Below are positions 1-64,000 of a stretch of 64,000 nucleotides of DNA, piece after piece. The position numbers and the translations under genes were made by a program. The stretch is from contig CAVUCJ010000010.1 in the NCBI GenBank assembly GCA_963739745.1, positions 35,983 through 99,982 on the forward strand, written 5' to 3'. Source of the stretch: an uncultured beta proteobacterium. Its GTDB lineage: Bacteria > Pseudomonadota > Gammaproteobacteria > Burkholderiales > Casimicrobiaceae. The notes beneath the pieces were generated by a model that saw nothing but the letters and a program-made list of their open reading frames with translations, did no database searches and had not been told where the DNA came from. Positions within the stretch are counted from its first letter, which is position 1, and each line of letters opens with the position of its first letter.

Positions 1-201
1 GACGCTCGCGCCGTGCTGCGAGGCGCTGGGCATGCAACTTTCTCCGGGTTGCCGGGTCGTCGTCGAAGCCTGTTCGCTCCGGCCGGTGGGCGTGCTGGCG
101 TCGGATTGTCCGCCGGCGTCGATGCCGGCGGGCTACAACCCTTATTTTGATCTCCCCGCGGCCTGATCGGGGACAATACGATAAACCCTGGTGGCGCGCG
201 A

Positions 202-1095
202 ATGCGATTCAATCCTCAGGAAACGACCGGCAGCCGGTTCCGGCTTCGCTACTGCGTGGCGCTTCGTTACGAGCTTGGCGGACCCGCCGAGTTCCTTTTC
301 AACGTCCACGCCGCGAAAACCGCTCGGCAATCGGTGCAGGAAGAATCCTTTGTGGTCGATCCGCAGCACGAAGCCGTCGTCAGTACAGATCCGTTGACCG
401 GGACCCGGGTCGCCGCATTCCGCTCAGCCTCGCCGATCGTCGGCGTCCGTTACGAGGCCCTGGTCGACCTGCAACACCGCATCGTCGATCCTGCCGACAT
501 TGTCGCCGAAAGTCCGGCGTCGCTGCCGGTGTCCACGTTGTCCTTCCTCTATCCCAGCCGGTATTGCCAGGCCGATCTTGTTCAGAATCAGGCCTGGGCA
601 CGTTTCGGAACATTGCCGCGCGGATACGGACAAGTCGTCGCGGTGCGCGATTGGGTACGCGCGAACGTGGCATTTCGCGTCGGAACGTCACGCAGCACCA
701 CCACGGCGCTGGATACGCTGCGCGAAGGCGCGGGGGTCTGCCGCGACTTTGCGCACACGATGATCGCGTACTGCCGCGCACTCAACTATCCCGCGCGCAT
801 CGTCACCGGCGTCGACTACGGCGCAGATGCGGCGCTGGGGCCGCCCGACTTCCACGCCTATGTCGAAGTCTTCCTGGGCGGCGCTTGGTACGTCTTCGAT
901 CCGACCGGCATCTCGCCGGTCACCGGGCTGATCCGCATCGGCACTGGTCGAGACGCGGCCGACGTGTCGTTCGCGACGATCTTCGGGCCCGTGCGTACCA
1001 GCATGCCCACCGTTGCTTTCAGCGCCGTCGACGATCCTGCGTTCGGATTCGTGGCGCCCAGGGCGACCGAGCTTGCCGTCTCGACGGCGCATTGA
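202..1095 (+). CDS. Transglutaminase-like cysteine protease family protein
   Basis: GVCRDFAH (catalytic Cys), DFHAYVE and FDPT motifs; 297 aa. Confidence 0.85.
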   Translation: MRFNPQETTGSRFRLRYCVALRYELGGPAEFLFNVHAAKTARQSVQEESFVVDPQHEAVVSTDPLTGTRVAAFRSASPIVGVRYEALVDLQHRIVDPADIVAESPASLPVSTLSFLYPSRYCQADLVQNQAWARFGTLPRGYGQVVAVRDWVRANVAFRVGTSRSTTTALDTLREGAGVCRDFAHTMIAYCRALNYPARIVTGVDYGADAALGPPDFHAYVEVFLGGAWYVFDPTGISPVTGLIRIGTGRDAADVSFATIFGPVRTSMPTVAFSAVDDPAFGFVAPRATELAVSTAH

Positions 1096-1317
1096 GCGGA
1101 AAAGCGCGATATTGGAAGGACGGGACGGGTCGATTTTATCCCGCCCCAGTCGACAACTCGCCGACGGGACCCTTTCCATCGGATTCGCTGCTCTACGCCA
1201 GCAAACTCCCGCGGATATCGCGCTTCGCAACAGGTACCGAGTTCGCGGTTCGACCGGGATGGTGCCTACTGCTACGCAATGCGATCGGTATGAATCCTCC
1301 CATATTCCTACAGGCAT

Positions 1318-1333
1318 TTCGGACTTCGCCGAC
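1318..1333. promoter_or_regulatory. Palindromic operator copy TTCGGA-CTTC-GCCGAC
   Basis: 2 mismatches to GTMRGA-N4-TCYKAC; 105 bp upstream of the CHRD gene; extra half-site TTCCTACA at 1305-1312. Confidence 0.5.
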
Positions 1334-1437
1334 AGCCGCATAACTCGCCGTCCGCCATCCTTCCCATCATCTGGGCTACCCGAACGCAAAGCGTCGCGTA
1401 ATGGGAAGCGGCCTACTATCCTTTGAGGAGAGTCGAC

Positions 1438-1881
1438 ATGCAAGCGAGCTTCCGAAAGCCATCCTGGTCGCGGACTGCAGCGCGGACTGCGGTATGGGCC
1501 CTATTTCTGGGCATTCCGGCATTCGCCGCGTCCGGCGCCCTTGCGACCGAAGTCACGCTATCCGGTACCCAGGAAGTGCCGTCCGTCGACACGAAGGCCA
1601 CGGGTTCGGGACAGATCACGGTGGGCACTGACAAGAGCGTAAACGGCAACATCACCACGACGGGCATCGACGCGACGGCCGCACACATTCATGAAGCGCC
1701 GCCAGGCAAGAACGGCGGGGTCATCGTACCGCTGGTCAAGAGCGGGAGCGGGTGGGCCGTGCCTCCCGGGTCCAAGCTCACCGATGCGCAATACAAGGCG
1801 TACATGGATGGCAATCTCTATGTGAACGTGCATAGCGCCGCCCACAAGGGTGGCGAAATCCGGGGCCAACTCAAGCCCTGA
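1438..1881 (+). CDS. Secreted CHRD-domain protein
   Basis: Signal peptide; LSGTQEVP, AAHIH, LYVNVHS and GGEIRGQL motifs; GAGGAG RBS before ATG 1438. Confidence 0.9.
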   Translation: MQASFRKPSWSRTAARTAVWALFLGIPAFAASGALATEVTLSGTQEVPSVDTKATGSGQITVGTDKSVNGNITTTGIDATAAHIHEAPPGKNGGVIVPLVKSGSGWAVPPGSKLTDAQYKAYMDGNLYVNVHSAAHKGGEIRGQLKP

Positions 1882-1965
1882 CTCCGTCATGTTGGCAGGG
1901 GCCGCCGCGCGAAACGGGGGTGAATTCGTACGTCCCGCGTCCGCGAGCCCGAAAGGAGGATTCGC

Positions 1966-2574
1966 ATGGTGAAGACCGTCGTGGGTTCGTTCGACAGCGC
2001 GTTCGACGCCGTCCGCGCCTCGGAACTCCTGTTGGCCAATGGATTCCTTCGCAATGACATCAACGTCGTGGCCAGCAACGTGGTCCGACCGGTCGCCGGT
2101 TCGTCGGAGTCGACGGGCGCAACGGATGAGGCCAGCAGCGCGACCAGTGGAGCACTGGCCGGCGGCGCGCTCGGCGGTGCCGCCGGGCTGGCTGCCGGCC
2201 TCCTCGGACTGGCCATTCCCGGAATCGGCCCCATCCTGGCGGCGGGACCGATCGCCGCGGCGCTCGCCGGCGCCGGCGCCGGCGCAGTGGCCGGGGGACT
2301 GATCGGTGGACTCACCGAGCAGGGCGTCTCCGAAGTACACGCCGAGTACTACACGGAGGCGGTGCGGCGTGGCGGCGCGCTGGTCACAGTGAAGGTCGAC
2401 GAGTCCCGGACCGATGAAGCGCTTCGCATTCTTCGCAATGCCGGTGCGTTCGACATCGAGGATCGCGCGGTGCGATGGCGCAGCGAAGGGTGGACCGGAT
2501 ACAACCCCAATGCCGAGCCCTTCTCTTTCGAGGAGATTGACGAGAATCGCACGCGTTACCGGGCGGGTCCGTAG
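1966..2574 (+). CDS. YflT-like general stress protein with a Gly/Ala-rich membrane segment
   Basis: GIGPILAAGPIAAAL...GGLIGGL and AEYYTEAVRRGGALVTV pattern; AGGAGG RBS. Confidence 0.75.
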   Translation: MVKTVVGSFDSAFDAVRASELLLANGFLRNDINVVASNVVRPVAGSSESTGATDEASSATSGALAGGALGGAAGLAAGLLGLAIPGIGPILAAGPIAAALAGAGAGAVAGGLIGGLTEQGVSEVHAEYYTEAVRRGGALVTVKVDESRTDEALRILRNAGAFDIEDRAVRWRSEGWTGYNPNAEPFSFEEIDENRTRYRAGP

Positions 2575-2612
2575 TACGTGAGGCGCCGCATCAAGACTGC
2601 AAGGACGCTAGA

Positions 2613-3539
2613 ATGAAGCGAAGGCAAACCGGAAGACCGATCGATAGTCAGACCGAGACGGCCGTCGCCGACGTCGAGCCGCGGCCGCCATTTCCCAGGC
2701 AGCACCAGGACGGACCGGGCATCGAATCAAAGCTCCGGCCGCGCCCGCGTTTCGAGGCGGACCGCTATCGTCCTGCCGGCAAGTTGCACGGCAAAGTCGC
2801 GCTGGTGACCGGCGGAGACTCGGGAATCGGGCGGGCGGTGGCGATGATCTTCGCGCGCGAAGGTGCTGACGTCGCGATTTCGTTCCTTGCGAGCGAGCAA
2901 TCCGACGCCGAGGAAACTCGCTCGATCATAGAAGCGCAGGGACGTCGCTGCCTGCTGCTGGCAGGAGATCTCACCGACGCACACTACTGCCGCCACCTCG
3001 TCGAAGAAACCGTGTCCGAGCTGGGCAAGCTCGACATCCTGGTTTCCAATGCCGCGCATCAGAACCGCAAGGAATCGCTGGCGAACCTGACCGACGCCGA
3101 GCTTGTTCGCACGTTCGAGACGAACATCTACGCGTACGTTCGGCTCGCACGCGCCGCGCTTGACGTCATGGAAGCCGGCGGGGTAATCATCGCGACCAGC
3201 TCGGAAACCGGCATTCTCGGTTCGGCCAAGCTGCCTGACTACTCGGCGACCAAAGGGGCGGTCAACGCCTTCACCAAGGCTCTCGCGCAGAATGTCATCG
3301 AGCGGGGCATCCGCGTCAACGCGATCGCGCCCGGCCCGGTGTGGACGCCGCTCAATCCGTCCGACGCCGGACTGACGCCCGAGCGGGTCGCGCAATTCGG
3401 CGCCCACAGTCCGTTGGGCCGTCCCGCGCAGCCGGAGGAGCTCGCGCCCGCCTACGTATTTCTCGCATCCAACGCCGACTCATCATACATCACCGGTACG
3501 GTGCTGCAGGTGATGGGAGGTGAGACGAGCGGCGGGTGA
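2613..3539 (+). CDS. SDR family oxidoreductase (YdaD/YghA-like general stress dehydrogenase)
   Basis: TGGDSGIG, YSATK and IRVNAIAPGPVWTP motifs; N-terminal FPRQHQDGPG. Confidence 0.9.
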   Translation: MKRRQTGRPIDSQTETAVADVEPRPPFPRQHQDGPGIESKLRPRPRFEADRYRPAGKLHGKVALVTGGDSGIGRAVAMIFAREGADVAISFLASEQSDAEETRSIIEAQGRRCLLLAGDLTDAHYCRHLVEETVSELGKLDILVSNAAHQNRKESLANLTDAELVRTFETNIYAYVRLARAALDVMEAGGVIIATSSETGILGSAKLPDYSATKGAVNAFTKALAQNVIERGIRVNAIAPGPVWTPLNPSDAGLTPERVAQFGAHSPLGRPAQPEELAPAYVFLASNADSSYITGTVLQVMGGETSGG

Positions 3540-3543
3540 TCCC

Positions 3544-3738
3544 ATGCTCGTCTGTCCCGTCGACATGGAGTCTTGTGAACGATCCGTCTGTCGTGCCGGC
3601 CGGTGCCAAACGTCAGCGGCGCCGCCGCTTCTGATCTGCTGGGACTGCGGAACGCTCGAAACTGACGGCGTCGTGCATGGACTATGCGCTGGATGCCTGC
3701 GGGCGTACACGCCGCTCGCGATGGAACGTCCGAGCTGA
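3544..3738 (+). CDS. Small Cys-rich putative zinc-binding protein (64 aa)
   Basis: Fills the SDR-ku gap almost exactly (4 nt and 5 nt gaps); 8 Cys including CWDC and CAGC. Confidence 0.55.
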   Translation: MLVCPVDMESCERSVCRAGRCQTSAAPPLLICWDCGTLETDGVVHGLCAGCLRAYTPLAMERPS

Positions 3739-3743
3739 CAATC

Positions 3744-4685
3744 ATGGCGCGCTCGTTATGGAAAGGGGCGATCAGTTTCGGCCTGGTGAACATGCCGGTG
3801 GAACTCTATCCCGCCGAGAACCGCAAATCATTCCGGTTTTCGATGCTCGACAAGCGCGATTTCTCGCCGGTGGGATACAAACGCTATAGCAAGGTGTCGG
3901 GCAAGGAAGTCGATTGGTCGAACGTCGTCAAGGGCTATGAGTACGCGAAGGATCGGTACGTGGTGCTGTCCGACGAGGACTTTCGACGTGCCAACGCCAA
4001 GGCCACTCAGACGATCGAAATCCGTTCCTTCGTGGCCTGCGGCGAGATTCCCGTCCAGTACTTTGAAACACCGTACTACCTCGCACCTGCCATTCGCGGC
4101 GCGAAGGTCTATGCGTTGCTGAGGGAGACGCTCAGGAGCACCGGGCGTGCCGCGGTGGCCGAGGTAGTGATCCGCACCGTCCCGCATTTGGCTGCCGTGG
4201 TGGTCGAGGACCACGCGCTCATGCTGGTCACGCTGCGCTATCCGGATGAGCTCCGCGCCGCAAGCGGTCTCGAGCTGCCTCCGGCTGGCCTCAAGAAATC
4301 TGGCGTAAGCGCCAAGGAGGTCGCGCTCGCCAAACGTCTGGTGGAAGACATGACCGAGCCGTGGACCCCTTCCGAATACAGGGATACGTATCACGACGAC
4401 CTCATGGCGCGCATCAAGCAGAAGGTCAAGGGTGGCCAGACGCACGAAATCACCAAGCCGGGCGCGGAGGAGGAGGCGCCCAAGCGTTCCGCGAAAATCG
4501 TCGATCTCGCGGCGCTGTTGCGCCAGAGTCTCGGCGACGGTGGCGCCGCGCCGCGCAAAGGACGCAGGCGCGCGGCGGGCGCGACCCCGCGCGGCAAGCC
4601 CAACTTGCGGGTCGTGTCACGGACGCCGGCGGCACGACAGGAACACAAGACTGCGAAGGCTGCCGCGCATCGCAAGCGCGCGTAG
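3744..4685 (+). CDS. ku: NHEJ DNA end-binding protein Ku
   Basis: MARSLWKGAISFGLVNMPVELY and YFETPYYLAP motifs; basic C-terminal tail. Confidence 0.95.
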   Translation: MARSLWKGAISFGLVNMPVELYPAENRKSFRFSMLDKRDFSPVGYKRYSKVSGKEVDWSNVVKGYEYAKDRYVVLSDEDFRRANAKATQTIEIRSFVACGEIPVQYFETPYYLAPAIRGAKVYALLRETLRSTGRAAVAEVVIRTVPHLAAVVVEDHALMLVTLRYPDELRAASGLELPPAGLKKSGVSAKEVALAKRLVEDMTEPWTPSEYRDTYHDDLMARIKQKVKGGQTHEITKPGAEEEAPKRSAKIVDLAALLRQSLGDGGAAPRKGRRRAAGATPRGKPNLRVVSRTPAARQEHKTAKAAAHRKRA

Positions 4686-4703
4686 AGTGCCACCCGCCGG
4701 CTC

Positions 4704-7385
4704 GTGATGTCGCTCACCACCTACCGATCGAAGCGCGATTTTCACCGGACGCCGGAACCGCGGGGCATCGAGCGCGCCGGTCGCGCCACGCGCGGGTCGT
4801 TCGTCGTGCAAATGCATGCGGCGCGTCAACTCCACTACGACTTCCGGCTGGAGCATGACGGCGTGCTTTGGAGCTGGGCCATCCCGAAGGGGCCGAGCCT
4901 CGATCCGGCGGACAAGCGGCTGGCGATCCACGTCGAAGATCACCCGCTCGAGTACGGAGCCTTCGAAGGCATCATACCCAAGGGTGAGTACGGCGGTGGA
5001 GCGGTGCTCATCTGGGACCGCGGAACCTGGTCGCCGCGGGGTGATGCCGCCGAAGGTTACGCGAAGGGTCACCTCGCATTCACGCTCGACGGAGAAAAGC
5101 TCAAGGGAGGCTTCGCGCTGGTGCGCACACGCGGCAGTAGCTACGGGAGCAGGCCGGGTAAGGAGACCTGGCTGCTCATCAAGGAAAGTGACGCCGATGC
5201 GCGGCGCGGCGGCGGCGCGATTGTCGACGACGCTCCCGACAGCGTGGCGAGCGCCCGCAGCATCGACGAGATCTCACGCTCGCGCGGCCGGGCGCCGCGT
5301 ACGCCGTCCGCCACCAAGGCTGCGACGTCAGCGCCTGCCGCCAAGTCGGTGAAGGCCGCGAAGCCAACGAAGGAAGACGCTCGCGCTGTGCAGCGTCCAG
5401 CGACGCGTCGTGAGACCAGCGCCAGGGCGGCTGAAATAGCGGCCGGCGGTGTCAGGACGCCGATGCCGCGGGCATTGCAGCCAATGCTCGCCACGCTGGT
5501 CAAGGACGCGCCGGCCGGCGATGACTGGGTGCATGAAATCAAGTACGACGGCTACCGGATGTTGGCCCGCGTCGAGTTTGGCCGGGCGCGACTTTATTCA
5601 CGCAACGGCAAGGACTGGACGAAGGTATTGGCCGGCGTGGTGCACGACCTCGCGCATCTGCCAGTCCGCAACGCGTGGATCGACGGCGAGGTGGTCGTGC
5701 AGGATTCCGATGGCCGTACCCGCTTCCAGGCGCTGCAAAATGCGCTCGGCGGGGATTCCACGAAGGAAATCTCGTATCTCACGTTCGACCTTCCCTATTG
5801 CGACGATCACGATCTGCGCAGCGTGGCGTTGGTCGAACGAAGGCAACGGCTGCGCGAATTGGTGGGCTCCGGTGTCGGTCGAATACGCATCAGTCCGGAG
5901 GTGCAGGGCAGCGGCCGCGAATTCCTTCGGCAGGCCTGTGCGTTGCACCTGGAAGGGGCCATGGCAAAAAAAGCGTCGTCCCGGTACGCCTCGGGAAAGC
6001 GCTCGCGCGACTGGCTGAAGATCAAGTGCGTGCAGCGCCAGGAGATGGTCATCGGCGGGTACACCGACCCACAGGGTTCGCGTACCGGCTTCGGCGCGCT
6101 GCTGCTCGGCGTGTACGACAAGGGCACACTTCGATATTCGGGCAAGGTTGGCACGGGATTCAACGAAGCGACGCTCCGCGAGCTGGCGCCCGAGTTGGCC
6201 AGGCGCCGGCAGAAGACCACAGCTTTTGCGAACCCGCCGCGCGGCTACGAGGCAAAGGGCGCACACTGGATCACGCCCGAGCTCGTCGCGGAGGTAACGT
6301 TCACCGAATGGAGCGACGATGGTGCTTTGCGCCATCCTTCATTCCAGGGACTTCGTCCCGACAAGGATCCCAGGCAGGTCACGCGCGAGAGACCCATGCC
6401 GACAACTCCCAAGCGCAGACCCACCGTCGCCGCATCTCGCGCGCCCGGTGGATCGACGACCGTGAGCGGCCGCAGGACCGCTGGCGGTGCCGGAGTTGCC
6501 GACACCGTGGCAGGCGTTACGCTGTCGCATCCGGACAAGGTCTACTTTCCCGAAGCTGGCATTACCAAGCGCGAACTCGCTGCCTACTATGCCGCAGTGG
6601 CGCCCTTGCTCGTCCCGCATATCGAGCGACGACCGTTGAGCCTGGTACGTTGCCCGGACGGATGGCAGGGTCAATGCTTCTACCAGAAGCACAGCGATCG
6701 CAGCGTGCATGCGGCGGTGGCCCGAGTCGAGGTTCCGGTAGCGAGTCGCTCGGCAACGTACTTTGCCGCCAACTCCGCTGCTGCGATCGCGGGGCTCGTT
6801 CAGTGGGGTGTCATCGAACTGCATCCCTGGGCGTCGCGCGCGCCGCGCTTCGACCGGCCCGACCGGATCATCTTCGATTTCGATCCCGATCAGGATCTGC
6901 CGTGGCGCGACCTTGCCGTCGGCGTCGAGCTGCTCCACTCGCTGCTCGGCGAACTCGGATTGACCGGCTTCCTCAAGACTACTGGCGGCAAGGGTCTGCA
7001 CGTGGTGCTGCCAGTCCGGGCGACGATGTCGTGGGACGAGGCCAAGTCGTTTGCCCGGGGTGTAGCCGATTTCCTGGTACGTACGTTTCCAGAGCGCTTC
7101 ACGGCCAAGCTAACCAAGGACCGGCGCAAGGGGCGAATCTTCATAGACTACCTGCGCAATGCGCAGGGGGCCACGGCCGTTGCCCCGTACGTGGTACGCG
7201 CTCGGGCGAATGCGCCGGTGGCCACGCCGATCGCATGGAGCGAACTCGACCGGGACGTGCGCTTCGCATTTTTCAACCTGCGCAACGTACCCGCGCGCCT
7301 TGCCCGCCTTCGATCCGATCCCTGGGCGGAATTCTTTGCCACGCGACAGTCGGTTACTACGTCGATCCGCAAACGCTTCAACTGA
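4704..7385 (+). CDS. ligD: DNA ligase D (phosphoesterase-ligase-polymerase order)
   Basis: FVVQMHAARQLHYDFRLE (PE), EIKYDGYR (ligase KxDG), HPDKVYFP and DYLRNAQGAT (polymerase). Confidence 0.95.
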   Translation: MMSLTTYRSKRDFHRTPEPRGIERAGRATRGSFVVQMHAARQLHYDFRLEHDGVLWSWAIPKGPSLDPADKRLAIHVEDHPLEYGAFEGIIPKGEYGGGAVLIWDRGTWSPRGDAAEGYAKGHLAFTLDGEKLKGGFALVRTRGSSYGSRPGKETWLLIKESDADARRGGGAIVDDAPDSVASARSIDEISRSRGRAPRTPSATKAATSAPAAKSVKAAKPTKEDARAVQRPATRRETSARAAEIAAGGVRTPMPRALQPMLATLVKDAPAGDDWVHEIKYDGYRMLARVEFGRARLYSRNGKDWTKVLAGVVHDLAHLPVRNAWIDGEVVVQDSDGRTRFQALQNALGGDSTKEISYLTFDLPYCDDHDLRSVALVERRQRLRELVGSGVGRIRISPEVQGSGREFLRQACALHLEGAMAKKASSRYASGKRSRDWLKIKCVQRQEMVIGGYTDPQGSRTGFGALLLGVYDKGTLRYSGKVGTGFNEATLRELAPELARRRQKTTAFANPPRGYEAKGAHWITPELVAEVTFTEWSDDGALRHPSFQGLRPDKDPRQVTRERPMPTTPKRRPTVAASRAPGGSTTVSGRRTAGGAGVADTVAGVTLSHPDKVYFPEAGITKRELAAYYAAVAPLLVPHIERRPLSLVRCPDGWQGQCFYQKHSDRSVHAAVARVEVPVASRSATYFAANSAAAIAGLVQWGVIELHPWASRAPRFDRPDRIIFDFDPDQDLPWRDLAVGVELLHSLLGELGLTGFLKTTGGKGLHVVLPVRATMSWDEAKSFARGVADFLVRTFPERFTAKLTKDRRKGRIFIDYLRNAQGATAVAPYVVRARANAPVATPIAWSELDRDVRFAFFNLRNVPARLARLRSDPWAEFFATRQSVTTSIRKRFN

Positions 7386-7386
7386 T

Positions 7387-7548
7387 ATGCAGGACCTGAT
7401 CACCTGGGAGCCAGAACGTCACAAATGCGCTCCGTGCCGCCGTACAGTCGAGGTGGCACCGATTCGTATAGCGGCGCAACCTGCGCAATGCATAACGGCG
7501 GGTCCTGTCGAGTGTATCGCGTCTGTATGTCGAGCCCGAGTTCCATGA
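7387..7548 (+). CDS. Possible small Cys-containing protein (53 aa)
   Basis: ATG 1 nt after the ligD stop; HKCAPC plus three further Cys; no clear RBS. Confidence 0.25.
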   Translation: MQDLITWEPERHKCAPCRRTVEVAPIRIAAQPAQCITAGPVECIASVCRARVP

Positions 7549-7633
7549 TGATCTCCGTATTGCAGTTAAGCATCGACTGCAGTGGGCGCCAATCAGCCGC
7601 GCTCGCAATCTGACGTGCGGCGGCAGCCTACGG

Positions 7634-7649
7634 AGGCACGCTGTCTGCA
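7634..7649 (+). promoter_or_regulatory. Candidate sigma54 -24/-12 promoter AGGCACGCTGTCTGCA
   Basis: GG-N10-GC with GGCACG core, about 120 bp upstream of TopIB. Confidence 0.5.
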
Positions 7650-7769
7650 CATACCTGGATCTCCTCATGTTTGGGTGTTCGCCTACATGCAATTGCGCTC
7701 GTCGCCGACGGCCATGCGAGCTTGCAGCAGATAGAGTTTTCTGTGTCCACCGACCGTGTGCGCAGATAG

Positions 7770-9005
7770 ATGTCACTACAGCCATCCTCTTTCCCAGATG
7801 CGCCGCACCTGCCGTTGAGGACCCGCATGGATCGCGGCGAGACCGGCGTCGCGAAGGCGCGCTCCGCTGGAAGGCATCTGCGGCGGATGGGGCAGCGAGA
7901 CGAACGTCGGCGCACCGGGCGCAACGAGCCAAATTCGGGTCGGGCAGAGCTGAAGTATGTCTCGGGCGACGCGCCGGGCTTTCGCCGCCGGCGCCAGGGC
8001 AAGGATTTCGTCTACCTGACGGCCGCCGGTCGCCCGGTGACGGATGCAACAGTGCTTGATCGTATCCGTAGACTCGCCATTCCGCCTGCCTACGAAGACG
8101 TCTGGATCTGCAGCAGCCCTAATGGCCACCTGCAGGCGACGGGTCGCGACGCTCGCGGGCGGAAACAATACCGATACCACGCGCAATGGCGCCTGGCGCG
8201 TGATGGCGCGAAGTTCGAACGCATGGCTGCGTTTGGCGCGGCGCTGCCCCGCTTACGGCGCCGGATTCGCCGCGACCTCGCCGCTCCTGGCATGACTCGG
8301 GAGAAAATTATCGCCGCGGTGGTAAGCCTTCTGGACGCGACGCTGGTACGCGTCGGCAACGACGAGTACGCCCGAAGCAACGGCAGTTTCGGCCTAACGA
8401 CGCTGCGCAATCGGCATGTCCGGTTTGCGGCAGGGGGCGCGCTACGCCTCGCGTTTCGCGGCAAAAGGGGAGTCGCACACGAAATCGCCATCGGCAACCG
8501 CCGGCTCGCGGCGATCGTTCGCCATTGTCATCAGCTGCCCGGCCAACGCCTGTTCCAGTTCATTGACGGCTCGGGCTTGACGCGCCCGGTCAACTCGGAC
8601 CAGGTCAATGAGTACCTGCGCGAAGCCATGGGAGCTGATTTCACGGCGAAGGACTTCCGAACGTGGGGGGCGACGGCGCGCTGTGCCGAGTTGCTCGGAC
8701 GCACGCCACTTCCCGAGCGGCGCAGTGAGCGTGCCCTCAAAGCGTGCGAGACCGAGGTCGTGCGAAGGGTGGCCAGCGAATTGCGCAACACGCCTGCCGT
8801 TTGCCGTAAGTCGTACATCAACCCGGTTGCCTTTCACTGCTGGAGGTCCGGTCATTTGCACACAGTGGTGGCTGCCGTCGCGAGCGGCAACGGGCGCAGA
8901 AGCGAACGCATCACGCTGGCAATGTTGCGATCGGTCAGGTTGCGGCTGCAGGCCGGGAAACGCTCACCAGTCTGGGAGACGACGTCCGGGAGCAGCCGCG
9001 GCTGA
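7770..9005 (+). CDS. Bacterial (poxvirus-like) DNA topoisomerase IB
   Basis: GRKQYRYH, KDFRTWG and CRKSYINP (catalytic Tyr) motifs; start codon uncertain. Confidence 0.92.
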   Translation: MSLQPSSFPDAPHLPLRTRMDRGETGVAKARSAGRHLRRMGQRDERRRTGRNEPNSGRAELKYVSGDAPGFRRRRQGKDFVYLTAAGRPVTDATVLDRIRRLAIPPAYEDVWICSSPNGHLQATGRDARGRKQYRYHAQWRLARDGAKFERMAAFGAALPRLRRRIRRDLAAPGMTREKIIAAVVSLLDATLVRVGNDEYARSNGSFGLTTLRNRHVRFAAGGALRLAFRGKRGVAHEIAIGNRRLAAIVRHCHQLPGQRLFQFIDGSGLTRPVNSDQVNEYLREAMGADFTAKDFRTWGATARCAELLGRTPLPERRSERALKACETEVVRRVASELRNTPAVCRKSYINPVAFHCWRSGHLHTVVAAVASGNGRRSERITLAMLRSVRLRLQAGKRSPVWETTSGSSRG

Positions 9006-9021
9006 TCTCTTCGCTATTCGG

Positions 9022-9264
9022 ATGCCCATCTGGGAGATCGTGCTTCGGGGAAGCGTCATCTACCTCTTCCTCTTCGCTCTGTTTCGTTTTGTTGTACGGC
9101 GCGACGTCGGCAGGATTGGCATCGCGGATTTGCTGGCGTGGGTACTCGCTTCCAATGCCGCCCAGAATGCCATGGCCGGGGATTACCGCACGGTGCGGCG
9201 ACGTCGCGGCGAACGCCGGCGATTTTGCTCGATGCGTGTCGGAACTTGGCCGACGAGAAATTAG
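9022..9264 (+). pseudogene. 3'-truncated DUF421 (YetF-like) membrane protein fragment
   Basis: MPIWEIVLRGSVIYLFLFALFRFVVRRDVGRIGIADLL...SNAAQNAMAGDY, then homology is lost. Confidence 0.65.
9238..9254. promoter_or_regulatory. Palindromic operator variant with N5 spacer, GTCGGA-ACTTG-GCCGAC
   Basis: 111 bp upstream of DUF6496; TACATT hexamer starts 61 bp from the distal edge. Confidence 0.5.
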
Positions 9265-9364
9265 GATCCTCACCTCTGGAGCGCGGCGTATGGATCGTTA
9301 CATTCTCAAACTGGGTCGCCCATTTAGGTCGACACCCATCCAAGTCCATTTCTTCGGAGGCAAC

Positions 9365-9538
9365 ATGGCTGCATACGGAAAGGCTGCGCAATCCAAGGTC
9401 AAGAAGGTGATGGAGGAAAAGAAACGTGGAACGCTTCGCAGTGGAAGCGGCAAGAAGGTCACCAGCCGCAAGCAGGCAATTGCCATTGGTCTTTCGGAAG
9501 CGCGCAAGGCAGGTGCCAAGGTCCCCAATCAAAAGTGA
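9365..9538 (+). CDS. DUF6496-type small basic protein (57 aa)
   Basis: KVKKVMEEKKRGTLRSGSGKKVTSRKQAIAIGLSEAR; GGAGG RBS. Confidence 0.85.
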   Translation: MAAYGKAAQSKVKKVMEEKKRGTLRSGSGKKVTSRKQAIAIGLSEARKAGAKVPNQK

Positions 9539-9702
9539 CGACGAAAAGACCTGGCGCAAAGGTGCCATAACAGACGCCTTGCGCCACCGGCGAACGGGGG
9601 CGGCCGATTCAACCCCTCCCTGTGCTCGCAGGAGGTACAGCGGCCATCGAGCTTCTTGCGAGACAAGGAGGATGAGGTAGGAAATAATCAGGTTGCCGTG
9701 GC

Positions 9703-10100
9703 ATGCTTTATCTCGTTGATCACCCGGAATTGGCGGCCGATTTCCTTGAGGAACGGTTGGTCGGCAATGAAGGCGTATCGGGGATATCGTTGATCCTGGA
9801 CATCGAGGAGTCCCCATTGAAAGCGATCGTCCAGGGTGAAGGCGTCGCGCTGCGCATGGCAGCTCCAGAGTTTCTGCGGGCGATGCAAGCGAGCCGTAGC
9901 TTCGCGCGCATCCTGAATGCCTATCTCTATTTCCCCATGGGGCAGATTGCCCAGTCCGCGGCCTGCGCGTGATTAAGTGGAAGGCGCTCGAGATGGATCC
10001 TGATGACCCACGACGTGCAGGTACCCCTGCATTCCGATCACTCACCTGGTATATGTTGGAGACGAGCGCAGGCGTGACCGAAGCAGCGGGAAAAGCATCT
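9703..10100 (+). pseudogene. Degraded Crp/Fnr-family regulator
   Basis: LVGNEGVSGISLIL...IAQSAAC, then RWILMTHD and YML..AGVTEAAG in other frames; no N-terminus. Confidence 0.7.
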
Positions 10101-10203
10101 GCCGCGTACGCTGTGGCGGTTCGACTGAATACACTTCGGCGACCCACCGATATAAGGTCGAGGTCTTCCGGTACCGCGCGAACACGTCGTGTGCGGCGGA
10201 CCG

Positions 10204-10668
10204 TCAACGATGGGCGATGAGCGGCAACGGTTCGCGCCGGCTCAGCGCACCATAGGTGGCGCCCAGGACGATTCCATAAATCAGGTGCAGCATTAGCGTG
10301 GCAACGGGCGCCAATGCGCCGAGGTCCCACCCGAAGAAGCCGGCGCCGGCCATAGGCATCACCGCGATCATCATCACGAGCCAGGCGCCCACTGCGAACA
10401 CGATGCCGCGCCACCAGTGCCCGCGGTCGGCTGCGCCAAACATTGCGACATACAGCAGGCCCCAGGCCACGGTGCCGATCAGGAAGTGGGCGAGCCAGCC
10501 GACGGTACGTGAGCCGTTGCCCACCATCTCGCCGAGCATCCGAATGACGTCCAGCTGAGGCAGGACACCCATCCGCGCCTTCAGCATCATCAACGCGGAT
10601 AACGCGGCCGTGGCGATCAGCCCTGCCAGCAGCCCTTTCCAATAGTCGCTTCCACTTGCGGACGTCAT
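10204..10668 (-). CDS. Four-TM membrane protein (DUF6789-like)
   Basis: GWLAHFLIG, MPMAGAGFFG and LMLHLIYG motifs; RBS present. Confidence 0.7.
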   Translation of the reverse strand: MTSASGSDYWKGLLAGLIATAALSALMMLKARMGVLPQLDVIRMLGEMVGNGSRTVGWLAHFLIGTVAWGLLYVAMFGAADRGHWWRGIVFAVGAWLVMMIAVMPMAGAGFFGWDLGALAPVATLMLHLIYGIVLGATYGALSRREPLPLIAHR

Positions 10669-11194
10669 GATCGTCTCCCGGGAAAAAGGCGACTTTGCGC
10701 AGGCGAATCCTCCGTCGCTGCCATTGCGACCTCTGTCGGACGGAGCCTGATTTCACTGCCGGACGTGGCCGCACTGCGCGGCTCGCCGAGCAATCCGATA
10801 CCGGGCTCATCGCTCATCCGACCCTGAGTGAATTGGCAGGCGTCGCCAGGGTCGTGGTTGAATGTCTGAAAGAGGCAGCGGGACAGTGTCACCGGCGCTG
10901 CGCGACTCAAAATCAATGTGGCTGTCTCCGCGAGGCGCGCCGCGGTCGTGGATGGCATGTGCTTCGTGTTCCGCGCGCCCGCCAAGCTGCGATCGTGCGG
11001 ATTGCATCCTTCCACCGCGCCAAGCGCGACCACGCCTGGACCGTACTTCCGCCGAAGGCCGTGGGCGAGACGCATGGGCGCGACCGTTGGCTCGGCAGCG
11101 TTGCGCAGGGCAGCACCGACCATTTCTGCGCGCGGGGCCCATCGCCATGTCTTCCAATGGCTAATGGGCGGCCCGTGCGCATGCTGCCGTTCCT

Positions 11195-11788
11195 TCATCG
11201 ATTCCTGGCACTGGCCTGTTCCGCGCGCGCTGCACCGATGGCTGTGGTCACATGATGTCGCTCCTCCGGAGGTGGCAGCACCGCCTTCATGCCCAGCGAC
11301 GCCATCCACAATTCCCGGCACCAACCCTTGGTGTGGTATAGATGCTCGTCCTCCTCGTCCTCCACCCGCGCACAGGCGGCCTTAAGCACCTTCGCCCGGG
11401 TTCCCGTCAGCTTGGTAGCGCACTTGCCGAGCAATTCCCAGTTGAGATGGTCCTTCGTTTCAGCGGCGACCACCGCCTCGCACGCGACGAGTTCGGCCGC
11501 CTGTGGCTCTGCTGCTGATGCAGCCTCATTCATCGCCTCGACAAGAGCGGCGCCAATGCCCTTGACGATGTCACGACCGGAGGTGTTTTCCTCCGCATCG
11601 ATGCCGAAGGTATCGCACACTTCCTGCAACGCGGCGACGTGAGTTCGCGTTTCCTCCAGATACTTTGTCCATTCCTCCTGCAGGTCGCCATTGACTGCGC
11701 ATTGGATCGCGGTCTCGTAGACTAGAACACCCCCCATTTCGTGCTCCAGCGATTGCAGGATCAGTTCCTTCAGTTGCGTGTCGTTCAT
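11195..11788 (-). CDS. Ferritin-like di-iron protein (DUF892-like)
   Basis: E..E(HEMGG)VY, YLEETRTH, AETKDH and EDEEDEH carboxylate/His pattern; GGAGG RBS. Confidence 0.75.
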   Translation of the reverse strand: MNDTQLKELILQSLEHEMGGVLVYETAIQCAVNGDLQEEWTKYLEETRTHVAALQEVCDTFGIDAEENTSGRDIVKGIGAALVEAMNEAASAAEPQAAELVACEAVVAAETKDHLNWELLGKCATKLTGTRAKVLKAACARVEDEEDEHLYHTKGWCRELWMASLGMKAVLPPPEERHHVTTAIGAARAEQASARNR

Positions 11789-11959
11789 GAAGCCTCCGTT
11801 GAAAAATCGGCCGATCAACGCCCCCGCTTTTTGGCCAAATCTTCCCTTGGCTCGTGCGAAGAGACGACGGGGACGGATTTCCGCACGAGGGTGGTGCGGA
11901 TCGGATGCAATATGGCGGGACCGGACTCGCGCATCTGTCGGAATTTGTCAGGAACTCGA

Positions 11960-11975
11960 GTAGGCGGTTGCCTAC
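11960..11975. promoter_or_regulatory. Palindromic operator GTAGGC-GGTT-GCCTAC
   Basis: Perfect 6-4-6 inverted repeat; minus-strand CATATT starts 61 bp away (11914); gene start at 11788. Confidence 0.65.
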
Positions 11976-12057
11976 AACAGTGGCGGGCCGCATCGCCGCC
12001 CACCTGCGCGGGGCAGGTGCGGATCGAGTGAGCCGGGCCGTGGGCACGCCGCCGCTG

Positions 12058-13299
12058 TTACTGCCCGGTCAGTCTTGGCTTGCCTTCCCCGATTGCCACG
12101 TGTTCCTGCCGAACGCCATATCCGATCAGCCAGGCCGGGATGTTTCGAACTAACCTGTAACCAAGCAACCAGCGCAGCCAGGCCGGAACGCGCGGCGCGT
12201 GCGACCGGTCCAGGGTCTTCGATATCACGCGGTTTTGAGCCTGCACCTGAGCGAACTGGATCAGCCGGGTGGGCAGCATCCGTCGAACTTGCACCGCACG
12301 CAGCGTCGCGGTGTCGATTGAACGGTTGCTTCGGAGCGCCGGCGCCAGCGCATTGGCAGCGGCGACCGCGTCCTGGACCGCCAGGTTAATTCCCACCCCT
12401 CCTATCGGCGACATCGCGTGCGCCGCATCGCCGATAACCAGGAATCCGGGTCGATACCAGCGTTCGAGCCGGTCGACGCGCACTTCCAGCGTCTTGATCT
12501 CGTCCCAGTTCGAGAGGCCTTGTACGCGGTCGGCGAGGAAAGGAGCAAGTCTCGCGACCGAATGGCGAAACCCGTCGACGGGCTGCTCGCGGAGCCGCCG
12601 CGCGCTCCCCTTGGGAACGACATAGGCGATTTGCCAGTAGTCGGTCCGGTTGAGCATCACCATCAGGTGGTTGTTCCCGAGGATGCCGAAGGTGTCCTCG
12701 GAGTCCGCGTCCCGGCGCGGTAGCCGGAACCACAGCACATCCATCGGCGCGTCGAAGTCGATGGCTTTGAGGCCCGCCGATTGGCGCAACGTCGAATGGC
12801 GGCCATCGCAGGCCACCACGACATCCGCGTGCACGGCGTCGCATCCGCCGGGTGCACTGAACCTCACGCCAGTGACTCGCCCGGCGTCTTCAATCAACCC
12901 GATCGCCTCGTGGCGCATGCGCAGGTCGAAGTGCGGATAGCGCTTCCGACCCTCCTCCGCGAGGAGATTCAGGAAGTCCCATTGCGGCACCAGTGACAGG
13001 TACGGGAAGGGCCGCAGGCCGCGAAAATCCACGAGTTGTTGAAGCTGGCCGCCGATCCGCACGCCGAGGTGGTTGACCCTGCGCTGCGGGAGCTTTTCGA
13101 ACTGCGCGCCCAATCCCAGTTCGCCAAGTATGACCAGGGTCGAAGGGTGCACGGTGTCGCCGCGGAAATCGCGCAAAAAATCCTCGTGCTTCTCCAGCAC
13201 GGCGACCGGCACACCGGCGCGCGCGAGCATGTAGCCCAGCATCATTCCAGCGGGGCCGCCGCCGGCAATGCAACAGCGGGGGGGCGTCGTCGTGGCCAT
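12058..13299 (-). CDS. FAD-dependent monooxygenase/oxidoreductase
   Basis: IAGGGPAG, ACDGRHS and GDAAHAMSPIGGVGIN motifs. Confidence 0.9.
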   Translation of the reverse strand: MATTTPPRCCIAGGGPAGMMLGYMLARAGVPVAVLEKHEDFLRDFRGDTVHPSTLVILGELGLGAQFEKLPQRRVNHLGVRIGGQLQQLVDFRGLRPFPYLSLVPQWDFLNLLAEEGRKRYPHFDLRMRHEAIGLIEDAGRVTGVRFSAPGGCDAVHADVVVACDGRHSTLRQSAGLKAIDFDAPMDVLWFRLPRRDADSEDTFGILGNNHLMVMLNRTDYWQIAYVVPKGSARRLREQPVDGFRHSVARLAPFLADRVQGLSNWDEIKTLEVRVDRLERWYRPGFLVIGDAAHAMSPIGGVGINLAVQDAVAAANALAPALRSNRSIDTATLRAVQVRRMLPTRLIQFAQVQAQNRVISKTLDRSHAPRVPAWLRWLLGYRLVRNIPAWLIGYGVRQEHVAIGEGKPRLTGQ

Positions 13300-13416
13300 G
13301 GCGAGGGCAGCGTGTTGCCGTGACGGTGATCGTACAACCACCTGCGCGTGTTCGCCGCTTATGCGTGTCGTTACCTTCCACCAGCCTCGGCGGGCAAGAT
13401 CGGTTTCAGCACCGAT

Positions 13417-13432
13417 GTCCGAAAAATCCTAC
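13417..13432. promoter_or_regulatory. Palindromic operator GTCCGA-AAAA-TCCTAC
   Basis: 1 mismatch to consensus; CAGAAT at 13478 (61 bp); upstream of the tandem PRC gene. Confidence 0.65.
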
Positions 13433-13615
13433 GCCGATCTCGGTCGAAGGGCGACATCCATGGGCGGCCCGCATCGCCAGAATTTGCGTATCGCGGACGC
13501 CCACGGAGTACGGGACACATTCCCGCGGGAAGTTCGGCGGAAAGCTCTGTCGAGTGACCTGATGGCGCCTGAAAAGGGAAAGTCCGACGTCCGATGATCA
13601 ACATAGGAGAATGAA

Positions 13616-14494
13616 ATGAACCTGCTACGCAAACCGAGCTTCACGCTGCTGATGTCAGCAATGGGACTTTCCTTGTCGCTGTCGGCCCACGCGGCCAACA
13701 TGTCGACGGCCGGCAGCAGTATGAACAGGTCCACCGATGCGACGGTATCCAGGACTGCGTCTTCGACTCACGCCATTCGGGCAAGCAAGCTGATCGGAAA
13801 AGATGTGACCAATGCCCAGGGCCAGAACCTCGGCGAAATCGACGACCTGGTCATCGACACCGCAAACGGCAATGTCGACTATGCCGTCCTTTCGTTCGGC
13901 GGGTTGATGGGGCTGGGCGACAAGCTTTTCGCCTATCCGCTGGAACAGTTCAAGTCAGGCGTGGGCAAAGACGGGGACAAGCTGGTGCTGAACGTCGACA
14001 AGAAGATGCTGGAAGGCGCGCCGGGCTTTGAGAAGAAGAACTGGCCCGACTTCAACAAGGGCGACTATCGCACGCGCGTGGACGAGTACCATCACGCCCG
14101 GGCGCGCGCGGCGCACCCGCGCTATGTCCGCGCCAGCGAAATGCTCAATGGCGACGTCAAGGATTCCAAGCGGAAGGACATCGGCGACATCGATGATGTA
14201 GTGGTCGATCTTTCCAGCGGAAAGGTGGAATATGTCGTCGTGGAGTTCGATCGGGCTTGGAATCCGTTCGACAAGCTGGTCGCGATGCCCTTGCGCGTGT
14301 TGACTTCCGAAGACCGCGATGGCACCGACCTCGTCTATTCGGCCAGCCGCGACGAATTGAAGAGTGCGCCGGCCTTCAAGAAGAGCGACTGGCCCGACCT
14401 CGCGAACGACAGCCGGTTCCGCAATGATGTCAATCGTTGGGACAAGCGCTGGAAGGCGCCGCCGCAAAAGGTCAGCCAGACAGCGCCGCGCTGA
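13616..14494 (+). CDS. Secreted tandem PRC-barrel protein
   Basis: Signal peptide; two RASxLxG...(L/I)G(E/D)IDD(L/V)V(I/V)D repeats. Confidence 0.88.
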   Translation: MNLLRKPSFTLLMSAMGLSLSLSAHAANMSTAGSSMNRSTDATVSRTASSTHAIRASKLIGKDVTNAQGQNLGEIDDLVIDTANGNVDYAVLSFGGLMGLGDKLFAYPLEQFKSGVGKDGDKLVLNVDKKMLEGAPGFEKKNWPDFNKGDYRTRVDEYHHARARAAHPRYVRASEMLNGDVKDSKRKDIGDIDDVVVDLSSGKVEYVVVEFDRAWNPFDKLVAMPLRVLTSEDRDGTDLVYSASRDELKSAPAFKKSDWPDLANDSRFRNDVNRWDKRWKAPPQKVSQTAPR

Positions 14495-14827
14495 CAAATC
14501 ACACGGCTGGTGGCTGTGGTCATCCTGCCGCTGCCGGCTGACTTGCGATCGGTCCGGGGCGATTCTTCGATCGTCCCGGACGTTTGTCGATGGTTCGAGC
14601 CGCGCGACCGCGCTGCGTGCGCAGGGACAGGAAACGCAAGTCCGGCGTCAGCCGATGATCGCGCATTGCCGGGTACCGGCGTCGCTGCGGACAAGGGGGG
14701 AACCGTCGATTCTTCTCGCGCCCGGACATGCGCGATTGCGCGGCGGCTGCAAAAGACGCGCGAAATGTTGACGCGAAGACGAAGGCGCGGCCGGCACCCT
14801 GCTGCAGGCGGTCCGGCCGCGAGGTGC

Positions 14828-15334
14828 TCAGACTACGTTCGAATCGCCCTGCGGGCCCGGGCGGTTGCGCAGGTCGCCGGTGGCCCGGTAATCCTCTGTC
14901 CAGTAGGGACGGGTGTTGTAGTAGGAATGCACGCTGGTCGCCCACTCCGCATCCGCCATCGACGGCCAGTGGTCCTTGTCGAATCCGGGCGCGCTATCGA
15001 GCCGTTCCTTGGGGACATCGAGAATGAAGCATTCGTTGTCGGTATCCAGCGTGAGCGCCGACCACGGAACGGCGAACAGCTTGTCGCCCATTCCAAGAAA
15101 GCCGCCGAAGGACAAGACAGCGTACGCGATTCTTCCGCCCGTGACGTCGAGCATGATCGCCTCGATCTTGCCCAGATCTTCGCCGGTACTGTTGACGACG
15201 GAGTCTCCACTCAGCGTGGCGGCATCCATGACTTGCGGGCCGGGGCCGTCGCTGTTGCGCGCGCCGTCACCGACAATGGAAGCCCCGCCGGAAGGCCGCG
15301 TGCCGCCGTTCGGATAGTAAGTGCTTGTGCCCAT
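14828..15334 (-). CDS. PRC-barrel protein
   Basis: MDAATLSGDSVVNSTGEDLGKIEAIMLD...YAVLSFGGFLGMGDKLFAVPW. Confidence 0.9.
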   Translation of the reverse strand: MGTSTYYPNGGTRPSGGASIVGDGARNSDGPGPQVMDAATLSGDSVVNSTGEDLGKIEAIMLDVTGGRIAYAVLSFGGFLGMGDKLFAVPWSALTLDTDNECFILDVPKERLDSAPGFDKDHWPSMADAEWATSVHSYYNTRPYWTEDYRATGDLRNRPGPQGDSNVV

Positions 15335-15747
15335 GCAGTTCTCCTGAAGGTTGAGTCGTTGCGGGACGGGGCCCCGTCAGCCGTTGGTCGCATGTCTTCG
15401 CGCCTTCGTGCGCAATGCCATCGCCTCGCTGGCAGCCAGGAACCTCGTTCGTGGAATGGCGACGCGTTCGAAGGACGCGATGCGCAACCACCCGCGCATG
15501 ATCGCAAAGGTGCAAAGATCCGCATGTCGGATTTCACGGATTTCATCGTAGGACACCATCCACTATTCACCCCATCATCGCCGCGGACATCGGATCGACG
15601 TCTTACGTCGAAGTCGTTCGGACGGAGGCTGCGGGCATCGCGCGCCACCCGCGATCATGCGACCGGGCGGGAACAGTGGGCGAGGCCCGTGCAGTCGGCC
15701 CGACGCAAGCTGCGCGGAGCCGCCAACGTCGCGCAGGTAGGAACGTG

Positions 15748-16230
15748 ATGCCGCAATGGTGGTTGGAGATCGTGTCCACCGTCCGCGACGAATTGTCGGA
15801 CGTTGCCGACCTTTCGGAGTTCACCCGTATCGTCTTCCGGCTGACCGTTGCAGTCGTTCTTGGTGCGGCAATCGGATACGACCGCGAGCGTCATGAGCGC
15901 CCCGCGGGCCTGCGCACCCATATGCTCGTCGCTTTGGGCGCCGCGACGTTCGTCCTCGTTCCCGTTCTTTCCGGTCACTCGCCCGATCAGATGGGCCGAA
16001 TCATCCAAGGCATCATTGCTGGCATCGGCTTCCTGGGTGCGGGAACCATTCTCAAGCTCGATTCGCGGCAGAAGGTGCGCGGGCTGACGACCGCCGCCAG
16101 CATATGGGCGACCGCGTCGATCGCCGTAGCGGTGGGGCTGGGCCACCTGGTGATGGCGATGCTGGCGACGGCGCTTGCGCTGGTGGTCCTCGCGGTCCTG
16201 CCATATCTCGAGTCAAGGAAGTATCCATAG
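15748..16230 (+). CDS. MgtC/SapB family membrane protein
   Basis: IGYDRE...PAGLRTHMLV, GIGFLGAGTI and GLTTAASIW motifs. Confidence 0.9.
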   Translation: MPQWWLEIVSTVRDELSDVADLSEFTRIVFRLTVAVVLGAAIGYDRERHERPAGLRTHMLVALGAATFVLVPVLSGHSPDQMGRIIQGIIAGIGFLGAGTILKLDSRQKVRGLTTAASIWATASIAVAVGLGHLVMAMLATALALVVLAVLPYLESRKYP

Positions 16231-16286
16231 GCGCCGCCGATCGGGCGGATCGCCGCCACCTTGGAGGCGGATCGTCCATCGCCGTT

Positions 16287-16559
16287 TCAGGACATGCGCG
16301 TAACGAAATCCGCAAGACCGAGACCGACGAGCAGCGACAGCCACAGCAACCCGGCAACCGCGGCAATCCGGACGACTGTCGCACTTCGTCCGATGCGCAT
16401 AAACACGAGCAGGACGAGCGCCGCCTTGACGCCGGCGATGCCGAAATTGCTGACGGGATTCGCCAAGCCCATGTCGACCAGGGAGCTTGCCGCGGACAGC
16501 GCCAGCAGTGCCAGCAGCGCGAGCCACGTCAGCAGCAAGTTACGAAGTGCAGGTTTCAT
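16287..16559 (-). CDS. Cytochrome c oxidase subunit IV (caa3 type)
   Basis: Three TM helices, IAGVKAALVLLVFM; ATGA overlap with subunit III. Confidence 0.8.
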   Translation of the reverse strand: MKPALRNLLLTWLALLALLALSAASSLVDMGLANPVSNFGIAGVKAALVLLVFMRIGRSATVVRIAAVAGLLWLSLLVGLGLADFVTRMS

Positions 16560-17221
16560 GAGCGGGCGATGAGGTAGAGGCTGGGATAGAGAAAGATCCA
16601 CACGATATCCACGTAATGCCAGTAGAGTCCCGCCATCTCGATCGAGGTCGGCGTCTGCACAGCGAAGCCGCGGTGCGCTAGCCGTGCGCCGAAGAACCCG
16701 ATGAGCAGGATGCCGATCGACACATGCACGGCATGGAAGCCGGTCATGACGAAATACAGCCAGAAGAAGAGCTCCGCTCCCTGCCGGTACTGGGCGGGAG
16801 CAAACTGGAAATCGAGGGATGGCACGAGGTGGTCGACGTAATCGGCCCGATACTCGAAGCCCTTGATCGCCAGGAAGACCAGACCGAGCGACACGGTCGC
16901 GGCCATGTAGACTGCGGCGACGCGGCGCATCCGCAGGCCCGTTGCCCTGACGGAAAGCGCCATCATCAGGCTGCTGGTAAGCAGGACGGCGGTATTGGCC
17001 GTTCCTAAAACTAGGTCGGTGTGCCGGCCGGCGGCGGCAAAGGCGTCGGGAAAGCGCAGGCGGGCAACCAGATAGGCGAAGAAGAGCACTCCGAAGAACA
17101 ACGTTTCGCTCGTCAGGAATACCCACATGCCGAGGTCGGAGGCCGCGTGAGCCTGCCGCGGGTCCGAGAACGGTTCGGACGCAGGAACTTCCGGCGAGGT
17201 GGGTAGTGCCTGCGCCATCAT
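16556..17221 (-). CDS. ctaE: Cytochrome c oxidase subunit III
   Basis: GMWVFLTSETLFF, MTGFHAVHV and GLYWHYVD motifs. Confidence 0.92.
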   Translation of the reverse strand: MMAQALPTSPEVPASEPFSDPRQAHAASDLGMWVFLTSETLFFGVLFFAYLVARLRFPDAFAAAGRHTDLVLGTANTAVLLTSSLMMALSVRATGLRMRRVAAVYMAATVSLGLVFLAIKGFEYRADYVDHLVPSLDFQFAPAQYRQGAELFFWLYFVMTGFHAVHVSIGILLIGFFGARLAHRGFAVQTPTSIEMAGLYWHYVDIVWIFLYPSLYLIARS

Positions 17222-18852
17222 CAGGCCTTGGATTGGTGGCCTTCACTGCGCGGTGCCGGCAACGGGTAGGCATAGGGTTCTTCCGTCACCTGCGGCGCGC
17301 GCTCGAAATTTTCCACCGGCGGCGGCGAGGCTGTCGTCCATTCGAGACCCGTCGCCCGCCAAGGGTTGGCCGGCGCGCGCAGTCCCCAGCGCAGCGACCA
17401 GCCGAGGTAGCAAAGCGGTAGTAAGTAGCCTATCGCCAGGATCACTGCGCCGGCAGACGAGAAGTCATGCAGCATCTGGAATTCGGGAGCGTACTCGTAA
17501 TAGCGCCGAGGCATGCCGGCCATGCCAAGCAGGTACTGCGGGAAGAAGGTGAAATTGAAGCCGAGGAACAGGAGCACCGCGGCGAACTGCGCCCACTTCT
17601 CCGGATACAGGCGCCCGGTGATTTTCGGCCACCAGAAGTGAATGCCGCCGATATAGGCCGATACCGAGCCGCCGACCATGATGTAATGGAAATGGGCGAC
17701 GACGAAGTAGGTGTCGGTGAGTTGCACGTCCAGCGCAAGCGCCGCCAGAAATAGCCCGCTCATGCCGCCGAACATGAACAGTCCGATGAATCCCAACGCG
17801 TAGAGCATAGGTGCCTCGAACGAAATCGTTCCCTTGTACAACGTCGCGGTCCAGTTGAACACCTTGATCGCCGAAGGAATCGCTACGATGAAGCTCAGCA
17901 GTGAGAAGATCATGCCCGAATAGAGCGACTGCCCCGATACGAACATGTGATGCCCCCACACCAGGAAGCCGATCACGGCGATCGCGATAATCGCGTAGGC
18001 CATCGAGCGATAGCCGAACACCGTGTTGCGCGTGAAGCACGCGAGAATCTCGCTGACGATGCCCATCGCCGGGAGGATCATGATGTAGACGGCGGGGTGC
18101 GAGTAGAACCAGAAGAGATGCTGGAAGAGCAACGGGTCGCCACCGAGCGCCGGGTCGAAGATCCCGACGTGAAGAAGGCGTTCGATCGCGAGTAGCGTCA
18201 GCGTCATCGCCAGCACCGGCGTGGCCAGCACCAGGATGATGCTCGTCGCGTAGTGCGCCCAGACGAAGAGCGGCAAACGGAACCAGGTCATGCCCGGCGC
18301 GCGCAGCTTGTGAACGGTGACTATGAAGTTAAGTCCGGTGAGTATCGACGAGAAGCCGGCGATGAAGACGCCGGTGATCACCGCGATCACATGTGTGTTC
18401 GAGAACATCGTCGAGAACGGCGTGTAGAAGGTCCAGCCGGTATCGACCCCGCCGAGAAAGAGCGCGCCGAGTGTGAAGGTGCCTCCCGCGACATAGAGGT
18501 ACCAGCTCGCCAGGTTCAGGCGCGGGAACGCGAGATCGCGCGCACCGATCATCAGCGGAATGAGGAAATTGCCCAGCGTCGCCGGAATCGACGGAATGAG
18601 GAAGAACCAGACCATGATCACGCCGTGCATGGTGAAAAGCTTGTTGTAGGTCTCGGCCGAGACCAGGTCCCCGGCGGGCGTGGCGAGCTCGATGCGGATC
18701 AGCGCGGCCGCTACGCCTCCGACGAAGAAGAAGGCGGTAATCGAAATTGCATACAGAATCGCGATGCGCTTGTGGTCGTGGGTCGAAAGCCACGACCACA
18801 GCGTTGTCCCGGCGGCAAGGTAGTTGGTGCGCTCGCGTGCGGCGTTTATCAT
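17221..18852 (-). CDS. ctaD: Cytochrome c oxidase subunit I, type A2
   Basis: [10 protein letters not shown] (YS motif of A2 enzymes), WGHHM and AHFHY heme/CuB ligands. Confidence 0.95.
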
Positions 18853-19805
18853 CGTGACCCCGGCTTCTGCGCGCTGAGGTTGCGGATATAGGCGAGGAGA
18901 TCGAGTAGATCGTCCTCGGAAATCTGCCCGGCGAACGACGGCATGATTGGCGCGTATCCGGCCGCCACTTCGCGGGCGGGCAGCAGGATCGAATCGCGGA
19001 TGTAACGGTCGTCCGCGACCACCATTTGTCCGTTGCTCAGCGGCACCGGCCGCCCGTAGAGGCCTTCGAGCGAGGGCGCATGGACCGCGGCGTTGCGCCC
19101 GTGGCAGCCGCTGCATCCGAACTGGCGGAACAGCGCCTCGCCGCGCGCGGCCATCGTCGAGCCTGAATCGTTCCGGTCGAGCCAGCGCTGGAACTCGACC
19201 GGACTCTGGACGACGATCCGGCCGGACATGCGCGAATGGTCGGTTCCGCAGTACTCGGCGCAGAACAAGTGAAAGACGCCGGTGCGCGTGGCGGTGAACC
19301 ACAGCACCGTGTAGCGACCGGGAAGGACGTCCTGCTTCAGACGAAACGCCGGGACGAAGAAGCTGTGGATGACGTCCTGCGAAGTCATTACCAGCTTGAC
19401 TGGCACGTCCACCGGGACATGCAGTTCGTTGATCTCGCGCTGGCCGCCCGCATGCTGCAGCTTCCACATCCACTGCTTGGCCACCACCGAGATCTCGAGC
19501 GCGTTGTCCGGCGGCAGCGCCTGGTCGAAATACAGCGCGGCGGCCCAAACGAACACGACGATGAACAGCACCATCGGAACCGCGATCCACGTCAGTTCGA
19601 TCCGACGGCGCCGCCGCAACCGCACCCGCTCCGGCGCGCGCTCGCGGTTGACGTCGGCGTTTTTTCGGTAGCGCAGCGAGAACACGATCAGCAGGACGAT
19701 GATCACCAGCGCGACCGTTCCGGTCAGCAGCGTCATCGCCGCGAACAGCAGGTCGACGCGCCCCGCGAGCGCGGATGCCGGTTCGGGAACGAAGGGCAGC
19801 TTCAT
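18849..19805 (-). CDS. ctaC: Cytochrome c oxidase subunit II with fused cytochrome c (caa3)
   Basis: DVIHSF and [12 protein letters not shown] (CuA), plus C-terminal CSGCH heme site. Confidence 0.93.
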
Positions 19806-20611
19806 GGCCGGGATCGCGGCGATCGCCGCCGGCGCTGCACGATGACGACGAGGCCCAGGAGCGCCACGGCCGTGCAGAGGCCCACGGCCCGCGCGGCGGT
19901 TTCGACGGTCGCCGAAAACCGGCCGGTCGCGGGATCGTAGTGCAGGCAGAGCAGCAGCAGCGATCGAATCGGCGCGGCAATGCGGCCGGCGCCGGCGTCG
20001 ACGATGCCTTGGCGCAGCGCGTCGGGAGGGAAATCGACGCCGAAGAAATAGCGGGCGACGCTGCCCTCGGGCGTCACGATGACTATCCCGGCCGGATGGG
20101 CGAATTGACGTTGCACGGGGTCGAACGCGTAGCGGAATCCGACCGTGTCCGTGAGGCGGGCGATGGCGCCTTCGCCGCCCGACAGGAAATGCCAACCGCG
20201 GACCGGCGCCGGCCGAGGAGGCGTGTCCGGCGGCGCGCGCTGCGCTTGGCGCGCCATTATGGCTTCGCGGTCGCGGGGATCGATGCTGACGGCGAGAACA
20301 TCGTAATCCTCGCCCGCTGTCAGGTCGATCGCGCGCAGGCTGGCGGTCAGCGACTCGCGGACGGCGCTGCACAGATTCGGGCACTGGTTGTACCCCAACA
20401 GCAGCACGACCGGCCGGAGCCCGAAGTACGACGACAGCGGCGCGCTCGCTCCACCCTCGTCGATGAAGCGCGTGGCAAGTGGCAGCTTGGCGTCGAGGTG
20501 CTGGTCGAAGCCTACCCGCGTGAGTTCCGTTGGCGCCTGTCCAACGGCGAGCGCCAGCAGCGGGATGAACGCGAGCGCACCGGCGCCAAGATGCATGCGG
20601 TGCGCGTTCAT
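19802..20611 (-). CDS. SCO family copper chaperone
   Basis: YNQCPNLC motif, FAHPAG and C-terminal LCLHYDP..G; 4-nt overlaps on both sides. Confidence 0.85.
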
Positions 20612-20994
20612 TGGCCGCCCGCTCGGTTTTCGACCTCGACCAGGCGCCGCATCGCCCGGTCGATCGGGATGCGGATCACGCCCGCCGTCCGGTCGAGCCA
20701 ACGGTACTCGTCCAGCAGGCGGCGCTTCTCGGTCCGAAGCGCTTGCAGGTTCTCGGCGGGCCGCGGTTCGAGCGCCGGGCCTGTGACCGCCGGAGGGCGC
20801 TGCGCCTGCGGTCGCGCCGGACCGCGGTCGAGCCAGTCGACCAGCCCGCGACCCAGCCACGCCGACGCGAGGCCGACCAGGATCAGCGCCGCCACGAGAC
20901 CCAGCGCCGCGATCGTCAGGCGCGTCGCGTCGACGGCGTCGGCCTGGTAGCCGCGCGCGCCGCGCGCCGTCGGGGTCGGATCGGGGTCAGCCAT
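20608..20994 (-). CDS. ActG-like small single-TM subunit of the ACIII cluster
   Basis: One TM helix plus YRWLDRTAGVIRIPIDRAM; lies between actF and SCO. Confidence 0.6.
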   Translation of the reverse strand: MADPDPTPTARGARGYQADAVDATRLTIAALGLVAALILVGLASAWLGRGLVDWLDRGPARPQAQRPPAVTGPALEPRPAENLQALRTEKRRLLDEYRWLDRTAGVIRIPIDRAMRRLVEVENRAGGQ

Positions 20995-22138
20995 GATTGA
21001 CGGTCTCGGCCAGGCCCACGCGTGCGGCGCTCGGGGATTCGTCCAGTCGATACAGCAGCGCGCAGCTCCACAATCCTCCGATGGCGAGGAACGCGGCGGC
21101 ATCCGTCCACTGCAGCCAGAATAGGTCGACGCGCAACGCAGGGACGACCAGCCACAGCAACTCCCCCCCGTGCGCGACGAGCACGACCACGCACAGCCAC
21201 GCCAACCGCCGCGGATCGCGCTTGAACGAGCGAAGCAGCATCGCGCCGAAGGGCAGCACGAATTGCAGCGCGAACACGCCGACGGCCAGCCAGCGCCAAG
21301 GCGGCGCTGCGCGCACGACGTACCAGCCGATTTCCGACGGCAGGTCTTCCGCCCAGATGATCAGGAACTGGGTGAACGCCAGGTAGGCCCAGGTCATCAC
21401 GAACATCAGCAGCAGGTTGCCCAGGTCCTGCGCGTTGCGAGCCTCGTTCGCGCCGCGACCGGGCAGGCCGCCTCCGAACACGGTCGCCGCGACCGCGAAC
21501 GCGAATGCCGACAATGCCTGCAGCACCATGAACAGCAGGCCGAACACGCTCGAGTACCAGTGCGCGGAAAGCGACATGATCCAATCGACCGCCGCGAGGG
21601 TTGCGGTCACCGCATAGACTAGAAGGCCGAGTGCCGACAGGACACGCAGCGCCGGTACGGGCGGCGACGCGGCGTTGGTGCTGCGGTTGCGCCAATGGCG
21701 GCGCAGCGCGTAACCGATCGCGATCCATGCCGCAAAATAGACCAGCGCACGCAGCGTGAAGCCCGGGATGTTCAGGTACCAGAGCCTGCCCGCGAGGATG
21801 GGGTCGCCGGTGGCACCGGCGGTTGCCCATGGATACAGATGTGAGAGGCCGAACACGACGGGGATGCCCAGCACGGCGAGCGCCGGCAACGTGCCGATCG
21901 CAGCTTCGAGCGGCGGGCGGATCGCAAAGCCCCAGGTTCCGCCGGTCAATTCGTGGATCATGACGTTGACCATCGCGCCCAGCGCGATGCCGAGAAAGAA
22001 AAGCCAGGCCACCAGCCACGAGGCAAGCAATCGCGGCGCGTCGAACCACCAGGCCAGCGCGCAGGCGACGACTCCGGCGACGCCCGCGAAAAGCGCGCGC
22101 TTTCGCAGCCGAGCAGCGGTTGCGGCGAGCGCGGTCAT
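20987..22138 (-). CDS. actF: Alternative complex III subunit ActF
   Basis: Multi-TM; TLAAVDWIMSL..HWYSSVFG and GNLLLMFVMTWAYLAFTQFLIIW motifs. Confidence 0.85.
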   Translation of the reverse strand: MTALAATAARLRKRALFAGVAGVVACALAWWFDAPRLLASWLVAWLFFLGIALGAMVNVMIHELTGGTWGFAIRPPLEAAIGTLPALAVLGIPVVFGLSHLYPWATAGATGDPILAGRLWYLNIPGFTLRALVYFAAWIAIGYALRRHWRNRSTNAASPPVPALRVLSALGLLVYAVTATLAAVDWIMSLSAHWYSSVFGLLFMVLQALSAFAFAVAATVFGGGLPGRGANEARNAQDLGNLLLMFVMTWAYLAFTQFLIIWAEDLPSEIGWYVVRAAPPWRWLAVGVFALQFVLPFGAMLLRSFKRDPRRLAWLCVVVLVAHGGELLWLVVPALRVDLFWLQWTDAAAFLAIGGLWSCALLYRLDESPSAARVGLAETVNHG

Positions 22139-22842
22139 CGCTGCGCCTGCAGCGTGCGCCGGACTTCGGGCGGCGCGTCGGACAGGCTCGCATGCTGGCT
22201 CAACTGCAACGCGCGGATATACGCGACGATGGCACGCCGGTCGCCGGGTGGCACGCGATCGGCATACGGGTACATCGCGCCGTAGCCGTGCGTGATGACC
22301 GCATGGTAATGCGCGTCGGGTGCGTCGCGAAGCCGGTCGACGTGAAAGGACGGCGGATGCGGAAACCCGCGGCGCGCGACCATGCCGTCTCCGTCGCCGG
22401 CTTCGCTGTGGCAGGGCGCGCAGAAGATGTCGTAACGTTCGCGTCCACGCTCGAGCAACGCCAGCGTCCAGGTGCGGCGCTCCAGGGGGTCCGGGCCGGG
22501 GCGCGAAGCAGCGCCGTCGCGGGCGACCGCCGGGACCGGCCAGGGTGTTTCCGGCGCGACGGCCACCCGCCCGAGGCGCCCGCTCGAAGTCCCGGCAAGC
22601 GTTCCCTCGCCGTGCGGAACGGTGCCGGCCACCGGCGGCCGCGACGCGCGACCGTCGGCCCACAGTGCGCTCCTGGCAAGCGGCTTGTACTTCGGCTGGT
22701 CGTACATGTTCTCGAATGTCTTCTCGCAGCCGGCCAGCAATACCGTTGCCACGAGGCATGCCGCAGCCCAGAGCCACGGACGCGCTGGGACATGGGCGCC
22801 GCGGCGCGGCCGCGGGTCCGATCGGGCGCGCGATCGCGACAT
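22135..22842 (-). CDS. actE: ACIII monoheme lipoprotein ActE
   Basis: LAGC lipobox, MYDQPK, CAPCH and GYGAMYPY motifs. Confidence 0.85.
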   Translation of the reverse strand: MSRSRARSDPRPRRGAHVPARPWLWAAACLVATVLLAGCEKTFENMYDQPKYKPLARSALWADGRASRPPVAGTVPHGEGTLAGTSSGRLGRVAVAPETPWPVPAVARDGAASRPGPDPLERRTWTLALLERGRERYDIFCAPCHSEAGDGDGMVARRGFPHPPSFHVDRLRDAPDAHYHAVITHGYGAMYPYADRVPPGDRRAIVAYIRALQLSQHASLSDAPPEVRRTLQAQR

Positions 22843-22846
22843 GGGC

Positions 22847-23386
22847 TTACCCGCCGACCCGCGACACGCGGACGGGGCCCAGCGCCCGCAGGAAGTCCTC
22901 GACGCGCTCCGGCGCAAAGGCGGATCCGGTGGCGCGTACGCACAGGAAAAAGCGGCTGCGCGACGCAAGGTCGAAGTCGGGAGCATCGAACAGCGGATGA
23001 TTCAGGCGCGGCAAGCCCGACAGAACAAGGAAGCCGACGAACGCTGCGAGCGCCGCGCCGAGCACCGTGAGCTCGAAGGTGCCGGGAATGAATGAAGGCC
23101 AGCTGTGCAGCGGCCTGCCGCCCGAATTGATCGGGTAGTCGACGACCGCGCTGTACCATTGCATGAAATACGCGCCGACGCCTCCGCCAATTCCCCCCAG
23201 GAGCGTGAGCAGCGGCACGCGGTTGGCGGTGAACCCGATGGCTTCCGGCAGCCCTTCGATCGAGAACGGGGCATACGCTTCGAGGTCGCGATACGACACC
23301 TCGCGGCAGCGGGCGATGGCGTCGAGCAGCGCGGCGGGCGAAGCAAACTCCGCCAGGATCCCGTAGAGTTTGGTCGCCTCAGGCAT
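22847..23386 (-). CDS. actD: ACIII subunit ActD (DUF3341)
   Basis: YGILAEF, YPINSGGRP..SWPSFIP.TFELTVL motifs. Confidence 0.88.
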   Translation of the reverse strand: MPEATKLYGILAEFASPAALLDAIARCREVSYRDLEAYAPFSIEGLPEAIGFTANRVPLLTLLGGIGGGVGAYFMQWYSAVVDYPINSGGRPLHSWPSFIPGTFELTVLGAALAAFVGFLVLSGLPRLNHPLFDAPDFDLASRSRFFLCVRATGSAFAPERVEDFLRALGPVRVSRVGG

Positions 23387-24743
23387 GCGCGGGCGTCCTT
23401 TCTCGCGCGAGCTTGCGCATCTCCGCGATGGAGATCGCTGGCAACACGCGCAGGAACACCAGGAACAGCAGCGCAAAAAAGCCGATCGAACCCGCGAGGA
23501 TGGCGAAGTCCCAGAAGGTCGGGTAGTACATGTGCCAGGACGACGGCAGGAAATCGCGGTTTAAGCTCGACACGATGATCATGAAGCGTTCGAGCCACAT
23601 ACCGATGTTGACCACGATCGAGATGGCGAACAGCGAGGGCGCGCTGGCGCGCACACGTGCCGACCACAGTGCCTGCGGCACGATCACGTTGCACAGCACG
23701 ACCGACCAGTAGATCGGCGCGTAGGGCCCGCGCATCCGGTTCAGCGCGTTCGCGATCTCGAACTGGTCGGCGCTGTAGAACGCCATGAAGATCTCGGTCG
23801 CGTAGCTGTAGGCGACGATCAGGCCGCAGACGAGCATCAGTTTCCCGATGTTGTCCAGATGGCGGGCGGTGATGAAGCTCTTCAGGCCGAACACGGCGCG
23901 CAGCGGTACCGCGATCGTGAGCGCCATCGCGAACCCGGAGAAGAGCGCACCGGCCACGAAGTACGGGGGGAAGATGGTCGAGTGCCAGCCGGGCGTGTTG
24001 CCGATCGAGAAATCCAATGACACGACGCTGTGCACCGAGATCACCAGCGGTGTGGCGAGGCCTGCCATCAGCAGGTAGGCCGTGTCGAAGCGATGCCATT
24101 GCCGCGCCTCGCCTCGCCAGCCGAGCGCGAGCAGTCCGTAGGCGACTTGCTTCCATCGCTTGTGCGCCGAGTCGCGCAGCGTGGCGAGGTCGGGGATCAG
24201 GCCCATGTACCAGAACAGGATCGAGACGATGATGTAGGTGCCGATGGCGAAGATGTCCCACACCAGCGGGCTTCGCCACTGAGGCCACAGATTCATGATG
24301 TTCGGATACGGGATCAGCCAGTAGAAGAACCACGGCCGCCCGAGGTGCAGGATCGGCATGAGCCCGGCCATTGCGACGGCGAAGATCGTCATTGCTTCGG
24401 CGAAACGGTTGATCGACGTGCGCCATCGTTGCCGCAGCAGCAGCAGAAATGCGGAGATGAAGGTGCCGGCATGGCCGATGCCCACCCACCACACGAAGTT
24501 GGTGAGCGCGAAAGCCCAGGCCACCGGCTGGTTGACGCCCCAGATCCCCACGCCCATGACGAAGAGGTAGCTGGTCGCGACCACGAACAGCAGCGTGAGC
24601 GCCCCGGCAACGGCCATGCCGATGAACCATCCCCAATGTGCCGGTCGGGTGAGGACGATATCCGCGATCTTGTCGGTGATCGCAGCATCGCTGTACTGCC
24701 CGACGAGTACCGGGGTGGCGGCGAGCGAGGCTTCAGTGGTCAC
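23379..24743 (-). CDS. actC: ACIII quinol-binding subunit ActC (NrfD family)
   Basis: NFVWWVGIGHAGTFISA, SINRFAEAMT and HSVVSLDF motifs. Confidence 0.93.
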   Translation of the reverse strand: MTTEASLAATPVLVGQYSDAAITDKIADIVLTRPAHWGWFIGMAVAGALTLLFVVATSYLFVMGVGIWGVNQPVAWAFALTNFVWWVGIGHAGTFISAFLLLLRQRWRTSINRFAEAMTIFAVAMAGLMPILHLGRPWFFYWLIPYPNIMNLWPQWRSPLVWDIFAIGTYIIVSILFWYMGLIPDLATLRDSAHKRWKQVAYGLLALGWRGEARQWHRFDTAYLLMAGLATPLVISVHSVVSLDFSIGNTPGWHSTIFPPYFVAGALFSGFAMALTIAVPLRAVFGLKSFITARHLDNIGKLMLVCGLIVAYSYATEIFMAFYSADQFEIANALNRMRGPYAPIYWSVVLCNVIVPQALWSARVRASAPSLFAISIVVNIGMWLERFMIIVSSLNRDFLPSSWHMYYPTFWDFAILAGSIGFFALLFLVFLRVLPAISIAEMRKLARERTPAHA

Positions 24744-24797
24744 CGGCGTCTCCGCGTGCGCGCGGCAGGCACTTCGTCGTGCATCGTCCGGTGCGCA

Positions 24798-27740
24798 TCA
24801 TGTCGGATCGACGCTGGACGCCGGGTTGCTGATCTTCGGCAGATACGTGGTGCGCGGCCGGGTGTTGAGTTCGGCCAGCAGCGTGTAGTCAAGGGGTGAT
24901 GACTTGCGCGCGTTGACCTCGCTGGCGGGATCGTTGAGGTCGCCGAACACGATCGCCCGGGTCGGACATGCGGCCTGGCACGCGGTGACGACCTCGCCGT
25001 CGGCGATGCGCCGGTCTTCCCGGTCGGCATTCACCCGCGCATTGGCAATTCGCTGGATGCAATACGAGCACTTCTCCATGACGCCGCGCATGCGCACCGT
25101 TACTTCCGGATTGCGCTGTGCGGCGAGGATCGGCAAATCCCGCGTGTAGCTCAGGAAATTGAAGCGGCGCACCTTGTACGGGCAGTTGTTCGAGCAGAAC
25201 CGCGTACCCACGCAACGGTTGTAGACCTGGACGTTCAGGCCTTCGGCGTCGTGGATCGACGCCTCGACCGGGCACACTTCCTCGCACGGCGCGTGCTCGC
25301 ACTGCATGCAGGGTACGGGCTGGAAGAACGTGCGCGGCCGCTCGCGGCTGCCGGCGAAGTAGCGATCGACACGGATCCAGTGCATCTCGCGCCCGCGCCG
25401 CACCTCGTCCTTGCCGACCACCGGTATGTTGTTCTCCGCCTGACAGGCGATCGTGCAGACGCCGCAGCCAATGCAGCTCGACAGGTCGATGCTCATTCCC
25501 CACCGGTAGCCGTCGTAGGCGAACCCCGGGTAGAGACTATCCTTGGGGTCTTCGCCATGCGCGGGTCGGCAGGCCGAAGCGAGACAACGCGCCGCATCGT
25601 CGCGCGTGAGCGTGCGCACCAGGTCGCGGCCCTCCATGCGGTGGTGCGTCTGGGCCGCGGCGAGCGGATGACGCGCGCCGGTCCTCTCGACCGTCACGCC
25701 AGCGATCCACGGTTGCGCGGAATCCCGCAGCGAATAGGCGTCGACGCCCACACCGTTGCCCACGCCGCCGGCGCGCGTGCGGCCGTGGCCCAGGTGGAGC
25801 GTGACCGAGTCGTCCGCATGTCCCGGCATGATCCACGCCGGCGCGTCGAGTTGGCGGCTCCCGCAGGTCAATCTGACGACGTCTTCACTTTCGATCGACA
25901 GGCGCGCTGCGAATGCAGGAGACACCAGCGCCACATTGTCCCAGGTCAGCGTCGTGAGCGGTTTCGGCAGTTCCTGCAGCCAAGCGTTGTTCGCGTATCG
26001 GCCGTCCCCCAGCGTCGGGTCGGCCGCAAAGACCAACTCGGTGCGGGGTGGCACGAGCGGCGCGACTTGGGCTGCGCTATCCGCGGATTCGCGCGCGCGC
26101 AGGTTCTGCGGTCTCGACGCCGCGGGCGATGCTTCGATGCGGCCACGCGACAGCGCCTCGCGCCAGAACGCTTCGAAGTCCAGCCCTCGTTGCCCTCGCC
26201 AGTGGTCGCGGACGACGTCGTATGCCGCTCGCGGCGTACCTTCCAGGATCGCCGAAAGGATCTCGCTGGCCGACTTTCCGTCGTACAACGGCGCAATGCA
26301 CGGTTGTTGAATGGAGATCGTGCCATCGTAGGCGCTGACGTCGCCCCACGCTTCGAGCGCATGCGCCGCCGGAAGCTGCCAGTCGCAGCGAAATGACGTT
26401 TCGTCGTCGTACAGACTGACGTGCGCCTTCCAGGGCACCCGCAGGAGCGCGGCGCCGAAATCGAAGTCGGCGGGTGCGTCGTAGACCGGGTTGCCTCCGA
26501 GGATCAGCAGCGTGCTCGCCTCGTCGGCGTTCATGGCGTCGACCAGTGCGCGCAACGACCCGAGCTGGCTCGACGGGTCGAAGGCGACCGGCGCACGCAG
26601 CTCGAAGGTCGCACCGACGTTGCCCAGCGCGGCGTTGATCCGGTGGACGAGCGCGTGCACTCGTGCCGGCTGGCGATCACCGGCGATCACCAACGAAGCG
26701 CCCGGCCTGCTTGCCAGATCGGAGACCGCTGCGTCGAGCCAGGCGTCGGATTCCGGTGCGGCGACGCCCGGCTGCGGTCCGAGAATGCGCCGCGCGAGCC
26801 GCTCGGTCAGCACCCCGATGTCGGACGATCGTACGACGCGCTTATGGTCTGCGAGCGCGCCGGCAAGGCTCGGTGTGCCCTCGGCGACGTAGAGCCGGTT
26901 CATGCGGGCCGGGTTGCCGGCGCGGCGTGTGTCCGCAAAATCGTGCGCATAGCGCACGCATCCGGGCAGCGTACCGACAAAGTCCGCGTCGAGCGCGACG
27001 ACGACACTGGCGGCGCCGAAATCGTAGACCGGCTCCAGCGCTTCGCCATACGCAACGCGGCTTCCGGCGTACACGTGGTCGCGGTTGAGCGGCTGGTACT
27101 GGTGCCATCGCGCACCCGGATAACGGGCGAGGATGGCGCGCAGCTGTCGATGCAGCGTCGGCGAGGTGATCGTTTCCGTCAAGATGAAGAGTCCGCGGCC
27201 ATCCGGCGCGGCGCGCAGCCTCTTCTGCAGCTCTGCCGTGAATCGATCCCATGAGGCGATCGACCGGTGGCGAAGGACGTGGCGCGAGCGGTCGGGGTCC
27301 CACAGATCGAGGACGGCGGCCTGCGCGAAGATGTCAGTCGCGCCGAGGCTCGCCGGATGTAGCGGGTTGCCCTCGATCTTGGTCGGCCGCCCCATGTTGG
27401 TTTCCACCAGCACGCCGACGCCGTATCCGTCGCGGCTCACCGTCGTCGCGAAGTACACGGGCGTACCGTAAGTCGATTCCGCGGGGCCCGACCGGTAGGG
27501 CACGATCTGCTCGAGCGGCGCGCGCGTGCATCCGCCGCTTCCCGCCAGCGCCAGTGATGCGCCCATGCACTTCAGGAAATCGCGCCGCTGCCACGACACA
27601 TCGGCGGTGGCTTGGGACGCCGATCGACCGGCCGCCCCCGGGTCGAATTCGTCCAGCCCGCGCCAGAAGTGCGCGTACGCGGCTTCGCGGTCGCCGACGC
27701 GGATGGACGAAAGATCGTTGGATGGAGGTTTCTGGCTCAT
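24798..27740 (-). CDS. actB: ACIII subunit ActB (molybdopterin-oxidoreductase-like domain plus Fe-S domain)
   Basis: Tat signal QRRDFLK; CIGCGVCTIAC, CMQC...CEEVCP, CVGTRFCSNNCP and CSYC...CQAACP motifs. Confidence 0.93.
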   Translation of the reverse strand: MSQKPPSNDLSSIRVGDREAAYAHFWRGLDEFDPGAAGRSASQATADVSWQRRDFLKCMGASLALAGSGGCTRAPLEQIVPYRSGPAESTYGTPVYFATTVSRDGYGVGVLVETNMGRPTKIEGNPLHPASLGATDIFAQAAVLDLWDPDRSRHVLRHRSIASWDRFTAELQKRLRAAPDGRGLFILTETITSPTLHRQLRAILARYPGARWHQYQPLNRDHVYAGSRVAYGEALEPVYDFGAASVVVALDADFVGTLPGCVRYAHDFADTRRAGNPARMNRLYVAEGTPSLAGALADHKRVVRSSDIGVLTERLARRILGPQPGVAAPESDAWLDAAVSDLASRPGASLVIAGDRQPARVHALVHRINAALGNVGATFELRAPVAFDPSSQLGSLRALVDAMNADEASTLLILGGNPVYDAPADFDFGAALLRVPWKAHVSLYDDETSFRCDWQLPAAHALEAWGDVSAYDGTISIQQPCIAPLYDGKSASEILSAILEGTPRAAYDVVRDHWRGQRGLDFEAFWREALSRGRIEASPAASRPQNLRARESADSAAQVAPLVPPRTELVFAADPTLGDGRYANNAWLQELPKPLTTLTWDNVALVSPAFAARLSIESEDVVRLTCGSRQLDAPAWIMPGHADDSVTLHLGHGRTRAGGVGNGVGVDAYSLRDSAQPWIAGVTVERTGARHPLAAAQTHHRMEGRDLVRTLTRDDAARCLASACRPAHGEDPKDSLYPGFAYDGYRWGMSIDLSSCIGCGVCTIACQAENNIPVVGKDEVRRGREMHWIRVDRYFAGSRERPRTFFQPVPCMQCEHAPCEEVCPVEASIHDAEGLNVQVYNRCVGTRFCSNNCPYKVRRFNFLSYTRDLPILAAQRNPEVTVRMRGVMEKCSYCIQRIANARVNADREDRRIADGEVVTACQAACPTRAIVFGDLNDPASEVNARKSSPLDYTLLAELNTRPRTTYLPKISNPASSVDPT

Positions 27741-27743
27741 GGC

Positions 27744-28397
27744 TTATCGATGGCACGTCGAGCACATCGTGAGGTGCCAACGCGAACGAATCCGGTAGCT
27801 GCGCTTGAGCGCGAGGCCGGCAGCTGCCTGGTCAACCGGCGGCCGCCAATCCATGTCGAAGACGCGGTCGACCGGGCGCAGGTACTTTTCCGGTTCGCGG
27901 TGGCACTCGAGGCACCACTGCATGTCGAGCGATTCCACCCGCCAGGTCAACGGCATCGTATCGACTCGGCCGTGGCAGGTCGAGCAGCCCACTCCCTTGC
28001 GGACATGAATGCTGTGATCGAAGTAGACGAAATCCGGAAGGTCGTGCACGCGTTGCCAGGCCAGTGCTTCGCCACCGTCGTAGGCCACGATCAATGGGCG
28101 CAGCGGCGGCGCGTCGGTGAAGAGCTGCGAATGACAGGTCATGCAGGTGGACAACGGCGGGATGCCGGCGAAGCGCGAGGTCTCGACCGAAACATGGCAA
28201 TAGCGGCAGTCGATGCCGTCATCGCCAACGTGATGCTTGTGGCTGAACGGCACGGCCTGTCCGACCGGGGAGCCGATCGCTGCATCCGAACGGGCGTTCA
28301 CGCGATAGGTGACGATGCCCATGGCGAACAGCGCAATCGCGCTGATCGCTACGAGCCGCAGTACCAGCGTGAATCGTTGCGAGAACACCTGTGCCAC
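27744..28397 (-). CDS. actA: ACIII pentaheme cytochrome ActA
   Basis: Five CxxCH motifs (CRYCH, CMTCH, CSTCH, CLECH, CSTCH); GTG start assumed. Confidence 0.9.
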   Translation of the reverse strand: MAQVFSQRFTLVLRLVAISAIALFAMGIVTYRVNARSDAAIGSPVGQAVPFSHKHHVGDDGIDCRYCHVSVETSRFAGIPPLSTCMTCHSQLFTDAPPLRPLIVAYDGGEALAWQRVHDLPDFVYFDHSIHVRKGVGCSTCHGRVDTMPLTWRVESLDMQWCLECHREPEKYLRPVDRVFDMDWRPPVDQAAAGLALKRSYRIRSRWHLTMCSTCHR

Positions 28398-28481
28398 GAT
28401 GTTGGTCTCCGCCGTCGGCGCCGAGCAAACCGGTGCGCCCGGCCTTCGCGCGAGTCTGCCGCGGGGCACGGCCCGCGGCGC

Positions 28482-29738
28482 TCATTGCAGTTTTGCGTAT
28501 TCGATCGCGCGCCGGACTTTTTCGACGTCGCCTGCGGCGACGGGCGGTGCGACGTTTCCCCAGGCGTTGCGAATGTAGGTGGCGACTTCGGCGATCTCCG
28601 TGTCGGTGAGCTTCCAGGCGAAGGCGGGCATCCCGAGCGCGGCGACTTTGGCCTGCGTCGAGGGCATGCGCGCGCCATCGAGAAGCACCTGCAGGACCGA
28701 CGTGGCGTCGTCCGCCTGAACGGGCTGACTCCCGCGCAGCCGCGGAAACACGCCCGGGATGCCGGCGCCGTCCTTGCGATGACATCCCGCGCAGTCATCG
28801 ACGTAGATGGCCTCGCCGTGCGTCATGGCCGAGGACATAGGCGGCGCAGGCGAGCCGCCCGCCGCTGCTTTTGCGCCCGGGAGCGCTTTCAGATAGACGG
28901 CGATGGCCTGCAAGTCGGTGTCGGTCAGGTAATGCGTTGATTGGGCGACGACCTCGGCCATCGGTCCCCCCGCGGCGGCGTGGGTGTTCGACCCGGTCTT
29001 CAGGTATTCGACGATGTCGGCGTTCGACCACGTGCCCAGTCCCGCCCGCTGATCGGGACCCAGGTCCGACGCAAACCATCCTTCCGCGTGGCCGCCGTCG
29101 AATGCCTCGTCGCGTTCGGGCGCGCCGGCCAGGTTGTGCGGCGTGTGACAGGCGGCGCAGTGCCCGGCGCCTTCGACCAGGTAGGCGCCGCGGTTCCAGA
29201 GGTCGCCCTTGGCCGGATCGCCGGCCAAGCTTCCGCGACGAAAGAACATGGCGTTCCACAATCCCATCACCGGACGCCAGCTGAGCGGCCAGGGAAGGCG
29301 CGGCTCCCGGTTCGGGCGGTACACGGGGTCGAGCGTTTGCAGGTAAGCGTGAATGGAGTCGACGTCCTCATGCGAAAGGTGCGTGAACCACAGATAGGGA
29401 AATGCCGGATACAGCCAGCGACCGCCCGGTGCTACGCCCTCGTGCATCGCGCGATAGAAATCCGCATCGCTCCATTGGCCGATGCCGGTGGTTGGATCGG
29501 TCGTGATGTTGGTCGAATAGAGGGTTCCGAACGGCGTGGGTATCGGCCTGCCGCCGGCGAACGGCGTGTCGCCCTCCGCGGTGTGACACGACTCGCAATC
29601 CCCGGCGCGCACCAGGTATTGGCCGCGCGCGACCTGCGCGTGCGAGTACGGCTGGGGCACCGGTCCGGCCGCGCTCGCGCTGGCGAGCATCATCGCGATG
29701 GCGGCGACGAACGCATGGCGATGGGCGGGCAGGTGCAT
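28482..29738 (-). CDS. Triheme cytochrome c subunit of a gluconate-2-dehydrogenase-like enzyme
   Basis: Signal peptide, RGQYLVRAGDCESCH, CAACH and CAGCH. Confidence 0.88.
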   Translation of the reverse strand: MHLPAHRHAFVAAIAMMLASASAAGPVPQPYSHAQVARGQYLVRAGDCESCHTAEGDTPFAGGRPIPTPFGTLYSTNITTDPTTGIGQWSDADFYRAMHEGVAPGGRWLYPAFPYLWFTHLSHEDVDSIHAYLQTLDPVYRPNREPRLPWPLSWRPVMGLWNAMFFRRGSLAGDPAKGDLWNRGAYLVEGAGHCAACHTPHNLAGAPERDEAFDGGHAEGWFASDLGPDQRAGLGTWSNADIVEYLKTGSNTHAAAGGPMAEVVAQSTHYLTDTDLQAIAVYLKALPGAKAAAGGSPAPPMSSAMTHGEAIYVDDCAGCHRKDGAGIPGVFPRLRGSQPVQADDATSVLQVLLDGARMPSTQAKVAALGMPAFAWKLTDTEIAEVATYIRNAWGNVAPPVAAGDVEKVRRAIEYAKLQ

Positions 29739-29743
29739 CCTGG

Positions 29744-31507
29744 CTACACCGTCACCAGCGGGCCTGGCTGCTTGAAATACCGGTCCCGGATCGCTTCGGC
29801 GGCCCAGAACGCCAGCGCCCCCACGGTGCCCGTGGGGTTGTACCCAGGGTTCTGCGGAAACACGCTGGCGCCCATCACGAACAGGTTTGGAACGTCCCAG
29901 CTCTGCAGGTACCGGTTCACGGCGCTGGTTCGCGGATCGGCTCCCATCACCGAGCCGCCGGTGTTGTGCGTGGTCTGGTAGGGCTCGATCGAATAGTGGC
30001 CGGTGCGCTGATTGACCTTCAGCGAGCGGGGCTTCATCGCGCGCGCGATCGCTTCTGCCTTCTGCGTGAGAAAACGCGACATCGCGTGCTCGTTTTCCTG
30101 GAAGTCGAACGTCATTCGCAGCAGCGGATTGCCGTAAACGTCGCGATAAGTGGGATCGAGGTCGAGGTAATTCTGGCGGAAGCTCATCACGCTGCCGTGG
30201 GTAGCGATGCTCGCGCTGCGCAGGTAATTTTCGGCCATCGCCTTCTTCCAGCCGGAACCCCACTTCGGTGTGCCTTCCGGCACATGGTGCTGGAGGATCG
30301 GGCGTCCGCCGGTTGTCCACAGCGCCAGATATCCGCCGCCGATGAACCCGTGCGGACCATGGTCGAAATTGTCACCGTTGAAATCGTCGACCCCTTGGCC
30401 CAGCGCGCCGGCACCCATGAACGGATTCAGGATGTCGTTGACGAAAACCTCGACCGACGAAGTGATCTGGTACGCGTAATTGCGGCCGATCACGCCGTTG
30501 CCCGAGGCCGGATCGTAGGGCCTGCCGATTCCCGACACGAGCAGCAGGTGGACGTTGTGCTGCGAATACGCGCAACTGACAACCAGCTCGGCCGGTTGGA
30601 AGAACTCGCGGCCCTGCGCGTCGACGTAGGTGACCCCCGTGGCCCGCTTGCCGGTGCTGTCGAGGTTGATCCGCGTGACGTCGCAATTCGAGCGGTACGA
30701 AAAATTGGGACTGCGCAGCAGCACCGGAAAGATCGTGGTTTGCGGGCTGGCCTTCGAATAGTTGCCGCAGCCGAACCACTCGCAGTACCCGCAATACGTG
30801 CATTGACCCATTTGCACGCCGAGCGGGTTCTTGTACGGCTGCGACGTGTTGGCGGCCGGGCAGGGGAACGGATGCATGCCGGCGTCGCGTGCGGCGCGGT
30901 CGAAGAGATTCGTGGCATGGCTGCGCTTGAGCGGAGGCAACGGATAGTCGCGGCTGCGATCGCCTTCGAACGGATTGCCTCCCTCCTGCGGCTTGCCCGC
31001 AAGCTTGCCCGCCTTGCCCGAGACGCCGCACAGATACTCGAACCGGTCGTAATGCCGTTCGAGCTCCTCGTAGCTGACGCCCCAGTCCTGGATGGTCATG
31101 TCCGAAGGGATGAAGCGCTTCCCGTAGCGTTCCTCGATATGGCTTCGCAGGCGCAAGTCCGACGGAAGAAAACGCCAGCACTGACCGTTCCAGTGCACCC
31201 CGGCACCCCCCGCGCCGGAAGCGGGGCGGAACGATCCCAGCTTGCGCATTGGCAGCGCCTTCTGGTTGCTCGTATTGCGAAACGTCAGCGTCTCGCGCTC
31301 CGGCTCCTCGAACAGTCCGTTGCGCACGGCGTAACGAAGCTCGTCCTGGATGTGCGTCGTCGCGAAGTCAGGGTTGGTGTCGCGGAATCCGCCGCGTTCG
31401 AGGGCGAGCACCTGGTGGCCCGATTGGGCAAGTTCGTGACCGACGATCGCCGCGGTCCAGCCGAATCCGATCAGCACGACCTCGACCTCGGGCAGTACGG
31501 TGGCCAT
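29744..31507 (-). CDS. GMC flavoprotein subunit (gluconate 2-dehydrogenase-like)
   Basis: IGFGWTA FAD-binding loop, CTYCGYCEWFGC and YQTTHNTGG motifs. Confidence 0.9.
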   Translation of the reverse strand: MATVLPEVEVVLIGFGWTAAIVGHELAQSGHQVLALERGGFRDTNPDFATTHIQDELRYAVRNGLFEEPERETLTFRNTSNQKALPMRKLGSFRPASGAGGAGVHWNGQCWRFLPSDLRLRSHIEERYGKRFIPSDMTIQDWGVSYEELERHYDRFEYLCGVSGKAGKLAGKPQEGGNPFEGDRSRDYPLPPLKRSHATNLFDRAARDAGMHPFPCPAANTSQPYKNPLGVQMGQCTYCGYCEWFGCGNYSKASPQTTIFPVLLRSPNFSYRSNCDVTRINLDSTGKRATGVTYVDAQGREFFQPAELVVSCAYSQHNVHLLLVSGIGRPYDPASGNGVIGRNYAYQITSSVEVFVNDILNPFMGAGALGQGVDDFNGDNFDHGPHGFIGGGYLALWTTGGRPILQHHVPEGTPKWGSGWKKAMAENYLRSASIATHGSVMSFRQNYLDLDPTYRDVYGNPLLRMTFDFQENEHAMSRFLTQKAEAIARAMKPRSLKVNQRTGHYSIEPYQTTHNTGGSVMGADPRTSAVNRYLQSWDVPNLFVMGASVFPQNPGYNPTGTVGALAFWAAEAIRDRYFKQPGPLVTV

Positions 31508-32226
31508 CAGCTTTCCGCCGCGAGCTTACGGCCGTCGCGGCCGAGGATTCCGACGGGCGGGAGCGCATAGCGCCTGTTGTATTGCTCGATCTCCGCCACA
31601 TAGTCGTAGCGCGGACCGGGAAAGCCGATCATGTTCCAGCCGATGAAATCGCGGTTGCCGCCGTACATCGGATCCGCAAGAAAGCCTTCGACCGTGTTCT
31701 GCAATAGCATCTCGAACCACGTCTTCGCCGGTGCGCTCGCCAGCTCGACTTCGCCGCTCTCGAGACCGGCAAGCACCTTGTCCTGCGCGCCGGCGGCGAG
31801 ATCGGAAAAGCGCTTGCTCTGTTGCGTCGATGCGCAATAGGCGTCGAGCTCCCGAATGGCCGTGCGATAGAGCTGTGCCGGCGTGAGCTTCAGCTGATAG
31901 CCCTGCTCGTCGGTACCCTCGGGCCATGGCCCCTGCAAGTACCAGGTCTCGGCGCGTCCGTAGGGGCCAGCAAGTTGGTGGTCGATGAACACGGTTACCG
32001 CGGCTTCCCTGGCGCCGGGGCCGAGATCGTCGGCAGGAATCAGCCGGGAGACCGCGGCGTCGATGCAACGCCACTCCGACTCAGTGAAAAACAGGCGGGC
32101 GGGAGTGGCGTCGGCGGCAGAGCCAGCGACGTCGGCGGAGTCACGTACCTTGGCGCAACCGGCGACCCACTGAACCGGGACAGCAGAAGCGGCAATGGTC
32201 AACAGTCGCCGGCGACGGGAATCCAT
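31507..32226 (-). CDS. Gluconate 2-dehydrogenase subunit 3 (gamma)-like protein
   Basis: Twin-Arg signal SRRRRLL; SRLIP.DDLGPGA and EGFLADPMYGGNRD motifs. Confidence 0.88.
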   Translation of the reverse strand: MDSRRRRLLTIAASAVPVQWVAGCAKVRDSADVAGSAADATPARLFFTESEWRCIDAAVSRLIPADDLGPGAREAAVTVFIDHQLAGPYGRAETWYLQGPWPEGTDEQGYQLKLTPAQLYRTAIRELDAYCASTQQSKRFSDLAAGAQDKVLAGLESGEVELASAPAKTWFEMLLQNTVEGFLADPMYGGNRDFIGWNMIGFPGPRYDYVAEIEQYNRRYALPPVGILGRDGRKLAAES

Positions 32227-32238
32227 GGATGCGATTGA

Positions 32239-32254
32239 GCATCTGTCGTGCCAG
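32239..32254 (-). promoter_or_regulatory. sigma54 promoter CTGGCACGACAGATGC
   Basis: Near-consensus TGGCACG-N4-(A)TGC; predicted +1 near 32227, beside the ATG at 32226. Confidence 0.7.
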
Positions 32255-32371
32255 CCGAAATCCCGCGACGGCAAATCCGGTGGCTGCCGCTCTTGCCACG
32301 GCGTCGACGCTCGATTGCCGCGGTGCCTGCATAAGCTTTCTCGAACTGAATGACAGCGCTCGCGAGACACC

Positions 32372-32446
32372 CGCCGCCCCAGCGAAAGCGGGGACCCAGC
32401 GTTGTTCGTGCAAAGCCTTCGGCCTCCCACTCTCGCGGGGATGACG
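32372..32446. repeat. Degenerate REP/dRS3-like palindromic element
   Basis: GCGAAAGCGGGGACCCAG ... CCCACTCTCGCGGGGATGACG, two imperfect nested palindromes. Confidence 0.5.
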
Positions 32447-32669
32447 CAGTCAACGCATGCCCTTCGGCCATGATGATTTGCCCGTGACATTGTCGCTGGC
32501 GGCGCATTGCGTATGCGCGAATTCGGGCGGGTTTTTCCCGAATCGTTGCATTTCATGCCATCGTCGTAGGACGACGGCCGACACGCCCTTGCAACGATGG
32601 CCTACAGCGAACGTGCCGTGCGGGCACGCCACTGCCGCTGCCGCGAAGTTCAACAATGGTGCGGCGAGG

Positions 32670-33356
32670 CTACATCGCTTCCTTGATCCCGGACCGCAGC
32701 AGCCACCAGTTGACCGGATAGGACGTGGCGAACCCGAACAGCATCGCGATTTGCATCATGAACCAGAACATCGCCGAATCGCGCGGCAATTCCATGTCCA
32801 GCCAGACGAACGTCACGAATCCCATCCACCCATACATGCCCACCTGCCAGGCGGTCAGCGACGCGGCATCGGCCTTGAGCGCTGCCTTGAGTCCCTCGCC
32901 CGGTGACAGATCGCGCATCGGCTTGATCGTGAAGTATTGAAAGGCAATTCCCAGTATGAATGCGAGCAGGAATGCCAGCGCCCAGCTCGCGAAGATGGCC
33001 TTGCCGAAGAGCGTCATCGGCACGGCGACGGCGAACGATTCGGCGGCGATGTCTCCGAGCGTGCAGCCGGCACCGCAATGCAATGTCCCGACCACGACCT
33101 TCTGCCAGAACGGCCGGTCGCTACCGGTGTGGCTGCTGGCTGGCGAGGTCCTCGCACCGGCACGCCCCAGGCGGAAATACACCCAAAGTCCCAGGGGGCC
33201 GGCGTAGAGCGCAGTCACCGGCCACACTACATTCATGATCCACATCCGCTGGCGGCGTCCCTGCGCGATGTCGAACGCTATGAACAGCGCGCACACGACC
33301 GCCAGCGTGACAAAAGCCCACGCGAGCACGGTGATCATCCTGCTTGTCTCGTCCAA
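32670..33356 (-). CDS. DUF4396 membrane protein
   Basis: MNVVWPVTALY, LHCGAGCTLGDI, AWQVGMYGWM and SYPVNWWL motifs. Confidence 0.88.
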   Translation of the reverse strand: MDETSRMITVLAWAFVTLAVVCALFIAFDIAQGRRQRMWIMNVVWPVTALYAGPLGLWVYFRLGRAGARTSPASSHTGSDRPFWQKVVVGTLHCGAGCTLGDIAAESFAVAVPMTLFGKAIFASWALAFLLAFILGIAFQYFTIKPMRDLSPGEGLKAALKADAASLTAWQVGMYGWMGFVTFVWLDMELPRDSAMFWFMMQIAMLFGFATSYPVNWWLLRSGIKEAM

Positions 33357-33417
33357 GGCTTGAGGCCGCGCGCCGTGGCCACCAACACGACGCCGGAGCG
33401 CACGGGCGCTGGTACCT

Positions 33418-33591
33418 TCAGATTACAAGCACACCAAGGAAGACGCCAAAGATCAGGACGATCAGGAAGACAACGATCGCGATGAAGAACAGGACCTTGG
33501 CGATGGTTCGCGTGCCCGACGCGACACCGGTGAAGCCGAACAGGCCGGCCACCACGGAGATGATGAAAAATATGATTGCCCACTTGATCAT
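33418..33591 (-). CDS. DUF1328 small membrane protein (57 aa)
   Basis: [37 protein letters not shown]; too short for the ORF track. Confidence 0.85.
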
Positions 33592-33641
33592 ATCGAACTC
33601 CCTGACGGTTTTGGCTCGGTCAGCGTAGCACCTTTGTGCGT

Positions 33642-33670
33642 ACGCCGGCGCTTAGCGGAGGCGCCGGCGT
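33642..33670. terminator. 10-bp GC hairpin after the CDF gene
   Basis: ACGCCGGCGC-N9-GCGCCGGCGT; no U-tract. Confidence 0.3.
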
Positions 33671-33698
33671 CGATCGCGGTGCCGCTGGATGATGCAGG

Positions 33699-34628
33699 TC
33701 AGGCGGCGGGTCGCACGTCCGCTGCGGCCCCGTCCGATGATGCCTCGATATAAATGCGACGGATTTTCGGGAAGCGCTCGCGGATCTGCCGCTCGATGCT
33801 GCGCACCGCCTGAACCACGTCGTCGGCGTCCTGATCATCACGAAAGGCGACGTCCAGCGTAAGCAGTACCTCGTCCGCTCCGATGTACATCGATAGCGGC
33901 CAACCGGCAGCCTGCACGCGGGAATCGTCGAGTGCAATGCGACGGACCGCGCGCGCGGTTTCCGGGCGGATGCCCTCGCCGACGAGGAGCCCGCGCGATT
34001 CGCGGATCAGCAGCACCGCCACGCCGGCAAGGAGCACTCCGATCAGCACCGAGGCGGCGCCGTCGAGGATTGGCAGTGCGAACCAATGGCTCGCCCAGAC
34101 GCCGGCCGCGGCCAGCGCGAGCCCGATGAGCGCGGCCGAATCCTCGGCAATCACCGTGTACGTCGCGGGATCCTTGCTCGCATGCAATGCCCTCCAGAAC
34201 GGGGCTTCGCCCTTGTCGCGCAGGAACGCGCGCAGCGCGACCGCGAGGCTCGCCCCCTCGAACACGGCGGCCGCCGCCAGCACGACGTAGTTCCAGAAGG
34301 GATCGCGCAGCGGCTCGGGATCGAGCATGTGCAGCACGCCCTCGTAGGCGGATATCCCGCCCCCGATGCCGAAGATCAGGACGGCGACGATCAGACTCCA
34401 GAAATACAGTTCCTTTCCGAAGCCGAACGGATGCTCGTTGTTAGGGGGCCGCTTGCTTCGGTGCAGGCCCACCAGCAGCAATCCGCCGTTGCCGGCGTCG
34501 ACGGTCGAGTGGATGCCTTCGGAGAGCATCGCCGCGCTTCCCGAGATTCCCGCGACGATGAATTTCACGACCGCGATCGCGAGGTTGGCCGCGATCGCGC
34601 CATATACCGCAGTCCTGGATTCGGCCAT
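33699..34628 (-). CDS. Cation diffusion facilitator family transporter
   Basis: SAAMLSEGIHSTVD, HPFGFGKELYFW and IAEDSAAL motifs; GGAGG RBS. Confidence 0.9.
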   Translation of the reverse strand: MAESRTAVYGAIAANLAIAVVKFIVAGISGSAAMLSEGIHSTVDAGNGGLLLVGLHRSKRPPNNEHPFGFGKELYFWSLIVAVLIFGIGGGISAYEGVLHMLDPEPLRDPFWNYVVLAAAAVFEGASLAVALRAFLRDKGEAPFWRALHASKDPATYTVIAEDSAALIGLALAAAGVWASHWFALPILDGAASVLIGVLLAGVAVLLIRESRGLLVGEGIRPETARAVRRIALDDSRVQAAGWPLSMYIGADEVLLTLDVAFRDDQDADDVVQAVRSIERQIRERFPKIRRIYIEASSDGAAADVRPAA

Positions 34629-34842
34629 CAGATTCCTCCTGCGTGGAACGGTACGACGCACGTGCCATCGGCACGTTGCGTGACCATAGCACTCGGATCG
34701 CCGATCGGTGTCTTAGCGGCGCTCGCCCCCGGCCGGCGCAGCATCGGTGGACGGCGACCGCGCAACCGGTCCGGTTCGCTGAAGCGCGTTAGACTTGTCC
34801 GCGATGACGAATTCCCGGTTCGGTCTGCTTACGCTCAAACCC

Positions 34843-37078
34843 ATGTCGATCTTCGACGTCCTCCCTCTCTCGACTTCCCCAGCCGTGAATCCACCAGGCG
34901 AATCGTCCCTTCGACTGCTGCGGCCGGGCCACAACTGCTGGCGGATCGAGCGGGCGACGCGGCTCGCGTTCCTGGTCGACGGTGCCGACTATTTCAGCGC
35001 GGTGCGCGCCGCGTTGACGCGTGCCCGTCACTTCTTCTGCATTCTGGGCTGGGATGTCGACAGCAGGATGCGGCTGGTTCCGCAAGGTGCGGACGACGGC
35101 TTCGCGCAGCCGCTGGGTGCGTTCCTGAACGAGCTCGTGGCGCAGCGCCCGTCGCTGCACGGATACGTCCTGGCCTGGGACTACGCGATGCTCTTTGCGC
35201 TGGAGCGCGAATGGCTGCCGCTGTTAACGTGGGACACGCGCACCCACCGTCGTTTGTCGTTCCGGCTCGACGACCGCCATCCGGTGGGCGCGTCGCATCA
35301 CCAGAAGATCGTGGTAGTCGACGACGAGATTGCCCTTCTCGGCGGCTTCGACCTTGCCGGAAGCCGGTGGGACACCAGCGAACATGCGTGCGACAATCCG
35401 CTGCGCCGGAATGCGCTGGGAACAGCCTACGAGCCGTTTCACGACGTCGGCGCCATCGTCTCGGGGCCATGCGCCCGGGCGCTGGGGGAACTGTGCCGCG
35501 AACGCTGGTCCCGGGCGACCGGGCACGACCTGCCCGCGCCCGCGAGCGGCGAATCCGACGCTGCCGATGCGTGGCCCGCCGGGGTGGCGCCCCAGCTGAC
35601 GGACGTCGACGTGGCGATCTCGCGCACCGAGCCCGCTTATGCGGGACGCGACGCAGTGAACGAACTGCAGCGCCTGCACCTGGATGCCATCGCCGCCGCA
35701 CGCCGATCGATCGTCGCGGAGAACCAGTACTTCACCTCTCCCGAGATCGCGGACGCCTTCGCCCGCCGGCTGGCCGAGGACGAAGGTCCGGAGATCGCGC
35801 TGGTGATGCCCGCCGAGCAGAGCGGATGGCTCGAAGCATCGACGATGGGTGTGCTGCGCGCGCGCTTGCACCGCCGAGTTGCGCGACGCGGACGTTGCGG
35901 ATCGCTATCGCTTCTATTGTCCGACACGGTCGTGCGATGGAGCCGACGCGGCATGCATCAACGTCCACAGCAAGGTGCTCATCGTCGACGACGAGTTCCT
36001 GACGCTGGGCTCTGCGAACCTCTCCAACCGCTCGATGTGCCTCGACACCGAATGCAACATCGCGCTCGAGGCCGCCGGAAACGACGAGGTCAGGCGCGCC
36101 ATCGCGGGGCTGCGCGACCGCCTGCTGGGCGAACACCTGGACGCCGGGCAGGATGCCGTGGCGCAAGCCATTCGCACGCATCGTTCGCTGCACGCCGCGA
36201 TAGACTCGCTGCAGCGCCCGGACCAGCGCTGGCTCGACCGTCGCGAGCCCGAACTCGATCCCGCGATCGACGCGATCACGCCGGCGCACGACGTCCTCGA
36301 CCCCGAGTGTCCGCTCGACCCCGACCTCTTGATCTCGGACCTGCTGCCGGAGCGCGACAGGCGCGAGGCGGTCAGGCTGCGCGTGGTCGTCATCGGCCTG
36401 GTCGTCGTGGCGCTCGCCGGACTGGCGATCGCGTGGCGGTACACGGCGCTCGCCAGCTACCTCAACATGGAGTTCTCTCGCCGGGAGGCGGCGCGCCTGC
36501 GCGACGCCGGCTGGGCGCCGTTGGCGCTTCCCGTCGTGTTCGTGGTCGCCGGCCTGTTCATGATCCCGGTCACGCTGCTGATCGCGGTGACCGTGGCGGT
36601 GTTCGGTCCTTTCGTCGGCATCGTCCATGCCTTCGTCGGTGCCATGGCGAGCGCGCTGGCGACCTATGCGTTGGGGCGCTCGCTCGGGCGCAATACGGTT
36701 CGGCGCATCGCCGGCAAACGGCTGAACGAGCTCTCGCGGCGCCTCGGGCGGCGCGGCCTGCTGGCCATGCTGCTGGTGCGCGTCATTCCGGTCGCGCCGT
36801 ACGCCGTGGTCAATCTGGTGGCCGGCGCCTCGCACATCGGATGGCGCGACTACCTGCTGGGTACCGCGCTTGGCCTCTTTCCGGGCCTGGTGATGACCAC
36901 GGCATTCGTGGACCGCGCGATCGCCGCGCTTCGCTCGCCCGGCGTGGGCACGTTCGCGACGCTGGCACTGGTGCTGGCCGGCATCGTGGTCGCCGGCTGG
37001 TTCATCCAGCGCCAGTTCCGGCGGGTCGGGCAGGACCGTGGCCACGGGTCCGCGACAGCGACTCCCGATGCCGGCTAG
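34843..37078 (+). pseudogene. Phospholipase D (cardiolipin synthase-like)-VTT fusion with one frameshift
   Basis: HQKIVVVDD and HSKVLIVDD HKD motifs lie in different frames; apparent +1 base near 35878 (cgc cga g ttg cgc); C-terminal VTT/SNARE-associated domain. Confidence 0.85.
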
Positions 37079-37803
37079 CGGCGCCGGCGGCACCTTGGTG
37101 CGCCTGGCGACCTGGAACATCCACGGTGGCGTTGGCGTCGACGGCCAATACAACGCGCGCACGCGTCATCGCCGTGCTGCGCGAACTACATGCCGACGTC
37201 GTCGCGCTTCAAGAAGTCGCGTCGCTCTCGCTTCATGCCGGCTTTCTCATGCAGGTGAGCGAAGCCCTCGGTGTCCGGATCGTAGTCGGTCGCACGCTCT
37301 CCCGTCGCGGCGCCGACTATGGCAACGTGCTGCTTTCGCGCTATCCGGTGAGCTCCAGCGCGAGTATCGAGCTGTCGCTCGCGCGGCGCGAACCGCGCAA
37401 TGCAATCGACGCGCGACTCGACGTTCATGGTGGCGATCTGCGGGTGGTCGCAACTCACCTCGGCTTGCGCCCCGCCGAGCGCCGGGAACAGGTGCAGCGC
37501 ATCCTCCGGGCCGTCGACACTATGCCCCAGCAACCGACCGTGTTGATGGGGGATCTCAATGAATGGTATCTATGGGGCCGCCCGCTGCGCTGGCTCCACG
37601 CGCGGTTTCGTGCGACACCCGCGCCGGCGACGTTTCCGGCGCGGCGGCCCGTACTGGCGCTGGATCGCATCTGGGCCCATCCGGCGGCATCCTTGAGCGG
37701 CGTGCGGGCTCATCGGAGCATGCTGACCCGGGTCGCATCCGATCATCTTCCCGTCGTCGGTCTGATGGCGTTTGCGCGCACTCGCGCTCCTGACAACCGC
37801 TGA
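37068..37803 (+). pseudogene. Endonuclease/exonuclease/phosphatase (YbhP-like) with one frameshift
   Basis: LATWNIH in one frame; ALQEV, GDLNEW, LDRIW and SDHLP in the next; shift near 37161. Confidence 0.85.
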
Positions 37804-37834
37804 CCTTCGCGACCCTCGTGGTAGCGCGAAGGTC
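37802..37834. terminator. 10-bp hairpin after the EEP gene
   Basis: GACCTTCGCG-N13-CGCGAAGGTC; no U-tract. Confidence 0.35.
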
Positions 37835-37872
37835 GACGATCGCGGCGCGCGCAACGTGTTTGCCCGGGGCAT

Positions 37873-37888
37873 GTAGGTGGGCGCCTAC
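37873..37888. promoter_or_regulatory. Palindromic operator GTAGGT-GGGC-GCCTAC
   Basis: 92 bp upstream of DUF3309; GATAGT at 37934 (61 bp). Confidence 0.6.
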
Positions 37889-37979
37889 GCGCGATGCAGC
37901 GCATCACCGATGGAGCCCGATCTCGGTCCGGCCGATAGTGGCGGCGAAATCCGGCGACCACGGATAGGAAGGAGCCACT

Positions 37980-38135
37980 ATGCTCGGCACAATTCTTCTA
38001 ATTGTCCTGATTCTCGCATTGATCGGCGCCCTGCCGGCGTGGCCCTACAGCCGCGGTTGGGGCTATTATCCCAGCGGCTTGGCCGGCGTGATCGTCCTGA
38101 TCCTGGTGGTCCTCCTGCTGATGGGAAGAATCTGA
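37980..38135 (+). CDS. DUF3309 small membrane protein (51 aa)
   Basis: MLGTILLIVLILALIGALPAWPYSRGWGYYPSG; AAGGAG RBS. Confidence 0.9.
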   Translation: MLGTILLIVLILALIGALPAWPYSRGWGYYPSGLAGVIVLILVVLLLMGRI

Positions 38136-38138
38136 CGG

Positions 38139-38675
38139 ATGCCATCGGGTGAAGCCCCGCAGCGGACGCCGATGAGGTTTCTGTTGCGCGCGTTCTCAAC
38201 CGTCCATGCGGTGATGGCGCTGCTGTTCGCCTGTGCCGCGCTGCTGCTCATCGGTTTGGCATCGGTCATGGGTTGGCAAGCGCTTTCCGGTGGGTGGGAT
38301 CGTGCTGCGGCGCAGGAGATCGTGGAGGCGATGGGCCTGTTGGCGGCGGCCGTCGTCGCGCTGCAAATCGCGCAGACGATCGCCGAAGAGGAGATCATTC
38401 GGGATGCGCACATCAGCGCGCCTACGCGGGTCCGACGCTTCCTCTCGCGATTCATGGTCGTGGTGGTGGTCGCGTTGGCGATCGAAGGCTTGGTGGCGAC
38501 TTTCAAGTCGATGCATGGCGATTCGGTCGCGCTTCATGCTGCGGCAGGACTCATTGCTTCGGTGGCCCTGCTGCTTGTCGGCTGGGGGGTTTTCATTCGA
38601 ATGAACCGTTCGGCGGAAGAGCTCGAGCCCGAAGCGATGAACGAGGCCAAGCGCGAGGACCGCAAGCTCAAGTAG
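38139..38675 (+). CDS. Conserved multi-TM hypothetical protein
   Basis: 178 aa, four TM helices; coupled to DUF3309; start may be 38172. Confidence 0.7.
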   Translation: MPSGEAPQRTPMRFLLRAFSTVHAVMALLFACAALLLIGLASVMGWQALSGGWDRAAAQEIVEAMGLLAAAVVALQIAQTIAEEEIIRDAHISAPTRVRRFLSRFMVVVVVALAIEGLVATFKSMHGDSVALHAAAGLIASVALLLVGWGVFIRMNRSAEELEPEAMNEAKREDRKLK

Positions 38676-38729
38676 ACGCTGCGTTGCAATGAACGATTGG
38701 CATGTCCTGTGGACGGAAACGGAGGCACC

Positions 38730-39174
38730 CGCAAACAAGTACGCCAAGTTCGTAGCGATGATCGGAGTGTCGACCGTAGCGATGCTGGGCCTCATATACC
38801 TCAACACTTACGGTCTGAATCATGTGTTCTTCAGCAAGACGCGGGCGTACTGGCTCTCGTGATGGGAGCGGCGATGTCCGTAATCGTGCTGGGGTTCAAG
38901 CTCAACAATGTTCGACGACGCTGCGGTTAATTTCGCGGTCCTGGATGTCAGCGCCGTGGTATTTGCGCTGGCGCTCTCGCTCGTCCGCAGCCAGGAGACC
39001 GTCGAGGACGTTTCCTGAATGAAGCCATGATCCGCACCGAAGCGAACAGACCAGCGAACGCGACACATCACCGATCCGCGCGTCCGCAAGCTCGCCGACG
39101 GTATCATCGAGACGCAACGCCGGGAGATCGCGGAGATGAAATCGTTGATTTCGGATCTGGAAGCCAGGCGCTAG
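38730..39174 (+). pseudogene. Degraded DUF305-family gene, copy 1
   Basis: KYAKFVAMIGVST..YLNTY.L.HVFFS.TRAY and ITDPRVRKLADGIIETQRREIAEMK; frameshifts and an internal TGA. Confidence 0.75.
38758..39024 (+). repeat. 267-bp direct repeat, copy 1
   Basis: Identical to 40600-40866 except one C/T. Confidence 0.9.
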
Positions 39175-40262
39175 TGTCCTGAGTCTGAAATGCGATTACA
39201 GAATCTGGCAACGCTGGCGAGGATCTCGTCCGCGGTCTTGGTCCAAACGAACGGTTTCGGATCTTCGTTGTAGATGTTCAAATACGAGCGGATGGCCTGT
39301 TCGAGTTCTCGGGTGCTGCGATGAGCGCCGCGCTTGATCTGGCGTGTGGTCAGCAGCGCGAAGAAGCGCTCGACCAGATTGAGCCAGGATGCTGAGGTTG
39401 GTGTGAAGTGCACGCGAAAGCGCGGGTGGCGCGCAAACCAAGCCTTGACCGAGGGCGTCTTGTGGGTGCCGTAGTTATCGAGAATCAGATGGATATCCAG
39501 CGTGGCCGGAACGTTAGCCTCGATGGTCCGCAGAAACGTCAGGAACTCTTTGCTGCGATGGCGCCGATGCAATTCGCCGATGACTTTGCCGGAAGCCAAA
39601 TCCAAGGCCGCAAACAGGCTCGTCGTGCCATGACGCTTGTAATCATGAGTGCGTCGCTCCGCCATGCCCGGTGCCAACGGCAACAGCGGCTGGGTCCGAT
39701 CCAAGGCTTGAATCTGGCTCTTCTCGTCCACGCACAGCACCATCGCCTTGGTCGGGGGATTCAGGTACAGCCCCACGATGTCGCGCACCTTGTCGATGAA
39801 CAGCGGGTCGGTCGACAGCTTGAAGGTCTCGACCCGATGCGGCTGCAGCCCGAAGGCGCGCCAGGCGCGGCTCACCGTGCTCTGCGACACCCCGAGCTTG
39901 GTGGCCAACAGCCGCGTACTCCAATGGCTCGCTTGGCGCGGCCGCTCATTGAGGGTAGTCGCGATCAGCTGCTCAATTCTCGCGTCATCAAGCTTGCGCG
40001 GCGCGCCAGGCCGCGGCTCATCGAGCAGCCCATCGAGCCGCTGCTCCAAGAACCGGCGGCGCCATTTGCCAACCGTCTGGCGCGTGACGCGGCAACGCTG
40101 TGCCACCTCGCTGTTGTTCGCCCCTTGCGCGCAGGCCAGCACGATGCGCGAACGCAACGCCAGCGCTTGCGAGGTCTTATGTCGCCGCGTCCACTCGACC
40201 AGCTGGTTGTTCTCTTGCATGGTCAATTTCAACTCAACAAGCTGGGGTCCGCTGCGCATCAT
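39171..40262 (-). CDS. IS630 transposase
   Basis: HTH; [22 protein letters not shown] and [12 protein letters not shown] motifs; ends in SDSGH*. Confidence 0.93.
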
Positions 40263-40337
40263 TCCTCTCCCGCCGGTCAACACTACCGTAAGACAGGAGA
40301 GAGAATAATTTGTTCACTTATTTACGACTCAGGACAC
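39174..40337 (-). mobile_element. IS630-family insertion sequence (1164 bp)
   Basis: Terminal IR GTGTCCTGAGTC (16/18 when extended); TA duplicated at 39172-39173 and 40338-40339; CTAG target. Confidence 0.92.
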
Positions 40338-40599
40338 TAGCGCAGCTCGATAAACCCTGCGTCGGGAGCACGCTGCACATGGCGACGTAGCGAAAGCAAT
40401 CCGCGCTTTCGACGATAGGGGTCTGTCACTGGGACCCAATGGGAGTCCCGGAGCGAGGCGCGCCCGAACCAATGTCGGTCACAAGGCCGACCCGCATCGG
40501 CCCGGGCCGCGACTCGGCGGACGTTTTGCGACGATGTTCTGGCCGGCGAGCGCCGGCACGCCCATCGTGGCCTTCAATATCGTCGACGTTCCTTTAGCC

Positions 40600-40866
40600 A
40601 TGATCGGAGTGTCGACCGTAGCGATGCTGGGCCTCATATACCTCAACACTTACGGTCTGAATCATGTGTTCTTCAGCAAGACGCGGGCGTACTGGCTCTC
40701 GTGATGGGAGCGGCGATGTCCGTAATCGTGCTGGGGTTCAAGCTCAACAATGTTCGACGACGCTGCGGTTAATTTCGCGGTCCTGGATGTCAGCGCTGTG
40801 GTATTTGCGCTGGCGCTCTCGCTCGTCCGCAGCCAGGAGACCGTCGAGGACGTTTCCTGAATGAAG
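40600..40866 (+). repeat. 267-bp direct repeat, copy 2 (internal DUF305 fragment that continues as MKAMIPHHSIAILTSE)
   Basis: 266/267 identical to 38758-39024. Confidence 0.9.
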
Positions 40867-40984
40867 GCGATGATCCCGCACCATTCGATTGCCATTCTGA
40901 CCAGCGAAGGATCCGTCGAACCGATCGAACTGGCGGTCGCGCCCGGTTGGGTCGACGCCTGCGGGCGTCGTCGACCGGCGCCTC

Positions 40985-41000
40985 GAAGGCCAAGACCTAC
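40985..41000. promoter_or_regulatory. Weak operator copy GAAGGC-CAAG-ACCTAC (adjacent N5 variant at 41007-41023)
   Basis: AGG-N6-CCTAC core; 131 bp upstream of 41131. Confidence 0.4.
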
Positions 41001-41130
41001 GCATTCGTCGGAGATCTTCCCACACGAAATTCAACCGACTTCGGATGCCGGAGGCGGCTCGTGCCGGCGAGACTTGCACCAGGCGATCGGATTTGCGATT
41101 CGCCACCCACAACCTGACATGGAGATTCAA

Positions 41131-41634
41131 ATGGACAAGAACAGAGCAATACATTGTGCGACTGCCATTTCACTTGCGCTGGCGCTTTCGACTGCTTACG
41201 CAACGGGTGACTCCAAGACCTCGCCTAACGCGACTAATTCGAACGGCACCGAGGCGTCCAAACCGATGACAGGCAAGGAGAAGGCCACGGCGATTGGCGC
41301 TACGACTGGTGGCGTTGCGGGAGCAGTGGTCGGTGGACCTGTAGGCGCGGTTGTCGGCGCAGGCATCGGCGCTTACGTGGGCCACGAGGGCACGGATGCG
41401 TCGGGCAAGGTCACCAGCACTGATTCGCCGGACAAGGTGGCCAGCAACAGTGATTCGACGGTGCGCAGTGCGCAGGCCGCGCTGAACGACCGTGGCTATG
41501 ATGCGGGCCCGGTCGACGGAGTGTGGGGTCCCAACACGCAAGGCGCCGTTCGTCGCTTCCAGGCGGACCGCGGCCTTACTCAGAGTGGGATGCTCGACGG
41601 CGAAACCATCGCAGCGCTAGACATCAACCGCTGA
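41131..41634 (+). CDS. Secreted glycine-zipper plus peptidoglycan-binding-domain protein
   Basis: Signal peptide; GGVAGAVVGGPVGA; AQAALNDRGYDAGPVDGVWGPNT..AVRRFQ; GGAGA RBS. Confidence 0.85.
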   Translation: MDKNRAIHCATAISLALALSTAYATGDSKTSPNATNSNGTEASKPMTGKEKATAIGATTGGVAGAVVGGPVGAVVGAGIGAYVGHEGTDASGKVTSTDSPDKVASNSDSTVRSAQAALNDRGYDAGPVDGVWGPNTQGAVRRFQADRGLTQSGMLDGETIAALDINR

Positions 41635-42609
41635 TCGTTCGTCCAGCGACGGGGGCGTGACGGGTGCACCCTCCGTCGCGGGCGACGCACGCGCATTCGT
41701 CCGGCCACCGGCGCGCCGTTTAGAATCCGATACGCGTGCGCGACCGTAGCTAAGTGGGCCACATTGACCACTTCGCAGCAGAAGTCTTCCCATGAGGGCG
41801 ATCGCGAACAATCGAATCTTGGATTGTCCCAACCGATTCTTGTAGCGCCCAGGACGTTGGCAGATGCACTCAAATGGCCCAAGTATCAACTGCCCCTCAC
41901 CGAGGAGACTGCGCATTTACCCTAAGTCGACGGCGCCGCATCGGGATCGTCGACAGACGGCAAAACGTCAACGGCGCACCGACATCGCGATCGATGGCTC
42001 CATAGCGACACCTGAACGGGTTCCGGCCGTAGGACAGGGCGCAAATCTATCGCTCGGTCGCGCCGCACAGATTATGTTCTACATAGCTGATCATCGTAGT
42101 TCTTCAGCGATTTTAGCAGTTGCCACTACCCTGCGAAGCCGCGACTCGTGTACGAAAAGTTCGTGGTGTGCAAATGCCTGGGCTCGGAGTACAGGGTTTT
42201 GACCAGGCGCTGCGCGCGGCATTCGACCCTCGTTCGAACAGCGTTTCTTTTCTGCCGAAGTGGCAATTGACGAACACATGACTGTTCGCACCGCCCGCGA
42301 TCCTCCGGTGCGAAGGCGTGGGCAATCCGAAAACGGCGATCCCGCGGCATCGCGCCCCAGATCCTGCGCGACAGCTCCTTAGACGGGTCCGGATCCCGAT
42401 GCGGTGATAGCCCTGAGCGCACTCGCTGGATCAAGCCGAATGCTGCCATGATTGCGCGTCAGTCGGGGCGAACCTGCAGTTGGCGATCGCCGCTATTCGC
42501 GCGGGAGTCACCTACCTGTGCCGGCAGGTGTGGCACCTGCAAGGCGAGAGGCTCTGATTACGATTCTGAACATTGTAGGACCAGGCTATGATGTGCGCAG
42601 TGAGCGTAC

Positions 42610-42625
42610 GTAGGACAAGTCCGAC
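42610..42625. promoter_or_regulatory. Perfect-consensus operator GTAGGA-CAAG-TCCGAC
   Basis: 88 bp upstream of the sigma54 activator; TACGAT at 42671 (61 bp); extra half-site at 42575. Confidence 0.7.
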
Positions 42626-42712
42626 AGCCGTTTCCACAATGCGCCGATGCGGGTTTCGTATTGTCCCCACTACGATGGGCGCCATACGAAGAATCGTTTC
42701 GAGGGTGAGGCC

Positions 42713-43738
42713 ATGAACAACGAATCGACCGGGAACATCGTATCCCTGCCTTTCCTGGCCACGATACGAGCGGCATCCGCACCGGCGCGGGGGCACTTCG
42801 GACTATTATTCGGGGGCTCTGCCGTCATGCAGGAGGTCTACCGGAAGATCGAGAAGGTCGCGCCGACATTGGCAACCGTGCTCGTGACCGGCGAATCCGG
42901 CAGCGGAAAGGAAGTCGTGGCGCGCTCGATTCATGAACTGAGCGACCGCGCCCGGATGCCTTTCGTGCCCGTCAATTGTGGCGCAATTCCCGGCACGCTG
43001 ATCGAGGCGGAGCTGTTCGGCTACGAAAAGGGCGCATTCACAGGAGCGGCAAAGATGCATCGCGGATGCTTCGAGCGCGCTTGCGGTGGCACGCTCTTCC
43101 TCGACGAAATCACCGAAATGGCGCCGGAGATGCAGGTGCGCCTGCTCCGGATTCTCGAAAGCGGGCGCTTCGCGCGCGTTGGTGGGGAGGAGGAAATAAC
43201 CACGCGGGTCCGGGTGATCGCTGCAACCAACCGTGATCCGAGGCAGGCGGTACAGGACGGGCAGCTGCGAGAGGACCTCATGTATCGCCTTGCCGTATTC
43301 CCGATCGCCCTGCCGTCGTTGCGCGAGCGCGATGGCGACGTCGAACTGCTGGCCGAATACTTTCTCCGGCAACACAACGAAAGCGAAGGTACGGCGCTTG
43401 CATTTTCGCGGCAGGCCATCGCGACCCTGCGCACGTATCACTGGCCGGGAAACGTGAGGGAACTAAAGAATGCGGTACAGCGCGCGTTCATCCTGGCGGA
43501 CAGTGAAGTCGAGATGAACTTCGCCATCGTCGACTCCACGGTGCCGACCGGCGATTGCCTGCGCGTACCGGTAGGCACGCCGCTCGCCGACATCGAGCGG
43601 CAGGCAATCCATGCGACGCTCGACCTGTGCGAGGGAAACAAGCGACGCTGCGCGGAGATGCTCGGCGTCAGCCTCAAGACGCTCTATAACCGCCTCGCTG
43701 AATACCAATCCGTCGCTGCAAGGATCGCCACGATCTAG
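42713..43738 (+). CDS. sigma54-dependent enhancer-binding protein with no N-terminal sensory domain
   Basis: GESGSGKE Walker A, GAFTGA, LFLDEI, WPGNVREL and Fis-type HTH. Confidence 0.93.
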   Translation: MNNESTGNIVSLPFLATIRAASAPARGHFGLLFGGSAVMQEVYRKIEKVAPTLATVLVTGESGSGKEVVARSIHELSDRARMPFVPVNCGAIPGTLIEAELFGYEKGAFTGAAKMHRGCFERACGGTLFLDEITEMAPEMQVRLLRILESGRFARVGGEEEITTRVRVIAATNRDPRQAVQDGQLREDLMYRLAVFPIALPSLRERDGDVELLAEYFLRQHNESEGTALAFSRQAIATLRTYHWPGNVRELKNAVQRAFILADSEVEMNFAIVDSTVPTGDCLRVPVGTPLADIERQAIHATLDLCEGNKRRCAEMLGVSLKTLYNRLAEYQSVAARIATI

Positions 43739-43776
43739 TCCCCGCCAGTCCCCCATGACCCTAGGACCCCACGACC

Positions 43777-44409
43777 ATGATCCGCATCCTGATTGCCGAC
43801 GATCACGCTATCGTGCGCGCAGGTCTCACGCAATTCATCTCGGACCAACCGGACATGCAGATTGCCGGTGAAGCCGCGACCGGCAGCGAAGCGATCGCGT
43901 TGATCCGGGCCCACGAATTCGACGTCGTCCTGCTCGATATCTCGATGCCGGACAAGAACGGCATCGATACGCTCAAGACGGTAAAGCAGGTTCGGCCGGA
44001 ATTGCCGGTCCTGATGCTATCTGGGTACGCCGAGGATCAATATGCGGTAAACCTTCTGCGCGCCGGCGCCGCAGGCTACCTCAACAAGGAGGCCGCTTCC
44101 ACGCAACTGGTCGCAGCGATTCGCACGGTGGTGCGCGGCCGCAAGTTCGTGAGCCCGGCGCTGGCGCAGATCCTGGCCGACGGCGTTACCGGCGACGCCG
44201 GTTGCCCGCTGCATGGTGAGTTATCGCAGCGTGAATTCCAGATCTTCTGCAAGATCGCCGCCGGGTCTGCGGTGTCCAAAATCGCCGATGAATTGCACCT
44301 TTCGGTCAAGACGGTCAGCACGTACCGGACGCGGGTGCTCGAAAAAATGGGAATGAAGTCGAACGCGGATCTCACATACTACGCCATTAAGAATGGGCTG
44401 ATCGATTGA
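43777..44409 (+). CDS. NarL/GacA(UvrY)-type response regulator (REC plus LuxR HTH)
   Basis: IADDH, LLDISMP and LSVKTVSTYRTR motifs. Confidence 0.93.
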   Translation: MIRILIADDHAIVRAGLTQFISDQPDMQIAGEAATGSEAIALIRAHEFDVVLLDISMPDKNGIDTLKTVKQVRPELPVLMLSGYAEDQYAVNLLRAGAAGYLNKEAASTQLVAAIRTVVRGRKFVSPALAQILADGVTGDAGCPLHGELSQREFQIFCKIAAGSAVSKIADELHLSVKTVSTYRTRVLEKMGMKSNADLTYYAIKNGLID

Positions 44410-44580
44410 TCGCCCGGCAGACGGTTGGCCGGCAACCGCCTTCATAGACGCATGCACAGCAAGAAATCGGACAAACGCTGACATCCAAGCGGAGGCGCCG
44501 GTGCTACCGTGGGTCACGTATCGACGCGTTTCGCATCGTGGTCGCAAAGACATTCCATTCCGACGCCAATGCGCATTCAA

Positions 44581-45033
44581 ATGACCAACTCTCAATCCGG
44601 CAGCGACGCTCCCCAGGCTTTCGGGCAGCTGGGAAGCTCCACCAAGCTGCGTGTGGTGATCGTCGAGGATTCGCCGATCATTCGCGCGCGCCTGGCCGAA
44701 TCGTTGGCCGAGATTCCGAACGTCGAGATCGTCGGCGAGGCGACGACAGAAGCGGACGCACTCGCGCTCATGCGTCACTCGAGGTGGGATGCCGCGGTGC
44801 TCGATCTGCAGCTCAAGCAAGGGACCGGGCTGGGTGTGCTGAAGGCGCTGTCCGAGAATGCGCGGCCGGCGAGCACCAAGATCATCGTCTTCACCAACTA
44901 TTCCTTTCCCCAGTACCGCGATCGAAGCCTCCTGCTGGGCGCCGACTATTTCTTCGACAAGGCGCGCGAATTAAACCGTGTTCGCGAGGTGCTGCAGAAA
45001 CTCGCCGCCGGCGGCGCGGCGGCTTCGCATTGA
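44581..45033 (+). CDS. Stand-alone receiver-domain protein
   Basis: VEDS, VLDLQL (phospho-Asp), FTN and FFDK; start could be 44569. Confidence 0.88.
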   Translation: MTNSQSGSDAPQAFGQLGSSTKLRVVIVEDSPIIRARLAESLAEIPNVEIVGEATTEADALALMRHSRWDAAVLDLQLKQGTGLGVLKALSENARPASTKIIVFTNYSFPQYRDRSLLLGADYFFDKARELNRVREVLQKLAAGGAAASH

Positions 45034-45145
45034 CCTTGGTGGTCGTGCGAGGGGTGCTGCTGCTGCGATGTACGTCCCATCGGTGCCTGGCGGCGGAATG
45101 CGTTATCGTCGACAGGGGCCGACTTCGCCGAGCCCTGATCGCGGG

Positions 45146-45161
45146 GTTGGACAAACCCTAC
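45146..45161. promoter_or_regulatory. Operator copy GTTGGA-CAAA-CCCTAC
   Basis: 2 mismatches; upstream of the entericidin gene. Confidence 0.5.
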
Positions 45162-45252
45162 GTTAGGCGCAGGACCGGGGGTGCGGCGCGTGGAAGCTGA
45201 CGGATCCGGCCGGATGGCGGCTGCAACCATTTGAATCGCACGGAATATTGGC

Positions 45253-45268
45253 AGGCATGCTCCGTGCA
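45253..45268 (+). promoter_or_regulatory. Candidate sigma54 promoter AGGCATGCTCCGTGCA
   Basis: GG-N10-GC, about 60 bp upstream of ATG 45327. Confidence 0.4.
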
Positions 45269-45326
45269 GAATGAAGCGCGCGGTTGTCTATCCCATTTGA
45301 ACCTCGAACGACCGGAAGTAACGCAG

Positions 45327-45469
45327 ATGAAAACTGTGCTCGTTGCGCTGTTGGGCCTGTCGATAATTTCGTCATCCGCATATGTAACACCGTCGAAGGG
45401 ATGGGCCAGGATGTGAAAGCCACTGACAGCGCCGTCGAAAGGGCGGCCGACAAGACGAAGCCCAACTAG
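45327..45469 (+). pseudogene. Entericidin A/B-type lipoprotein, frameshifted
   Basis: Signal MKTVLVALLGLSIISSSA and mature CNTVEGMGQDVK are in different frames (gca ta tgt aac). Confidence 0.75.
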
Positions 45470-45595
45470 ATCTGCCGCGCGGAATGAATGCTCCGGGGAA
45501 GCGTTTCAGCGTTCCTGGGCCCCCGTGACCGTTCGACCACGTCTCGCGTGACGGCGGGACCCGTTGTGCGTTTCAATTGATAGCACAGGTGAAAA

Positions 45596-46114
45596 ATGAC
45601 ATTGACCGATGAAGTCAGACTGCTCCTGGAGGCCCCGACGATGAATGCAAGGGATGTGCGAACACTGCTGCGGCAGGATCATGAGGAGGCGCTGCAGCTC
45701 GCACGCGACATGTACGAATCGGAGAGCGGCGAAGAACGGCGTGCGCTGCTGCGTCAATTGCGGCCGGCGCTAATCGCGCATTCACGGGCGGAAGAGAAGG
45801 AAGTTTACGACGCGCTGATACGCGGCAAGGTCTCCGTTGAAGCGCAGGAAATCGTCTATGAAGGGTACGTGGAGCATGGCGTGCTCGACGACCTGCTCGA
45901 GAAGCTGGCGCGCAGTCGGAAGTCTGAGTCGGAAGAGTGGAAGGCGCATGCCCGGGTGTTGCTCAGATTCCTGGAGCGCCACATCGAGGAAGAGCAGGTA
46001 CGGATGTTCGACGCGCTGGTCGAATTCTTCGACGACGAACAGCGCGAAACTCTGGGACGCCGGTTCGGCGCGGTCAAGGCACGCTGGGCTGCGATGCGGG
46101 CCAAGGCGGCCTGA
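45596..46114 (+). CDS. Hemerythrin/HHE cation-binding domain protein
   Basis: LRQDHEE, AHSRAEEKEVY, EHGVLD and RHIEEEQ motifs. Confidence 0.85.
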   Translation: MTLTDEVRLLLEAPTMNARDVRTLLRQDHEEALQLARDMYESESGEERRALLRQLRPALIAHSRAEEKEVYDALIRGKVSVEAQEIVYEGYVEHGVLDDLLEKLARSRKSESEEWKAHARVLLRFLERHIEEEQVRMFDALVEFFDDEQRETLGRRFGAVKARWAAMRAKAA

Positions 46115-46194
46115 TCAGCAAGTCGCTTGCAGCATGTCGCCCAAGTGAATACGGGCCGGGTGCGTCCCGGCCCGAATCATGTCCGGGGCGCGGG

Positions 46195-46557
46195 CTAGCG
46201 CAGCAGACGCCCGGCGAAATAGCCAAGCACCATCGCTCCCGCTACCGAAGCAAGCGGGCGGGCGCGAACAAATCCGGCGCATGACTCCTTCACTTCGGTC
46301 GATCGGGCCGCAACCTGGCGGGAATTTTGGGTCGCCCAATCGACGGCCGGTGCTGCGCTGTCGGCCACCTTGTCGATCGTGCGATGTGCGGTTGACGACG
46401 CGTGTTCGATCGCCGGCGTCGCCTTGGTGGCGAGCCGATCGACGACCTGGTGCGCGCGGTCGGCAATGCCTGACAACGGGTTGCGATTGCCGGAGGATGA
46501 CGGCAAGGCCGGTGCCGGTGGATTGACGCTGGAGGTGCTGGTCGCGGATGTATTCAT
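46195..46557 (-). CDS. ElaB/YqjD(DUF883)-like tail-anchored protein
   Basis: Helical repeats ending in FVRARPLASVAGAMVLGYFAGRLLR; GGAGA RBS. Confidence 0.7.
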   Translation of the reverse strand: MNTSATSTSSVNPPAPALPSSSGNRNPLSGIADRAHQVVDRLATKATPAIEHASSTAHRTIDKVADSAAPAVDWATQNSRQVAARSTEVKESCAGFVRARPLASVAGAMVLGYFAGRLLR

Positions 46558-46690
46558 GGCGGAGTCTCCTGGAGTCGGATTCGCTTGCTCGTGCCGAATT
46601 GCCGAGCGCAATTGCATTGTCCTGCGTTTCGCCGGGTACAGAGAAGCCGCGACTCGCCCATTCGGCGCGTCGGTGCGGCGGCAATACTGT

Positions 46691-46706
46691 GTCGGAATCG
46701 GCTGAC
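46691..46706. promoter_or_regulatory. Operator copy (T)GTCGGA-ATCG-GCTGAC(A)
   Basis: 1 mismatch; 134 bp upstream of 46557 (minus strand). Confidence 0.55.
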
Positions 46707-46749
46707 AACACGCCGCGACTTCCCTGAACGCAGGCATTCCGCACGCTCG

Positions 46750-47739
46750 CTACTGGTGTCTGCCCTCGTCGTTCAGCCTGGCGATCAACTTTGCGCTGCG
46801 AAGGAAGTCCGCCTCGACGTAGTCCTTGGCAGCGGAGCCCGACAGACCGAGAAAATTGAGCCCGGCGCCACGCAAGCCTTGAGCGTAACGGGCTTCGGTG
46901 AGCAGCACCGCCACTGCGGACGCGAACCGCGAATACGTCGTTGGAGAGCCCCTGGGCAACACGAGTCCGAGCCAGCCGTCGAAGGACTGATGCCACAACT
47001 CGCCAAAGGACGGCACCTCGGGCAGTGAGTCCACCCTCATGGCCGAAGTGACCGCGATGATGCGCTGACCGGTGCGCGGCAACTTGACTAGGGCGCTGGG
47101 GAGCCCGTCGAAGAGCATGTCCAGATCGCCCTGGGCCAGCATCTCATAACCGACATCCGGGGTGTCGAGCGTCACGTGCGAGATGTGCGCGTTCTGCTCG
47201 AGGCGCAGATAGGCACCTGCCAGGTGGCCCGCGGTCCCGGTACCGTAGGTCCCGTATTTGCTCGGGGGATCGGCGGTGCGTGCGGCCGCCAGCCATTCCT
47301 CGACGGTCGTGTGGTTGGACCGGGTCGAAAGCACCATCGCATTGGGGTAGGAGCCTAGGATGGCGAGCCAGTCGAAGTCCTCGATCGGGTTAAATTGTGC
47401 ATTGCGCGAGAGCAACTTGCCTGCGACGAGCGAAGAACTGTCAGTTAGCCCGAGGACGGAACCGTCGCGGGGAGCCGCGGCCATTGCATTGATGGCGTTG
47501 ACGCCGCCATTGCCCTCGACATTGCGGACCCGGACCGGCACCGCCAGGATTCCGGAAAGCGCGTCGGCGACCAGCCGCCCGATCGCGTCGCTTGTGTCGC
47601 CAGGAGGCGCGGGTACGATCAGTGTGAGGGCCACCTGCGACGCGGGCTGCGCATCCGCAAGACGTCCGGCGGCAAGGGCTGCTATCGCGGCCAGCAACCG
47701 CCGGCGGCGTAGCGAAAACGAGGACGCAATGGGGGACAC
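46750..47739 (-). CDS. Bug/TctC tripartite tricarboxylate transporter substrate-binding protein
   Basis: RRRRLL Tat-like signal; IVPAPPG.TSD.IGR, V.NVEGNGG and GTAGHL motifs; GTG start assumed. Confidence 0.85.
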   Translation of the reverse strand: MSPIASSFSLRRRRLLAAIAALAAGRLADAQPASQVALTLIVPAPPGDTSDAIGRLVADALSGILAVPVRVRNVEGNGGVNAINAMAAAPRDGSVLGLTDSSSLVAGKLLSRNAQFNPIEDFDWLAILGSYPNAMVLSTRSNHTTVEEWLAAARTADPPSKYGTYGTGTAGHLAGAYLRLEQNAHISHVTLDTPDVGYEMLAQGDLDMLFDGLPSALVKLPRTGQRIIAVTSAMRVDSLPEVPSFGELWHQSFDGWLGLVLPRGSPTTYSRFASAVAVLLTEARYAQGLRGAGLNFLGLSGSAAKDYVEADFLRSAKLIARLNDEGRHQ

Positions 47740-48036
47740 GACGATATCCTGCCTGCGGCTCGCGTGGGGGGTGGAGGGATTGTACGTTGGTGAACTGGTT
47801 CCAACAACTCGCGCGCGGCGAACGCGGCTTACGCCGCCTGCCGCGGCCGGTGATCGCCGATCCCACCCCCGACCACAGCGGATGGCGTTCCTACATCGCA
47901 GCATGAAGTAGGACGAACATCGACAAGCGTATTGTCAATGCGCTGATTGGACGGGGGCGACGATTGGGGCAAGGTCGTGTGCGTGTGATCCCTGAGGCGT
48001 TGTGGTCACGGCGGCCCCCAAAAAGAGGTAGCACCG

Positions 48037-48204
48037 ATGCTTCGATTCGCGGTTATATTCTTCATCATTGCCATCGTCGCGGCGCTGTTCGGATTCGGAG
48101 GCGTTGCGGCGGGCGCCACCGAGATTGCGAAGATACTGTTCTTCGTGTTCCTGGTCCTGTTCATCGTTTCGCTCGTTGCCGGCCTGCTGAAGCGCGGGCC
48201 CTGA
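48037..48204 (+). CDS. DUF1328 small membrane protein (55 aa)
   Basis: [36 protein letters not shown]; not in the ORF track. Confidence 0.9.
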
Positions 48205-48254
48205 CGCTGCGAGGGACGTATCCCCTCATGCTGCGAGGGTCGTCTCGTCCGAGA

Positions 48255-49658
48255 CTAGGACGTGACCGGTGGAGTCGTGGGTGATGTCGCCGTCGTCGGC
48301 CGCGCGCGGATGGGAACGTTGACCTCGATGATGGTGCCACGCTCGACGCCCCGGGAGATAGCGAACTCGCCCTCCAACGCACGCACGCGCTGGCGCATTC
48401 CGGCGATGCCGTGTGAAAGTTTGTTGTCCTGCGCAACATCCGGAATCCCGATGCCGTCGTCCTCGATAAGCAGCGTCACCGTGTCCGCGGTCAGGCCGAG
48501 ATCGACGCTGACGTGACTGGCGCGCGCGTACTTGACGATGTTGGTCAGCGCCTCCTGCAAGATCCGATAGAGGGCAATCGACACCTGCGGCGCGATCACG
48601 CTGTCGTCCTTCGGTGTCGCGATCACGCAATCAAGCCCGGCGCGGTCGCAGATTTCGTGAACCTGCCAGTCGAGCGCCGCGGACAGTCCCAGGTTGTCGA
48701 GGAGCGTGGGGCGTAGCTCCTCGATGATGCGGCGCTTGATCTGGACTCCGTCATCCAGCGCCTTGACCGCCCGTTCGAGCTTGGCGGAGAACTCAGGATC
48801 GCGCTTGCGCATGCGCTCCTCGACCCATGCAACGTCCATCTTGGCGCTGACCAGGATGCCGCCCAGCTCGTCGTGAAGGTCCCGGGCGAGCTTCGACTTC
48901 TCGTCCTCGCGCACGACCTGCAGATGATTAGACAGCTCGGTCAATGCCGCAGTGCGCTCCTCGACGACCACTTCGAGCCGTCGCTTGTCCTCCGCTATGC
49001 TGCGCCGGCGCGCCTCGCGCTCTCGCGCGTCGTGCCGCGCGAGCAGCCACACGATGAGCAGCAATGCCACGGTGAACGACGTCATGATCTGCATGCTGAG
49101 GCGTGCGAATGCGATATCCGCCGCCCACTGGTTGGCCGCCGTCTCCAGCCGCCGTTGACTCGTCATGACCATGTCTGCGACCTGCGTGCGGATGTCATCC
49201 ATTGCCCGCTGGCCGATGCCGGTGTCAACCAGCGCCTGTGCGGCCTGCATGCCGTCGCGCTTGAACAGCGCGATCGCTGCCTCGAGCTCGGAGAGCTTCT
49301 TGCCGACGAGCTGACTGACACGCGCAAATCCGGTGCGCTGAGTGGGTGTTCCGCTGGCGACGAGCAATTCGCGCAACCGGCCCAGCGATTCGTCGACCTT
49401 GGGCAGCGCGCTCAGGTATGGTGCCAGGTACTCAGACTTACCCGTAAGTAGGTAGCCCCGCTCGCCGGTTTCGGCATCGACGATCAGTGCGAGCACTTCA
49501 CGCAGCGTCGCCTGCAGGTTCAACGTCACCGCCATCTGCCGATTGGCAAGCTCGAGGCGGCGGTAGCCGAGTTCGGCGTAAACAGCGATCGCGATTGACG
49601 CGATGATCCCCAGGAGCAGCGGGGCGACCACCTTCAACGGGAGTGGCGATTTCTTCAC
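48255..49658 (-). CDS. CHASE3-domain sensor histidine kinase (HisKA_3)
   Basis: TM-CHASE3 (DAETGERGYLLTG)-TM, LARDLHDELG, QEALTNIVKY and DDGIG motifs. Confidence 0.92.
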   Translation of the reverse strand: MKKSPLPLKVVAPLLLGIIASIAIAVYAELGYRRLELANRQMAVTLNLQATLREVLALIVDAETGERGYLLTGKSEYLAPYLSALPKVDESLGRLRELLVASGTPTQRTGFARVSQLVGKKLSELEAAIALFKRDGMQAAQALVDTGIGQRAMDDIRTQVADMVMTSQRRLETAANQWAADIAFARLSMQIMTSFTVALLLIVWLLARHDAREREARRRSIAEDKRRLEVVVEERTAALTELSNHLQVVREDEKSKLARDLHDELGGILVSAKMDVAWVEERMRKRDPEFSAKLERAVKALDDGVQIKRRIIEELRPTLLDNLGLSAALDWQVHEICDRAGLDCVIATPKDDSVIAPQVSIALYRILQEALTNIVKYARASHVSVDLGLTADTVTLLIEDDGIGIPDVAQDNKLSHGIAGMRQRVRALEGEFAISRGVERGTIIEVNVPIRARPTTATSPTTPPVTS

Positions 49659-49817
49659 CGGCGATGCCTGATCCGCAAGGCTGTGATGTCCGGACTATAC
49701 GCAACAGGAGGCGACCGCTCAATGACACGGCAGTCGCGAGTGCTGGAAGGCAGGGCGCTAGGCGCGCAGGCGGGCTCGGCGCCCGGAGCGCGTGCAATGT
49801 CCTTCGAAATTTCTCCG

Positions 49818-50030
49818 CTACCGGCCCCGCGCGGAACGGCGCGGTACCTGCGACGAGGCGATGCTCGCAAGTTGCGGCTCGATTGCGCCGCCTTCGTTTT
49901 CCCAGGTCTCGACCTGTCTGCGCGGTCCGCGCGTCCTCCATGCGGCGCGTCGCTCCAGCCATTGCTTGACGCCCCAGGAAACAGCCGTCGTGACGGCTGC
50001 GACCAGCGTGGCGGTGACGATGCGATTCAT
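49818..50030 (-). CDS. Small hypothetical protein with a WENEGG motif
   Basis: N-terminal hydrophobic helix; GGAGGG RBS. Confidence 0.6.
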   Translation of the reverse strand: MNRIVTATLVAAVTTAVSWGVKQWLERRAAWRTRGPRRQVETWENEGGAIEPQLASIASSQVPRRSARGR

Positions 50031-50051
50031 GGCGCCCTCCAGTGTAACGCG

Positions 50052-50390
50052 CTAACGCCTGGCTGGTGCGTCGAGCGAAGTCGACGAGTGGTTGTTGGCC
50101 TGCCCGGGCTTGGGCATCGACTTGGACTCCTCGCTCGGTGTCATGGCCTCATGGGGCTGGGTCGCGGGGCTGTCTTTGGCGGTTTCGGCGGCAGTGCTGT
50201 CCTTGGGAGACTCGGCGGCGCCGCTTCCCGCCGTCGAGGGCATCTGCGACGGTGTGCTCGGTGCGGCGACCACCGGTGGTGTGGCGGGAGGAGACGTCAC
50301 CTGGGCCGCTTGCCTTGACTTGTCTTCGCCGCAGGCGCCGAGCATGAGGCAGGTGGTGAGGGATGCAGCGATCATTAGAATGTACTTCAT
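50052..50390 (-). CDS. Small low-complexity lipoprotein
   Basis: MKYILMIAASLTTCLMLGAC lipobox; CAGGAG RBS. Confidence 0.7.
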   Translation of the reverse strand: MKYILMIAASLTTCLMLGACGEDKSRQAAQVTSPPATPPVVAAPSTPSQMPSTAGSGAAESPKDSTAAETAKDSPATQPHEAMTPSEESKSMPKPGQANNHSSTSLDAPARR

Positions 50391-50506
50391 CGGGTTCTCC
50401 TGGTTGTCGTCGCCGCCGACAGCCCGCCTGGAGCTATCGCGAACGGTTGGCTGCAATCCTGGAATTTCTGGGCAGCCGAGCCCATCCGTGCGTGTCGGAA
50501 GCGGCT

Positions 50507-50522
50507 GTAGGACCATTCCGAC
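50507..50522. promoter_or_regulatory. Perfect-consensus operator GTAGGA-CCAT-TCCGAC
   Basis: Divergent intergenic region; minus-strand CAGGAT at 50461 (61 bp); extra half-site GTCGGA at 50494. Confidence 0.7.
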
Positions 50523-50638
50523 CACCGTGCGCGAAACTGCAAGTGGAAGGTTGCACAATTGCGACCCAGGTTTCGGCACCGATACCGATGTCGGGGCCAA
50601 GACGCTGAATCCGAAGCAAATTCACATCCGTTTCGCGA

Positions 50639-50654
50639 TGGCATGGCGCGTGCA
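50639..50654 (+). promoter_or_regulatory. Candidate sigma54 promoter TGGCATGGCGCGTGCA
   Basis: GG-N10-GC, about 60 bp upstream of DUF1328 and the bacterioferritin-like gene. Confidence 0.55.
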
Positions 50655-50711
50655 AGGTTGGGGATAGCCCGGTAAGCACGGGCAACCGATCCACTCATCA
50701 GGAGTCAAGCC

Positions 50712-50873
50712 ATGCTTTATTACGCCGCGCTCTTTCTCGTCATCGCGCTCGTCGCTGCGCTGTTCGGATTCGGCGGTATCGCCGCGGGCGCCGCCGGCAT
50801 CGCGAAGATCCTGTTTTTCATATTCCTCGCCGTCGCCGTGGTCACATTCCTGGTGTCATTGGCGCGAAGATAG
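50712..50873 (+). CDS. DUF1328 small membrane protein (53 aa)
   Basis: [36 protein letters not shown]; CAGGAG RBS. Confidence 0.9.
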
Positions 50874-50932
50874 CGCGCCGAGCGCCGGCCGCGCATGTTC
50901 GCCGATATTCCAGGTCAGCGAGGAAAGTATTC

Positions 50933-51508
50933 ATGATTACTACGAAATTGGTCCGCGAGGATGAGTCGCCCGCGTCGACGCCAATTCTGTCTGACGTCCA
51001 GACCCTGCGAAAACGCGCCCGCCAGCATATCGAGGCGGGCGCCGTGACTCCGGGATATGGCGCGAACGCAAGGCAAGTCTGCCAAGTATTGAACGATGCG
51101 CTCGCAACCGAAATAGTTTGTGTGCTGCGGTACAAGCGCCATTACTTCATGGCGCAGGGAATCACCTCCGAATCAGTGAAGGCAGAATTCCTGGCCCATG
51201 CTGGTGAGGAGCAGGCGCACGCAGATGAGATCGCCGGACGGATCGTCCAGCTGGGCGGCGAGCCCGATTTCGACCCGAGCAGTCTCGCCGCCCGCAGCCA
51301 CGCCGAGTACGTGACGGGTTCGACGCTGCGCGACATGATCCGCGAAGACCTGATCGCCGAACGTATCGCGATCGAGAGCTATCGCGAAATCATCGCCTGG
51401 CTCGCCGGCAGGGATTCGACCACGCGCAAGATGATGGAGGGCATCCTCGCAGTCGAGGAGGAGCACGCCGAGGAGATGGCGTCGTTGCTGGCGCGATTGA
51501 AGGAATAG
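50933..51508 (+). CDS. Bacterioferritin/ferritin-like protein
   Basis: LATEIVCVLRY, EEQAHAD..AGRIVQLGG, EDLIAER and EEEHA motifs. Confidence 0.88.
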   Translation: MITTKLVREDESPASTPILSDVQTLRKRARQHIEAGAVTPGYGANARQVCQVLNDALATEIVCVLRYKRHYFMAQGITSESVKAEFLAHAGEEQAHADEIAGRIVQLGGEPDFDPSSLAARSHAEYVTGSTLRDMIREDLIAERIAIESYREIIAWLAGRDSTTRKMMEGILAVEEEHAEEMASLLARLKE

Positions 51509-51652
51509 GGAATAGCGGTCTGCAGCGCTGCGGCCACCGATATCGTGACGGTCGGGGTCGCCGAGACCGGCATGCTCAAACTCCGGTATGCTTAGGCCCG
51601 CACGTACCGGTGCGAGCCGAAAACCAACTCGCCGAAACCAACGCCAATGGCG

Positions 51653-52951
51653 TCACGAACGCCGCCAGAACAGGCTCATCAGCGGCTTGACGCTGATCCC
51701 ATGCAGCACGATGGACAGCGTTACGACGATCAGCGTCGATTGAATCAGGTTGAGGGCCAGCGGTTCGGGCACATGGTGTTGAATGGCATACATCAGGTAG
51801 TAGAGCGAGCCAATGCCTCGCACGCCAAACCACCCGATGAGGCCTCGTATTCGCAGCCGGGTGCGCGTGCCCAGTAACGCGATGAGTACGCTGACCGGGC
51901 GGGCGACAACGAACAGGAACAGTGCCAGCGCCACTGCCTCCCAGCTCCACGAATCGAGAAACAGCGAGCCGCCGACCAGCAGAACCAGGACTACTTCGGA
52001 AAGTCTTTCGAGGTGTTCCTTGAAAACCAGCGAGCCCAGGCTCACCATGGGCGGCGGTCGGCCGGTGTCCGGGAGCCCGCCGGCCGCCGCCGCGGCCGGG
52101 AGTGCCGTATCGGCCGCCGGTGGCGCACTGGTCCGGGTGGCGAGTTTCAACTCGGTATGACGCAGCGCCACGCCGGAGAAAAAGACCGCGAGAAATCCCC
52201 AGGCATCCACCATCACCGACGCACCGTATACCACCCCGATCAATCCCAGGCCCAGGAAGTCGTCCATCAGCTCGTGGTGGTGCGGTGGCTGCCGGAGCGC
52301 GGCACTGCAGTGCGCCAGCGTCGCGCCGCCGAGAACTCCGATGGCGATGGCGGCCAGCGTTGCCCAGAACACGTCCATTAGAAGCCAGTGCATTGCGAAC
52401 TCGCCCAGGTCATGCAGGCCCAGCAGCCCCAGTCCCAGAACAACCAGCGGGAAGGCGCTCCCGTCGTTGATGCCAGCCTCGGCGGTCAGGTAGAAGCGCA
52501 ACTGGTCACGATCGCCTGGGTGGCGGATCTGCACATCGGTGGCAAGCACCGGGTCGGTGGGCGCGAGGATCGCTCCGAGAAGCACGCACGCTCCCAGTGG
52601 TAAGTCGAGGACGTAGAGAGCGAATGCCGCGACCAATCCGACCGTGATTGCCAGCGTCACCGTTGCGAGCATGATCGGCGCGCGCCAGCGGGGGAGGGAA
52701 AACGGTAGCGGCATTTTGACGCCCGCGGAAAAGAGCGAGATCAGGACCGCCACTTCGGCCAGCACCCGGAGCAACTCCGCCTGCTTGAGCGGATTGAAAT
52801 GAAACAGGTTGATTGCGGTCGGGCCCATCAACATCCCGGCCGCCAGATAGATGATGGCCGAAGTGGCGATGGATCGTTTGATCTTTGAAGAGGCCAGGCC
52901 CATCGCGAGCAACAGCCCTCCGACGAGCAAGAACCAGAGCGCGTTTGTCAT
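51653..52951 (-). CDS. CPA1 (NhaP-like) cation:proton antiporter
   Basis: LAPTDPVLA, LTAEAGINDG.AFP and GWFGVRGIGS motifs. Confidence 0.9.
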   Translation of the reverse strand: MTNALWFLLVGGLLLAMGLASSKIKRSIATSAIIYLAAGMLMGPTAINLFHFNPLKQAELLRVLAEVAVLISLFSAGVKMPLPFSLPRWRAPIMLATVTLAITVGLVAAFALYVLDLPLGACVLLGAILAPTDPVLATDVQIRHPGDRDQLRFYLTAEAGINDGSAFPLVVLGLGLLGLHDLGEFAMHWLLMDVFWATLAAIAIGVLGGATLAHCSAALRQPPHHHELMDDFLGLGLIGVVYGASVMVDAWGFLAVFFSGVALRHTELKLATRTSAPPAADTALPAAAAAGGLPDTGRPPPMVSLGSLVFKEHLERLSEVVLVLLVGGSLFLDSWSWEAVALALFLFVVARPVSVLIALLGTRTRLRIRGLIGWFGVRGIGSLYYLMYAIQHHVPEPLALNLIQSTLIVVTLSIVLHGISVKPLMSLFWRRS

Positions 52952-53282
52952 CGGTGGCGTTTCCGGAGCGTGTCGTTGGCAACGAATCGCGTTGATTTCC
53001 AGCTCGGAGCGATCGCTTTCCTGCGATGGTCGTTGCCACCTCTCGGCGCGGCGCTACACGAATCCAGATTGTCGTGTGGCAGCGGCCCTTCGGTGCAGAA
53101 CCCGAGGCGCCGCGCGGCTTGTGACAGGTGCGCGAGTTCCTGCCGCCAGATGGGGCAGGGGAGATCCCGATTGCGAGCTACGACTGCTCCCCGCAACGGG
53201 TATCGGAAGCAAATGCTCGTTCCCAGCGCCGCGCGCGCGTCGCGATGAACCAGCGTCACACCGCCGCAAGCCAATGAAAGAA

Positions 53283-53816
53283 CTACCAGGTTGTCACCAC
53301 GGTCGCGCCGGTTTGGCGCAATTGCCGAACCGCCAAATCGAACTGCTGGCTCGTTTCAGGGTGGACTACCACCGTCCAGCGACCAGCATCTGCCGCCTCG
53401 CGCACGGGACGAATGACAGCCTCGTGATCCGGACGCATGGTGACCAGTCCTCCCACCATCAGGCCCAGCATCGCACCGATCATCATCATGGCAACCAGCG
53501 CCACGGCAGGCGCGTCCACGACCGGCGCGACTCCCGACACATACAGCACTGCAAACAGCATCGATCCGGCGACCACGCCGACCACGCCGCAGGTCGCGTG
53601 CGCGCGCAATACCGTACGCCAGATGCCCGTGGTTTCGGGCTCGACCTTGCGGCCCCACGCGCTGTCGTACGGTTCCACGAGCTGCACCTGGCGTCGTTGG
53701 ATGTCCGGGAGCCGAACAACCTGTTGCGCCGCCGCGCTGGCTGTCGCGAAGTCGTCATAGGCGGCAGCCACCTTGCTCAATGAATGTTCGCCGAACAGGA
53801 GGCTCGTGGCGTTCAT
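53283..53816 (-). CDS. Hypothetical two-TM protein with a general-stress-like fold
   Basis: MNATSLLFGEHSLSKVAAAY..., two TM helices, GRWTVVVHP; GGGAGA RBS. Confidence 0.65.
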   Translation of the reverse strand: MNATSLLFGEHSLSKVAAAYDDFATASAAAQQVVRLPDIQRRQVQLVEPYDSAWGRKVEPETTGIWRTVLRAHATCGVVGVVAGSMLFAVLYVSGVAPVVDAPAVALVAMMMIGAMLGLMVGGLVTMRPDHEAVIRPVREAADAGRWTVVVHPETSQQFDLAVRQLRQTGATVVTTW

Positions 53817-53901
53817 CGAATTCTCCCAAGACTCTCCAAGGCCGCCGGGACGGCGGTCCGGAACTCCAGGACGGCATCGCACGGGAGGCGGCATTCGTGG
53901 A

Positions 53902-54159
53902 TCACGCGGTCTTCCACCAACGCAGGTCCGGCCCGGAGGGCTCGGGCACTCGCGTCCGAAAACCCTGCGCGAAGCGGATTGCCACCGCGACCACCAACAG
54001 CGTCAACGAGCCATACAGCAACAAGTCGTGGGCAGGAACCGGACTGTCAAATCCCGCGAACGTGACCGCCTTGACCGGAGTGGCGGCGGTCGACAGCGCG
54101 CCCAACAGCGTGCATGCGAGGCTGGTCCGTAGGGCATCGAGTTTGCGTGGGGCGTTCAT
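53902..54159 (-). CDS. Small hypothetical membrane protein
   Basis: Signal-like N-terminus plus one TM helix; GGAGGG RBS. Confidence 0.55.
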   Translation of the reverse strand: MNAPRKLDALRTSLACTLLGALSTAATPVKAVTFAGFDSPVPAHDLLLYGSLTLLVVAVAIRFAQGFRTRVPEPSGPDLRWWKTA

Positions 54160-54243
54160 CGCTTGTCCCTCCGTGGGGTTGATGATGAGTGCACTCTAGA
54201 CGGTGAGCGGAGATTGCCCGATCGGCGTCCTTTCGATTCTGGT

Positions 54244-54259
54244 GTCGGACGACTCCGAC
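54244..54259. promoter_or_regulatory. Perfect palindromic operator (T)GTCGGA-CGAC-TCCGAC(A)
   Basis: 7-4-7 inverted repeat; minus-strand TAGAGT at 54198 (61 bp). Confidence 0.72.
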
Positions 54260-54514
54260 AAGCCACCCGCGGCGCGGCCAGGCCGTCCGCGTTGCGCAAT
54301 GCGGCGCGATGTTGGAATTGCATCACGGAATTCGCGTGGCGCCGCGCCGGAGAGCCAACGACGTCAGCGCCCGCCGACAGGAGCTTCGGACTGCAACCGA
54401 TGGCGGTGATTTCCGAATTGACCGATCCTGCAATTGCAAGTCACGCATGCTGCGTCGCGCGTGGAAAGCGCGGGCGTTCGTGCAACCGTGAAATCGGACA
54501 TTTTGGAGAATTCG

Positions 54515-54715
54515 ATGCAAACCGAACCCATGCAGACCGATGGCAAAACGATGATGACCGGCAAGTGTGCGCACGCCGGATGTGCATGCATCGTCGATTC
54601 AGACGAGCGCTATTGCAGCGAATCGTGTCGTGCGCAGGATGCGGGCACCGACGCTACCCACGGCCGATCCTGTGGATGTGGGCACGACGCGTGCACGTCG
54701 GGCCGCGGATCATAG
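54515..54715 (+). CDS. Metallothionein-like Cys/His-rich protein
   Basis: KCAHAGCAC...YCSESC...SCGCGHDAC (8 Cys, 3 His); GGAG RBS; start could be 54530 or 54551. Confidence 0.7.
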   Translation: MQTEPMQTDGKTMMTGKCAHAGCACIVDSDERYCSESCRAQDAGTDATHGRSCGCGHDACTSGRGS

Positions 54716-55422
54716 TCGGGCCTGGCAGGGGGCCGTAGGAATACGGCATTCTCCATCCGAGCGAGTCCAGTGCCCGAAGCCCTCGTGGAAGCATAATATG
54801 CGAGGGACTCGACGAGGCAAGAGACTCGACGTATTGGGCCAACTAGTGGGCATTGTTTTCGTTTTTGCCGGCGATCGTCGCGATGACCGATGCTCGAGAA
54901 GGATGGCAGATGTATTCAACAACCGGAAGTACGAGCCAGGAAATGTCTTCGAATTCGCCGGACATCTACCATCGTTGCGAGCGGCGATCACCAGAACCCT
55001 GGCGGACTTGAACGTCGTTGGCCGGCTGCCGAATTAGCCATCACTCGACCGACAATGTGGCATCCGAGGCATTGCCCGGGCGGTCCGCTCGCTGCCCTTG
55101 GTGGCAGTTGCAGCCAACGCGCGGGGTCCGGCCCAAAGCTCGTGCCATCTGCAACATTTACGATCACGATAGCCGCGCATGGGCGCATCGTAGACTTCGC
55201 GAGATGGCGAATTCCAGGAAGAATCCTGTGGAGCGGTTGAAGCTTTCTACCGGGAGGCGTGCCCGAAGAGTTCGCCGGTAATTCTGCTGCTTCACGGCAT
55301 CCCTTTCGCTTCGCGGACTTTCTCCAACTTGATTCCGCTGTCGGCCGACAGGTACCCAATTGGCCTGCGTTAGGAAAGGGGTGTGGGGCACCCGTACCTC
55401 AAGGAGTCTCCTCCAATGCAAC

Positions 55423-55438
55423 GTCAGACTCGTCTGAC
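55423..55438. promoter_or_regulatory. Perfect palindromic operator (C)GTCAGA-CTCG-TCTGAC(G)
   Basis: 7-4-7 inverted repeat 160 bp upstream of the BON gene; second weaker copy at 55504-55519 with CATTTT 61 bp away. Confidence 0.65.
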
Positions 55439-55597
55439 GATAGCGGATGGTGCGCCCCTACGAAAAGTGGCGCTCTGCGCCGACTGTCCCGAAGGATCCA
55501 TTTCTAGCAGGATACCTACACGCTAGGCAGGAAGTTTAGCGAGGTCCATGCGTAAACGATTGGGCATTTTATCCACAGATTCGAAAAGGAGATCGAC

Positions 55598-55987
55598 ATG
55601 GATAGCCTCTCACGCAAGACATTGCTCGCAGCAGCATTGGTAGGCATTGCCTTAGGAACTGTTGGTTGTGATCAACGCAATTCAGGCGAGACGGTGGGGC
55701 AGAAGTTGGATCGCGCCAGCGACAAGGTTGCGGCCAAGACCGACGAAGCTGCCACCAAGACGGCCGAAGTGCTTGATGACACCGCGTTGACCGCCAAGGT
55801 CAAGGCGGCGATTTTGGAGGAACCCGGCCTTCATTCGCTGCAGATCGGCGTGGAAACGCGTGACGCGGTGGTGACCTTGAGCGGAACGGTCGATACGCCC
55901 AGTTTGAAAGAACGCGCAAAGCAGATAGCAGGCAGTGTTTCCGGCGTACGCGGCGTCGTTGACAACATCGTCACCAAAATGGGATGA
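55598..55987 (+). CDS. BON-domain (OsmY-like) lipoprotein
   Basis: LGTVGC lipobox; DDTALTAKVKAAI and VTLSGTV...GVRGVVDNI motifs. Confidence 0.9.
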   Translation: MDSLSRKTLLAAALVGIALGTVGCDQRNSGETVGQKLDRASDKVAAKTDEAATKTAEVLDDTALTAKVKAAILEEPGLHSLQIGVETRDAVVTLSGTVDTPSLKERAKQIAGSVSGVRGVVDNIVTKMG

Positions 55988-55993
55988 GCCATC

Positions 55994-56224
55994 ATGAACA
56001 CGAGCACTATTCGACGTTGCGCGATTGTGGCCGCCATGGGGGCTTGGGGAATTGGGCTCGCCGGCTGCAGCGGAATGACCACGCGTGATCGCGATACTGT
56101 CATTGGCGCGGGTGTGGGAGCTGTGGGGGGCGCGGCACTCACCAACGGCAATCCGGTTGGGACCGTGGGAGGCGCCGTAGTTGGTGGCGTCATCGGCAAT
56201 CAGGTAGGCAAGGACAAGCATTGA
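55994..56224 (+). CDS. OsmB-like glycine-zipper 2TM lipoprotein
   Basis: LAGC lipobox; DTVIGAGVGAVGGA...GGAVVGGVIGNQV. Confidence 0.88.
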   Translation: MNTSTIRRCAIVAAMGAWGIGLAGCSGMTTRDRDTVIGAGVGAVGGAALTNGNPVGTVGGAVVGGVIGNQVGKDKH

Positions 56225-56749
56225 GCTGCAATCCGCGGGGAATTCCAATCGACGGCCATCGACGGATTGTCGCTGGTCTGAAGTCGTGTAAGGGGTTCCC
56301 CAGCGGAGTTTGCTCGACCGGTCCGCCAATACTCAACCGGGCTACCGAAGCAACGGGACGTGAGCGCATCTAGGCCGCGTCCAACAGAGAATTGAAGTCG
56401 TCCAGGAAGTGGGCGCGTTTCGACGCGCCAGCGATTCGTCCTGCGCGGCCCGACACAGGGTTAGGCGGGCGCGGTTGCGCCCAGTTTTGTTCCAGTGTCC
56501 TGCACGTTGATCCTACCGGCACAATCACCTGGCTACTCGAGCCTCTCCACCCTCGCCAGCATTTGCGGCGATTCCGAGGCGCTCGAGAAACTCGACGACC
56601 TGCTGTTCGCCGGCGGGGGGCAGCGGGGAGGAGCAGCGCGTACCCCGTCCGCGTTGGTCCGACACGCGAATCGTCCTGCGTCCGATCGTCCCGGCGATCA
56701 CGTTCGGGCGTAATGATCTTCATCGAAACACACATCAAGGAGCGGGAAA

Positions 56750-56995
56750 ATGCCCGCAACTGAAACGAAATTACCGGGTTTACGTATGCGGAAATGCTGC
56801 CCGCGTCCGGGTAAGTCCGCGGCGTCGCCGGCATTCGGGGCGCCGCTGCGTTCGTCGCTGCCCACCCTCGAGTGGTTGCCGCTGGCATCGGCCCCGTTCG
56901 CGGTGGCGCGTGGCGTGCTGCAATCGGCGGCGCGATGCGTCCGATCTGGCCTCGGACGACTCCGGCCCGCGCTGGTGGAAGTACCTTACGCCTGA
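56750..56995 (+). CDS. Orphan small ORF (81 aa)
   Basis: AAGGAG RBS; stop abuts the RBS of the next ORF. Confidence 0.4.
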   Translation: MPATETKLPGLRMRKCCPRPGKSAASPAFGAPLRSSLPTLEWLPLASAPFAVARGVLQSAARCVRSGLGRLRPALVEVPYA

Positions 56996-57007
56996 AGGAG
57001 CCTGATC

Positions 57008-57301
57008 ATGTCCACCCGCAACATCGTGCTGTTCCTTCGGTTCTTCGCGGCTTCGTTCGTGACAGCGCTCCTGGTCGTGGCACTCGCCCAGGTTAATGGC
57101 ATCCGGGTGCTCGGGCTGGCGGCGATGGTTTTCGCGGTCTGCGGCTTCGCGTTGCAGTTCGACGAGCTTCGCAGGGAAGACCCGCACGCCTTGGCCGTGC
57201 TCCGTTACCGGGTGCTGCAGCCGCTCCGCCGGACACGCGATGCGCTCGTCCGACTCGCCGCACGGCTGGCGGCCCGACTGCACATCCACGCAGCGCCGTG
57301 A
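57008..57301 (+). CDS. Orphan two-TM small protein (97 aa)
   Basis: AAGGAG RBS; two hydrophobic helices. Confidence 0.6.
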   Translation: MSTRNIVLFLRFFAASFVTALLVVALAQVNGIRVLGLAAMVFAVCGFALQFDELRREDPHALAVLRYRVLQPLRRTRDALVRLAARLAARLHIHAAP

Positions 57302-57487
57302 CCGGGGCCACCGGCGATCTGCTCGAGCTGCGCGGCGAGCGCGACCATGCGGCGATTCCGAAGCCGATGGAAACCGGGAGGCGGCCGTCAATGTCAATGG
57401 CTGTTTCGACTTCCGCAATCAGGCGACGGAATCCTTGCGATCCAAGATCCGCAAAATGGTATGAGTTCGCCCCAAACATGGTTGGGC

Positions 57488-57503
57488 GTAGGCTGAGTCC
57501 CAC
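57488..57503. promoter_or_regulatory. Operator copy GTAGGC-TGAG-TCCCAC
   Basis: 2 mismatches; TAACGT at 57550 (62 bp); 90 bp upstream of the crystallin gene. Confidence 0.6.
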
Positions 57504-57592
57504 GGGAACTTGCGCAGACCGCCGATGGTGACGTGAACGCGCGATGCGCTAACGTGATGCCCATCCGTTACACACGGCAGAATGGAGGCGAT

Positions 57593-58390
57593 ATGAAGCA
57601 GCACGTATTGAAGTTGGCACTGGGCGGCGCTGTTCTCGCCGTCGCGATGCAGGCATCAGCCCAGGTGACACTTTACGAGCGCGGCAATTTGCGTGGGCAG
57701 GTATTCACTGCCAACTGGAACGTGAATGACTTGACCCGATATGGTTTCAACGATCGCGCGTCCTCGCTCGTTGTTCAGAGTGGACAGTGGGAGGTATGCG
57801 AGCACGACAATTTTCAGGGTCAATGCGCGATTCTGCGGCCAGGACAGTATGCAACGCTGAAGGCAATGGGTCTGAACAACAGCATTTCATCGCTCCGCAG
57901 GGTCCAGGGTCCGCCCGCGTATGCCTACGCGCCTCCGCCCGCCGGCCCGCATTATCAATACTACCCGCACCACGGCGAAAAGCTGTACCAGGCGGACGTG
58001 ATCGCCGTTCGGGCAGTGGTCGGCCCGCCTGAGCAGCGGTGCTGGGTGGAACAGCAGCAGGTCCAAGGTCGTAACGATCCCAATGTCGCGGGTGCCATCA
58101 TCGGGGGCGTTCTGGGCGGTGTGTTGGGTCACCAGATTGGCAGTGGGCGAGGCAATGACGTGGCCACGGCCGTGGGTGCCGTCGGAGGCGCGGCCGTAGG
58201 CGCGAACGTCGATCGTGGCGGCCAAACGTACACTCAGAATGTGCAGCGCTGTGCAGCAGTGCCGGGATCGGCGCAGCCTTCGTACTGGGACGTTACCTAC
58301 GTGTTCCGCGGGGCGACGCATCGGGCGCAGCTGAGCTTCGCACCCGGATCCACCATCACCGTGAATCGGCGTGGAGAGCCCCGCGCATAG
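57593..58390 (+). CDS. Secreted beta/gamma-crystallin plus glycine-zipper 2TM protein
   Basis: Signal peptide; FNDRASS and WEVCEHDNFQGQC (crystallin); GAIIGGVLGGVLGHQIGSGRG; GGAGG RBS. Confidence 0.88.
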   Translation: MKQHVLKLALGGAVLAVAMQASAQVTLYERGNLRGQVFTANWNVNDLTRYGFNDRASSLVVQSGQWEVCEHDNFQGQCAILRPGQYATLKAMGLNNSISSLRRVQGPPAYAYAPPPAGPHYQYYPHHGEKLYQADVIAVRAVVGPPEQRCWVEQQQVQGRNDPNVAGAIIGGVLGGVLGHQIGSGRGNDVATAVGAVGGAAVGANVDRGGQTYTQNVQRCAAVPGSAQPSYWDVTYVFRGATHRAQLSFAPGSTITVNRRGEPRA

Positions 58391-58405
58391 TTGTGTATTG
58401 TGTAC
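58163..58405 (+). repeat. About 243-bp direct repeat, copy A (3' end of the crystallin gene)
   Basis: About 95% identical to 62069-62313 (I counted 12 substitutions and one 2-bp indel). Confidence 0.88.
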
Positions 58406-58492
58406 GGGCGGAGTAGTGAAGCGAGGCACCATTGCCACCGTGCGCCGAACGTTTTCGGCAGGTGAGTGATTTGCATTGGGATCGGAGTTGAG

Positions 58493-60247
58493 ATGGCTCG
58501 ATTGGCTGGAACATTGGGCGGTAACCCATTCCCCGCGCATTTCCACAGCAGTCGAGCATTGCGCTGTCTGCTGGTCGTGGGCGGCTTGTTGCTTGCGCTC
58601 ACCGCAACGGCACAGCCGGTTCACGACATTGCGCCGATATCCCCCGGTCAATACGCAGTCGCGTGCAGTAACGTCGAGCAGGACTTCACGCGGATCGCAG
58701 CAGGAGCATCGGCCGAGGACTATTGGGAGGGCAACACGGGACGATACGTGACCGATCTGCTCATCGATCCCGCCCACTCGTTCGTGGTTCAGGTGCCGAT
58801 CCCTGACGACTCGAATCTCTTCAGCAAATATGCCGGGGCCACGTTCCCGTACGCAAACCTGATTTGCTATCCCACCGATCCGGCCAATCCGCGCCCCGGA
58901 TATATGTTGCCCACCGGCAACGTGGTGCCGCACATGCAGCGCGGCGCGGAGCCACCGATCTTTCCGACCGGGAGCGACCGGTTTCCGATCCTGCTGTTCT
59001 CGAGCGGTCTCTCGGGCAGCCCGCTTTCCGGGGACTATCTCGAATCCCTGAAATTTCTGGCGAGTTTCGGCTACGTCGTCGTTGCTCCGTTTCACGGCGA
59101 TTCGCGCTTTGCCGACGTCAAACTCGAAGGTTTCGAGGATACCGTCTACGCGCTGCTTCACTACAAGGACTTTGTCGCCCTCCAGGCAGTGCGGCCGCTC
59201 TCGCTGTCGGTGGCCCTCGATGCCGTGCTCAACCATCCGGACTTTCGCGACCACGTCGATGCTGCCAGCGTCGGCGCATTCGGAGCGAGCATGGGCGGTG
59301 AATCCGTTCTTCTGATGGGCGGTGCTGCGCTGACCACCTCGGTAGGACAGTCGTCAAGCCGCGTACTGCTCGACTCCCGGCTCAAGGCGGCCGTCGGCTA
59401 CGTCCCCTATTTCGGCATCGATGTCTATCCTGCCTTCGGGCGCGACCTGAAAGGTCTGGATGGAGTGACGCTGCCATATCTTGCGATCAGCGGCACTGCG
59501 GACACCACGGCACCAATCAGCGTGACCGAACGCGGCATTCGCCGGCTCACCAATACGCGCCAGTTAGTAGCGTTGACTGGTCTGGAACACGGCTTCGATA
59601 GCCGGTATTCCGGGGAGATATTCACGTGGACGATCAAGTTTCTCGAAGGACAACTGTCGGGCGCACCCATTCCGCGGGCGGAGAGTGCGCGCATGACGTC
59701 CGTCATCGGAGGCATGGAGGACATCGAGCGGATCGACTACATGGCACCTACGCCGGTCCGCGTTATCGACGGTGCGCCCGTTGAGGCCGTCGTCGTCGAG
59801 TATTACAACGACGCCCTCGACCATTTTTTCATCACGGCCGAGCCCGCGGAGGCGGCGATGCTCGATGCCGGGATCATCGTGCCGGGCTGGATGCGCACCC
59901 ACTACGAGTTCAAGCTTCGCCCGCCGGGCGCCGAGGTGGGTCGGTCGGCCTGCCGGTTCTACGGAACTCCGCCGCTCGGCCCGAACTCGCATTTCTTCAC
60001 GATCGACTCCGCGGAATGCGCGCAGGTGAAAGCGAATCCGCTCTGGACGTACGAGGGGCTGGCGTTTACGGCCGATGCGCCTATTGAAGGCGACTGCGCA
60101 CCGGACCGGATCCCGGTGGTTCGCCTGTACAACAACGGGATTGGCGGGCAGGCCAGCCACCGCTACACCACCAGCCGCTACGAAATGCGCGCCTGGCAGG
60201 ACAGGGGATGGATCATTGAAGGCGCCGTCTTTTGCGCCATCCCTTGA
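58493..60247 (+). CDS. Exported alpha/beta hydrolase with a C-terminal triple-repeat module (DUF5648-like)
   Basis: FSSGLSG, FGASMGG nucleophile elbow, SGTAD and LEHGF; C-terminal VVEYYN..DHFFIT module. Confidence 0.8.
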   Translation: MARLAGTLGGNPFPAHFHSSRALRCLLVVGGLLLALTATAQPVHDIAPISPGQYAVACSNVEQDFTRIAAGASAEDYWEGNTGRYVTDLLIDPAHSFVVQVPIPDDSNLFSKYAGATFPYANLICYPTDPANPRPGYMLPTGNVVPHMQRGAEPPIFPTGSDRFPILLFSSGLSGSPLSGDYLESLKFLASFGYVVVAPFHGDSRFADVKLEGFEDTVYALLHYKDFVALQAVRPLSLSVALDAVLNHPDFRDHVDAASVGAFGASMGGESVLLMGGAALTTSVGQSSSRVLLDSRLKAAVGYVPYFGIDVYPAFGRDLKGLDGVTLPYLAISGTADTTAPISVTERGIRRLTNTRQLVALTGLEHGFDSRYSGEIFTWTIKFLEGQLSGAPIPRAESARMTSVIGGMEDIERIDYMAPTPVRVIDGAPVEAVVVEYYNDALDHFFITAEPAEAAMLDAGIIVPGWMRTHYEFKLRPPGAEVGRSACRFYGTPPLGPNSHFFTIDSAECAQVKANPLWTYEGLAFTADAPIEGDCAPDRIPVVRLYNNGIGGQASHRYTTSRYEMRAWQDRGWIIEGAVFCAIP

Positions 60248-60431
60248 TGCCGTTCGCCCATCTGCTCCTGGGAACTCCACTCAGTCGACAGACAACCTCG
60301 TCAACCCGACGGCAGGATTTGCGGAGCGCAGGGTGCCGTAACGCAGACGCGGGAGCGCGCCCGTCGCGGCGCTGCGCGACGGCGCGTGGGTGCAACGCAG
60401 CGCAGCGGCGATTGCAGCGGGTGTGTCGCGC

Positions 60432-61067
60432 CTAGCGCGCGCTCGCGGCCGGCAGTGCTGCGCCGGACTCCGCCTCGCGCAGCCTGGCGGCAACGCTCTC
60501 CCAGTCGACGAGGTGATCGAGAAAGGTCTCGACGAACGCCTTGCGCCGGTTCTGGTAATCCAGATAGTAGGCGTGCTCCCAGACGTCGCAGGTCAGCAGC
60601 GGCACGCGCTTGGAGGTCAGCGGATTGCCGGCGTCGGGGGTGCTGGTGACGGCCAGCTTGCCCTCGTCGAGCACCAGCCAGGCCCAGCCGCTGCCGAACT
60701 GGCCGACCGCGGTGTCGATGAACGTCTGCCGGAAATTGTCGTATCCGCCGAACGCGTCGCGCAGCCGCTTGTCGACGTCGCCGCCGGGACCCCCGCCACC
60801 GCCCGGCTGCATGCTGTGCCAGAAGAACGTGTGGTTCCAGACCTGCGCCGCATTGTTGAAGATCGTCCGCTCCTGCGGCTTGGCCTCCGAACTGCGCATG
60901 ATCTCTTCGAGCTGCAGGCGGGCGTATTGCTTGCCTTCGATGAGGTCGTTCAGTTTCTTGACGTAGGCGTCGTGATGCTTGCCGTAGTGGAATTCCATGG
61001 TCCGCTGCGAGATATGTGGCTCCAGCGCATTCATCGCGTAGGGAAGTTTCGGAAGTTGAAAACTCAT
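60432..61067 (-). CDS. sodB: Fe superoxide dismutase
   Basis: HYGKHH, NNAAQVWNHTFFW (Fe-type AQ signature) and DVWEHAYY motifs. Confidence 0.9.
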   Translation of the reverse strand: MSFQLPKLPYAMNALEPHISQRTMEFHYGKHHDAYVKKLNDLIEGKQYARLQLEEIMRSSEAKPQERTIFNNAAQVWNHTFFWHSMQPGGGGGPGGDVDKRLRDAFGGYDNFRQTFIDTAVGQFGSGWAWLVLDEGKLAVTSTPDAGNPLTSKRVPLLTCDVWEHAYYLDYQNRRKAFVETFLDHLVDWESVAARLREAESGAALPAASAR

Positions 61068-61500
61068 CGTCGTCTCCTCTGTCGATGCGGTTGAACATCC
61101 CGGCCGGTACGGCCGGCGGGCACTGCCGGGTTTGGCCCCGGGGGCGCGGCGCCGCCGCTCACCGCGTCTCCCATATTCGAGCTCCCGGCGGTGCTGCGGA
61201 TTGCGCAGGGCGTCGTTGCAGGCATGATCAATTGGCGTGCCCGTCCTGAAATGACTGCGCCGGATCGGTCGAGTTCAACCATCCTCAGAAGCGAATGCCC
61301 GATTGTCCGGCGCCCCCAAGGGCGGCCACGAAGACATTGCGCTCCGCGATCGGCCGGCAGGCGCCGCGCCCGGGCACGCGGCGTGCTCAACGCACAATGG
61401 CCGCGGCGAACGCCGCAGCGCGGCCGCCGATCCCGGCACCATCAGGTTCCGGTACGCGAGTCGCGCGGTCGCCATTTGGGCGTACGGTTCCGTTCGTTGA

Positions 61501-61953
61501 CAGTGGACGAAGGTCGAGAAAGCCACGACCCCGCTGCGACGCTGGGAGCGCAATCTGGACCGACCCGTTTCCTTGGTGGTGATGCCGGTTTTCGCCCTGG
61601 CCAATGCCGGCATCCCGATCGATCTGCAGGCGCTGTCCGGGCTGTGGTCTGACCATCTGACGCTGGGAATCGTCATCGGACTGCTGCTCGGCAAGGTGTC
61701 CGGGATCACGCTGATGGCTTGGCTCAGCCTGCGATTCGGAATCGGACGGTTGTCGACGGGTGTTCATTTGCGCCATATCGCGGGTATCGGACTGCTTGGG
61801 GGCATGGGCTTCACGATGTCGATATTCATCGCCAACCTGGGCTTTTCGACCGTGCCCGAAACACTCGTCGCGGCAAAGACAGCAGTCTTGCTCGCTTCTG
61901 TGCTTGCCGGGTTCTCAGGCTATCTATGGCTGCGCTATCAGGAGCATTTCTGA
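61501..61953 (+). pseudogene. nhaA: 5'-truncated NhaA Na+/H+ antiporter fragment
   Basis: TPLRRWE..., VMPVFALANAGI, GLLLGK..GI and GGMGFTMSIFIA.L.F; in-frame TGA directly upstream, no N-terminal part. Confidence 0.8.
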
Positions 61954-62068
61954 GACGCGGGGCAGCGTTCTGGAACCTCGTTGGACCCAATCCCGTTGCG
62001 CACCTCCTGGCCCCTGCTTTCGGCCGATTCCGGCAACGCCCTGCAGGCATCCTGTCATAAAAACCCGA

Positions 62069-62313
62069 GCCACGGCGGTGGGTGCCGTCGGAGGCGCGGC
62101 CGTTGGCGCGAACATCGATCGCGGCGGCCAAACGTACATTCAGAATGCCCAGCGCTGCGCAGCGGTGCCGGGATCGGCGCAGCCTTCGTACTGGGACGTT
62201 ACCTACGTGTTCCGCGGGGCGACGCATCGAGCGCAGCTGAGCTTCGCACCCGGACCCACCATCACCGTGAATCGGCGTGGCGAGCCCCGCGCATAGTTGT
62301 GTATTGTGTGTAC
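62069..62313 (+). repeat. About 243-bp direct repeat, copy B (orphan 3' end of the crystallin gene)
   Basis: Encodes ATAVGAVGGAAVGANIDR...RGEPRA*, with no start of its own. Confidence 0.88.
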
Positions 62314-62447
62314 TGTTTTTGATCAGAAAGCGCCGTCATCCAACACTTCGCGCCGGACTGTGCGTTTGCTTTGGTGAAGCCCAAACAGGCTAGGGCCCGG
62401 AGGGGCGCCGAGTTGCCGCCGCGCTTGGGCATTCGGTGGAGCGTCCG

Positions 62448-62475
62448 TTGACGCCTCTGCCCCCCGGGGTACAAT
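62448..62475 (+). promoter_or_regulatory. sigma70-type promoter TTGACG-N16-TACAAT
   Basis: Near-consensus -35/-10, 40 bp upstream of ATG 62515. Confidence 0.6.
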
Positions 62476-62514
62476 CATTTGCCCTCGCGGCCGCGGGCTC
62501 CAGAGGAGACACAA

Positions 62515-63351
62515 ATGCGTTCTTCGGCAATTTTCTGTGCTGCAGGCTTCGTTGGGCTTTTCGTTGCCGGTTGGCCCGGATTCGGTTTGGCCGCGGATCC
62601 TGTCCGCGGTTTCGAGCTCTTTCAGTCTGCGGAACATGGTCCGTGCAGCCTTTGCCACGGCAATCCGAAGGACAACAAGCTAAAGATACTGAATGGCGCG
62701 AACAATCCGGCCGCGATCCTCGCTGCTAACAAGAAAATCGGCGCGCCACCAACGACTCCAGATGTACTCGAAGATTTGGCGGCCTATCTGGGAACCTACG
62801 TTGCCGGCGCCGTCATCGTGCCACCGGCCGACCCTGTGCTGGCAGTCGAATATTTCCACTCGGTCTTCAACCATTACTTCGTCACAATCCTCCCGGCGGA
62901 GTTGGCTGCACTGGACAGCGGCCAGCAGACAGGCTGGAAACGCACCGGCAGGGTTTTTTACGCCTGGAAGTCGGCCGCCGATGCACCTCCCAGCGCGACG
63001 CCGGTCTGCCGTTTCTACATTCCGCCTGCAAATGGCGACTCACATTTCTATTCGGCGTCGCCTGCAGAATGCGCGATCGTAGACGCCCAGTTTCCGGCAT
63101 TCGACTACGAATCACCCGAAGTCATGTACGTGCTGTTGCCGGATCCTGTGACCGGTGCCTGCCCCGGCCTGAGTGCACCTGTATTCCGCCTGTGGAACGA
63201 CCCGGCGAGCCACGGACGCTCGGACAACAACCATCGGTTCACCACCGATACGACCACGCGTGCGCAGATGGTCGCGGCGGGATCGGTGCCCGAAGGCTAT
63301 GGTCCGAACGGAGTGAGCATGTGTGCGCCAATTCCTCTGCTGAAATTCTGA
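62515..63351 (+). CDS. Exported monoheme cytochrome c fused to the DUF5648-like C-terminal module
   Basis: Signal peptide, CSLCH, then LAVEYFH...HYFVT/CRFY..SHFY/RLWN..NHRFTT; GAGGAG RBS. Confidence 0.78.
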   Translation: MRSSAIFCAAGFVGLFVAGWPGFGLAADPVRGFELFQSAEHGPCSLCHGNPKDNKLKILNGANNPAAILAANKKIGAPPTTPDVLEDLAAYLGTYVAGAVIVPPADPVLAVEYFHSVFNHYFVTILPAELAALDSGQQTGWKRTGRVFYAWKSAADAPPSATPVCRFYIPPANGDSHFYSASPAECAIVDAQFPAFDYESPEVMYVLLPDPVTGACPGLSAPVFRLWNDPASHGRSDNNHRFTTDTTTRAQMVAAGSVPEGYGPNGVSMCAPIPLLKF

Positions 63352-63699
63352 TCGACCGCCCACCCCACTCGTGCCAGATACGCAGCAACGGGCGGAATGC
63401 AGTCGCGTTGCTTCCATTCCACCAGCGATTCCATTGCCCTGCCACCCATGTAATTTCCCTTTCGAAATTATGAATTGAGCAGGAAATCAGTGGGTCATTA
63501 CACCGAAGACGGTGGCGATTGATCCGCCGCGGCGGCAATGAGGGAATTTGATGTTGCCACCGGGTCAATCTGTCCGGCGCCAAGTCGTGGGAGTTTCGGC
63601 ATAAGGCGACCGGCAACTTGCTGGCCCTGGTGCTCGGCGTCACGGGCGTCAATGTCTCAGGTGCAAGGTGACTAGACTCGCCGCTGCAAATGAAGAATT

Positions 63700-64000
63700 G
63701 TATCAACGTTATCTAAAGTATAACGAGATAGTAAATGTACAATAAAAAACCCAAATTTCTTATTTTGATAAAATAGTTCAATGACTTGATCGCGATGAAT
63801 ACTACAGATTTCACTCTCCTCGCTGCAAATCGCGCTAGCCGATCGTCTTGTGTAAGCAGTAAATACACCGACCTCTCCAAAAATTGTGCCTTTGTCTAGA
63901 TGCTTATTTATTTCTGGAATCGTGACAACTCCGTTCTGAATGTAATAGAGTTTTTCTGCAAATTCGCCCTTTTGAAACAGGACCTCTCCTTTTGCATGCT
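63700..64000. other. AT-rich non-coding tract
   Basis: Runs such as aataaaaaacccaaatttcttattttgataaaatag; abrupt drop from the GC content of the rest of the window. Confidence 0.6.

Follow-up and report, generated by a model that had tools for sequence, protein, structure and literature searches.

A directional promoter module of two dyads and a -10 box upstream of stress genes in an uncultured Casimicrobiaceae bacterium

Regulatory genes and promoter elements of the window

The window is the whole stretch of 64,000 nucleotides analysed here, on contig CAVUCJ010000010.1 of an uncultured member of the Casimicrobiaceae (Burkholderiales). The organism is represented in DNA metagenomes only. Its regulatory genes in the window are as follows.

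42713..43738 (+), sigma-54 enhancer-binding protein with an approximately 30-aa N-terminus, an AAA+ domain with GAFTGA, and HTH_8
43777..44409 (+), REC and GerE (NarL/LuxR-type) response regulator
44581..45033 (+), stand-alone receiver (REC-only) protein, conserved as a neighbor of the regulator in every lineage
48255..49658 (-), CHASE3-HisKA_3-HATPase sensor kinase, which probably partners the response regulator

The sigma-54 activator has neither a sensory nor a receiver domain. The closest PDB relatives of the response regulator are VraR/LiaR, DevR, and NarL. Among curated families it scores best with UvrY/SirA/GacA, although its 178 bits miss the equivalog cut-off of 280 bits; this top family score agrees with the earlier reading of the sites as boxes of a NarL/LuxR-type regulator. 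The recognition helix is invariant across the lineages compared, including the Paraburkholderia, Caballeronia, and Ralstonia orthologs. The nearness of the regulator to the sites might merely reflect a shared stress island.

A palindrome that recurs in the window is the upstream half (dyad 1) of a conserved directional promoter module, which consists of two dyads and a -10 box. Six strong three-part fits were found (42609+, 54260-, 50523-, 47908+, 37872+, and 57487+) and five further fits are moderate. Parts are given below in the order dyad 1, dyad 2, -10 hexamer; "full" is the full-architecture matrix score.

42609..42676 (+), promoter of the sigma-54-activator/response-regulator operon: CGTAGGACAAGTCCGACA (42609-42626), TTCCA-N7-CCGAT (42632-42648), TACGAT (42671-42676), ATG at 42713; nhmmer 31 bits, full 48.7
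42574..42581 (+), extra half-site TGTAGGAC, 35 nt upstream of the 42609 dyad 1
54193..54260 (-), three-part promoter: TGTCGGAGTCGTCCGACA, ATCGA-N7-CCGAT, TAGAGT; nhmmer 15.8 bits, full 39.5; predicted to drive an 85-aa membrane protein gene, 53902-54159(-), and probably also 53283-53816(-)
50456..50523 (-), three-part promoter: GGTCGGAATGGTCCTACA, TTCCG-N7-CGGAT, CAGGAT; full 36.2; lipoprotein gene 50052-50390(-)
47907..47975 (+), three-part promoter of the N3 type: AGTAGGACGAACATCGACA, ATTGT-N7-CTGAT, CAAGGT; nhmmer 10.7 bits, full 27.4; DUF1328 gene 48037-48204
37872..37939 (+), weaker three-part promoter: TGTAGGTGGGCGCCTACG, TGCAG-N7-CCGAT, GATAGT; full 20.8 (shuffle maximum 19.7); DUF3309 gene 37980-38135
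57487..57555 (+), three-part promoter: CGTAGGCTGAGTCCCACG, TTGCG-N7-CCGAT, 23 nt, TAACGT; nhmmer 17.8 bits (E=1.8e-4), full 19.8; beta/gamma-crystallin and glycine-zipper protein gene 57593-58390
13416..13483 (+), moderate three-part promoter: TGTCCGAAAAATCCTACG, CTCGG-N7-GCGAC, CAGAAT; full 14.0 (0.07 per shuffle); PRC-barrel protein gene 13616-14494
7670..7740 (+), moderate match, right arm only, containing CAATTGC; full 18.3, nhmmer 9.8 bits; precedes a bacterial topoisomerase IB gene, 7827-9005
56647..56717 (+), moderate match: GTCCGACA, AATCG-N7-TCCGAT; full 15.6; 361 nt upstream of a 97-aa membrane protein gene, 57008-57301

The recovered promoters, five to six beyond the operon promoter, all face a gene start 30-130 nt downstream, and the earlier description of the downstream genes as stress genes is upheld; their products are small stress proteins. 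The TGTAGGAC half-site is kept at an equal offset in the close clade (L001, L004-L008, L013, L015, L016, and L018). Other dyads have incomplete downstream architecture.

32565..32583 (+), dyad only, CGTAGGACGACGGCCGACA; half-site matrix 18.0 bits; no downstream architecture; 312 nt from a sigma-54-like site at 32253(-)
46690..46707 (no strand assigned), dyad only, TGTCGGAATCGGCTGACA; 15.3 bits; about 135 nt upstream of a 120-aa ORF, 46195-46557(-)
9237..9255 (+), dyad TGTCGGAACTTGGCCGACG; 14.8 bits; TACATT at 9299; no recognizable dyad 2 (full -1.4); DUF6496 gene 9365-9538 downstream
1317..1334 (+), dyad only, TTTCGGACTTCGCCGACA; 14.5 bits; CHRD protein gene 1438-1881 downstream
41006..41024 (+), dyad only, CGTCGGAGATCTTCCCACA; half-site 14.8 bits, full 11.4; a new site beside the previously listed 40985, preceding a peptidoglycan-binding/glycine-zipper protein gene, 41119/41266-41634

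Palindrome statistics and module architecture

The recurring palindrome is real. The four exact copies of GTMRGA-N4-TCYKAC reported by the earlier note (42610, 50507, 54244, and 55423) are present against approximately 0.05 expected, and none of 100 shuffles reaches four; at one mismatch or fewer, there are 8 in the window versus 1.1 expected. The sequences listed as near copies are as given, and the xAnnnT hexamers occur at 42671, 54198(-), 50461(-), 37934, 13478, 47970, 57550, 9299, and 11914(-). Because that consensus was derived post hoc, the sites were re-tested with a half-site dyad matrix, a full-architecture matrix, and an nhmmer profile, all trained solely on other genomes and excluding the window. 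The half-site matrix gives 9 window matches of at least 14 bits versus 0.40 per shuffle, and nine of the ten dyads above 12 bits are intergenic, while intergenic DNA makes up 24% of the window by our gene calls. The full-architecture matrix, which has fixed spacing, was compared with 30 shuffles; 6 window matches equal or exceed the best shuffle score (19.7), and 11 score at least 14 versus 0.07 expected. The nhmmer profile gives 5 matches of at least 10 bits versus 0.05 per shuffle. The independent matrices thus give a 20- to 100-fold excess over shuffled sequence. Most of the sites listed earlier are matched by these matrices, but about one third are at chance level: 55423 (one of the four exact copies), 55504, 45146, 40985, and 11960 are supported by no independent matrix.

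Dyad 1 is an 18/19-bp element, TGTMGGAC-N2/3-GTCCKACA, whose distal arm can shift by 1 nt. Five nt downstream lies dyad 2, aTCGG-N7-CCGAT, which the earlier note had missed and whose left arm is weakly matched at several sites of the window (TTCCA, ATTGT, and TGCAG). A TAnnAT hexamer comes 22 nt after dyad 2, and the full module contains no -35 consensus. The fixed distance from dyad to -10-like hexamer is borne out by 115 metagenome matches chosen on dyads 1 and 2, with the -10 left out of the selection. YAnnnT occurs 21-22 nt after CCGAT in 85% of them (exactly 22 nt in 76, 21 nt in 22), and at nearly all other offsets in 0-7 of the 115, apart from a peak of 16, at offset 10, that is unrelated. 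If the hexamer is taken as the -10, dyad 1 would be centered at approximately -65.5 and dyad 2 at approximately -43. The proposed class I site near -65 would keep its position, but it is not a lone site, since dyad 2 sits between it and the hexamer.

This tandem arrangement resembles the pair of DevR boxes, which lie at -42.5 and -63.5. Sigma region 4 and the alpha-CTD are both contacted by DosR. The dyad, TGTAGG-N6-CCTACA with outer TGT...ACA, departs by a single base in each arm from the box of GacA, TGTAAG-N6-CTTACA (PMC4950607), which is in keeping with the earlier assignment to a NarL/LuxR-type regulator.

Conservation in Casimicrobiaceae and other Burkholderiales

Upstream of the sigma-54-activator/response-regulator operon, the module recurs in the orthologous promoters of 32 related Casimicrobiaceae loci, where the blocks are kept and the spacers are variable. 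In Casimicrobiaceae the regulator gene always stands behind such a promoter. In L002, L017, and L019, which lack the activator gene, the module directly precedes the regulator gene, and no strong sigma-54 sites were found in these three loci or in L023. DUF1328 is a module target also in L006, L014, and Caballeronia.

The orthologous regulator/kinase genes of Paraburkholderia and Caballeronia lack a neighboring sigma-54 activator gene, and the dyad keeps its position beside them, with 35 matches in 666 kb, approximately 8 times the shuffle rate. Caballeronia has an identical spacing, with 44 nt between the dyad and TAACAT. Paraburkholderia has the canonical half-site CCGACA as its proximal box where Casimicrobiaceae has CCGAT, which speaks for dyad 2 being a variant form of the dyad 1 site. 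No conserved dyad was found near the Ralstonia regulator orthologs in the 20 kb examined. In Paraburkholderia xenovorans LB400, an entericidin gene follows the dyad (about NC_007951.1:3307616-3307633). For P. xenovorans, RNA-seq run X7 has a contig (6620-6914) at depth 325 versus 32 for the upstream flank. This places a transcript 5' end downstream of both boxes, at approximately 15 nt from TACCAT (6934-6929) and 42 nt from CCGACA, as seen in assembled contigs from one run of four and with upstream read-through present. The loci without an activator gene, in Casimicrobiaceae as in Paraburkholderia and Caballeronia, together with the invariant recognition helix suggest that the module is tied to the response regulator and not to the sigma-54 activator.

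The sigma-54 tier and the candidate regulators

The earlier note's reading of the sites as a single regulon is incomplete: a sigma-54 tier linked to the activator gene 42713-43738 is present in the window as well.

50639..50654 (+), sigma-54 promoter TGGCATGGCGCGTGCA; 19.4 bits; 57 nt before DUF1328 gene 50712-50873, which is followed by Dps/ferritin-like gene 50933-51508; positional orthologs in 10 loci
45253..45268 (+), probable sigma-54 promoter AGGCATGCTCCGTGCA; 12.0 bits, alone not significant; precedes a small ORF and hemerythrin gene 45596-46114

The second of these occupies a conserved position (G1) at which TGGCACG-N4-nTGCA is found in 20 related loci, and such sites are kept at constant distances from the regulator gene. 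Both promoters co-occur with the activator gene. The 50507 dyad (50506-50523) is common to the minus-strand promoter and to sigma-54 promoter 50639(+), lying 116-133 nt upstream of the latter, and this divergent pairing is found in 11 of 11 G3 regions (10 related loci and the window).

We consider it fairly probable that the palindrome serves as dyad 1 in an activator-dependent composite promoter through which the kinase-regulator system drives stress genes, its own operon, and the sigma-54 tier, with response regulator 43777-44409 as the proposed dyad-binding protein. The analysis establishes the motif with its conservation, spacing, orientation, and co-occurrences, along with a transcript 5' end close to the hexamer in a cultured relative; the identity of the binding protein, activation rather than repression, and the inducing signal are inferred.

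It is unlikely that the dyad is instead an upstream activating sequence of the HTH_8-containing sigma-54 activator, with the sigma-70-type occurrences reflecting its autoregulation or repression and the response regulator binding dyad 2 only, or nothing here. Among hexamers 40-170 nt upstream of 87 sigma-54 sites, those of the dyad arms show the strongest enrichment (TCCTAC 17 times, GTAGGA 13 times), with peaks near -100 to -110 and near -130 to -140, the usual activator distances, so the activator could also bind the dyads. The position of the 50507 dyad ahead of the strong promoter 50639 fits this, and TGT-N12-ACA resembles the NifA upstream activating sequence, TGT-N10-ACA. However, the module persists without an adjacent activator gene in L002, L017, L019, L023, and all Paraburkholderia and Caballeronia loci. 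In every G3 region the upstream dyad doubles as dyad 1 of the divergent three-part promoter, a role that suffices to explain why it is conserved there. The fixed 44-nt dyad-to--10 distance typifies sigma-70 activators and not enhancer-binding proteins, and sigma-54 upstream regions have a specific box of their own, AATTGC/CAATTG, that offers an alternative activator site.

Binding of the dyads by a regulator encoded elsewhere, such as another LuxR/GerE protein, with the nearby two-component system a mere regulon member, is quite unlikely. Co-regulated regulators often gather in stress islands, and the Ralstonia orthologs share the recognition helix, yet have no conserved dyad nearby. Against this, the dyad accompanies the regulator/kinase module in three Burkholderiales groups with differing neighbor genes, a GacA-like protein family fits a GacA-like box, and the Casimicrobiaceae regulator gene is invariably behind such a promoter.

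It is very unlikely that the blocks form an alternative sigma factor promoter, with GACA as -35, GCCGAT(A) as a FliA-like -10, TAnnAT as a leader feature, and no activator dyads. GCCGATA resembles the sigma-28 -10 sequence, GCCGATAA; ...GACA and CCGAT are 17 nt apart, and flhD lies downstream of four metagenome matches. But a TAAA-type -35 is absent, both blocks are inverted-repeat halves, and the targets are stress genes, not flagellar ones. At 22 nt downstream, the hexamer has the character of a -10 box (T/C-A-n-n-n-T in the 85% noted above), and the P. xenovorans boundary lies beyond both CCGACA and TACCAT. That a GC-rich palindrome recurs by chance, or that the sites are a repeat element without a regulatory role, might be suspected from the post hoc consensus and the five sites at chance level, but is hardly credible and already refuted, in sequence statistics and conservation, by the excess over shuffles, the intergenic placement, the orthologous positions kept in more than 30 genomes despite variable spacers, and the consistent orientation toward genes.

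In the composite promoter that we favor, kinase 48255-49658 would phosphorylate the GacA/NarL-type regulator, two dimers of which would bind both dyads cooperatively, roughly two helical turns apart; the center-to-center distance of 22.5-23 bp, 1.5-2 bp beyond two turns, counts against such tandem dimers. The proximal dimer would overlap the -35 region and recruit RNA polymerase in a DevR/DosR-like manner. Window targets would include the regulator's own operon (positive autoregulation) and the genes for the DUF1328, DUF3309, beta/gamma-crystallin, lipoprotein, 85-aa membrane, and PRC-barrel proteins. Since the autoregulated operon begins with the sensor-less sigma-54 activator, its induction would also raise the activator, which may then drive a second tier at 50639 (DUF1328-Dps) and 45253 (hemerythrin). 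The module belongs to an uncultured soil Burkholderiales lineage, in which a two-tier cascade, possibly a feed-forward loop, would result.

The palindrome and the longer module around it

The palindrome GTMRGA-N4-TCYKAC, reported in the earlier note as a recurrent operator, is present in the window in four exact copies, at 42610, 50507, 54244 and 55423, against 0.05 expected, and in eight matches with at most one mismatch, against 1.1 expected. The near copies and hexamers listed with it were all located, and the labels of the associated stress genes are upheld by Pfam (DUF3309, three DUF1328, Dps/ferritin-like, BON, beta/gamma-crystallin, PG-binding, CHRD, DUF6496, PRC-barrel and hemerythrin). 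The matches also favor intergenic over coding DNA: with a half-site dyad matrix, 9 of the 10 window matches above 12 bits are intergenic, and an unbiased k-mer comparison of the window singles out GTAGGA (14 intergenic versus 3 coding copies) and CGTAGGA (6 versus 0). The gene map comes from a codon-usage model, calling by GC3 only being too noisy; it is approximate and bears only on these intergenic and coding tallies.

Signaling genes of the window
42713-43738, plus strand, sensor-less sigma-54 activator (the activator)
43777-44409, plus strand, REC-GerE response regulator (the regulator): Response_reg 1e-29, GerE 5e-16
44581-45033, plus strand, REC-only protein (Pfam)
48255-49658, minus strand, kinase with CHASE3, HisKA_3 and HATPase_c; no REC or Hpt domain

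The regulator protein as query retrieved 80 loci, about 44 of them from Casimicrobiaceae or related uncultured Burkholderiales (71-94% identity) and the remainder from Ralstonia, Caballeronia and Paraburkholderia (about 66% identity). The 42610 site is found again at the orthologous position in related promoters, with its arms retained and its spacer variable. An ungapped comparison of 32 orthologous promoters reveals a longer module with a direction: TGTAGGAC, 5-6 nt, (C)(G/T/C)ACA, 5 nt, (a/t)TC(C/G)G, 7 nt, GCCGAT, 22 nt, (C)TAnnAT, about 35 nt and ATG. Information content is highest at ACA, TCnG, GCCGAT and TAnnAT. The palindrome is therefore the core of an 18/19-bp dyad, TGTMGGAC-N2/3-GTCCKACA (dyad 1, or simply the dyad). 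Both arms of dyad 1 fit a single half-site matrix, built from 105 arms, and the dyad has the inverted repeat of two half-sites over a 16-20 bp span that is expected of NarL/FixJ operators. A second inverted repeat, aTCGG-N7-CCGAT (dyad 2), lies downstream and has the TCGG/CCGA core in common with dyad 1. The two dyads and the hexamer TAnnAT make up the three-part module.

The nhmmer profiles and the half-site and fixed-spacing matrices were all trained without any window sequence. The profile built from orthologues detects 42610 (E=9e-12), 57488 (1.5e-4), 54244 on the minus strand (0.0099), 47908 (0.074) and 50507 on the minus strand (0.27). At a threshold of 10 bits, a 52-sequence profile has 5 window matches, where shuffles average 0.05; at 14 bits, the half-site dyad matrix has 9, where shuffles average 0.40. 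The fixed-spacing matrix for the whole architecture, for which the shuffle maximum is 19.7, has the following strong matches, each with a start codon 30-130 nt downstream in its orientation.

Strong matches of the whole-architecture matrix
42609, plus strand, score 48.7
54260, minus strand, score 39.5
50523, minus strand, score 36.2
47908, plus strand, score 27.4
37872, plus strand, score 20.8
57487, plus strand, score 19.8

Scores of 14-18, for which 0.07 per shuffle is expected, are found at 7670, 54362, 56647 and 13416 on the plus strand and at 7631 on the minus strand. The moderate match at 7670 contains CAATTGC and precedes a gene for a bacterial type IB topoisomerase (7827-9005, plus strand; Topoisom_I and Top1B_N_bact). 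Support for the dyad only is found at 32566, 46691, 9238 and 1318, and at a new site, 41006. Among the sites listed in the earlier note, 55423, 55504, 45146, 40985 and 11960 are background in the independent matrices, and the rest hold as dyad or module. The sequence at 55423-55438, GTCAGACTCGTCTGAC, fits the degenerate consensus exactly, yet fails both independent matrices; a possible ribosome-binding site on the minus strand lies about 20 nt downstream of it. The near-identical stretches GGCGGGCCGCATCGCC and GGCGGCCCGCATCGCC are found at 11985-12005 and 13460-13478, downstream of their dyads.

Promoter geometry, transcript start and target genes

A metagenome scan with a pattern of dyad 1 and dyad 2 only gave more than 120 matches, 115 of them with enough downstream sequence. 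YAnnnT is found exactly 22 nt after CCGAT in 76 of the 115 and at 21 nt in 22; nearly all other offsets have it in 0-7 matches, except for an unrelated peak of 16 at offset 10. The aligned module promoters have no -35 consensus. The centers of the two dyads are 22.5-23 bp apart, and with TAnnAT taken as the -10 hexamer, from which the transcript start is predicted, dyad 2 would be centered at -43 and dyad 1 at -65.5.

No RNA run contains the window, which is found only in soil-metagenome DNA runs; the corresponding locus of Paraburkholderia xenovorans LB400 (L079, 7018-6929; about NC_007951.1:3307616-3307705) is present in four RNA-seq runs. On its minus strand, this locus has TGTAGGAGTGCGCCGACG, a degenerate middle dyad with CCTACA at its end and then AATCGC-N7-CCGACA, with TACCAT 22 nt after CCGAC and, beyond it, a gene for an entericidin-type lipoprotein. 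LB400 has a canonical half-site as its proximal box, and CCGAT of Casimicrobiaceae is therefore best taken as a variant half-site, which makes both dyads putative sites for one protein. In one of the RNA-seq runs (X7), a separate 295-nt contig of depth 325 spans 6620-6914, from gene to terminator, and its upstream flank has a depth of 32. This boundary places the start of an abundant transcript about 15 nt past TACCAT (6934-6929) and 42 nt past CCGACA. It is supportive of the assigned -10, not decisive, being a boundary of assembled contigs seen in one of the four runs, with read-through present.

Other promoter types fit the module less well. A sigma-54 promoter (GG-N10-GC, TGGCAC-N5-TTGC) is rejected because the GG/GC pair is not conserved. 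The activator promoters of one clade of related loci (L020-L051; e.g. L021, 8254-8334) have CGATACG-N4-TTGCA between dyad 2 and the -10, with the exact -24/-12 spacing of sigma-54 and no GG. For a sigma-28 (FliA) promoter, TAAA-N15-GCCGATAA, the GCCGAT block is present and the TAAA -35 is absent; the block is an arm of the inverted repeat, and the transcript boundary fits TAnnAT. The EcfG box of alphaproteobacterial general-stress promoters, GGAAC-N16/17-CGTT, has one match in the window against 2.2 expected, away from these stress genes, and the organism is a betaproteobacterium. A plasmid origin is dismissed, with no meaningful match in PLSDB.

The genes downstream of the metagenome matches form a coherent set: the sigma-54 activator, the regulator itself, DUF1328, BMFP/UbiK, CsbD, hemerythrin, BrkB/YihY, an unnamed family of about 90 amino acids (NVHGEGNYEA[ST]RQYNEATKKF) and four FlhD genes. 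Module targets are ORFs with ribosome-binding sites, and an Rfam scan of the window's large intergenic regions detects no known RNA family. The 90-residue family, whose sequence continues to AEQAALLRAK, has no Pfam match and is among the most frequent targets (L081, L088, L110, L117, L124, L158, L168, L172, L180 and other contigs, and L003 at 7850). The genes for flhD, the flagellar master regulator, follow the module in four metagenome contigs of lower GC (L102, L107, L125 and L149), an indication that motility in another lineage is under a related regulator. The window has three DUF1328 paralogs; that at 48037-48204 (plus strand) has a three-part promoter, that at 50712-50873 (plus strand) a sigma-54 promoter, and at 33418-33591 (minus strand) no arrangement was detected.

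The regulator, the sigma-54 activator and the sigma-54 promoters

The closest PDB relatives of the regulator are VraR/LiaR, DevR (2e-30) and NarL, and its best curated family is UvrY/SirA/GacA (NF007018), at 178.4 bits, below the equivalog cut-off of 280. An exact look-up of the protein in public assemblies gave no record. The recognition helix, LSVKTVSTYRTRVLEKM, is invariant as far as Ralstonia and Paraburkholderia; as a guide to specificity, its residues give family-level similarity to LiaR/VraR only. In most of the 80 loci, and in all three groups, the kinase and regulator genes are syntenic.

The module stands ahead of the regulator's operon in 32 loci and immediately 5' of the regulator gene in L002, L017, L019, L098 and L140. 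In four Casimicrobiaceae loci (L002, L017, L019 and L023) the regulator has no adjoining activator gene; each has one or two three-part promoters, and none has a strong sigma-54 site. Just ahead of the regulator gene, Ralstonia and Paraburkholderia have no dyad. A matrix scan of whole loci finds it 1.4-3 kb away, at a conserved position beside the regulator/kinase module in all of the Paraburkholderia loci and most of those from Caballeronia, with 35 matches in 666 kb. In Caballeronia, TGTCGGTGATGTCCTACA is followed after 44 nt by TAACAT and then by DUF1328, the same spacing and target family as at 47908 in the window. The Paraburkholderia and Caballeronia regulator loci contain no sigma-54 activator gene, which favors the response regulator as the putative binder of the dyads. 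In Ralstonia (L045-L059), a conserved inverted repeat, CCGATACAATTGCTGTCGTATCG, surrounds a TACAAT -10 about 85 nt upstream of the regulator start and combines the words CCGATAC and CAATTGC of the Casimicrobiaceae elements.

The activator is sensor-less by Pfam and has Walker A and GAFTGA motifs. Its short N-terminus, encoded at 42713-42810, is conserved in the metagenome orthologues as IVxLPFxAAxRAASxPALGRFGxLYG, and might be a docking or regulatory peptide in place of a sensory domain. Sigma-54 promoters co-occur with the activator gene. A conserved family of them, TGGCACG-N4-nTGCA/G, lies beside it in L004-L051 and in the window, in three classes at conserved offsets from the regulator gene.

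Sigma-54 promoter classes and sites
G1, 1.2-1.3 kb past the regulator start, before a small secreted protein
G2, 2.75-2.97 kb past the regulator start, before CsbD
G3, 6.0-6.9 kb past the regulator start, before DUF1328/Dps
45253-45268, plus strand, window equivalent of G1, 12.0 bits, backed mainly by position
50639-50654, plus strand, window equivalent of G3, 19.4 bits
32238-32253, minus strand, near-consensus site TGGCACGACAGATGCT, 12.5 bits

The TGGCACGACAGATGCT site lies 11 nt before a long minus-strand cluster (17221-32226) whose first genes encode Gluconate_2-dh3 and GMC-oxidoreductase proteins, and a dyad at 32565 is 312 nt upstream of it. Upstream of 87 uncurated sigma-54 sites, the most enriched words are the dyad arms; an AATTGC box is enriched 7-fold and present in 27 of the 87. 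The dyad of the G3 regions is in all cases (11 of 11) also dyad 1 of a divergent three-part promoter, so that a role as a sigma-54 upstream activating sequence is inseparable from that promoter. In G2 only the GTCCTACA half-site is retained.

Relation to known regulons and significance

DevR requires two or more tandem boxes in helical phase (-42.5 and -63.5 in the case of tgs1), and its boxes can be common to divergent promoters, as at tgs1-Rv3131 (PMC3177182); DosR makes contact with sigma region 4 and with the alpha-CTD (PMC13486717). The system described here resembles DevR/DosR of M. tuberculosis in pairing a NarL-family response regulator with a HisKA_3 kinase, and in having tandem palindromic boxes spaced by about two helical turns, of which the proximal one covers the -35 region (predicted here at -43 and -65.5). 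Both have a box common to divergent promoters (tgs1-Rv3131, and 50507 here), in both the regulator's own operon is a target (predicted here), and both regulons consist of small stress or dormancy proteins, including crystallin-named proteins from unrelated families. The half-site TGTMGGAC and its inner spacing differ from the Dev box, GGGACT-WW-AGTCCC within 20 bp, and the dyads do not match it. The sensor is CHASE3 here and GAF/heme in the DevR system, the phylum is another, and binding here is predicted. DevR is not known to have a sigma-54 tier.

GacA/UvrY acts through an upstream activating sequence, the GacA box, at rsmX/Y/Z and csrB. This box is an 18-bp palindrome, TGTAAG-N6-CTTACA, located at -75 for rsmY (PMC4950607). 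The dyad, as TGTAGG-N6-CCTACA at a predicted -65 or so, is identical to it at 10 of the 12 specified bases, with one difference per arm; true TGTAAG is found only upstream of the G1 sigma-54 promoters, and elsewhere the form is TGTAGG/TGTCGG-N6-CCTACA/CCGACA. In contrast to GacA/UvrY, the regulator scores below the equivalog cut-off, the kinase is not of the unorthodox GacS type, the targets are protein-coding stress genes rather than Rsm/Csr sRNAs, and there is an additional promoter-proximal dyad. NarL 7-2-7 sites consist of two inverted 7/8-mers (heptamer TACYYMT), 2 bp apart, bound by a REC-GerE dimer, and occur in many positions and orientations. Paired inverted 7/8-mers 2 bp apart are found here too, but in a fixed two-dyad module.

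Like PspF and HrpR/S-type sensor-less activators, the activator has only AAA+ (GAFTGA) and HTH domains, and clustered sigma-54 targets adjoin its gene. In contrast to them, its gene opens an operon that also encodes a NarL-type regulator and lies behind the presumed promoter of that regulator; the activator scores below every PspF or HrpR/S equivalog cut-off and has no visible PspA-like partner. The RpoS regulon of E. coli includes the BON/OsmY, entericidin, Dps, CsbD and DUF1328/YtjA families. The same protein families recur here, and some -10 hexamers have a preceding C, as in the enterobacterial regulon, but co-regulation would act through upstream dyads and not through a sigma-specific -10.

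The system would operate in the manner of DevR tandem boxes and has a site similar to the GacA box; it belongs to neither family, because the Dev box sequence, a GacA equivalog score, a GacS-type kinase and sRNA targets are all absent. It is a NarL/LuxR-family two-component regulon of new specificity, its binding predicted from sequence, with an unusual co-transcribed sensor-less sigma-54 activator. No prior description of the regulator/kinase system was found in the literature searched, where TGTAGGAC as a literal string returned primer noise only.

By analogy with DevR/DosR, two dimers of the regulator, the putative binding protein, would occupy the tandem dyads and bring RNA polymerase to a promoter with no -35, the presumed sign of regulation being activation. 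If autoregulated, the activator-regulator operon would then couple the sigma-54 tier to the same putative inducing signal. It is possible, but on the whole doubtful, that one CHASE3 kinase and GacA-like regulator system wires the general-stress response across two sigma factors. Under this cross-sigma reading, sigma-70-type promoters would be activated directly through the DevR-like tandem dyads, and the co-transcribed sensor-less activator would fire sigma-54 promoters that have a dyad, or half of one, 100-135 nt upstream. Such an arrangement would amount to a coherent feed-forward loop, the regulator licensing the enhancer-binding protein at sites used by both. The core sigma-70 module would predate the sigma-54 tier, reaching cultured Paraburkholderia and Caballeronia and possibly the control of flhDC in another lineage.

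In beta- and gammaproteobacteria, DUF1328/YtjA, entericidin, CsbD, BON, Dps and DUF3309 are usually credited to RpoS. For these stress genes in Burkholderiales, the compact cis-module predicts a two-component regulon instead, one whose conservation would reach from an uncultured soil family as far as Paraburkholderia and Caballeronia. An uncharacterized regulator/kinase pair gains a predicted binding site and a predicted target set, and a NarL-type regulator is found coupled to a sensor-less sigma-54 activator, an unusual pairing. The entericidin promoter of P. xenovorans LB400 offers a tractable test bed, and the matrices should serve the annotation of regulons in MAGs of unculturable soil bacteria.

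Follow-up and report, generated by a model that had tools for sequence, protein, structure and literature searches.

A GADH-like dehydrogenase triad encoded directly upstream of an alternative complex III–A2 caa3 oxidase gene block

Membrane-bound ADH, BcGDH and FDH complexes, known from the literature on acetic acid bacteria and Pseudomonas, reduce ubiquinone. Chains of a PQQ alcohol dehydrogenase, a cytochrome c and a cytochrome c oxidase are familiar from, for example, quinoprotein ethanol and methanol oxidation. The GADH/FDH/FAD-GDH family has been defined with a small "hitchhiker" subunit that bears a Tat signal (PMC6719666). Genes for alternative complex III (ACIII) that lead into those of an A2 caa3 oxidase are well established as a superoperon, and a supercomplex of the two has been documented (PMC5928083, PMC8407424); this bears out the background invoked for the pairing in a preliminary description of the DNA studied here. 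We report a 15-gene region that is a composite of two modules, namely a three-gene dehydrogenase (module 1) and a 12-gene act–cox block (module 2). The act–cox block itself is already known and widespread, and the unusual part is the GADH-like triad upstream of it. The pairing of a dehydrogenase with ACIII and caa3 may form a respiratory branch running from substrate to oxygen.

The region occupies positions 16287–32226 of the minus strand in the window, i.e. the whole stretch of 64,000 nucleotides analysed, and its 15 genes are co-oriented, each with a single start and a single stop codon. Module 1 encodes, in order, a small subunit with a Tat signal, a flavoprotein of the GMC family and a triheme cytochrome c, upstream of actA and on the same strand; module 2 runs actABCDEF, a small one-helix gene, sco and coxII-I-III-IV. 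The 14 junctions measure -1, 5, 84, 3, 54, -8, 4, -4, -8, -4, -4, -4, -1 and -4 nt, and genes overlap at nine of them, as is typical of a polycistronic organisation. The coordinates, identities, order and tight packing previously given for the 15 genes were confirmed by Pfam, NCBIfam, PDB and ORF checks, the actG-like label discussed below excepted, and the largest gaps, 84 and 54, proved exact when the junctions were recounted. None of the independent short-read contigs spans the dehydrogenase–act junction of this locus; an identical gene order across the junction is found in four independent assemblies (L001, L004, L033 and L084). The carrier of the cluster is a soil bacterium. Nearby genes in the window (Ku/LigD, PRC-barrel, YflT-like) were the sole basis for the idea, put forward in the preliminary description, that the region is stress-induced.

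By homology, module 1 is predicted to encode a flavoprotein–cytochrome c dehydrogenase that resides in the periplasm and belongs with GADH, FDH and FAD-GDH. Its small (gamma, "hitchhiker") subunit (31507–32226, 239 aa; Pfam Gluconate_2-dh3, 3.3e-31) carries a twin-arginine signal, RRRRLL, together with a lipobox-like VAGC that is not kept in relatives. The FAD-binding catalytic subunit of the GMC family (29744–31507, 587 aa; Pfam GMC_oxred_N/C) matches the large subunit of FDH (7w2j_A, 4e-21) and BcGDH (6a2u_B, 3e-17) in the PDB. One of its histidines aligns with the flavinylated-His region of FDH, and a C-x2-C-x2-C-x4-C cluster (CTYCGYCEWFGC) lies in the loop equivalent to that of BcGDH. Thousands of homologues are found at 75–81% identity, under the automated JGI name "gluconate 2-dehydrogenase alpha chain", and no NCBIfam equivalog matches the protein. 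A sugar acid, as suggested in the preliminary description, would be one candidate substrate among others: the flavoprotein is distant from the solved enzymes, as the FDH score indicates, and within the broader group of periplasmic two-subunit GMC enzymes the oxidation of acetol and 2-propanol has also been proposed (PMC8630023).

The third subunit of module 1 is a triheme cytochrome c (28482–29738, 418 aa) with a Sec signal and three CxxCH motifs. It displays strong full-length homology to the cytochrome c subunits of membrane-bound ADH (subunit II; 8gy2_B, 2.5e-84), BcGDH (beta subunit, 8hdd_B, 2e-77) and FDH (7w2j_C, 2e-74). The aligned part extends to residue 410 of this 418-residue protein, but only to 435/478, 426/482 and 441/486 of the PDB chains, meaning that the protein is devoid of the C-terminal extension of 43–56 residues present in the solved membrane-bound homologues; signal peptide aside, it has no hydrophobic segment. 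The short C-terminus is common to all members of the clade, whether linked to an oxidase or not.

Module 2 opens with six genes whose products make up an alternative complex III, for which quinol:cytochrome c oxidoreductase activity is predicted. ActA (27744–28397, 217 aa; Pfam cytochrome c7/c3) is a pentaheme cytochrome c with five CxxCH motifs; its transmembrane helix is N-terminal, at residue 7. Its start was placed at the GTG at 28397, which fixes the gap to module 1 at 84 nt and is supported by the conservation of the N-terminus, (M/V)AQVFS, among relatives. ActB (24798–27740, 980 aa) has the Tat motif RRDFLK, a molybdopterin-like domain (B1) and an Fe-S domain (B2), shows Fer4 domains in Pfam, and aligns with the ACIII chains 6lod_B (2e-292), 6f0k_B (8e-232) and 8k9e_B. 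The NrfD-like membrane subunit ActC (23379–24743, 454 aa; Pfam NrfD, 5e-23) shows 55–82% identity across 80 ACIII loci. ActD (22847–23386, 179 aa; Pfam PF11821, 9e-59) is followed by ActE (22135–22842, 235 aa; Pfam Cytochrome_CBB3), a monoheme cytochrome c lipoprotein with one CxxCH and a LLAGC lipobox, and by ActF (20987–22138, 383 aa), a second NrfD-like membrane subunit without a Pfam match that was recognised through PDB chains 6f0k_F (5e-52), 6lod_F, 8k9e_F and 6btm_F. The next gene (20608–20994, 128 aa) had been called actG-like, a label that agrees with its position, its size and its single transmembrane helix but finds no match in Pfam, NCBIfam or the PDB; in most of the 80 ACIII loci, a counterpart with 25–53% identity separates actF from sco.

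The remainder of the block encodes a SCO1/SenC copper chaperone with a CPNLC motif (19802–20611, 269 aa; Pfam SCO1-SenC) and four oxidase subunits. Subunit II (18849–19805, 318 aa; Pfam COX2 and Cytochrom_C) carries, besides the CuA site, a cytochrome c fused at its C-terminus (CSGCH). Subunit I (17221–18852, 543 aa; Pfam COX1, 5.5e-147) is close to that of the Thermus thermophilus caa3 enzyme (2yev_A, 3.5e-130) and carries YSHPAV where A1 enzymes have the glutamate of helix VI (D-channel), so the type A2 assigned earlier is correct. Subunit III is of the short form (16556–17221, 221 aa; Pfam COX3, 1.7e-15). Subunit IV (16287–16559, 90 aa) has three hydrophobic segments and a place after coxIII that is conserved in related loci; it scores 25.2 bits against Pfam COX4_pro, under the cut-off of 28.9.

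The two modules differ in how often they recur. The 12-gene act–cox block is complete, with its gene order unchanged, in 50 of the 53 ACIII loci that have enough downstream DNA, from many phyla. A survey of triad linkage, already proposed in the preliminary description, found the triad near ACIII in only 6 of 56 ACIII loci. The relatives of the flavoprotein were split by identity into a clade at >=70% (i.e. at least 70%; 40 informative loci) and another at 60–69% (25 loci). A haem-copper oxidase cluster adjoins the triad in 23 of the 40 loci of the former and in none of the 25 loci of the latter, a contrast which argues, at the level of gene neighbourhoods, that the linkage between triad and oxidase is real, clade-specific and selected. 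The 23 linked loci comprise nine tandem arrangements, two with the triad behind cox, four divergent ones and eight that are devoid of ACIII (type D: L085, L088, L089, L096, L107, L112, L115 and L120). Type D loci follow the order triad, diheme cytochrome c, PQQ dehydrogenase, cytochrome c and COX2/COX1/COX3, the latter belonging to a different oxidase, and neither ACIII nor any other quinol oxidoreductase was found in these eight clusters. The cytochrome c oxidase is therefore the element common to all linked arrangements, and the type D loci suggest, as a possibility, that the conserved partner of the triad is the oxidase rather than ACIII. Among the related loci, the triad lies immediately ahead of the act–cox genes and reads in their direction in L001, L004, L033, L067, L084, L094, L095, L099, L106, L109, L114 and L117, divergent in L041, L104 and L129–131, convergent in L034 and behind cox in L070, L103 and L105, and it stands alone, at 76–77% identity, in L002, L086 and L087.

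This diversity bears on whether the 15 genes form one transcription unit. Where the spacer between the cytochrome gene and actA (28398–28481) measures 84 nt here, its equivalents range from 37 to 950 nt among 12 related loci with the tandem arrangement, and from 37 to 138 nt in the closest relatives. A sequence scan of the gaps, this spacer included, found neither a terminator nor a sigma-70 consensus, and hence no sign by consensus of the promoter or terminator at 28400–28480 that the preliminary description had considered capable of splitting the region; the fold of the spacer is no more stable than that of shuffled sequences (z +0.93). In triad-less relatives, actA heads its own unit and the genes upstream are unrelated, which makes an internal actA promoter likely. 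The divergent, convergent and behind-cox arrangements imply that co-transcription is not required, and in other genomes the two modules are, from their gene order, separable transcription units. The single operon proposed earlier thus keeps its tight packing and its freedom from terminator and sigma-70 consensus signals, and has against it the usual position of actA at the head of a unit and the separability of the modules elsewhere.

One could go further and regard the region as two independent neighbours, with the triad ending at 28482, an act–cox promoter within the 84-nt spacer and a common quinone pool between them, in which case the neighbourhood would reflect shared regulation or island structure and no dedicated chain. 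Such a reading draws on the position of actA as the first gene of its unit, behind heterogeneous genes, in about 50 of the 56 ACIII loci, on spacers of 275–950 nt in L117, L094, L095 and L099, and on the divergent, convergent and stand-alone triads listed above. We nevertheless consider it unlikely, given that triad and oxidase are neighbours, in four different layouts, much more often than expected, that spacers of only 37–84 nt are found in the closest relatives and the present one is without a terminator-like hairpin or a fold stabler than shuffles, and that most junctions of the cluster overlap.

Upstream of the small-subunit gene, a sigma-54-like -24/-12 element (TGGCACGACAGATGC, 32239–32253, minus strand) constitutes a candidate promoter that ends 12 nt before the ATG and has one mismatch to TGGCAC-N5-TTGC. 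Eight such elements were found window-wide for 5.3 expected, which is not above chance. The same element is found at the same distance from the small-subunit gene in L001, and 5 of the 72 related upstream regions match at >=10/12 positions (at least ten of twelve), for 0.72 expected. A gene for a sigma-54 activator is present in the window at 42614–43738 on the plus strand. As a promoter, the element would leave next to no 5' leader.

Taken together, we favour, at a probability of about 0.55, a composite two-module region with a read-through transcript that would serve an inducible branch from substrate through ubiquinone, ACIII and caa3 to O2. In this lineage, module 1 has come to lie immediately ahead of actA, co-oriented with it and separated from it by a spacer of 84 nt, and one read-through transcript of 15 genes is therefore probable. 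That long transcript would probably start at a regulated promoter, perhaps of the sigma-54 type, in front of the small-subunit gene, and an internal actA promoter probably persists alongside. The small subunit would use its Tat signal to carry the FAD/Fe-S subunit across the membrane, after which electrons would pass from FAD to the Fe-S cluster and on to the three c haems. An alcohol, a sugar or a sugar acid would be the likely class of substrate, and ubiquinone the likely acceptor. ACIII would then oxidise quinol, and its ActA and ActE haems would relay the electrons to the cytochrome c domain fused to subunit II, whence they would proceed through CuA, haem a and a3-CuB to O2. That such a branch would bypass bc1, as the preliminary description has it, is conjecture on the scale of one window. 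Two observations count against parts of this scheme: the ubiquinone–ACIII route does not explain the eight type D relatives without ACIII, and the cytochrome has neither the C-terminal extension of the solved membrane-bound homologues nor a hydrophobic segment beyond its signal.

The same two observations favour a route independent of quinone, in which the triheme cytochrome would pass electrons haem-to-haem to the oxidase, via the subunit II domain or via ActE/ActA within an ACIII–caa3 supercomplex, with ACIII as a parallel quinol input and not a step of the pathway. Complex IV would in that case receive its electrons straight from the dehydrogenase, which might dock as a third partner. Direct transfer from ActE to subunit II is documented in ACIII–caa3 supercomplexes (PMC5928083). 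Against this route, the short C-terminus is clade-wide and hence not specific to oxidase-linked members, and the additional cytochromes of type D loci may serve the PQQ dehydrogenase only. The characterised homologues, moreover, are known to reduce ubiquinone. In the flavoprotein tree, oxidase-linked and unlinked members are interspersed, with no sign of co-adaptation for docking, and this pattern is easier to reconcile with an unspecific acceptor, for instance the quinone pool, than with a docking partner that has co-adapted. We thus judge direct wiring to be quite improbable. Its strongest form, in which the dehydrogenase either joins the ACIII–caa3 supercomplex as a dedicated third partner or donates directly, haem-to-haem, to the oxidase, bypassing the quinone pool and encoded on one transcript, seems very doubtful to us, and the three-way supercomplex of the preliminary description is speculation. 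If true, this strongest form would amount to a substrate:O2 oxidoreductase megacomplex whose triheme cytochrome wires into the subunit II domain or the ActA/ActE haems, and the type D clusters, which do without ACIII, would embody the principle a second time in another version.

The locus can be set against several known systems. Operons of the solved or otherwise characterised GADH/FDH-type examples are, to our knowledge, not joined to complex III or IV genes. GADH, 2-keto-gluconate dehydrogenase, FDH (7W2J) and the B. cepacia FAD-glucose dehydrogenase (6A2U/8HDD; PMC6719666) have the same periplasmic three-subunit make-up as module 1; shared with GADH/FDH/FAD-GDH are the Tat "hitchhiker", an FAD subunit with GMC domains, the triheme cytochrome c and the order small, large, cytochrome. 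The present flavoprotein is distant from the solved enzymes (E 4e-21) and longer (587 vs 544 aa), the spacing of its four-Cys cluster, which may hold an Fe-S centre, differs from the CC-x4-C-x3-C of BcGDH (PMC6719666), and its cytochrome partner lacks the C-terminal extension of the solved chains, as described above.

PQQ dehydrogenase chains are similar in having a periplasmic dehydrogenase with the genes of its c-type electron acceptors alongside and a cytochrome c oxidase as the recipient of its electrons, and type D relatives such as L085 join such a PQQ–cytochrome–oxidase set to the triad; unlike these chains, the window has neither a PQQ enzyme nor a free-standing cytochrome c, and has ACIII instead. 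The bc1–A1 caa3 superoperon of Acidobacteria (PMC8407424) likewise unites complex III-type and complex IV genes in one co-oriented block, but with bc1 in place of ACIII, the oxidase upstream and no primary dehydrogenase. Full-text literature searches found no paper that pairs ACIII with this dehydrogenase family, and the ACIII–caa3 superoperon literature searched mentions no upstream dehydrogenase module. A further close counterpart is the ACIII–A2 caa3 superoperon, with the ACIII–caa3/aa3 supercomplex, of Rhodothermus marinus, Flavobacterium johnsoniae and Acidobacteria (PMC5928083, PMC8407424), where, as here, actABCDEF precede the oxidase genes and encode a pentaheme ActA, a Tat-dependent ActB with an Fe-S domain, NrfD-like ActC and ActF, ActD and a monoheme lipoprotein ActE, and where a cytochrome c is fused to subunit II and the A2 signature YSHPAV marks subunit I. 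Those systems belong to menaquinone organisms, whereas the present host is a ubiquinone-type proteobacterium, probably Burkholderiales-like, and here, unlike in the known superoperon, a co-oriented three-gene primary dehydrogenase stands in front.

Fifteen minus-strand genes, each delimited by a single start and a single stop codon, occupy positions 16287–32226, and their identities were assigned from Pfam, NCBIfam and solved structures. The cluster opens with a dehydrogenase triad recognized by Pfam, namely a Gluconate_2-dh3 small subunit with a twin-arginine signal (31507–32226), a GMC flavoprotein (29744–31507) and a triheme cytochrome c (28482–29738). Next come the subunits of an alternative complex III (ACIII): ActA (27744–28397), with five CxxCH motifs, ActB (24798–27740), matching ACIII chain 6lod_B at 2e-292, ActC (23379–24743), ActD (22847–23386), ActE (22135–22842), with one haem and a lipobox, and ActF (20987–22138), matching 6f0k_F at 5e-52. 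Between ActF and SCO (19802–20611) lies a 128-aa protein (20608–20994) that has a single transmembrane helix; SCO is followed by oxidase subunits II, with a fused cytochrome c (18849–19805), I (CoxI, 17221–18852), III (16556–17221) and IV (16287–16559). CoxI is close to that of the T. thermophilus caa3 oxidase and carries YSHPAV, an A2-type signature. In transcription order, the junctions measure -1, 5, 84, 3, 54, -8, 4, -4, -8, -4, -4, -4, -1 and -4 nt, the 84-nt value being fixed by the ActA start, whose N-terminus (M/V)AQVFS is conserved. The genes, order and coordinates given in the preliminary description were thereby confirmed, and its largest gaps (84 and 54 nt) agree exactly with the computed junctions. 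An ORF 3' of coxIV (15655–16212, minus strand), with no Pfam match and a low-complexity, charge-rich translation, was judged spurious.

The act–cox part of the cluster, from actA to the last oxidase gene, is an already known and widespread block. An ActB scan of species-representative genomes yielded 80 ACIII loci, onto which the 15 window proteins were mapped; these loci span Acidobacteriota, Verrucomicrobiota, Planctomycetota, Binatia, Chloroflexota, proteobacteria and others. ActA–F, SCO and CoxII–I–III, with their order kept, were found in 50 of the 53 loci whose sequence extends at least 8.5 kb past ActB in the downstream direction; most of these also have a small one-helix gene separating actF from sco, and coxIV after coxIII. 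An ACIII–A2 caa3 superoperon has been described for Acidobacteria (PMC8407424), and R. marinus shows the arrangement of ACIII followed by oxidase, with a documented supercomplex (PMC5928083). The 128-aa protein, whose position is conserved in most of the 80 ACIII–caa3 loci across many phyla and which had no match in Pfam, NCBIfam or PDB, is an uncharacterized, widely conserved accessory of the superoperon. The sequence originates from a soil metagenome, and its nearest ActB relatives are found in uncultured beta/gamma-proteobacterial and Burkholderiales MAGs (55–65% identity).

The frequency at which the triad is linked to act–cox, named as a check in the preliminary description, was determined from both sides. 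On the ACIII side, only 6 of the 56 loci that offer 4 kb or more of upstream sequence have a triad within reach: directly upstream of act and co-directional in L004, L033 and L067, divergent from act–cox in L041, convergent after cox in L034, and co-directional after cox in L070. The dehydrogenase side, surveyed by neighbourhood look-ups combined with a metagenome scan of 80 flavoprotein loci, involves a very abundant, uncharacterized soil enzyme clade, with flavoprotein homologues at 75–81% identity numbering in the thousands. Within the clade of at least 70% flavoprotein identity, we distinguished a tandem arrangement of triad then actA (type A, 9 loci), act–cox upstream and co-directional (type B, 2 loci), a divergent arrangement (type C, 4 loci), and a triad–diheme cytochrome c–PQQ dehydrogenase–cytochrome c–COX2-COX1-COX3 series without ACIII (type D, 8 loci); the triad was unlinked in 3 loci with long flanks on both sides and in 14 with one informative flank, and 15 loci were too short for judgement. 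Linkage to an oxidase cluster thus concerns 23 of the 40 informative loci of this clade; it was found in none of the 25 informative loci at 60–69% identity. The idea that linked triads form a single clade was rejected, as they are interspersed with unlinked members in a neighbour-joining tree, which indicates that the neighbourhood was repeatedly kept or re-formed. The triad–oxidase neighbourhood is therefore real and clade-restricted, and it takes several gene orders without being bound to any single one. The survey further shows that genes of this dehydrogenase clade habitually lie beside those of cytochrome c oxidases. Type D, exemplified by L085:9178-20710 and also seen in L088, L089, L096, L107, L112, L115 and L120, features a 632-aa PQQ dehydrogenase, a COX2 that carries a cytochrome c domain, a COX1 of 650 aa and more small cytochromes after COX3.

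The small subunit carries a Tat signal and is of the 'hitchhiker' kind, and the flavoprotein has a His that aligns with the region of the flavinylated His in fructose dehydrogenase (FDH) and a four-Cys cluster in its Fe-S loop, hitchhiker export and Fe-S cluster being family features of flavoprotein–cytochrome c dehydrogenases (PMC6719666). The Cys cluster (residues ~236-247) reads C-x2-C-x2-C-x4-C (CTYCGYCEWFGC), whereas the 3Fe-4S motif of the Burkholderia cepacia FAD-glucose dehydrogenase (BcGDH) is CC-x4-C-x3-C; since the former spacing resembles ferredoxin-type motifs, the cluster type may differ from that of the solved enzymes. The sugar-acid substrate initially put forward derives only from the automated name, with no NCBIfam equivalog and distant solved relatives, and is not supported; acetol and 2-propanol have likewise been suggested as substrates for enzymes of the broader periplasmic, two-subunit GMC group (PMC8630023). 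A lipidated small subunit was considered as a mark of linked triads and rejected, the lipobox being sporadic in linked and unlinked loci.

The characterized homologues are known to reduce ubiquinone, and it is on this ground that a ubiquinone step is proposed, in a route where electrons would pass from the substrate to FAD, the Fe-S cluster, the three haems, ubiquinone, ACIII, the subunit II cytochrome and finally O2. We favour this quinone route, together with transcriptional read-through from the triad into actA, at a probability of roughly 0.55. Two findings count against it and in favour of a direct haem transfer, in which the triheme subunit would deliver electrons to c-type acceptors belonging to the oxidase or to a supercomplex. 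The first lies in the triheme cytochrome, which shows strong homology to its counterparts in membrane-bound alcohol dehydrogenase (ADH), BcGDH and FDH: it ends 43–56 residues earlier than these solved cytochrome subunits, and a search for hydrophobic segments found none beyond the signal peptide. Judging from this comparison of lengths, the additional C-terminal stretch of the solved subunits may serve as a membrane anchor, a role on which a review consulted for it is silent. The second is the eight type D loci, which pair the triad with an oxidase without any quinol oxidoreductase, an architecture suggestive of a periplasmic oxidation chain that works independently of quinone. Against direct transfer, which we consider unlikely, stand the short C-terminus, which every member of the clade has whether linked or unlinked, and the fact that the linked enzymes form no separate lineage. 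The bypass of bc1 and the three-way supercomplex initially suggested are hypothetical. A distinctive cytochrome C-terminus in oxidase-linked triads was likewise rejected, the tail after the third haem motif being ~102–105 aa in all types.

The read-through component of the quinone-route reading concerns the triad–actA junction, where the spacer in tandem relatives is 37 nt (L084), 44 nt (L004) or 54 nt (L033), then 103–138 nt, and up to 275–950 nt. The gene 5' of actA differs in every triad-less proteobacterial relative (Ysc84, TPP enzyme, formate/nitrite transporter, CcmH, hydrolase, permease), which argues that actA normally heads its own unit. Judging from gene arrangement, transcription in this sub-clade is likely to continue from the triad into actA and, given the behaviour of actA elsewhere, an internal actA promoter probably persists; that the triad and act–cox are merely neighbouring, independent transcription units we consider unlikely. 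A scan of 15500–33500 returned no sigma-70 promoter-like site and 13 terminator-like sites, equal to the shuffle expectation and none in intergenic gaps, but such a scan is uninformative at 64–69% GC. In neither of the two larger gaps, of which the 84-nt one covers 28400–28480, where a promoter or terminator would split the single operon originally proposed, did it show a sigma-70 consensus or a terminator-like site. The 84-nt spacer RNA forms no special hairpin (-41.6 kcal/mol; shuffle mean -44.7, z +0.93). A transcript search retrieved the sequence in four low-coverage soil-metagenome DNA runs and in no RNA run; the short-read contigs from these four runs are 150–500 nt fragments, none spanning the triad–actA junction.

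Upstream of the small-subunit gene lies a 443-nt non-coding stretch, beyond which a DUF4396 membrane protein and a cation-diffusion-facilitator transporter are encoded on the same strand (32670–34712, minus); this pair could relate to metal (copper?) supply. A sigma-54-like -24/-12 element, TGGCACGACAGATGC (32239–32253, minus strand), ends 12 nt before the small-subunit ATG, and the element is found again at this distance in the related locus L001. Such elements precede the small-subunit gene in 5 of 72 related loci at a threshold of at least 10 of 12 positions, against 0.72 expected, and across the window the pattern is no more frequent than by chance. The element is a candidate promoter, as a lead only, and would yield a nearly leaderless mRNA. 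A sigma-54 enhancer-binding protein with AAA+ and HTH_8 domains and almost no sensor domain is encoded 10 kb away (42614–43738, plus strand). FNR/ANR boxes (TTGAT-N4-ATCAA, at most two mismatches) gave 12 matches for 11.9 expected, none near promoter regions.

Two PRC-barrel genes lie immediately 3' of coxIV (13607–14494, plus; 14828–15376, minus). Further away are a YflT-like stress protein and an SDR (1924–3539), just upstream of the NHEJ pair Ku (3666–4685, plus) and full-length LigD (4686–7385, plus), itself followed by a bacterial type IB topoisomerase (7770–9005, plus). Since the triad of L085 likewise has a PRC-barrel gene and LigD fragments beside it, this 'stress-island' setting may be a recurrent one. 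Stress induction, as initially suggested, had no basis other than the neighbouring Ku/LigD, PRC-barrel and YflT-like genes and is not supported. An IS630-like DDE_3/helix-turn-helix transposase (39171–40313, minus), which separates the respiratory cluster from the regulatory genes, may point to local rearrangement. Genes further out encode the sigma-54 activator already mentioned, two-component proteins, a hemerythrin and an Fe/Mn superoxide dismutase; the frame of the latter (60432–61274, minus; 280 codons stop-to-stop) has Pfam domains only from residue 71, suggesting that the protein is extended at its N-terminus (export signal?) or that translation starts at a later codon.

Genes for primary dehydrogenases usually stand apart from those for complexes III and IV, the enzymes having one quinone pool in common, and a dehydrogenase within an ACIII and oxidase gene block departs from this usage. 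Full-text literature searches retrieved no paper pairing ACIII with gluconate 2-dehydrogenase (GADH) or GMC triads, the only ACIII and GMC co-mentions being unrelated Methylacidiphilum gene clusters. The association recurs in a defined soil-proteobacterial clade, in several arrangements, some with an oxidase but without ACIII, and thus offers a natural system for asking whether bacteria possess dedicated, possibly channelled, substrate-to-oxygen branches, and whether GADH-type triheme cytochromes can serve as donors to c-type acceptors besides quinone. If the simple reading holds, with a shared quinone pool and read-through transcription, the cluster amounts to a modest extension of a known superoperon. 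Compared with the acidobacterial ACIII–A2 caa3 superoperon (PMC8407424), the window harbours the same act–cox block with a primary dehydrogenase added in front, an extension of a complex III/IV superoperon that was already known.

Follow-up and report, generated by a model that had tools for sequence, protein, structure and literature searches.

A sigma-54-type promoter core, CTGGCACGACAGATGCT, lies on the minus strand at 32238..32254 of the window (the whole 64-kb stretch of DNA that was analysed) and is followed, after 12 bases, by the ATG of the first gene of a large respiratory cluster. Judged by its sequence, the site is probably a working sigma-54 promoter for this dehydrogenase/alternative complex III/caa3 cluster, and we lean towards the fuller reading in which such a promoter acts together with a leader of 0-2 bases. 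A leaderless transcript, or one with a leader of 0-2 bases, appears the most likely outcome because the site is a good one, the genome encodes the sigma-54 machinery, the start codon is predicted to be ATG 32226, and the same geometry is kept at other genes across the genus.

The respiratory cluster and the promoter core at its head

The first cistron (31507..32226, minus strand) encodes the gamma subunit of a flavoprotein-cytochrome c dehydrogenase (PF13618 Gluconate_2-dh3, E = 1.2e-31), a protein of 239 residues that begins MDSRRRRLLTIAASAVPVQWVAGC and carries a twin-arginine signal and a lipobox-like VAGC. It is followed by the genes of a GMC flavoprotein (29744-31507) and a cytochrome c (28482-29738), both assigned with Pfam/NCBIfam, so that the three expected members of such a dehydrogenase, the PF13618 gamma subunit with its TAT signal, the GMC flavoprotein and the cytochrome c, are all adjacent; the NCBIfam equivalogs for the dehydrogenase subunits all scored below cut-off. 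Next come ActA (27744-28469), ActB (24798-27740), ActC (23379-24743), ActD (22847-23476) and an ActE-like cytochrome c (22135-22752). Only ActD is named by a family match (PF11821), the names of the other Act subunits being read from Pfam domains together with gene order. Three gene calls without a family (20987-22138, 20608-20994 and 19802-20611) precede the genes for a COX2-cytochrome c fusion (18849-19805), COX1 (17221-18852), COX3 (16556-17221) and caa3 subunit IV (16287-16538), again assigned with Pfam/NCBIfam. All of these genes are on the minus strand, and the part of the cluster downstream of the gamma subunit (16287..31507) contains no gap of more than 94 bases; the earlier note's description, a 16-kb respiratory operon, is an apt one for this layout of closely spaced, co-oriented genes.

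Around the site the minus strand reads ...tttcggCTGGCACGACAGATGCTcaatcgcatccATGgattcc..., within the longer stretch ...tttcggCTGGCACGACAGATGCTcaatcgcatccATGgattcccgtcgccggcgactg.... The -24 element, TGGCAC, occupies 32253-32248, with its GG at 32252-32251, and the -12 element, ATGC, occupies 32242-32239, with its GC at 32240-32239. The two dinucleotides are thus 10 bases apart, and when CTGGCACG-ACAG-ATGCT is aligned with YTGGCACG-N4-TTGCW, 12 of the 13 specified positions agree. The single departure from TGGCAC-N5-TTGC is the A that replaces the first T of TTGC. A consensus for -24/-12 sigma-54 promoters was reportedly drawn up by Barrios et al. in 1999.

The spacer between the -12 GC and the start codon, tcaatcgcatcc, consists of the 12 bases 32227..32238 and ends in a C located directly 5' of ATG 32226 (32224..32226, minus strand). 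The nominal +1 would be 32227 if the C of the GC is counted as -12, or the A of the ATG if that C is counted as -13; transcription is accordingly predicted to begin at the A or one base before it. On direct reading, the coordinates and the arithmetic of the earlier note, which had set the -12 C at 32239 on the minus strand and +1 near 32227, are correct. So is its remark that no Shine-Dalgarno sequence precedes this ATG: GGAG, GAGG, AGGA and even GGA are absent from the preceding 20 bases, the spacer included. The sigma-54 consensus of Barrios et al. 1999 is cited in a passage of PMC5243855.

Strength of the site and its spacing in the genus

The most serious alternative takes the motif for a coincidental match, or for a place where sigma-54 binds without effect. 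Transcripts of the cluster would then come from an unrecognised upstream promoter or run in from the DUF4396 and cation-efflux genes, with a long leader and no Shine-Dalgarno sequence. We regard this as somewhat unlikely. It draws on the bare consensus count, which is not above chance: TGGCAC-N5-TTGC with at most one mismatch has 8 matches in the 64-kb window where 5.28 are expected, a number attained by 21 of 100 shuffles. Genome-wide, 314 sites have at most one mismatch with GG and GC fixed, 95 of them intergenic, about twice the 15% non-coding share.

A more discriminating measure was obtained with a matrix of 24 columns trained on intergenic sites of this same genome, for which the same intergenic DNA in the opposite, non-productive orientation served as the null; the gene calls that define these intergenic sets are crude (4648 genes, 85% coding). 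The operon site scores 17.7 bits and ranks 23 among the productively oriented intergenic matches genome-wide, with one wrongly oriented match scoring at least as high. In three two-fold held-out runs the site scored 18.0, 16.4 and 16.3 bits, and the matches reaching its score numbered 8, 17 and 19 in the productive orientation versus 0, 3 and 1 in the non-productive one. It is the only site of at least 14 bits in the 64-kb window, the runner-up having 13.7. The matrix recovers expected targets, including a pilin gene, a PEP-CTERM protein gene, an ntrB-ntrC pair and a Gcw_chp gene, the last of which carries the same ATGCT variant of the -12 element as the operon site. By the genome-trained matrix combined with its position, the site is more than chance, and the earlier note's term for it, a near-consensus sigma-54 promoter, agrees with a good -24/-12 site by the held-out matrix (16.3-18.0 bits).

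These counts bear directly on the chance reading. Since wrongly oriented held-out matches at the score of the site number 0-3 in 0.70 Mb, a chance match placed exactly +13 from a real start is expected, by simple arithmetic, about 0.005 times per genome. On the other side, we estimate that some 250,000 windows were scanned, and among so many some good sites should show this spacing by coincidence. The chance reading is also favoured by the lack of conservation of the motif at the gamma subunit itself: in the genus, nothing comparable precedes the gamma-subunit gene at some 20 other distinct loci, where the best scores are mostly below 8 bits (one of the loci tabulated, L025, belongs to the unpublished genome G079). 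Several gamma-subunit loci share a different palindrome, TTTGTATTTTTTACAAG, approximately 35 bases 5' of the ATG, and gamma orthologues with other upstream regions likewise lack strong Shine-Dalgarno sequences, which again suits the chance reading.

Against that reading, the spacing recurs at the one syntenic operon. In genome G146, from another species, the whole cluster is present, with ORFs of 587, 418 and 454 residues in the same order, and GGGCATGCAATTCGC is followed there by 12 bases and an ATG (MSAMSRRQLLK). The motif is weak (11.2 bits, with TCGC in place of TTGC), and the chance of a match of this strength exactly +13 from the right ATG is estimated at about 1e-3 over some 20 distinct loci.

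The spacing is conserved at two further genes as well, which also argues against chance; these comparisons, together with G146, are the main support for the favoured reading. Among the sites of at least 12 bits in this genome, three are followed by an ATG at a distance of exactly 13 bases from the -12 C, namely those of the operon, of a gene for a TPR protein (C17:516135-517340) and of chpA, and none has an ATG at offsets 8-12 or 14. The TPR gene was compared over 30 genus loci, the query included, at 38-60% protein identity to the query. In 24 of the 30 the order is TGGTAT-N5-TTGC, 12 bases, ATG; of the other six, two have ATG after 13 bases, two have GTG after 13, and two lack a start codon anywhere from offset 10 to 16. 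Each of the 24 ATGs at +13 is in frame with a conserved N-terminal LELVP-type motif. The 24 spacers comprise 23 distinct sequences, with C before the ATG in 21. RNA polymerase prefers to start on a purine that follows a pyrimidine, and taken together with this recurrent C, the preference suggests that +1 is the A of the ATG.

At chpA, a sigma-54-like motif is found upstream in 27 of 30 loci, which are related and represent few evolutionary events, not 27 independent ones. The 12-base spacer is present in 11 of the 30, with C before the ATG in nine of these. In 16 loci the distance from motif to start is 13-15 bases, and each of these genes begins with ATG. Another 11 loci have a GTG start, with the motif at least 46 bases upstream where this was measured and with GAGGAG in three. 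Two protein families without a Pfam match, which emerged from pattern searches of the genus, show related arrangements: a family of 176 residues behind TGGCACTATAATTGC, with an ATG at +13 or +14 and a possible alternative ATG at +46, and a family of 522 residues behind TGGCACGCGCCTTGC, with an ATG at +17.

A genus-wide search for TGGCAY-N5-TTGC followed by a spacer and ATG covered 138 genomes (the unpublished G079 counted as one of them, as in the other genus tallies, with no conclusion depending on it) and was controlled with reversed patterns. It returned 42 matches for N12 (reversed control 5), 23 for N9 (control 8) and 53 for N16 (control 3; one N16 match comes from G079). There is no clean peak at N12 among the 138 genomes and the matches cluster in gene families, so this search is not counted as support. 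In one of the families, a CsbD-like one read in genome G152, the N12 ATG is probably not the start, and an ATG 45 bases downstream, preceded by a Shine-Dalgarno sequence, is the better candidate.

Leaderless translation as such seems plausible in this organism, in the form of a small sigma-70-type class: among 1632 ATG starts of the genome, TANNNT begins at -12 of the ATG in 30 cases, versus 11-13 at neighbouring positions. On these alignments it is an even call whether the genus possesses a conserved class of sigma-54 promoters with +1 at the A of the start codon. Candidate members of such a class would be the TPR gene, chpA, the 176-residue and 522-residue families, the respiratory operon and its counterpart in G146.

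Upstream region, activator and start codon

The intergenic region 5' of the gamma subunit is 443 bases long. A repeat element (32336..32450, no strand assigned) lies approximately 95-210 bases upstream of the promoter; it has many copies, in both orientations, in other genomes of the genus, and one further copy in this genome (G000, C17:981587-981662, 81% identical). The stretch expected to hold an activator site (about -95 to -210) is largely occupied by this element. Farther upstream, 3' of the DUF4396 gene, nested inverted repeats on the minus strand (32541..32601) could form a hairpin without a U tract. One pair is ATCGTTGCA/TGCAACGAT (32542-32550 and 32590-32598), the other GCCATCGT/ACGATGGC (32557-32564 and 32594-32601). 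The predicted fold has an energy of -29.5 kcal/mol (z = -1.77), and 13 of 200 shuffles fold as well. It is within these repeats that the earlier note had placed an "N5 operator variant" (32566-32582, minus strand GTCGGCCGTCGTCCTAC). That designation is not supported: taken by itself the segment lacks dyad symmetry, and no features of an activator site were found at 32566-32582.

A comparison by k-mers of the 275 bases upstream with those of 49 other candidate promoters returned no shared dyad and mostly noise. One 14-base word, GGCATGCGTTGACT, is shared, its position being -221 here and -116 in a promoter on contig C15, and with three genomic copies it is marginal. No activator site was found upstream, in keeping with the chance reading, which also gains from the two upstream genes being co-oriented with the cluster and from the hairpin that follows them lacking a U tract. 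A terminator scan gave one match, at chance level, inside the upstream gene. The RNA fold of the predicted 5' end is unremarkable (z = -0.24). Conservation of the upstream DNA was seen in none of the genomes and metagenomes searched: apart from the repeat, a genus DNA search with the promoter region detected similarity that starts only within the coding sequence, a scan of metagenome contigs for the promoter DNA gave 80 pattern matches and no relative, and a scan of genome contigs gave one irrelevant partial match.

A simple scan of 31800-33200 found no sigma-70-like promoter, which speaks against transcription of the cluster from elsewhere. The same result weighs on a second alternative, in which the sigma-54 promoter is real but one of two, a second, leadered transcript coming from upstream and leaderless initiation being only conditional. 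The 443-base region has space for another promoter, and in Sinorhizobium meliloti, according to a passage of PMC3616915, 59 of 171 leaderless starts are accompanied by another start. In addition to the sigma-70 result, however, there is no other matrix match of at least 10 bits in 32227-32669, and we consider a second promoter quite improbable.

ATG 32226 appears to be the best-supported start. From it the protein reads MDSRRRRLL, with the twin-arginine motif at residues 4-7, and gamma orthologues begin MKFVAGRRQLLK, MSFVPTRRRLLK or MSAMSRRQLLK, with the twin arginine likewise a few residues from the N terminus. The earlier note had itself named a real start codon farther upstream, overlapping the motif, as an observation that would overturn its reading. 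The 125 upstream codons have a codon score of -0.52 bit per codon, versus +0.59 for the gene, and five in-frame starts would add 16-110 codons, every extension being negative in coding score. It is very improbable that the true start is TTG 32274, which would place the motif inside the coding sequence, or TTG 32202, which would leave a leader of 25 bases. No stop interrupts the frame as far back as 32601, and a codon-score gene caller chose 32202, but the extension to TTG 32274, the nearest upstream start (16 codons), scores -7.8 bits without a Shine-Dalgarno sequence, and TTG 32202, also without one, would remove the twin-arginine export signal that every orthologue keeps.

The machinery that a sigma-54 promoter requires is encoded in the genome, with one rpoN (PF04552, 219 bits, contig C6) and six true activators, or enhancer-binding proteins (PF00158 matches of at least 229 bits). 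One of the activators is in the window (42647-43738, plus strand; PF00158, E = 1.3e-67, and PF02954). It consists of a short N terminus, an AAA+ sigma-54 interaction domain and a Fis-type HTH, with no receiver domain; the NCBIfam equivalogs for it all scored below cut-off. Its gene is followed by those of a LuxR-type regulator, a receiver protein and a hemerythrin. The earlier note had proposed this protein as the probable activator of the operon. The gene is located 10.4 kb from the promoter, on the opposite strand and beyond about nine genes, among them cation-efflux, DUF4396 and phospholipase-D-like genes, an IS630-type transposase and a small gene that matches MscS_TM weakly, below cut-off. 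By arithmetic, a given promoter would have any of the six activator genes at a distance of 10.4 kb or less in about 2.4% of cases, and the proximity is a weak hint. Orthologues of the activator, found in 100 of 137 other genus genomes (E of 1e-90 or better), occur regardless of the operon; of the 60 related genomes sampled, 12 have a relative of the gamma subunit, so the operon is far rarer than the activator, which counts against the hint. No matrix match is shared within 1.5 kb of 20 activator-orthologue loci, and 16 of the 20 lack any match of at least 12.5 bits. Four genomes (G031, G082, G107 and G152) have a different sigma-54 promoter approximately 5 kb downstream of the orthologue. In G152 it heads a small gene with an AAGGAG-preceded start, which we take, by eye, to belong to the CsbD stress-protein family. 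That the local activator acts on the operon promoter is therefore unlikely.

To return to the reading that we favour, a sigma-54 promoter whose transcript has a leader of 0-2 bases, the start site, the dependence on rpoN, leaderless translation and the identity of the activator are parts that we infer, and the course of events may be pictured as follows. The sigma-54 holoenzyme would form a closed complex on the GG (32252-32251) and the GC (32240-32239), which an activator ATPase would remodel and open. Transcription would begin 12-13 bases past the C of the GC, either at C 32227 or, likelier, at the purine A 32226, and the mRNA would start with AUG or CAUG, its 5' end being set by the fixed geometry of sigma-54. 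A comparable distance is given in a passage of PMC3847290 on Campylobacter jejuni, where sigma-54 motifs are 8-13 bases upstream of mapped starts. The first cistron would then follow the leaderless route, in which the 70S ribosome or 30S-IF2 recognises the 5'-terminal AUG without a Shine-Dalgarno sequence, and the downstream cistrons would rely on ordinary internal initiation or on coupling.

Meaning and comparison with known systems

Sigma-54 promoters and leaderless mRNAs are, each alone, textbook items; the arrangement described here, if real, would join the two. The position of the -24/-12 element alone would then set both the 5' end and the translation start, so that start codons could be called from the promoter, and an on/off switch would strictly govern a large energy-metabolism operon whose first cistron would be translated without a ribosome-binding site. 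If the class in the genus is real, an activator-gated on/off promoter would feed straight into Shine-Dalgarno-independent initiation on a 5'-AUG, in the present case at the start of a message of 16 kb. Genes whose promoter has slid away would have reverted to a GTG start, with a clear GAGGAG in three of 11 such chpA loci. The chpA orthologues, with either an abutting ATG or a distant GTG, would amount to a natural experiment on the need of leaderless initiation for ATG.

In the text passages of the literature searched, no sigma-54 promoter joined to a leaderless transcript was found: the passages of PMC12754779, PMC3616915, PMC3847290, PMC5243855, PMC4842269, PMC7563307 and PMC4641369 that were covered contain no such link, and the terms did not occur in a term search of PMC12316311. 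The earlier note's expectation that leaderless sigma-54 transcripts would be unusual is borne out with respect to this literature and not with respect to the genus, in which the same geometry is kept at other genes.

Leaderless mRNAs that arise from a sigma-70 -10 box adjoining the ORF are described for Deinococcus-Thermus in the abstract of PMC12340547, and leaderless starts are included in the start-site maps of S. meliloti (PMC3616915) and Bradyrhizobium japonicum (PMC4842269); according to the Bradyrhizobium paper, specific promoters for leaderless genes had not been described (PMC4842269). The first cistron of the cluster resembles the sigma-70 class in its predicted 5'-terminal AUG, in the absence of a Shine-Dalgarno sequence and in the strict need for ATG that would go with it. 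It differs in that the promoter is of the enhancer-dependent -24/-12 type, with the distance fixed by sigma-54 and not by a -10 box; with such a promoter, expression would be all-or-none and gated by an activator.

Compared with canonical sigma-54 promoters (glnAp2, nifH, pspA, Pu), the operon site has the same 10 bases between GG and GC, an exact TGGCACG and a T after the -12 element, in a genome with rpoN and AAA+ activators. The differences are in its surroundings. The canonical-type sites of this genome (pilin, PEP-CTERM, Gcw_chp) are 53-94 bases from their called starts, whereas the operon site is 13 bases away, a distance that leaves no space for a ribosome-binding site, and an upstream activator site was recognised nowhere in its flanking DNA.

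The genes behind the promoter are similarly familiar one module at a time. The TAT-signal gamma subunit (PF13618), the GMC flavoprotein and the multihaem cytochrome c are those of gluconate 2-dehydrogenase-type enzymes, and ActD, the alternative complex III subunits read from domains, COX1-3 and caa3 subunit IV are those of clusters that combine alternative complex III with a caa3 oxidase. Unlike in those systems, all three modules are arranged here head-to-tail in one cluster.

Sigma-54 motifs adjoining start codons

The clearest conserved example in the present analysis of a predicted sigma-54 promoter abutting a start codon is the gene of a 401-aa TPR protein, located in G000, the genome holding the window, at C17:516135-517800 (L057) and compared across the genus as loci L060-L089. 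The motif TGGTAT-N5-TTGC, followed by 12 bases and then by ATG, is found in 24 of the 30 genus loci. The spacers differ in sequence, with 23 distinct versions among these 24 loci, and the base preceding the ATG is C in 21 of them.

The gene chpA, positioned within the pilG-H-I-J-chpA cluster (G000 C8:239268-239412, L058 and L090; genus loci L091-L119), has a sigma-54-like motif of its own, present in 27/30 loci. All 16 loci in which the motif lies 13-15 bases from the start begin with ATG, and in all 11 loci that start with GTG the motif is located farther upstream; GAGGAG is found in three of the latter.

Two more families (L143-L145 and L146-L147, in genomes G008, G035, and G139, and G062 and G130) also carry sigma-54 motifs near the start. 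In the 176-aa family, ATG is placed at +13 or +14 from the motif, counted from the -12 C, with an alternative ATG at +46, and in the 522-aa family it is placed at +17. Neither family has a match in Pfam.

A sigma-70-type signal is also seen in G000. Among all ATG starts called in this genome that have at least 60 bases between them and the preceding gene, a TANNNT whose first base is at -12 relative to the ATG is found 30 times, compared with 11-13 times at neighbouring positions; this excess points to a small class of putative sigma-70-type leaderless genes.

Elements upstream of the gamma-subunit gene

A repeat element of ~115 bases, flanked by CGCGAGA...TCTCGCG, occupies positions 32336-32450 of the window. 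Other genomes of the genus contain many copies in both orientations; G000 has only two. The 14-base word GGCATGCGTTGACT (32440-32461, minus strand) is located upstream of the candidate sigma-54 promoter in the window and recurs on C15 of G000, where the -12 C of the site TGGCATGGTTGTTGC follows it at a distance of ~116 bases. This word is common to two candidate sigma-54 promoters, with three genomic copies in G000 and marginal significance.

Four gamma-subunit orthologues without a sigma-54 motif (L003, L004, L005, and L007, in G022, G015, G005, and G053) carry a conserved palindrome ~35-95 bases before the ATG, TTTGTATTTTTTACAAG, which takes the form TTTGTAATTCTTACAG in L007 and is probably a regulator site.

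Activator neighbourhood and respiratory cluster

In G152, G031, G082, and G107, the candidate promoter TGGCACGCCGGTTGC lies downstream of the orthologue of the window's activator, at a distance of ~5 kb; the window holds no such promoter. In G152 (L141, C2, 7492-7788) it precedes a small gene with AAGGAG ahead of its start, the product of which, judged by eye, looks like a member of the CsbD stress-protein family. Since an IS630-family transposase with DDE_3 and HTH domains (39171-40283, minus strand) separates the activator gene from the respiratory cluster, this neighbourhood may be rearranged.

In the 16-kb cluster itself (16287-32226), the genes of a flavoprotein-cytochrome c dehydrogenase exported by the TAT route are followed head-to-tail by those of alternative complex III and of a caa3 oxidase, an arrangement that suggests a dedicated chain from a periplasmic substrate to oxygen. 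A syntenic version of this cluster is present in G146 (L140, C11:314500-334499).
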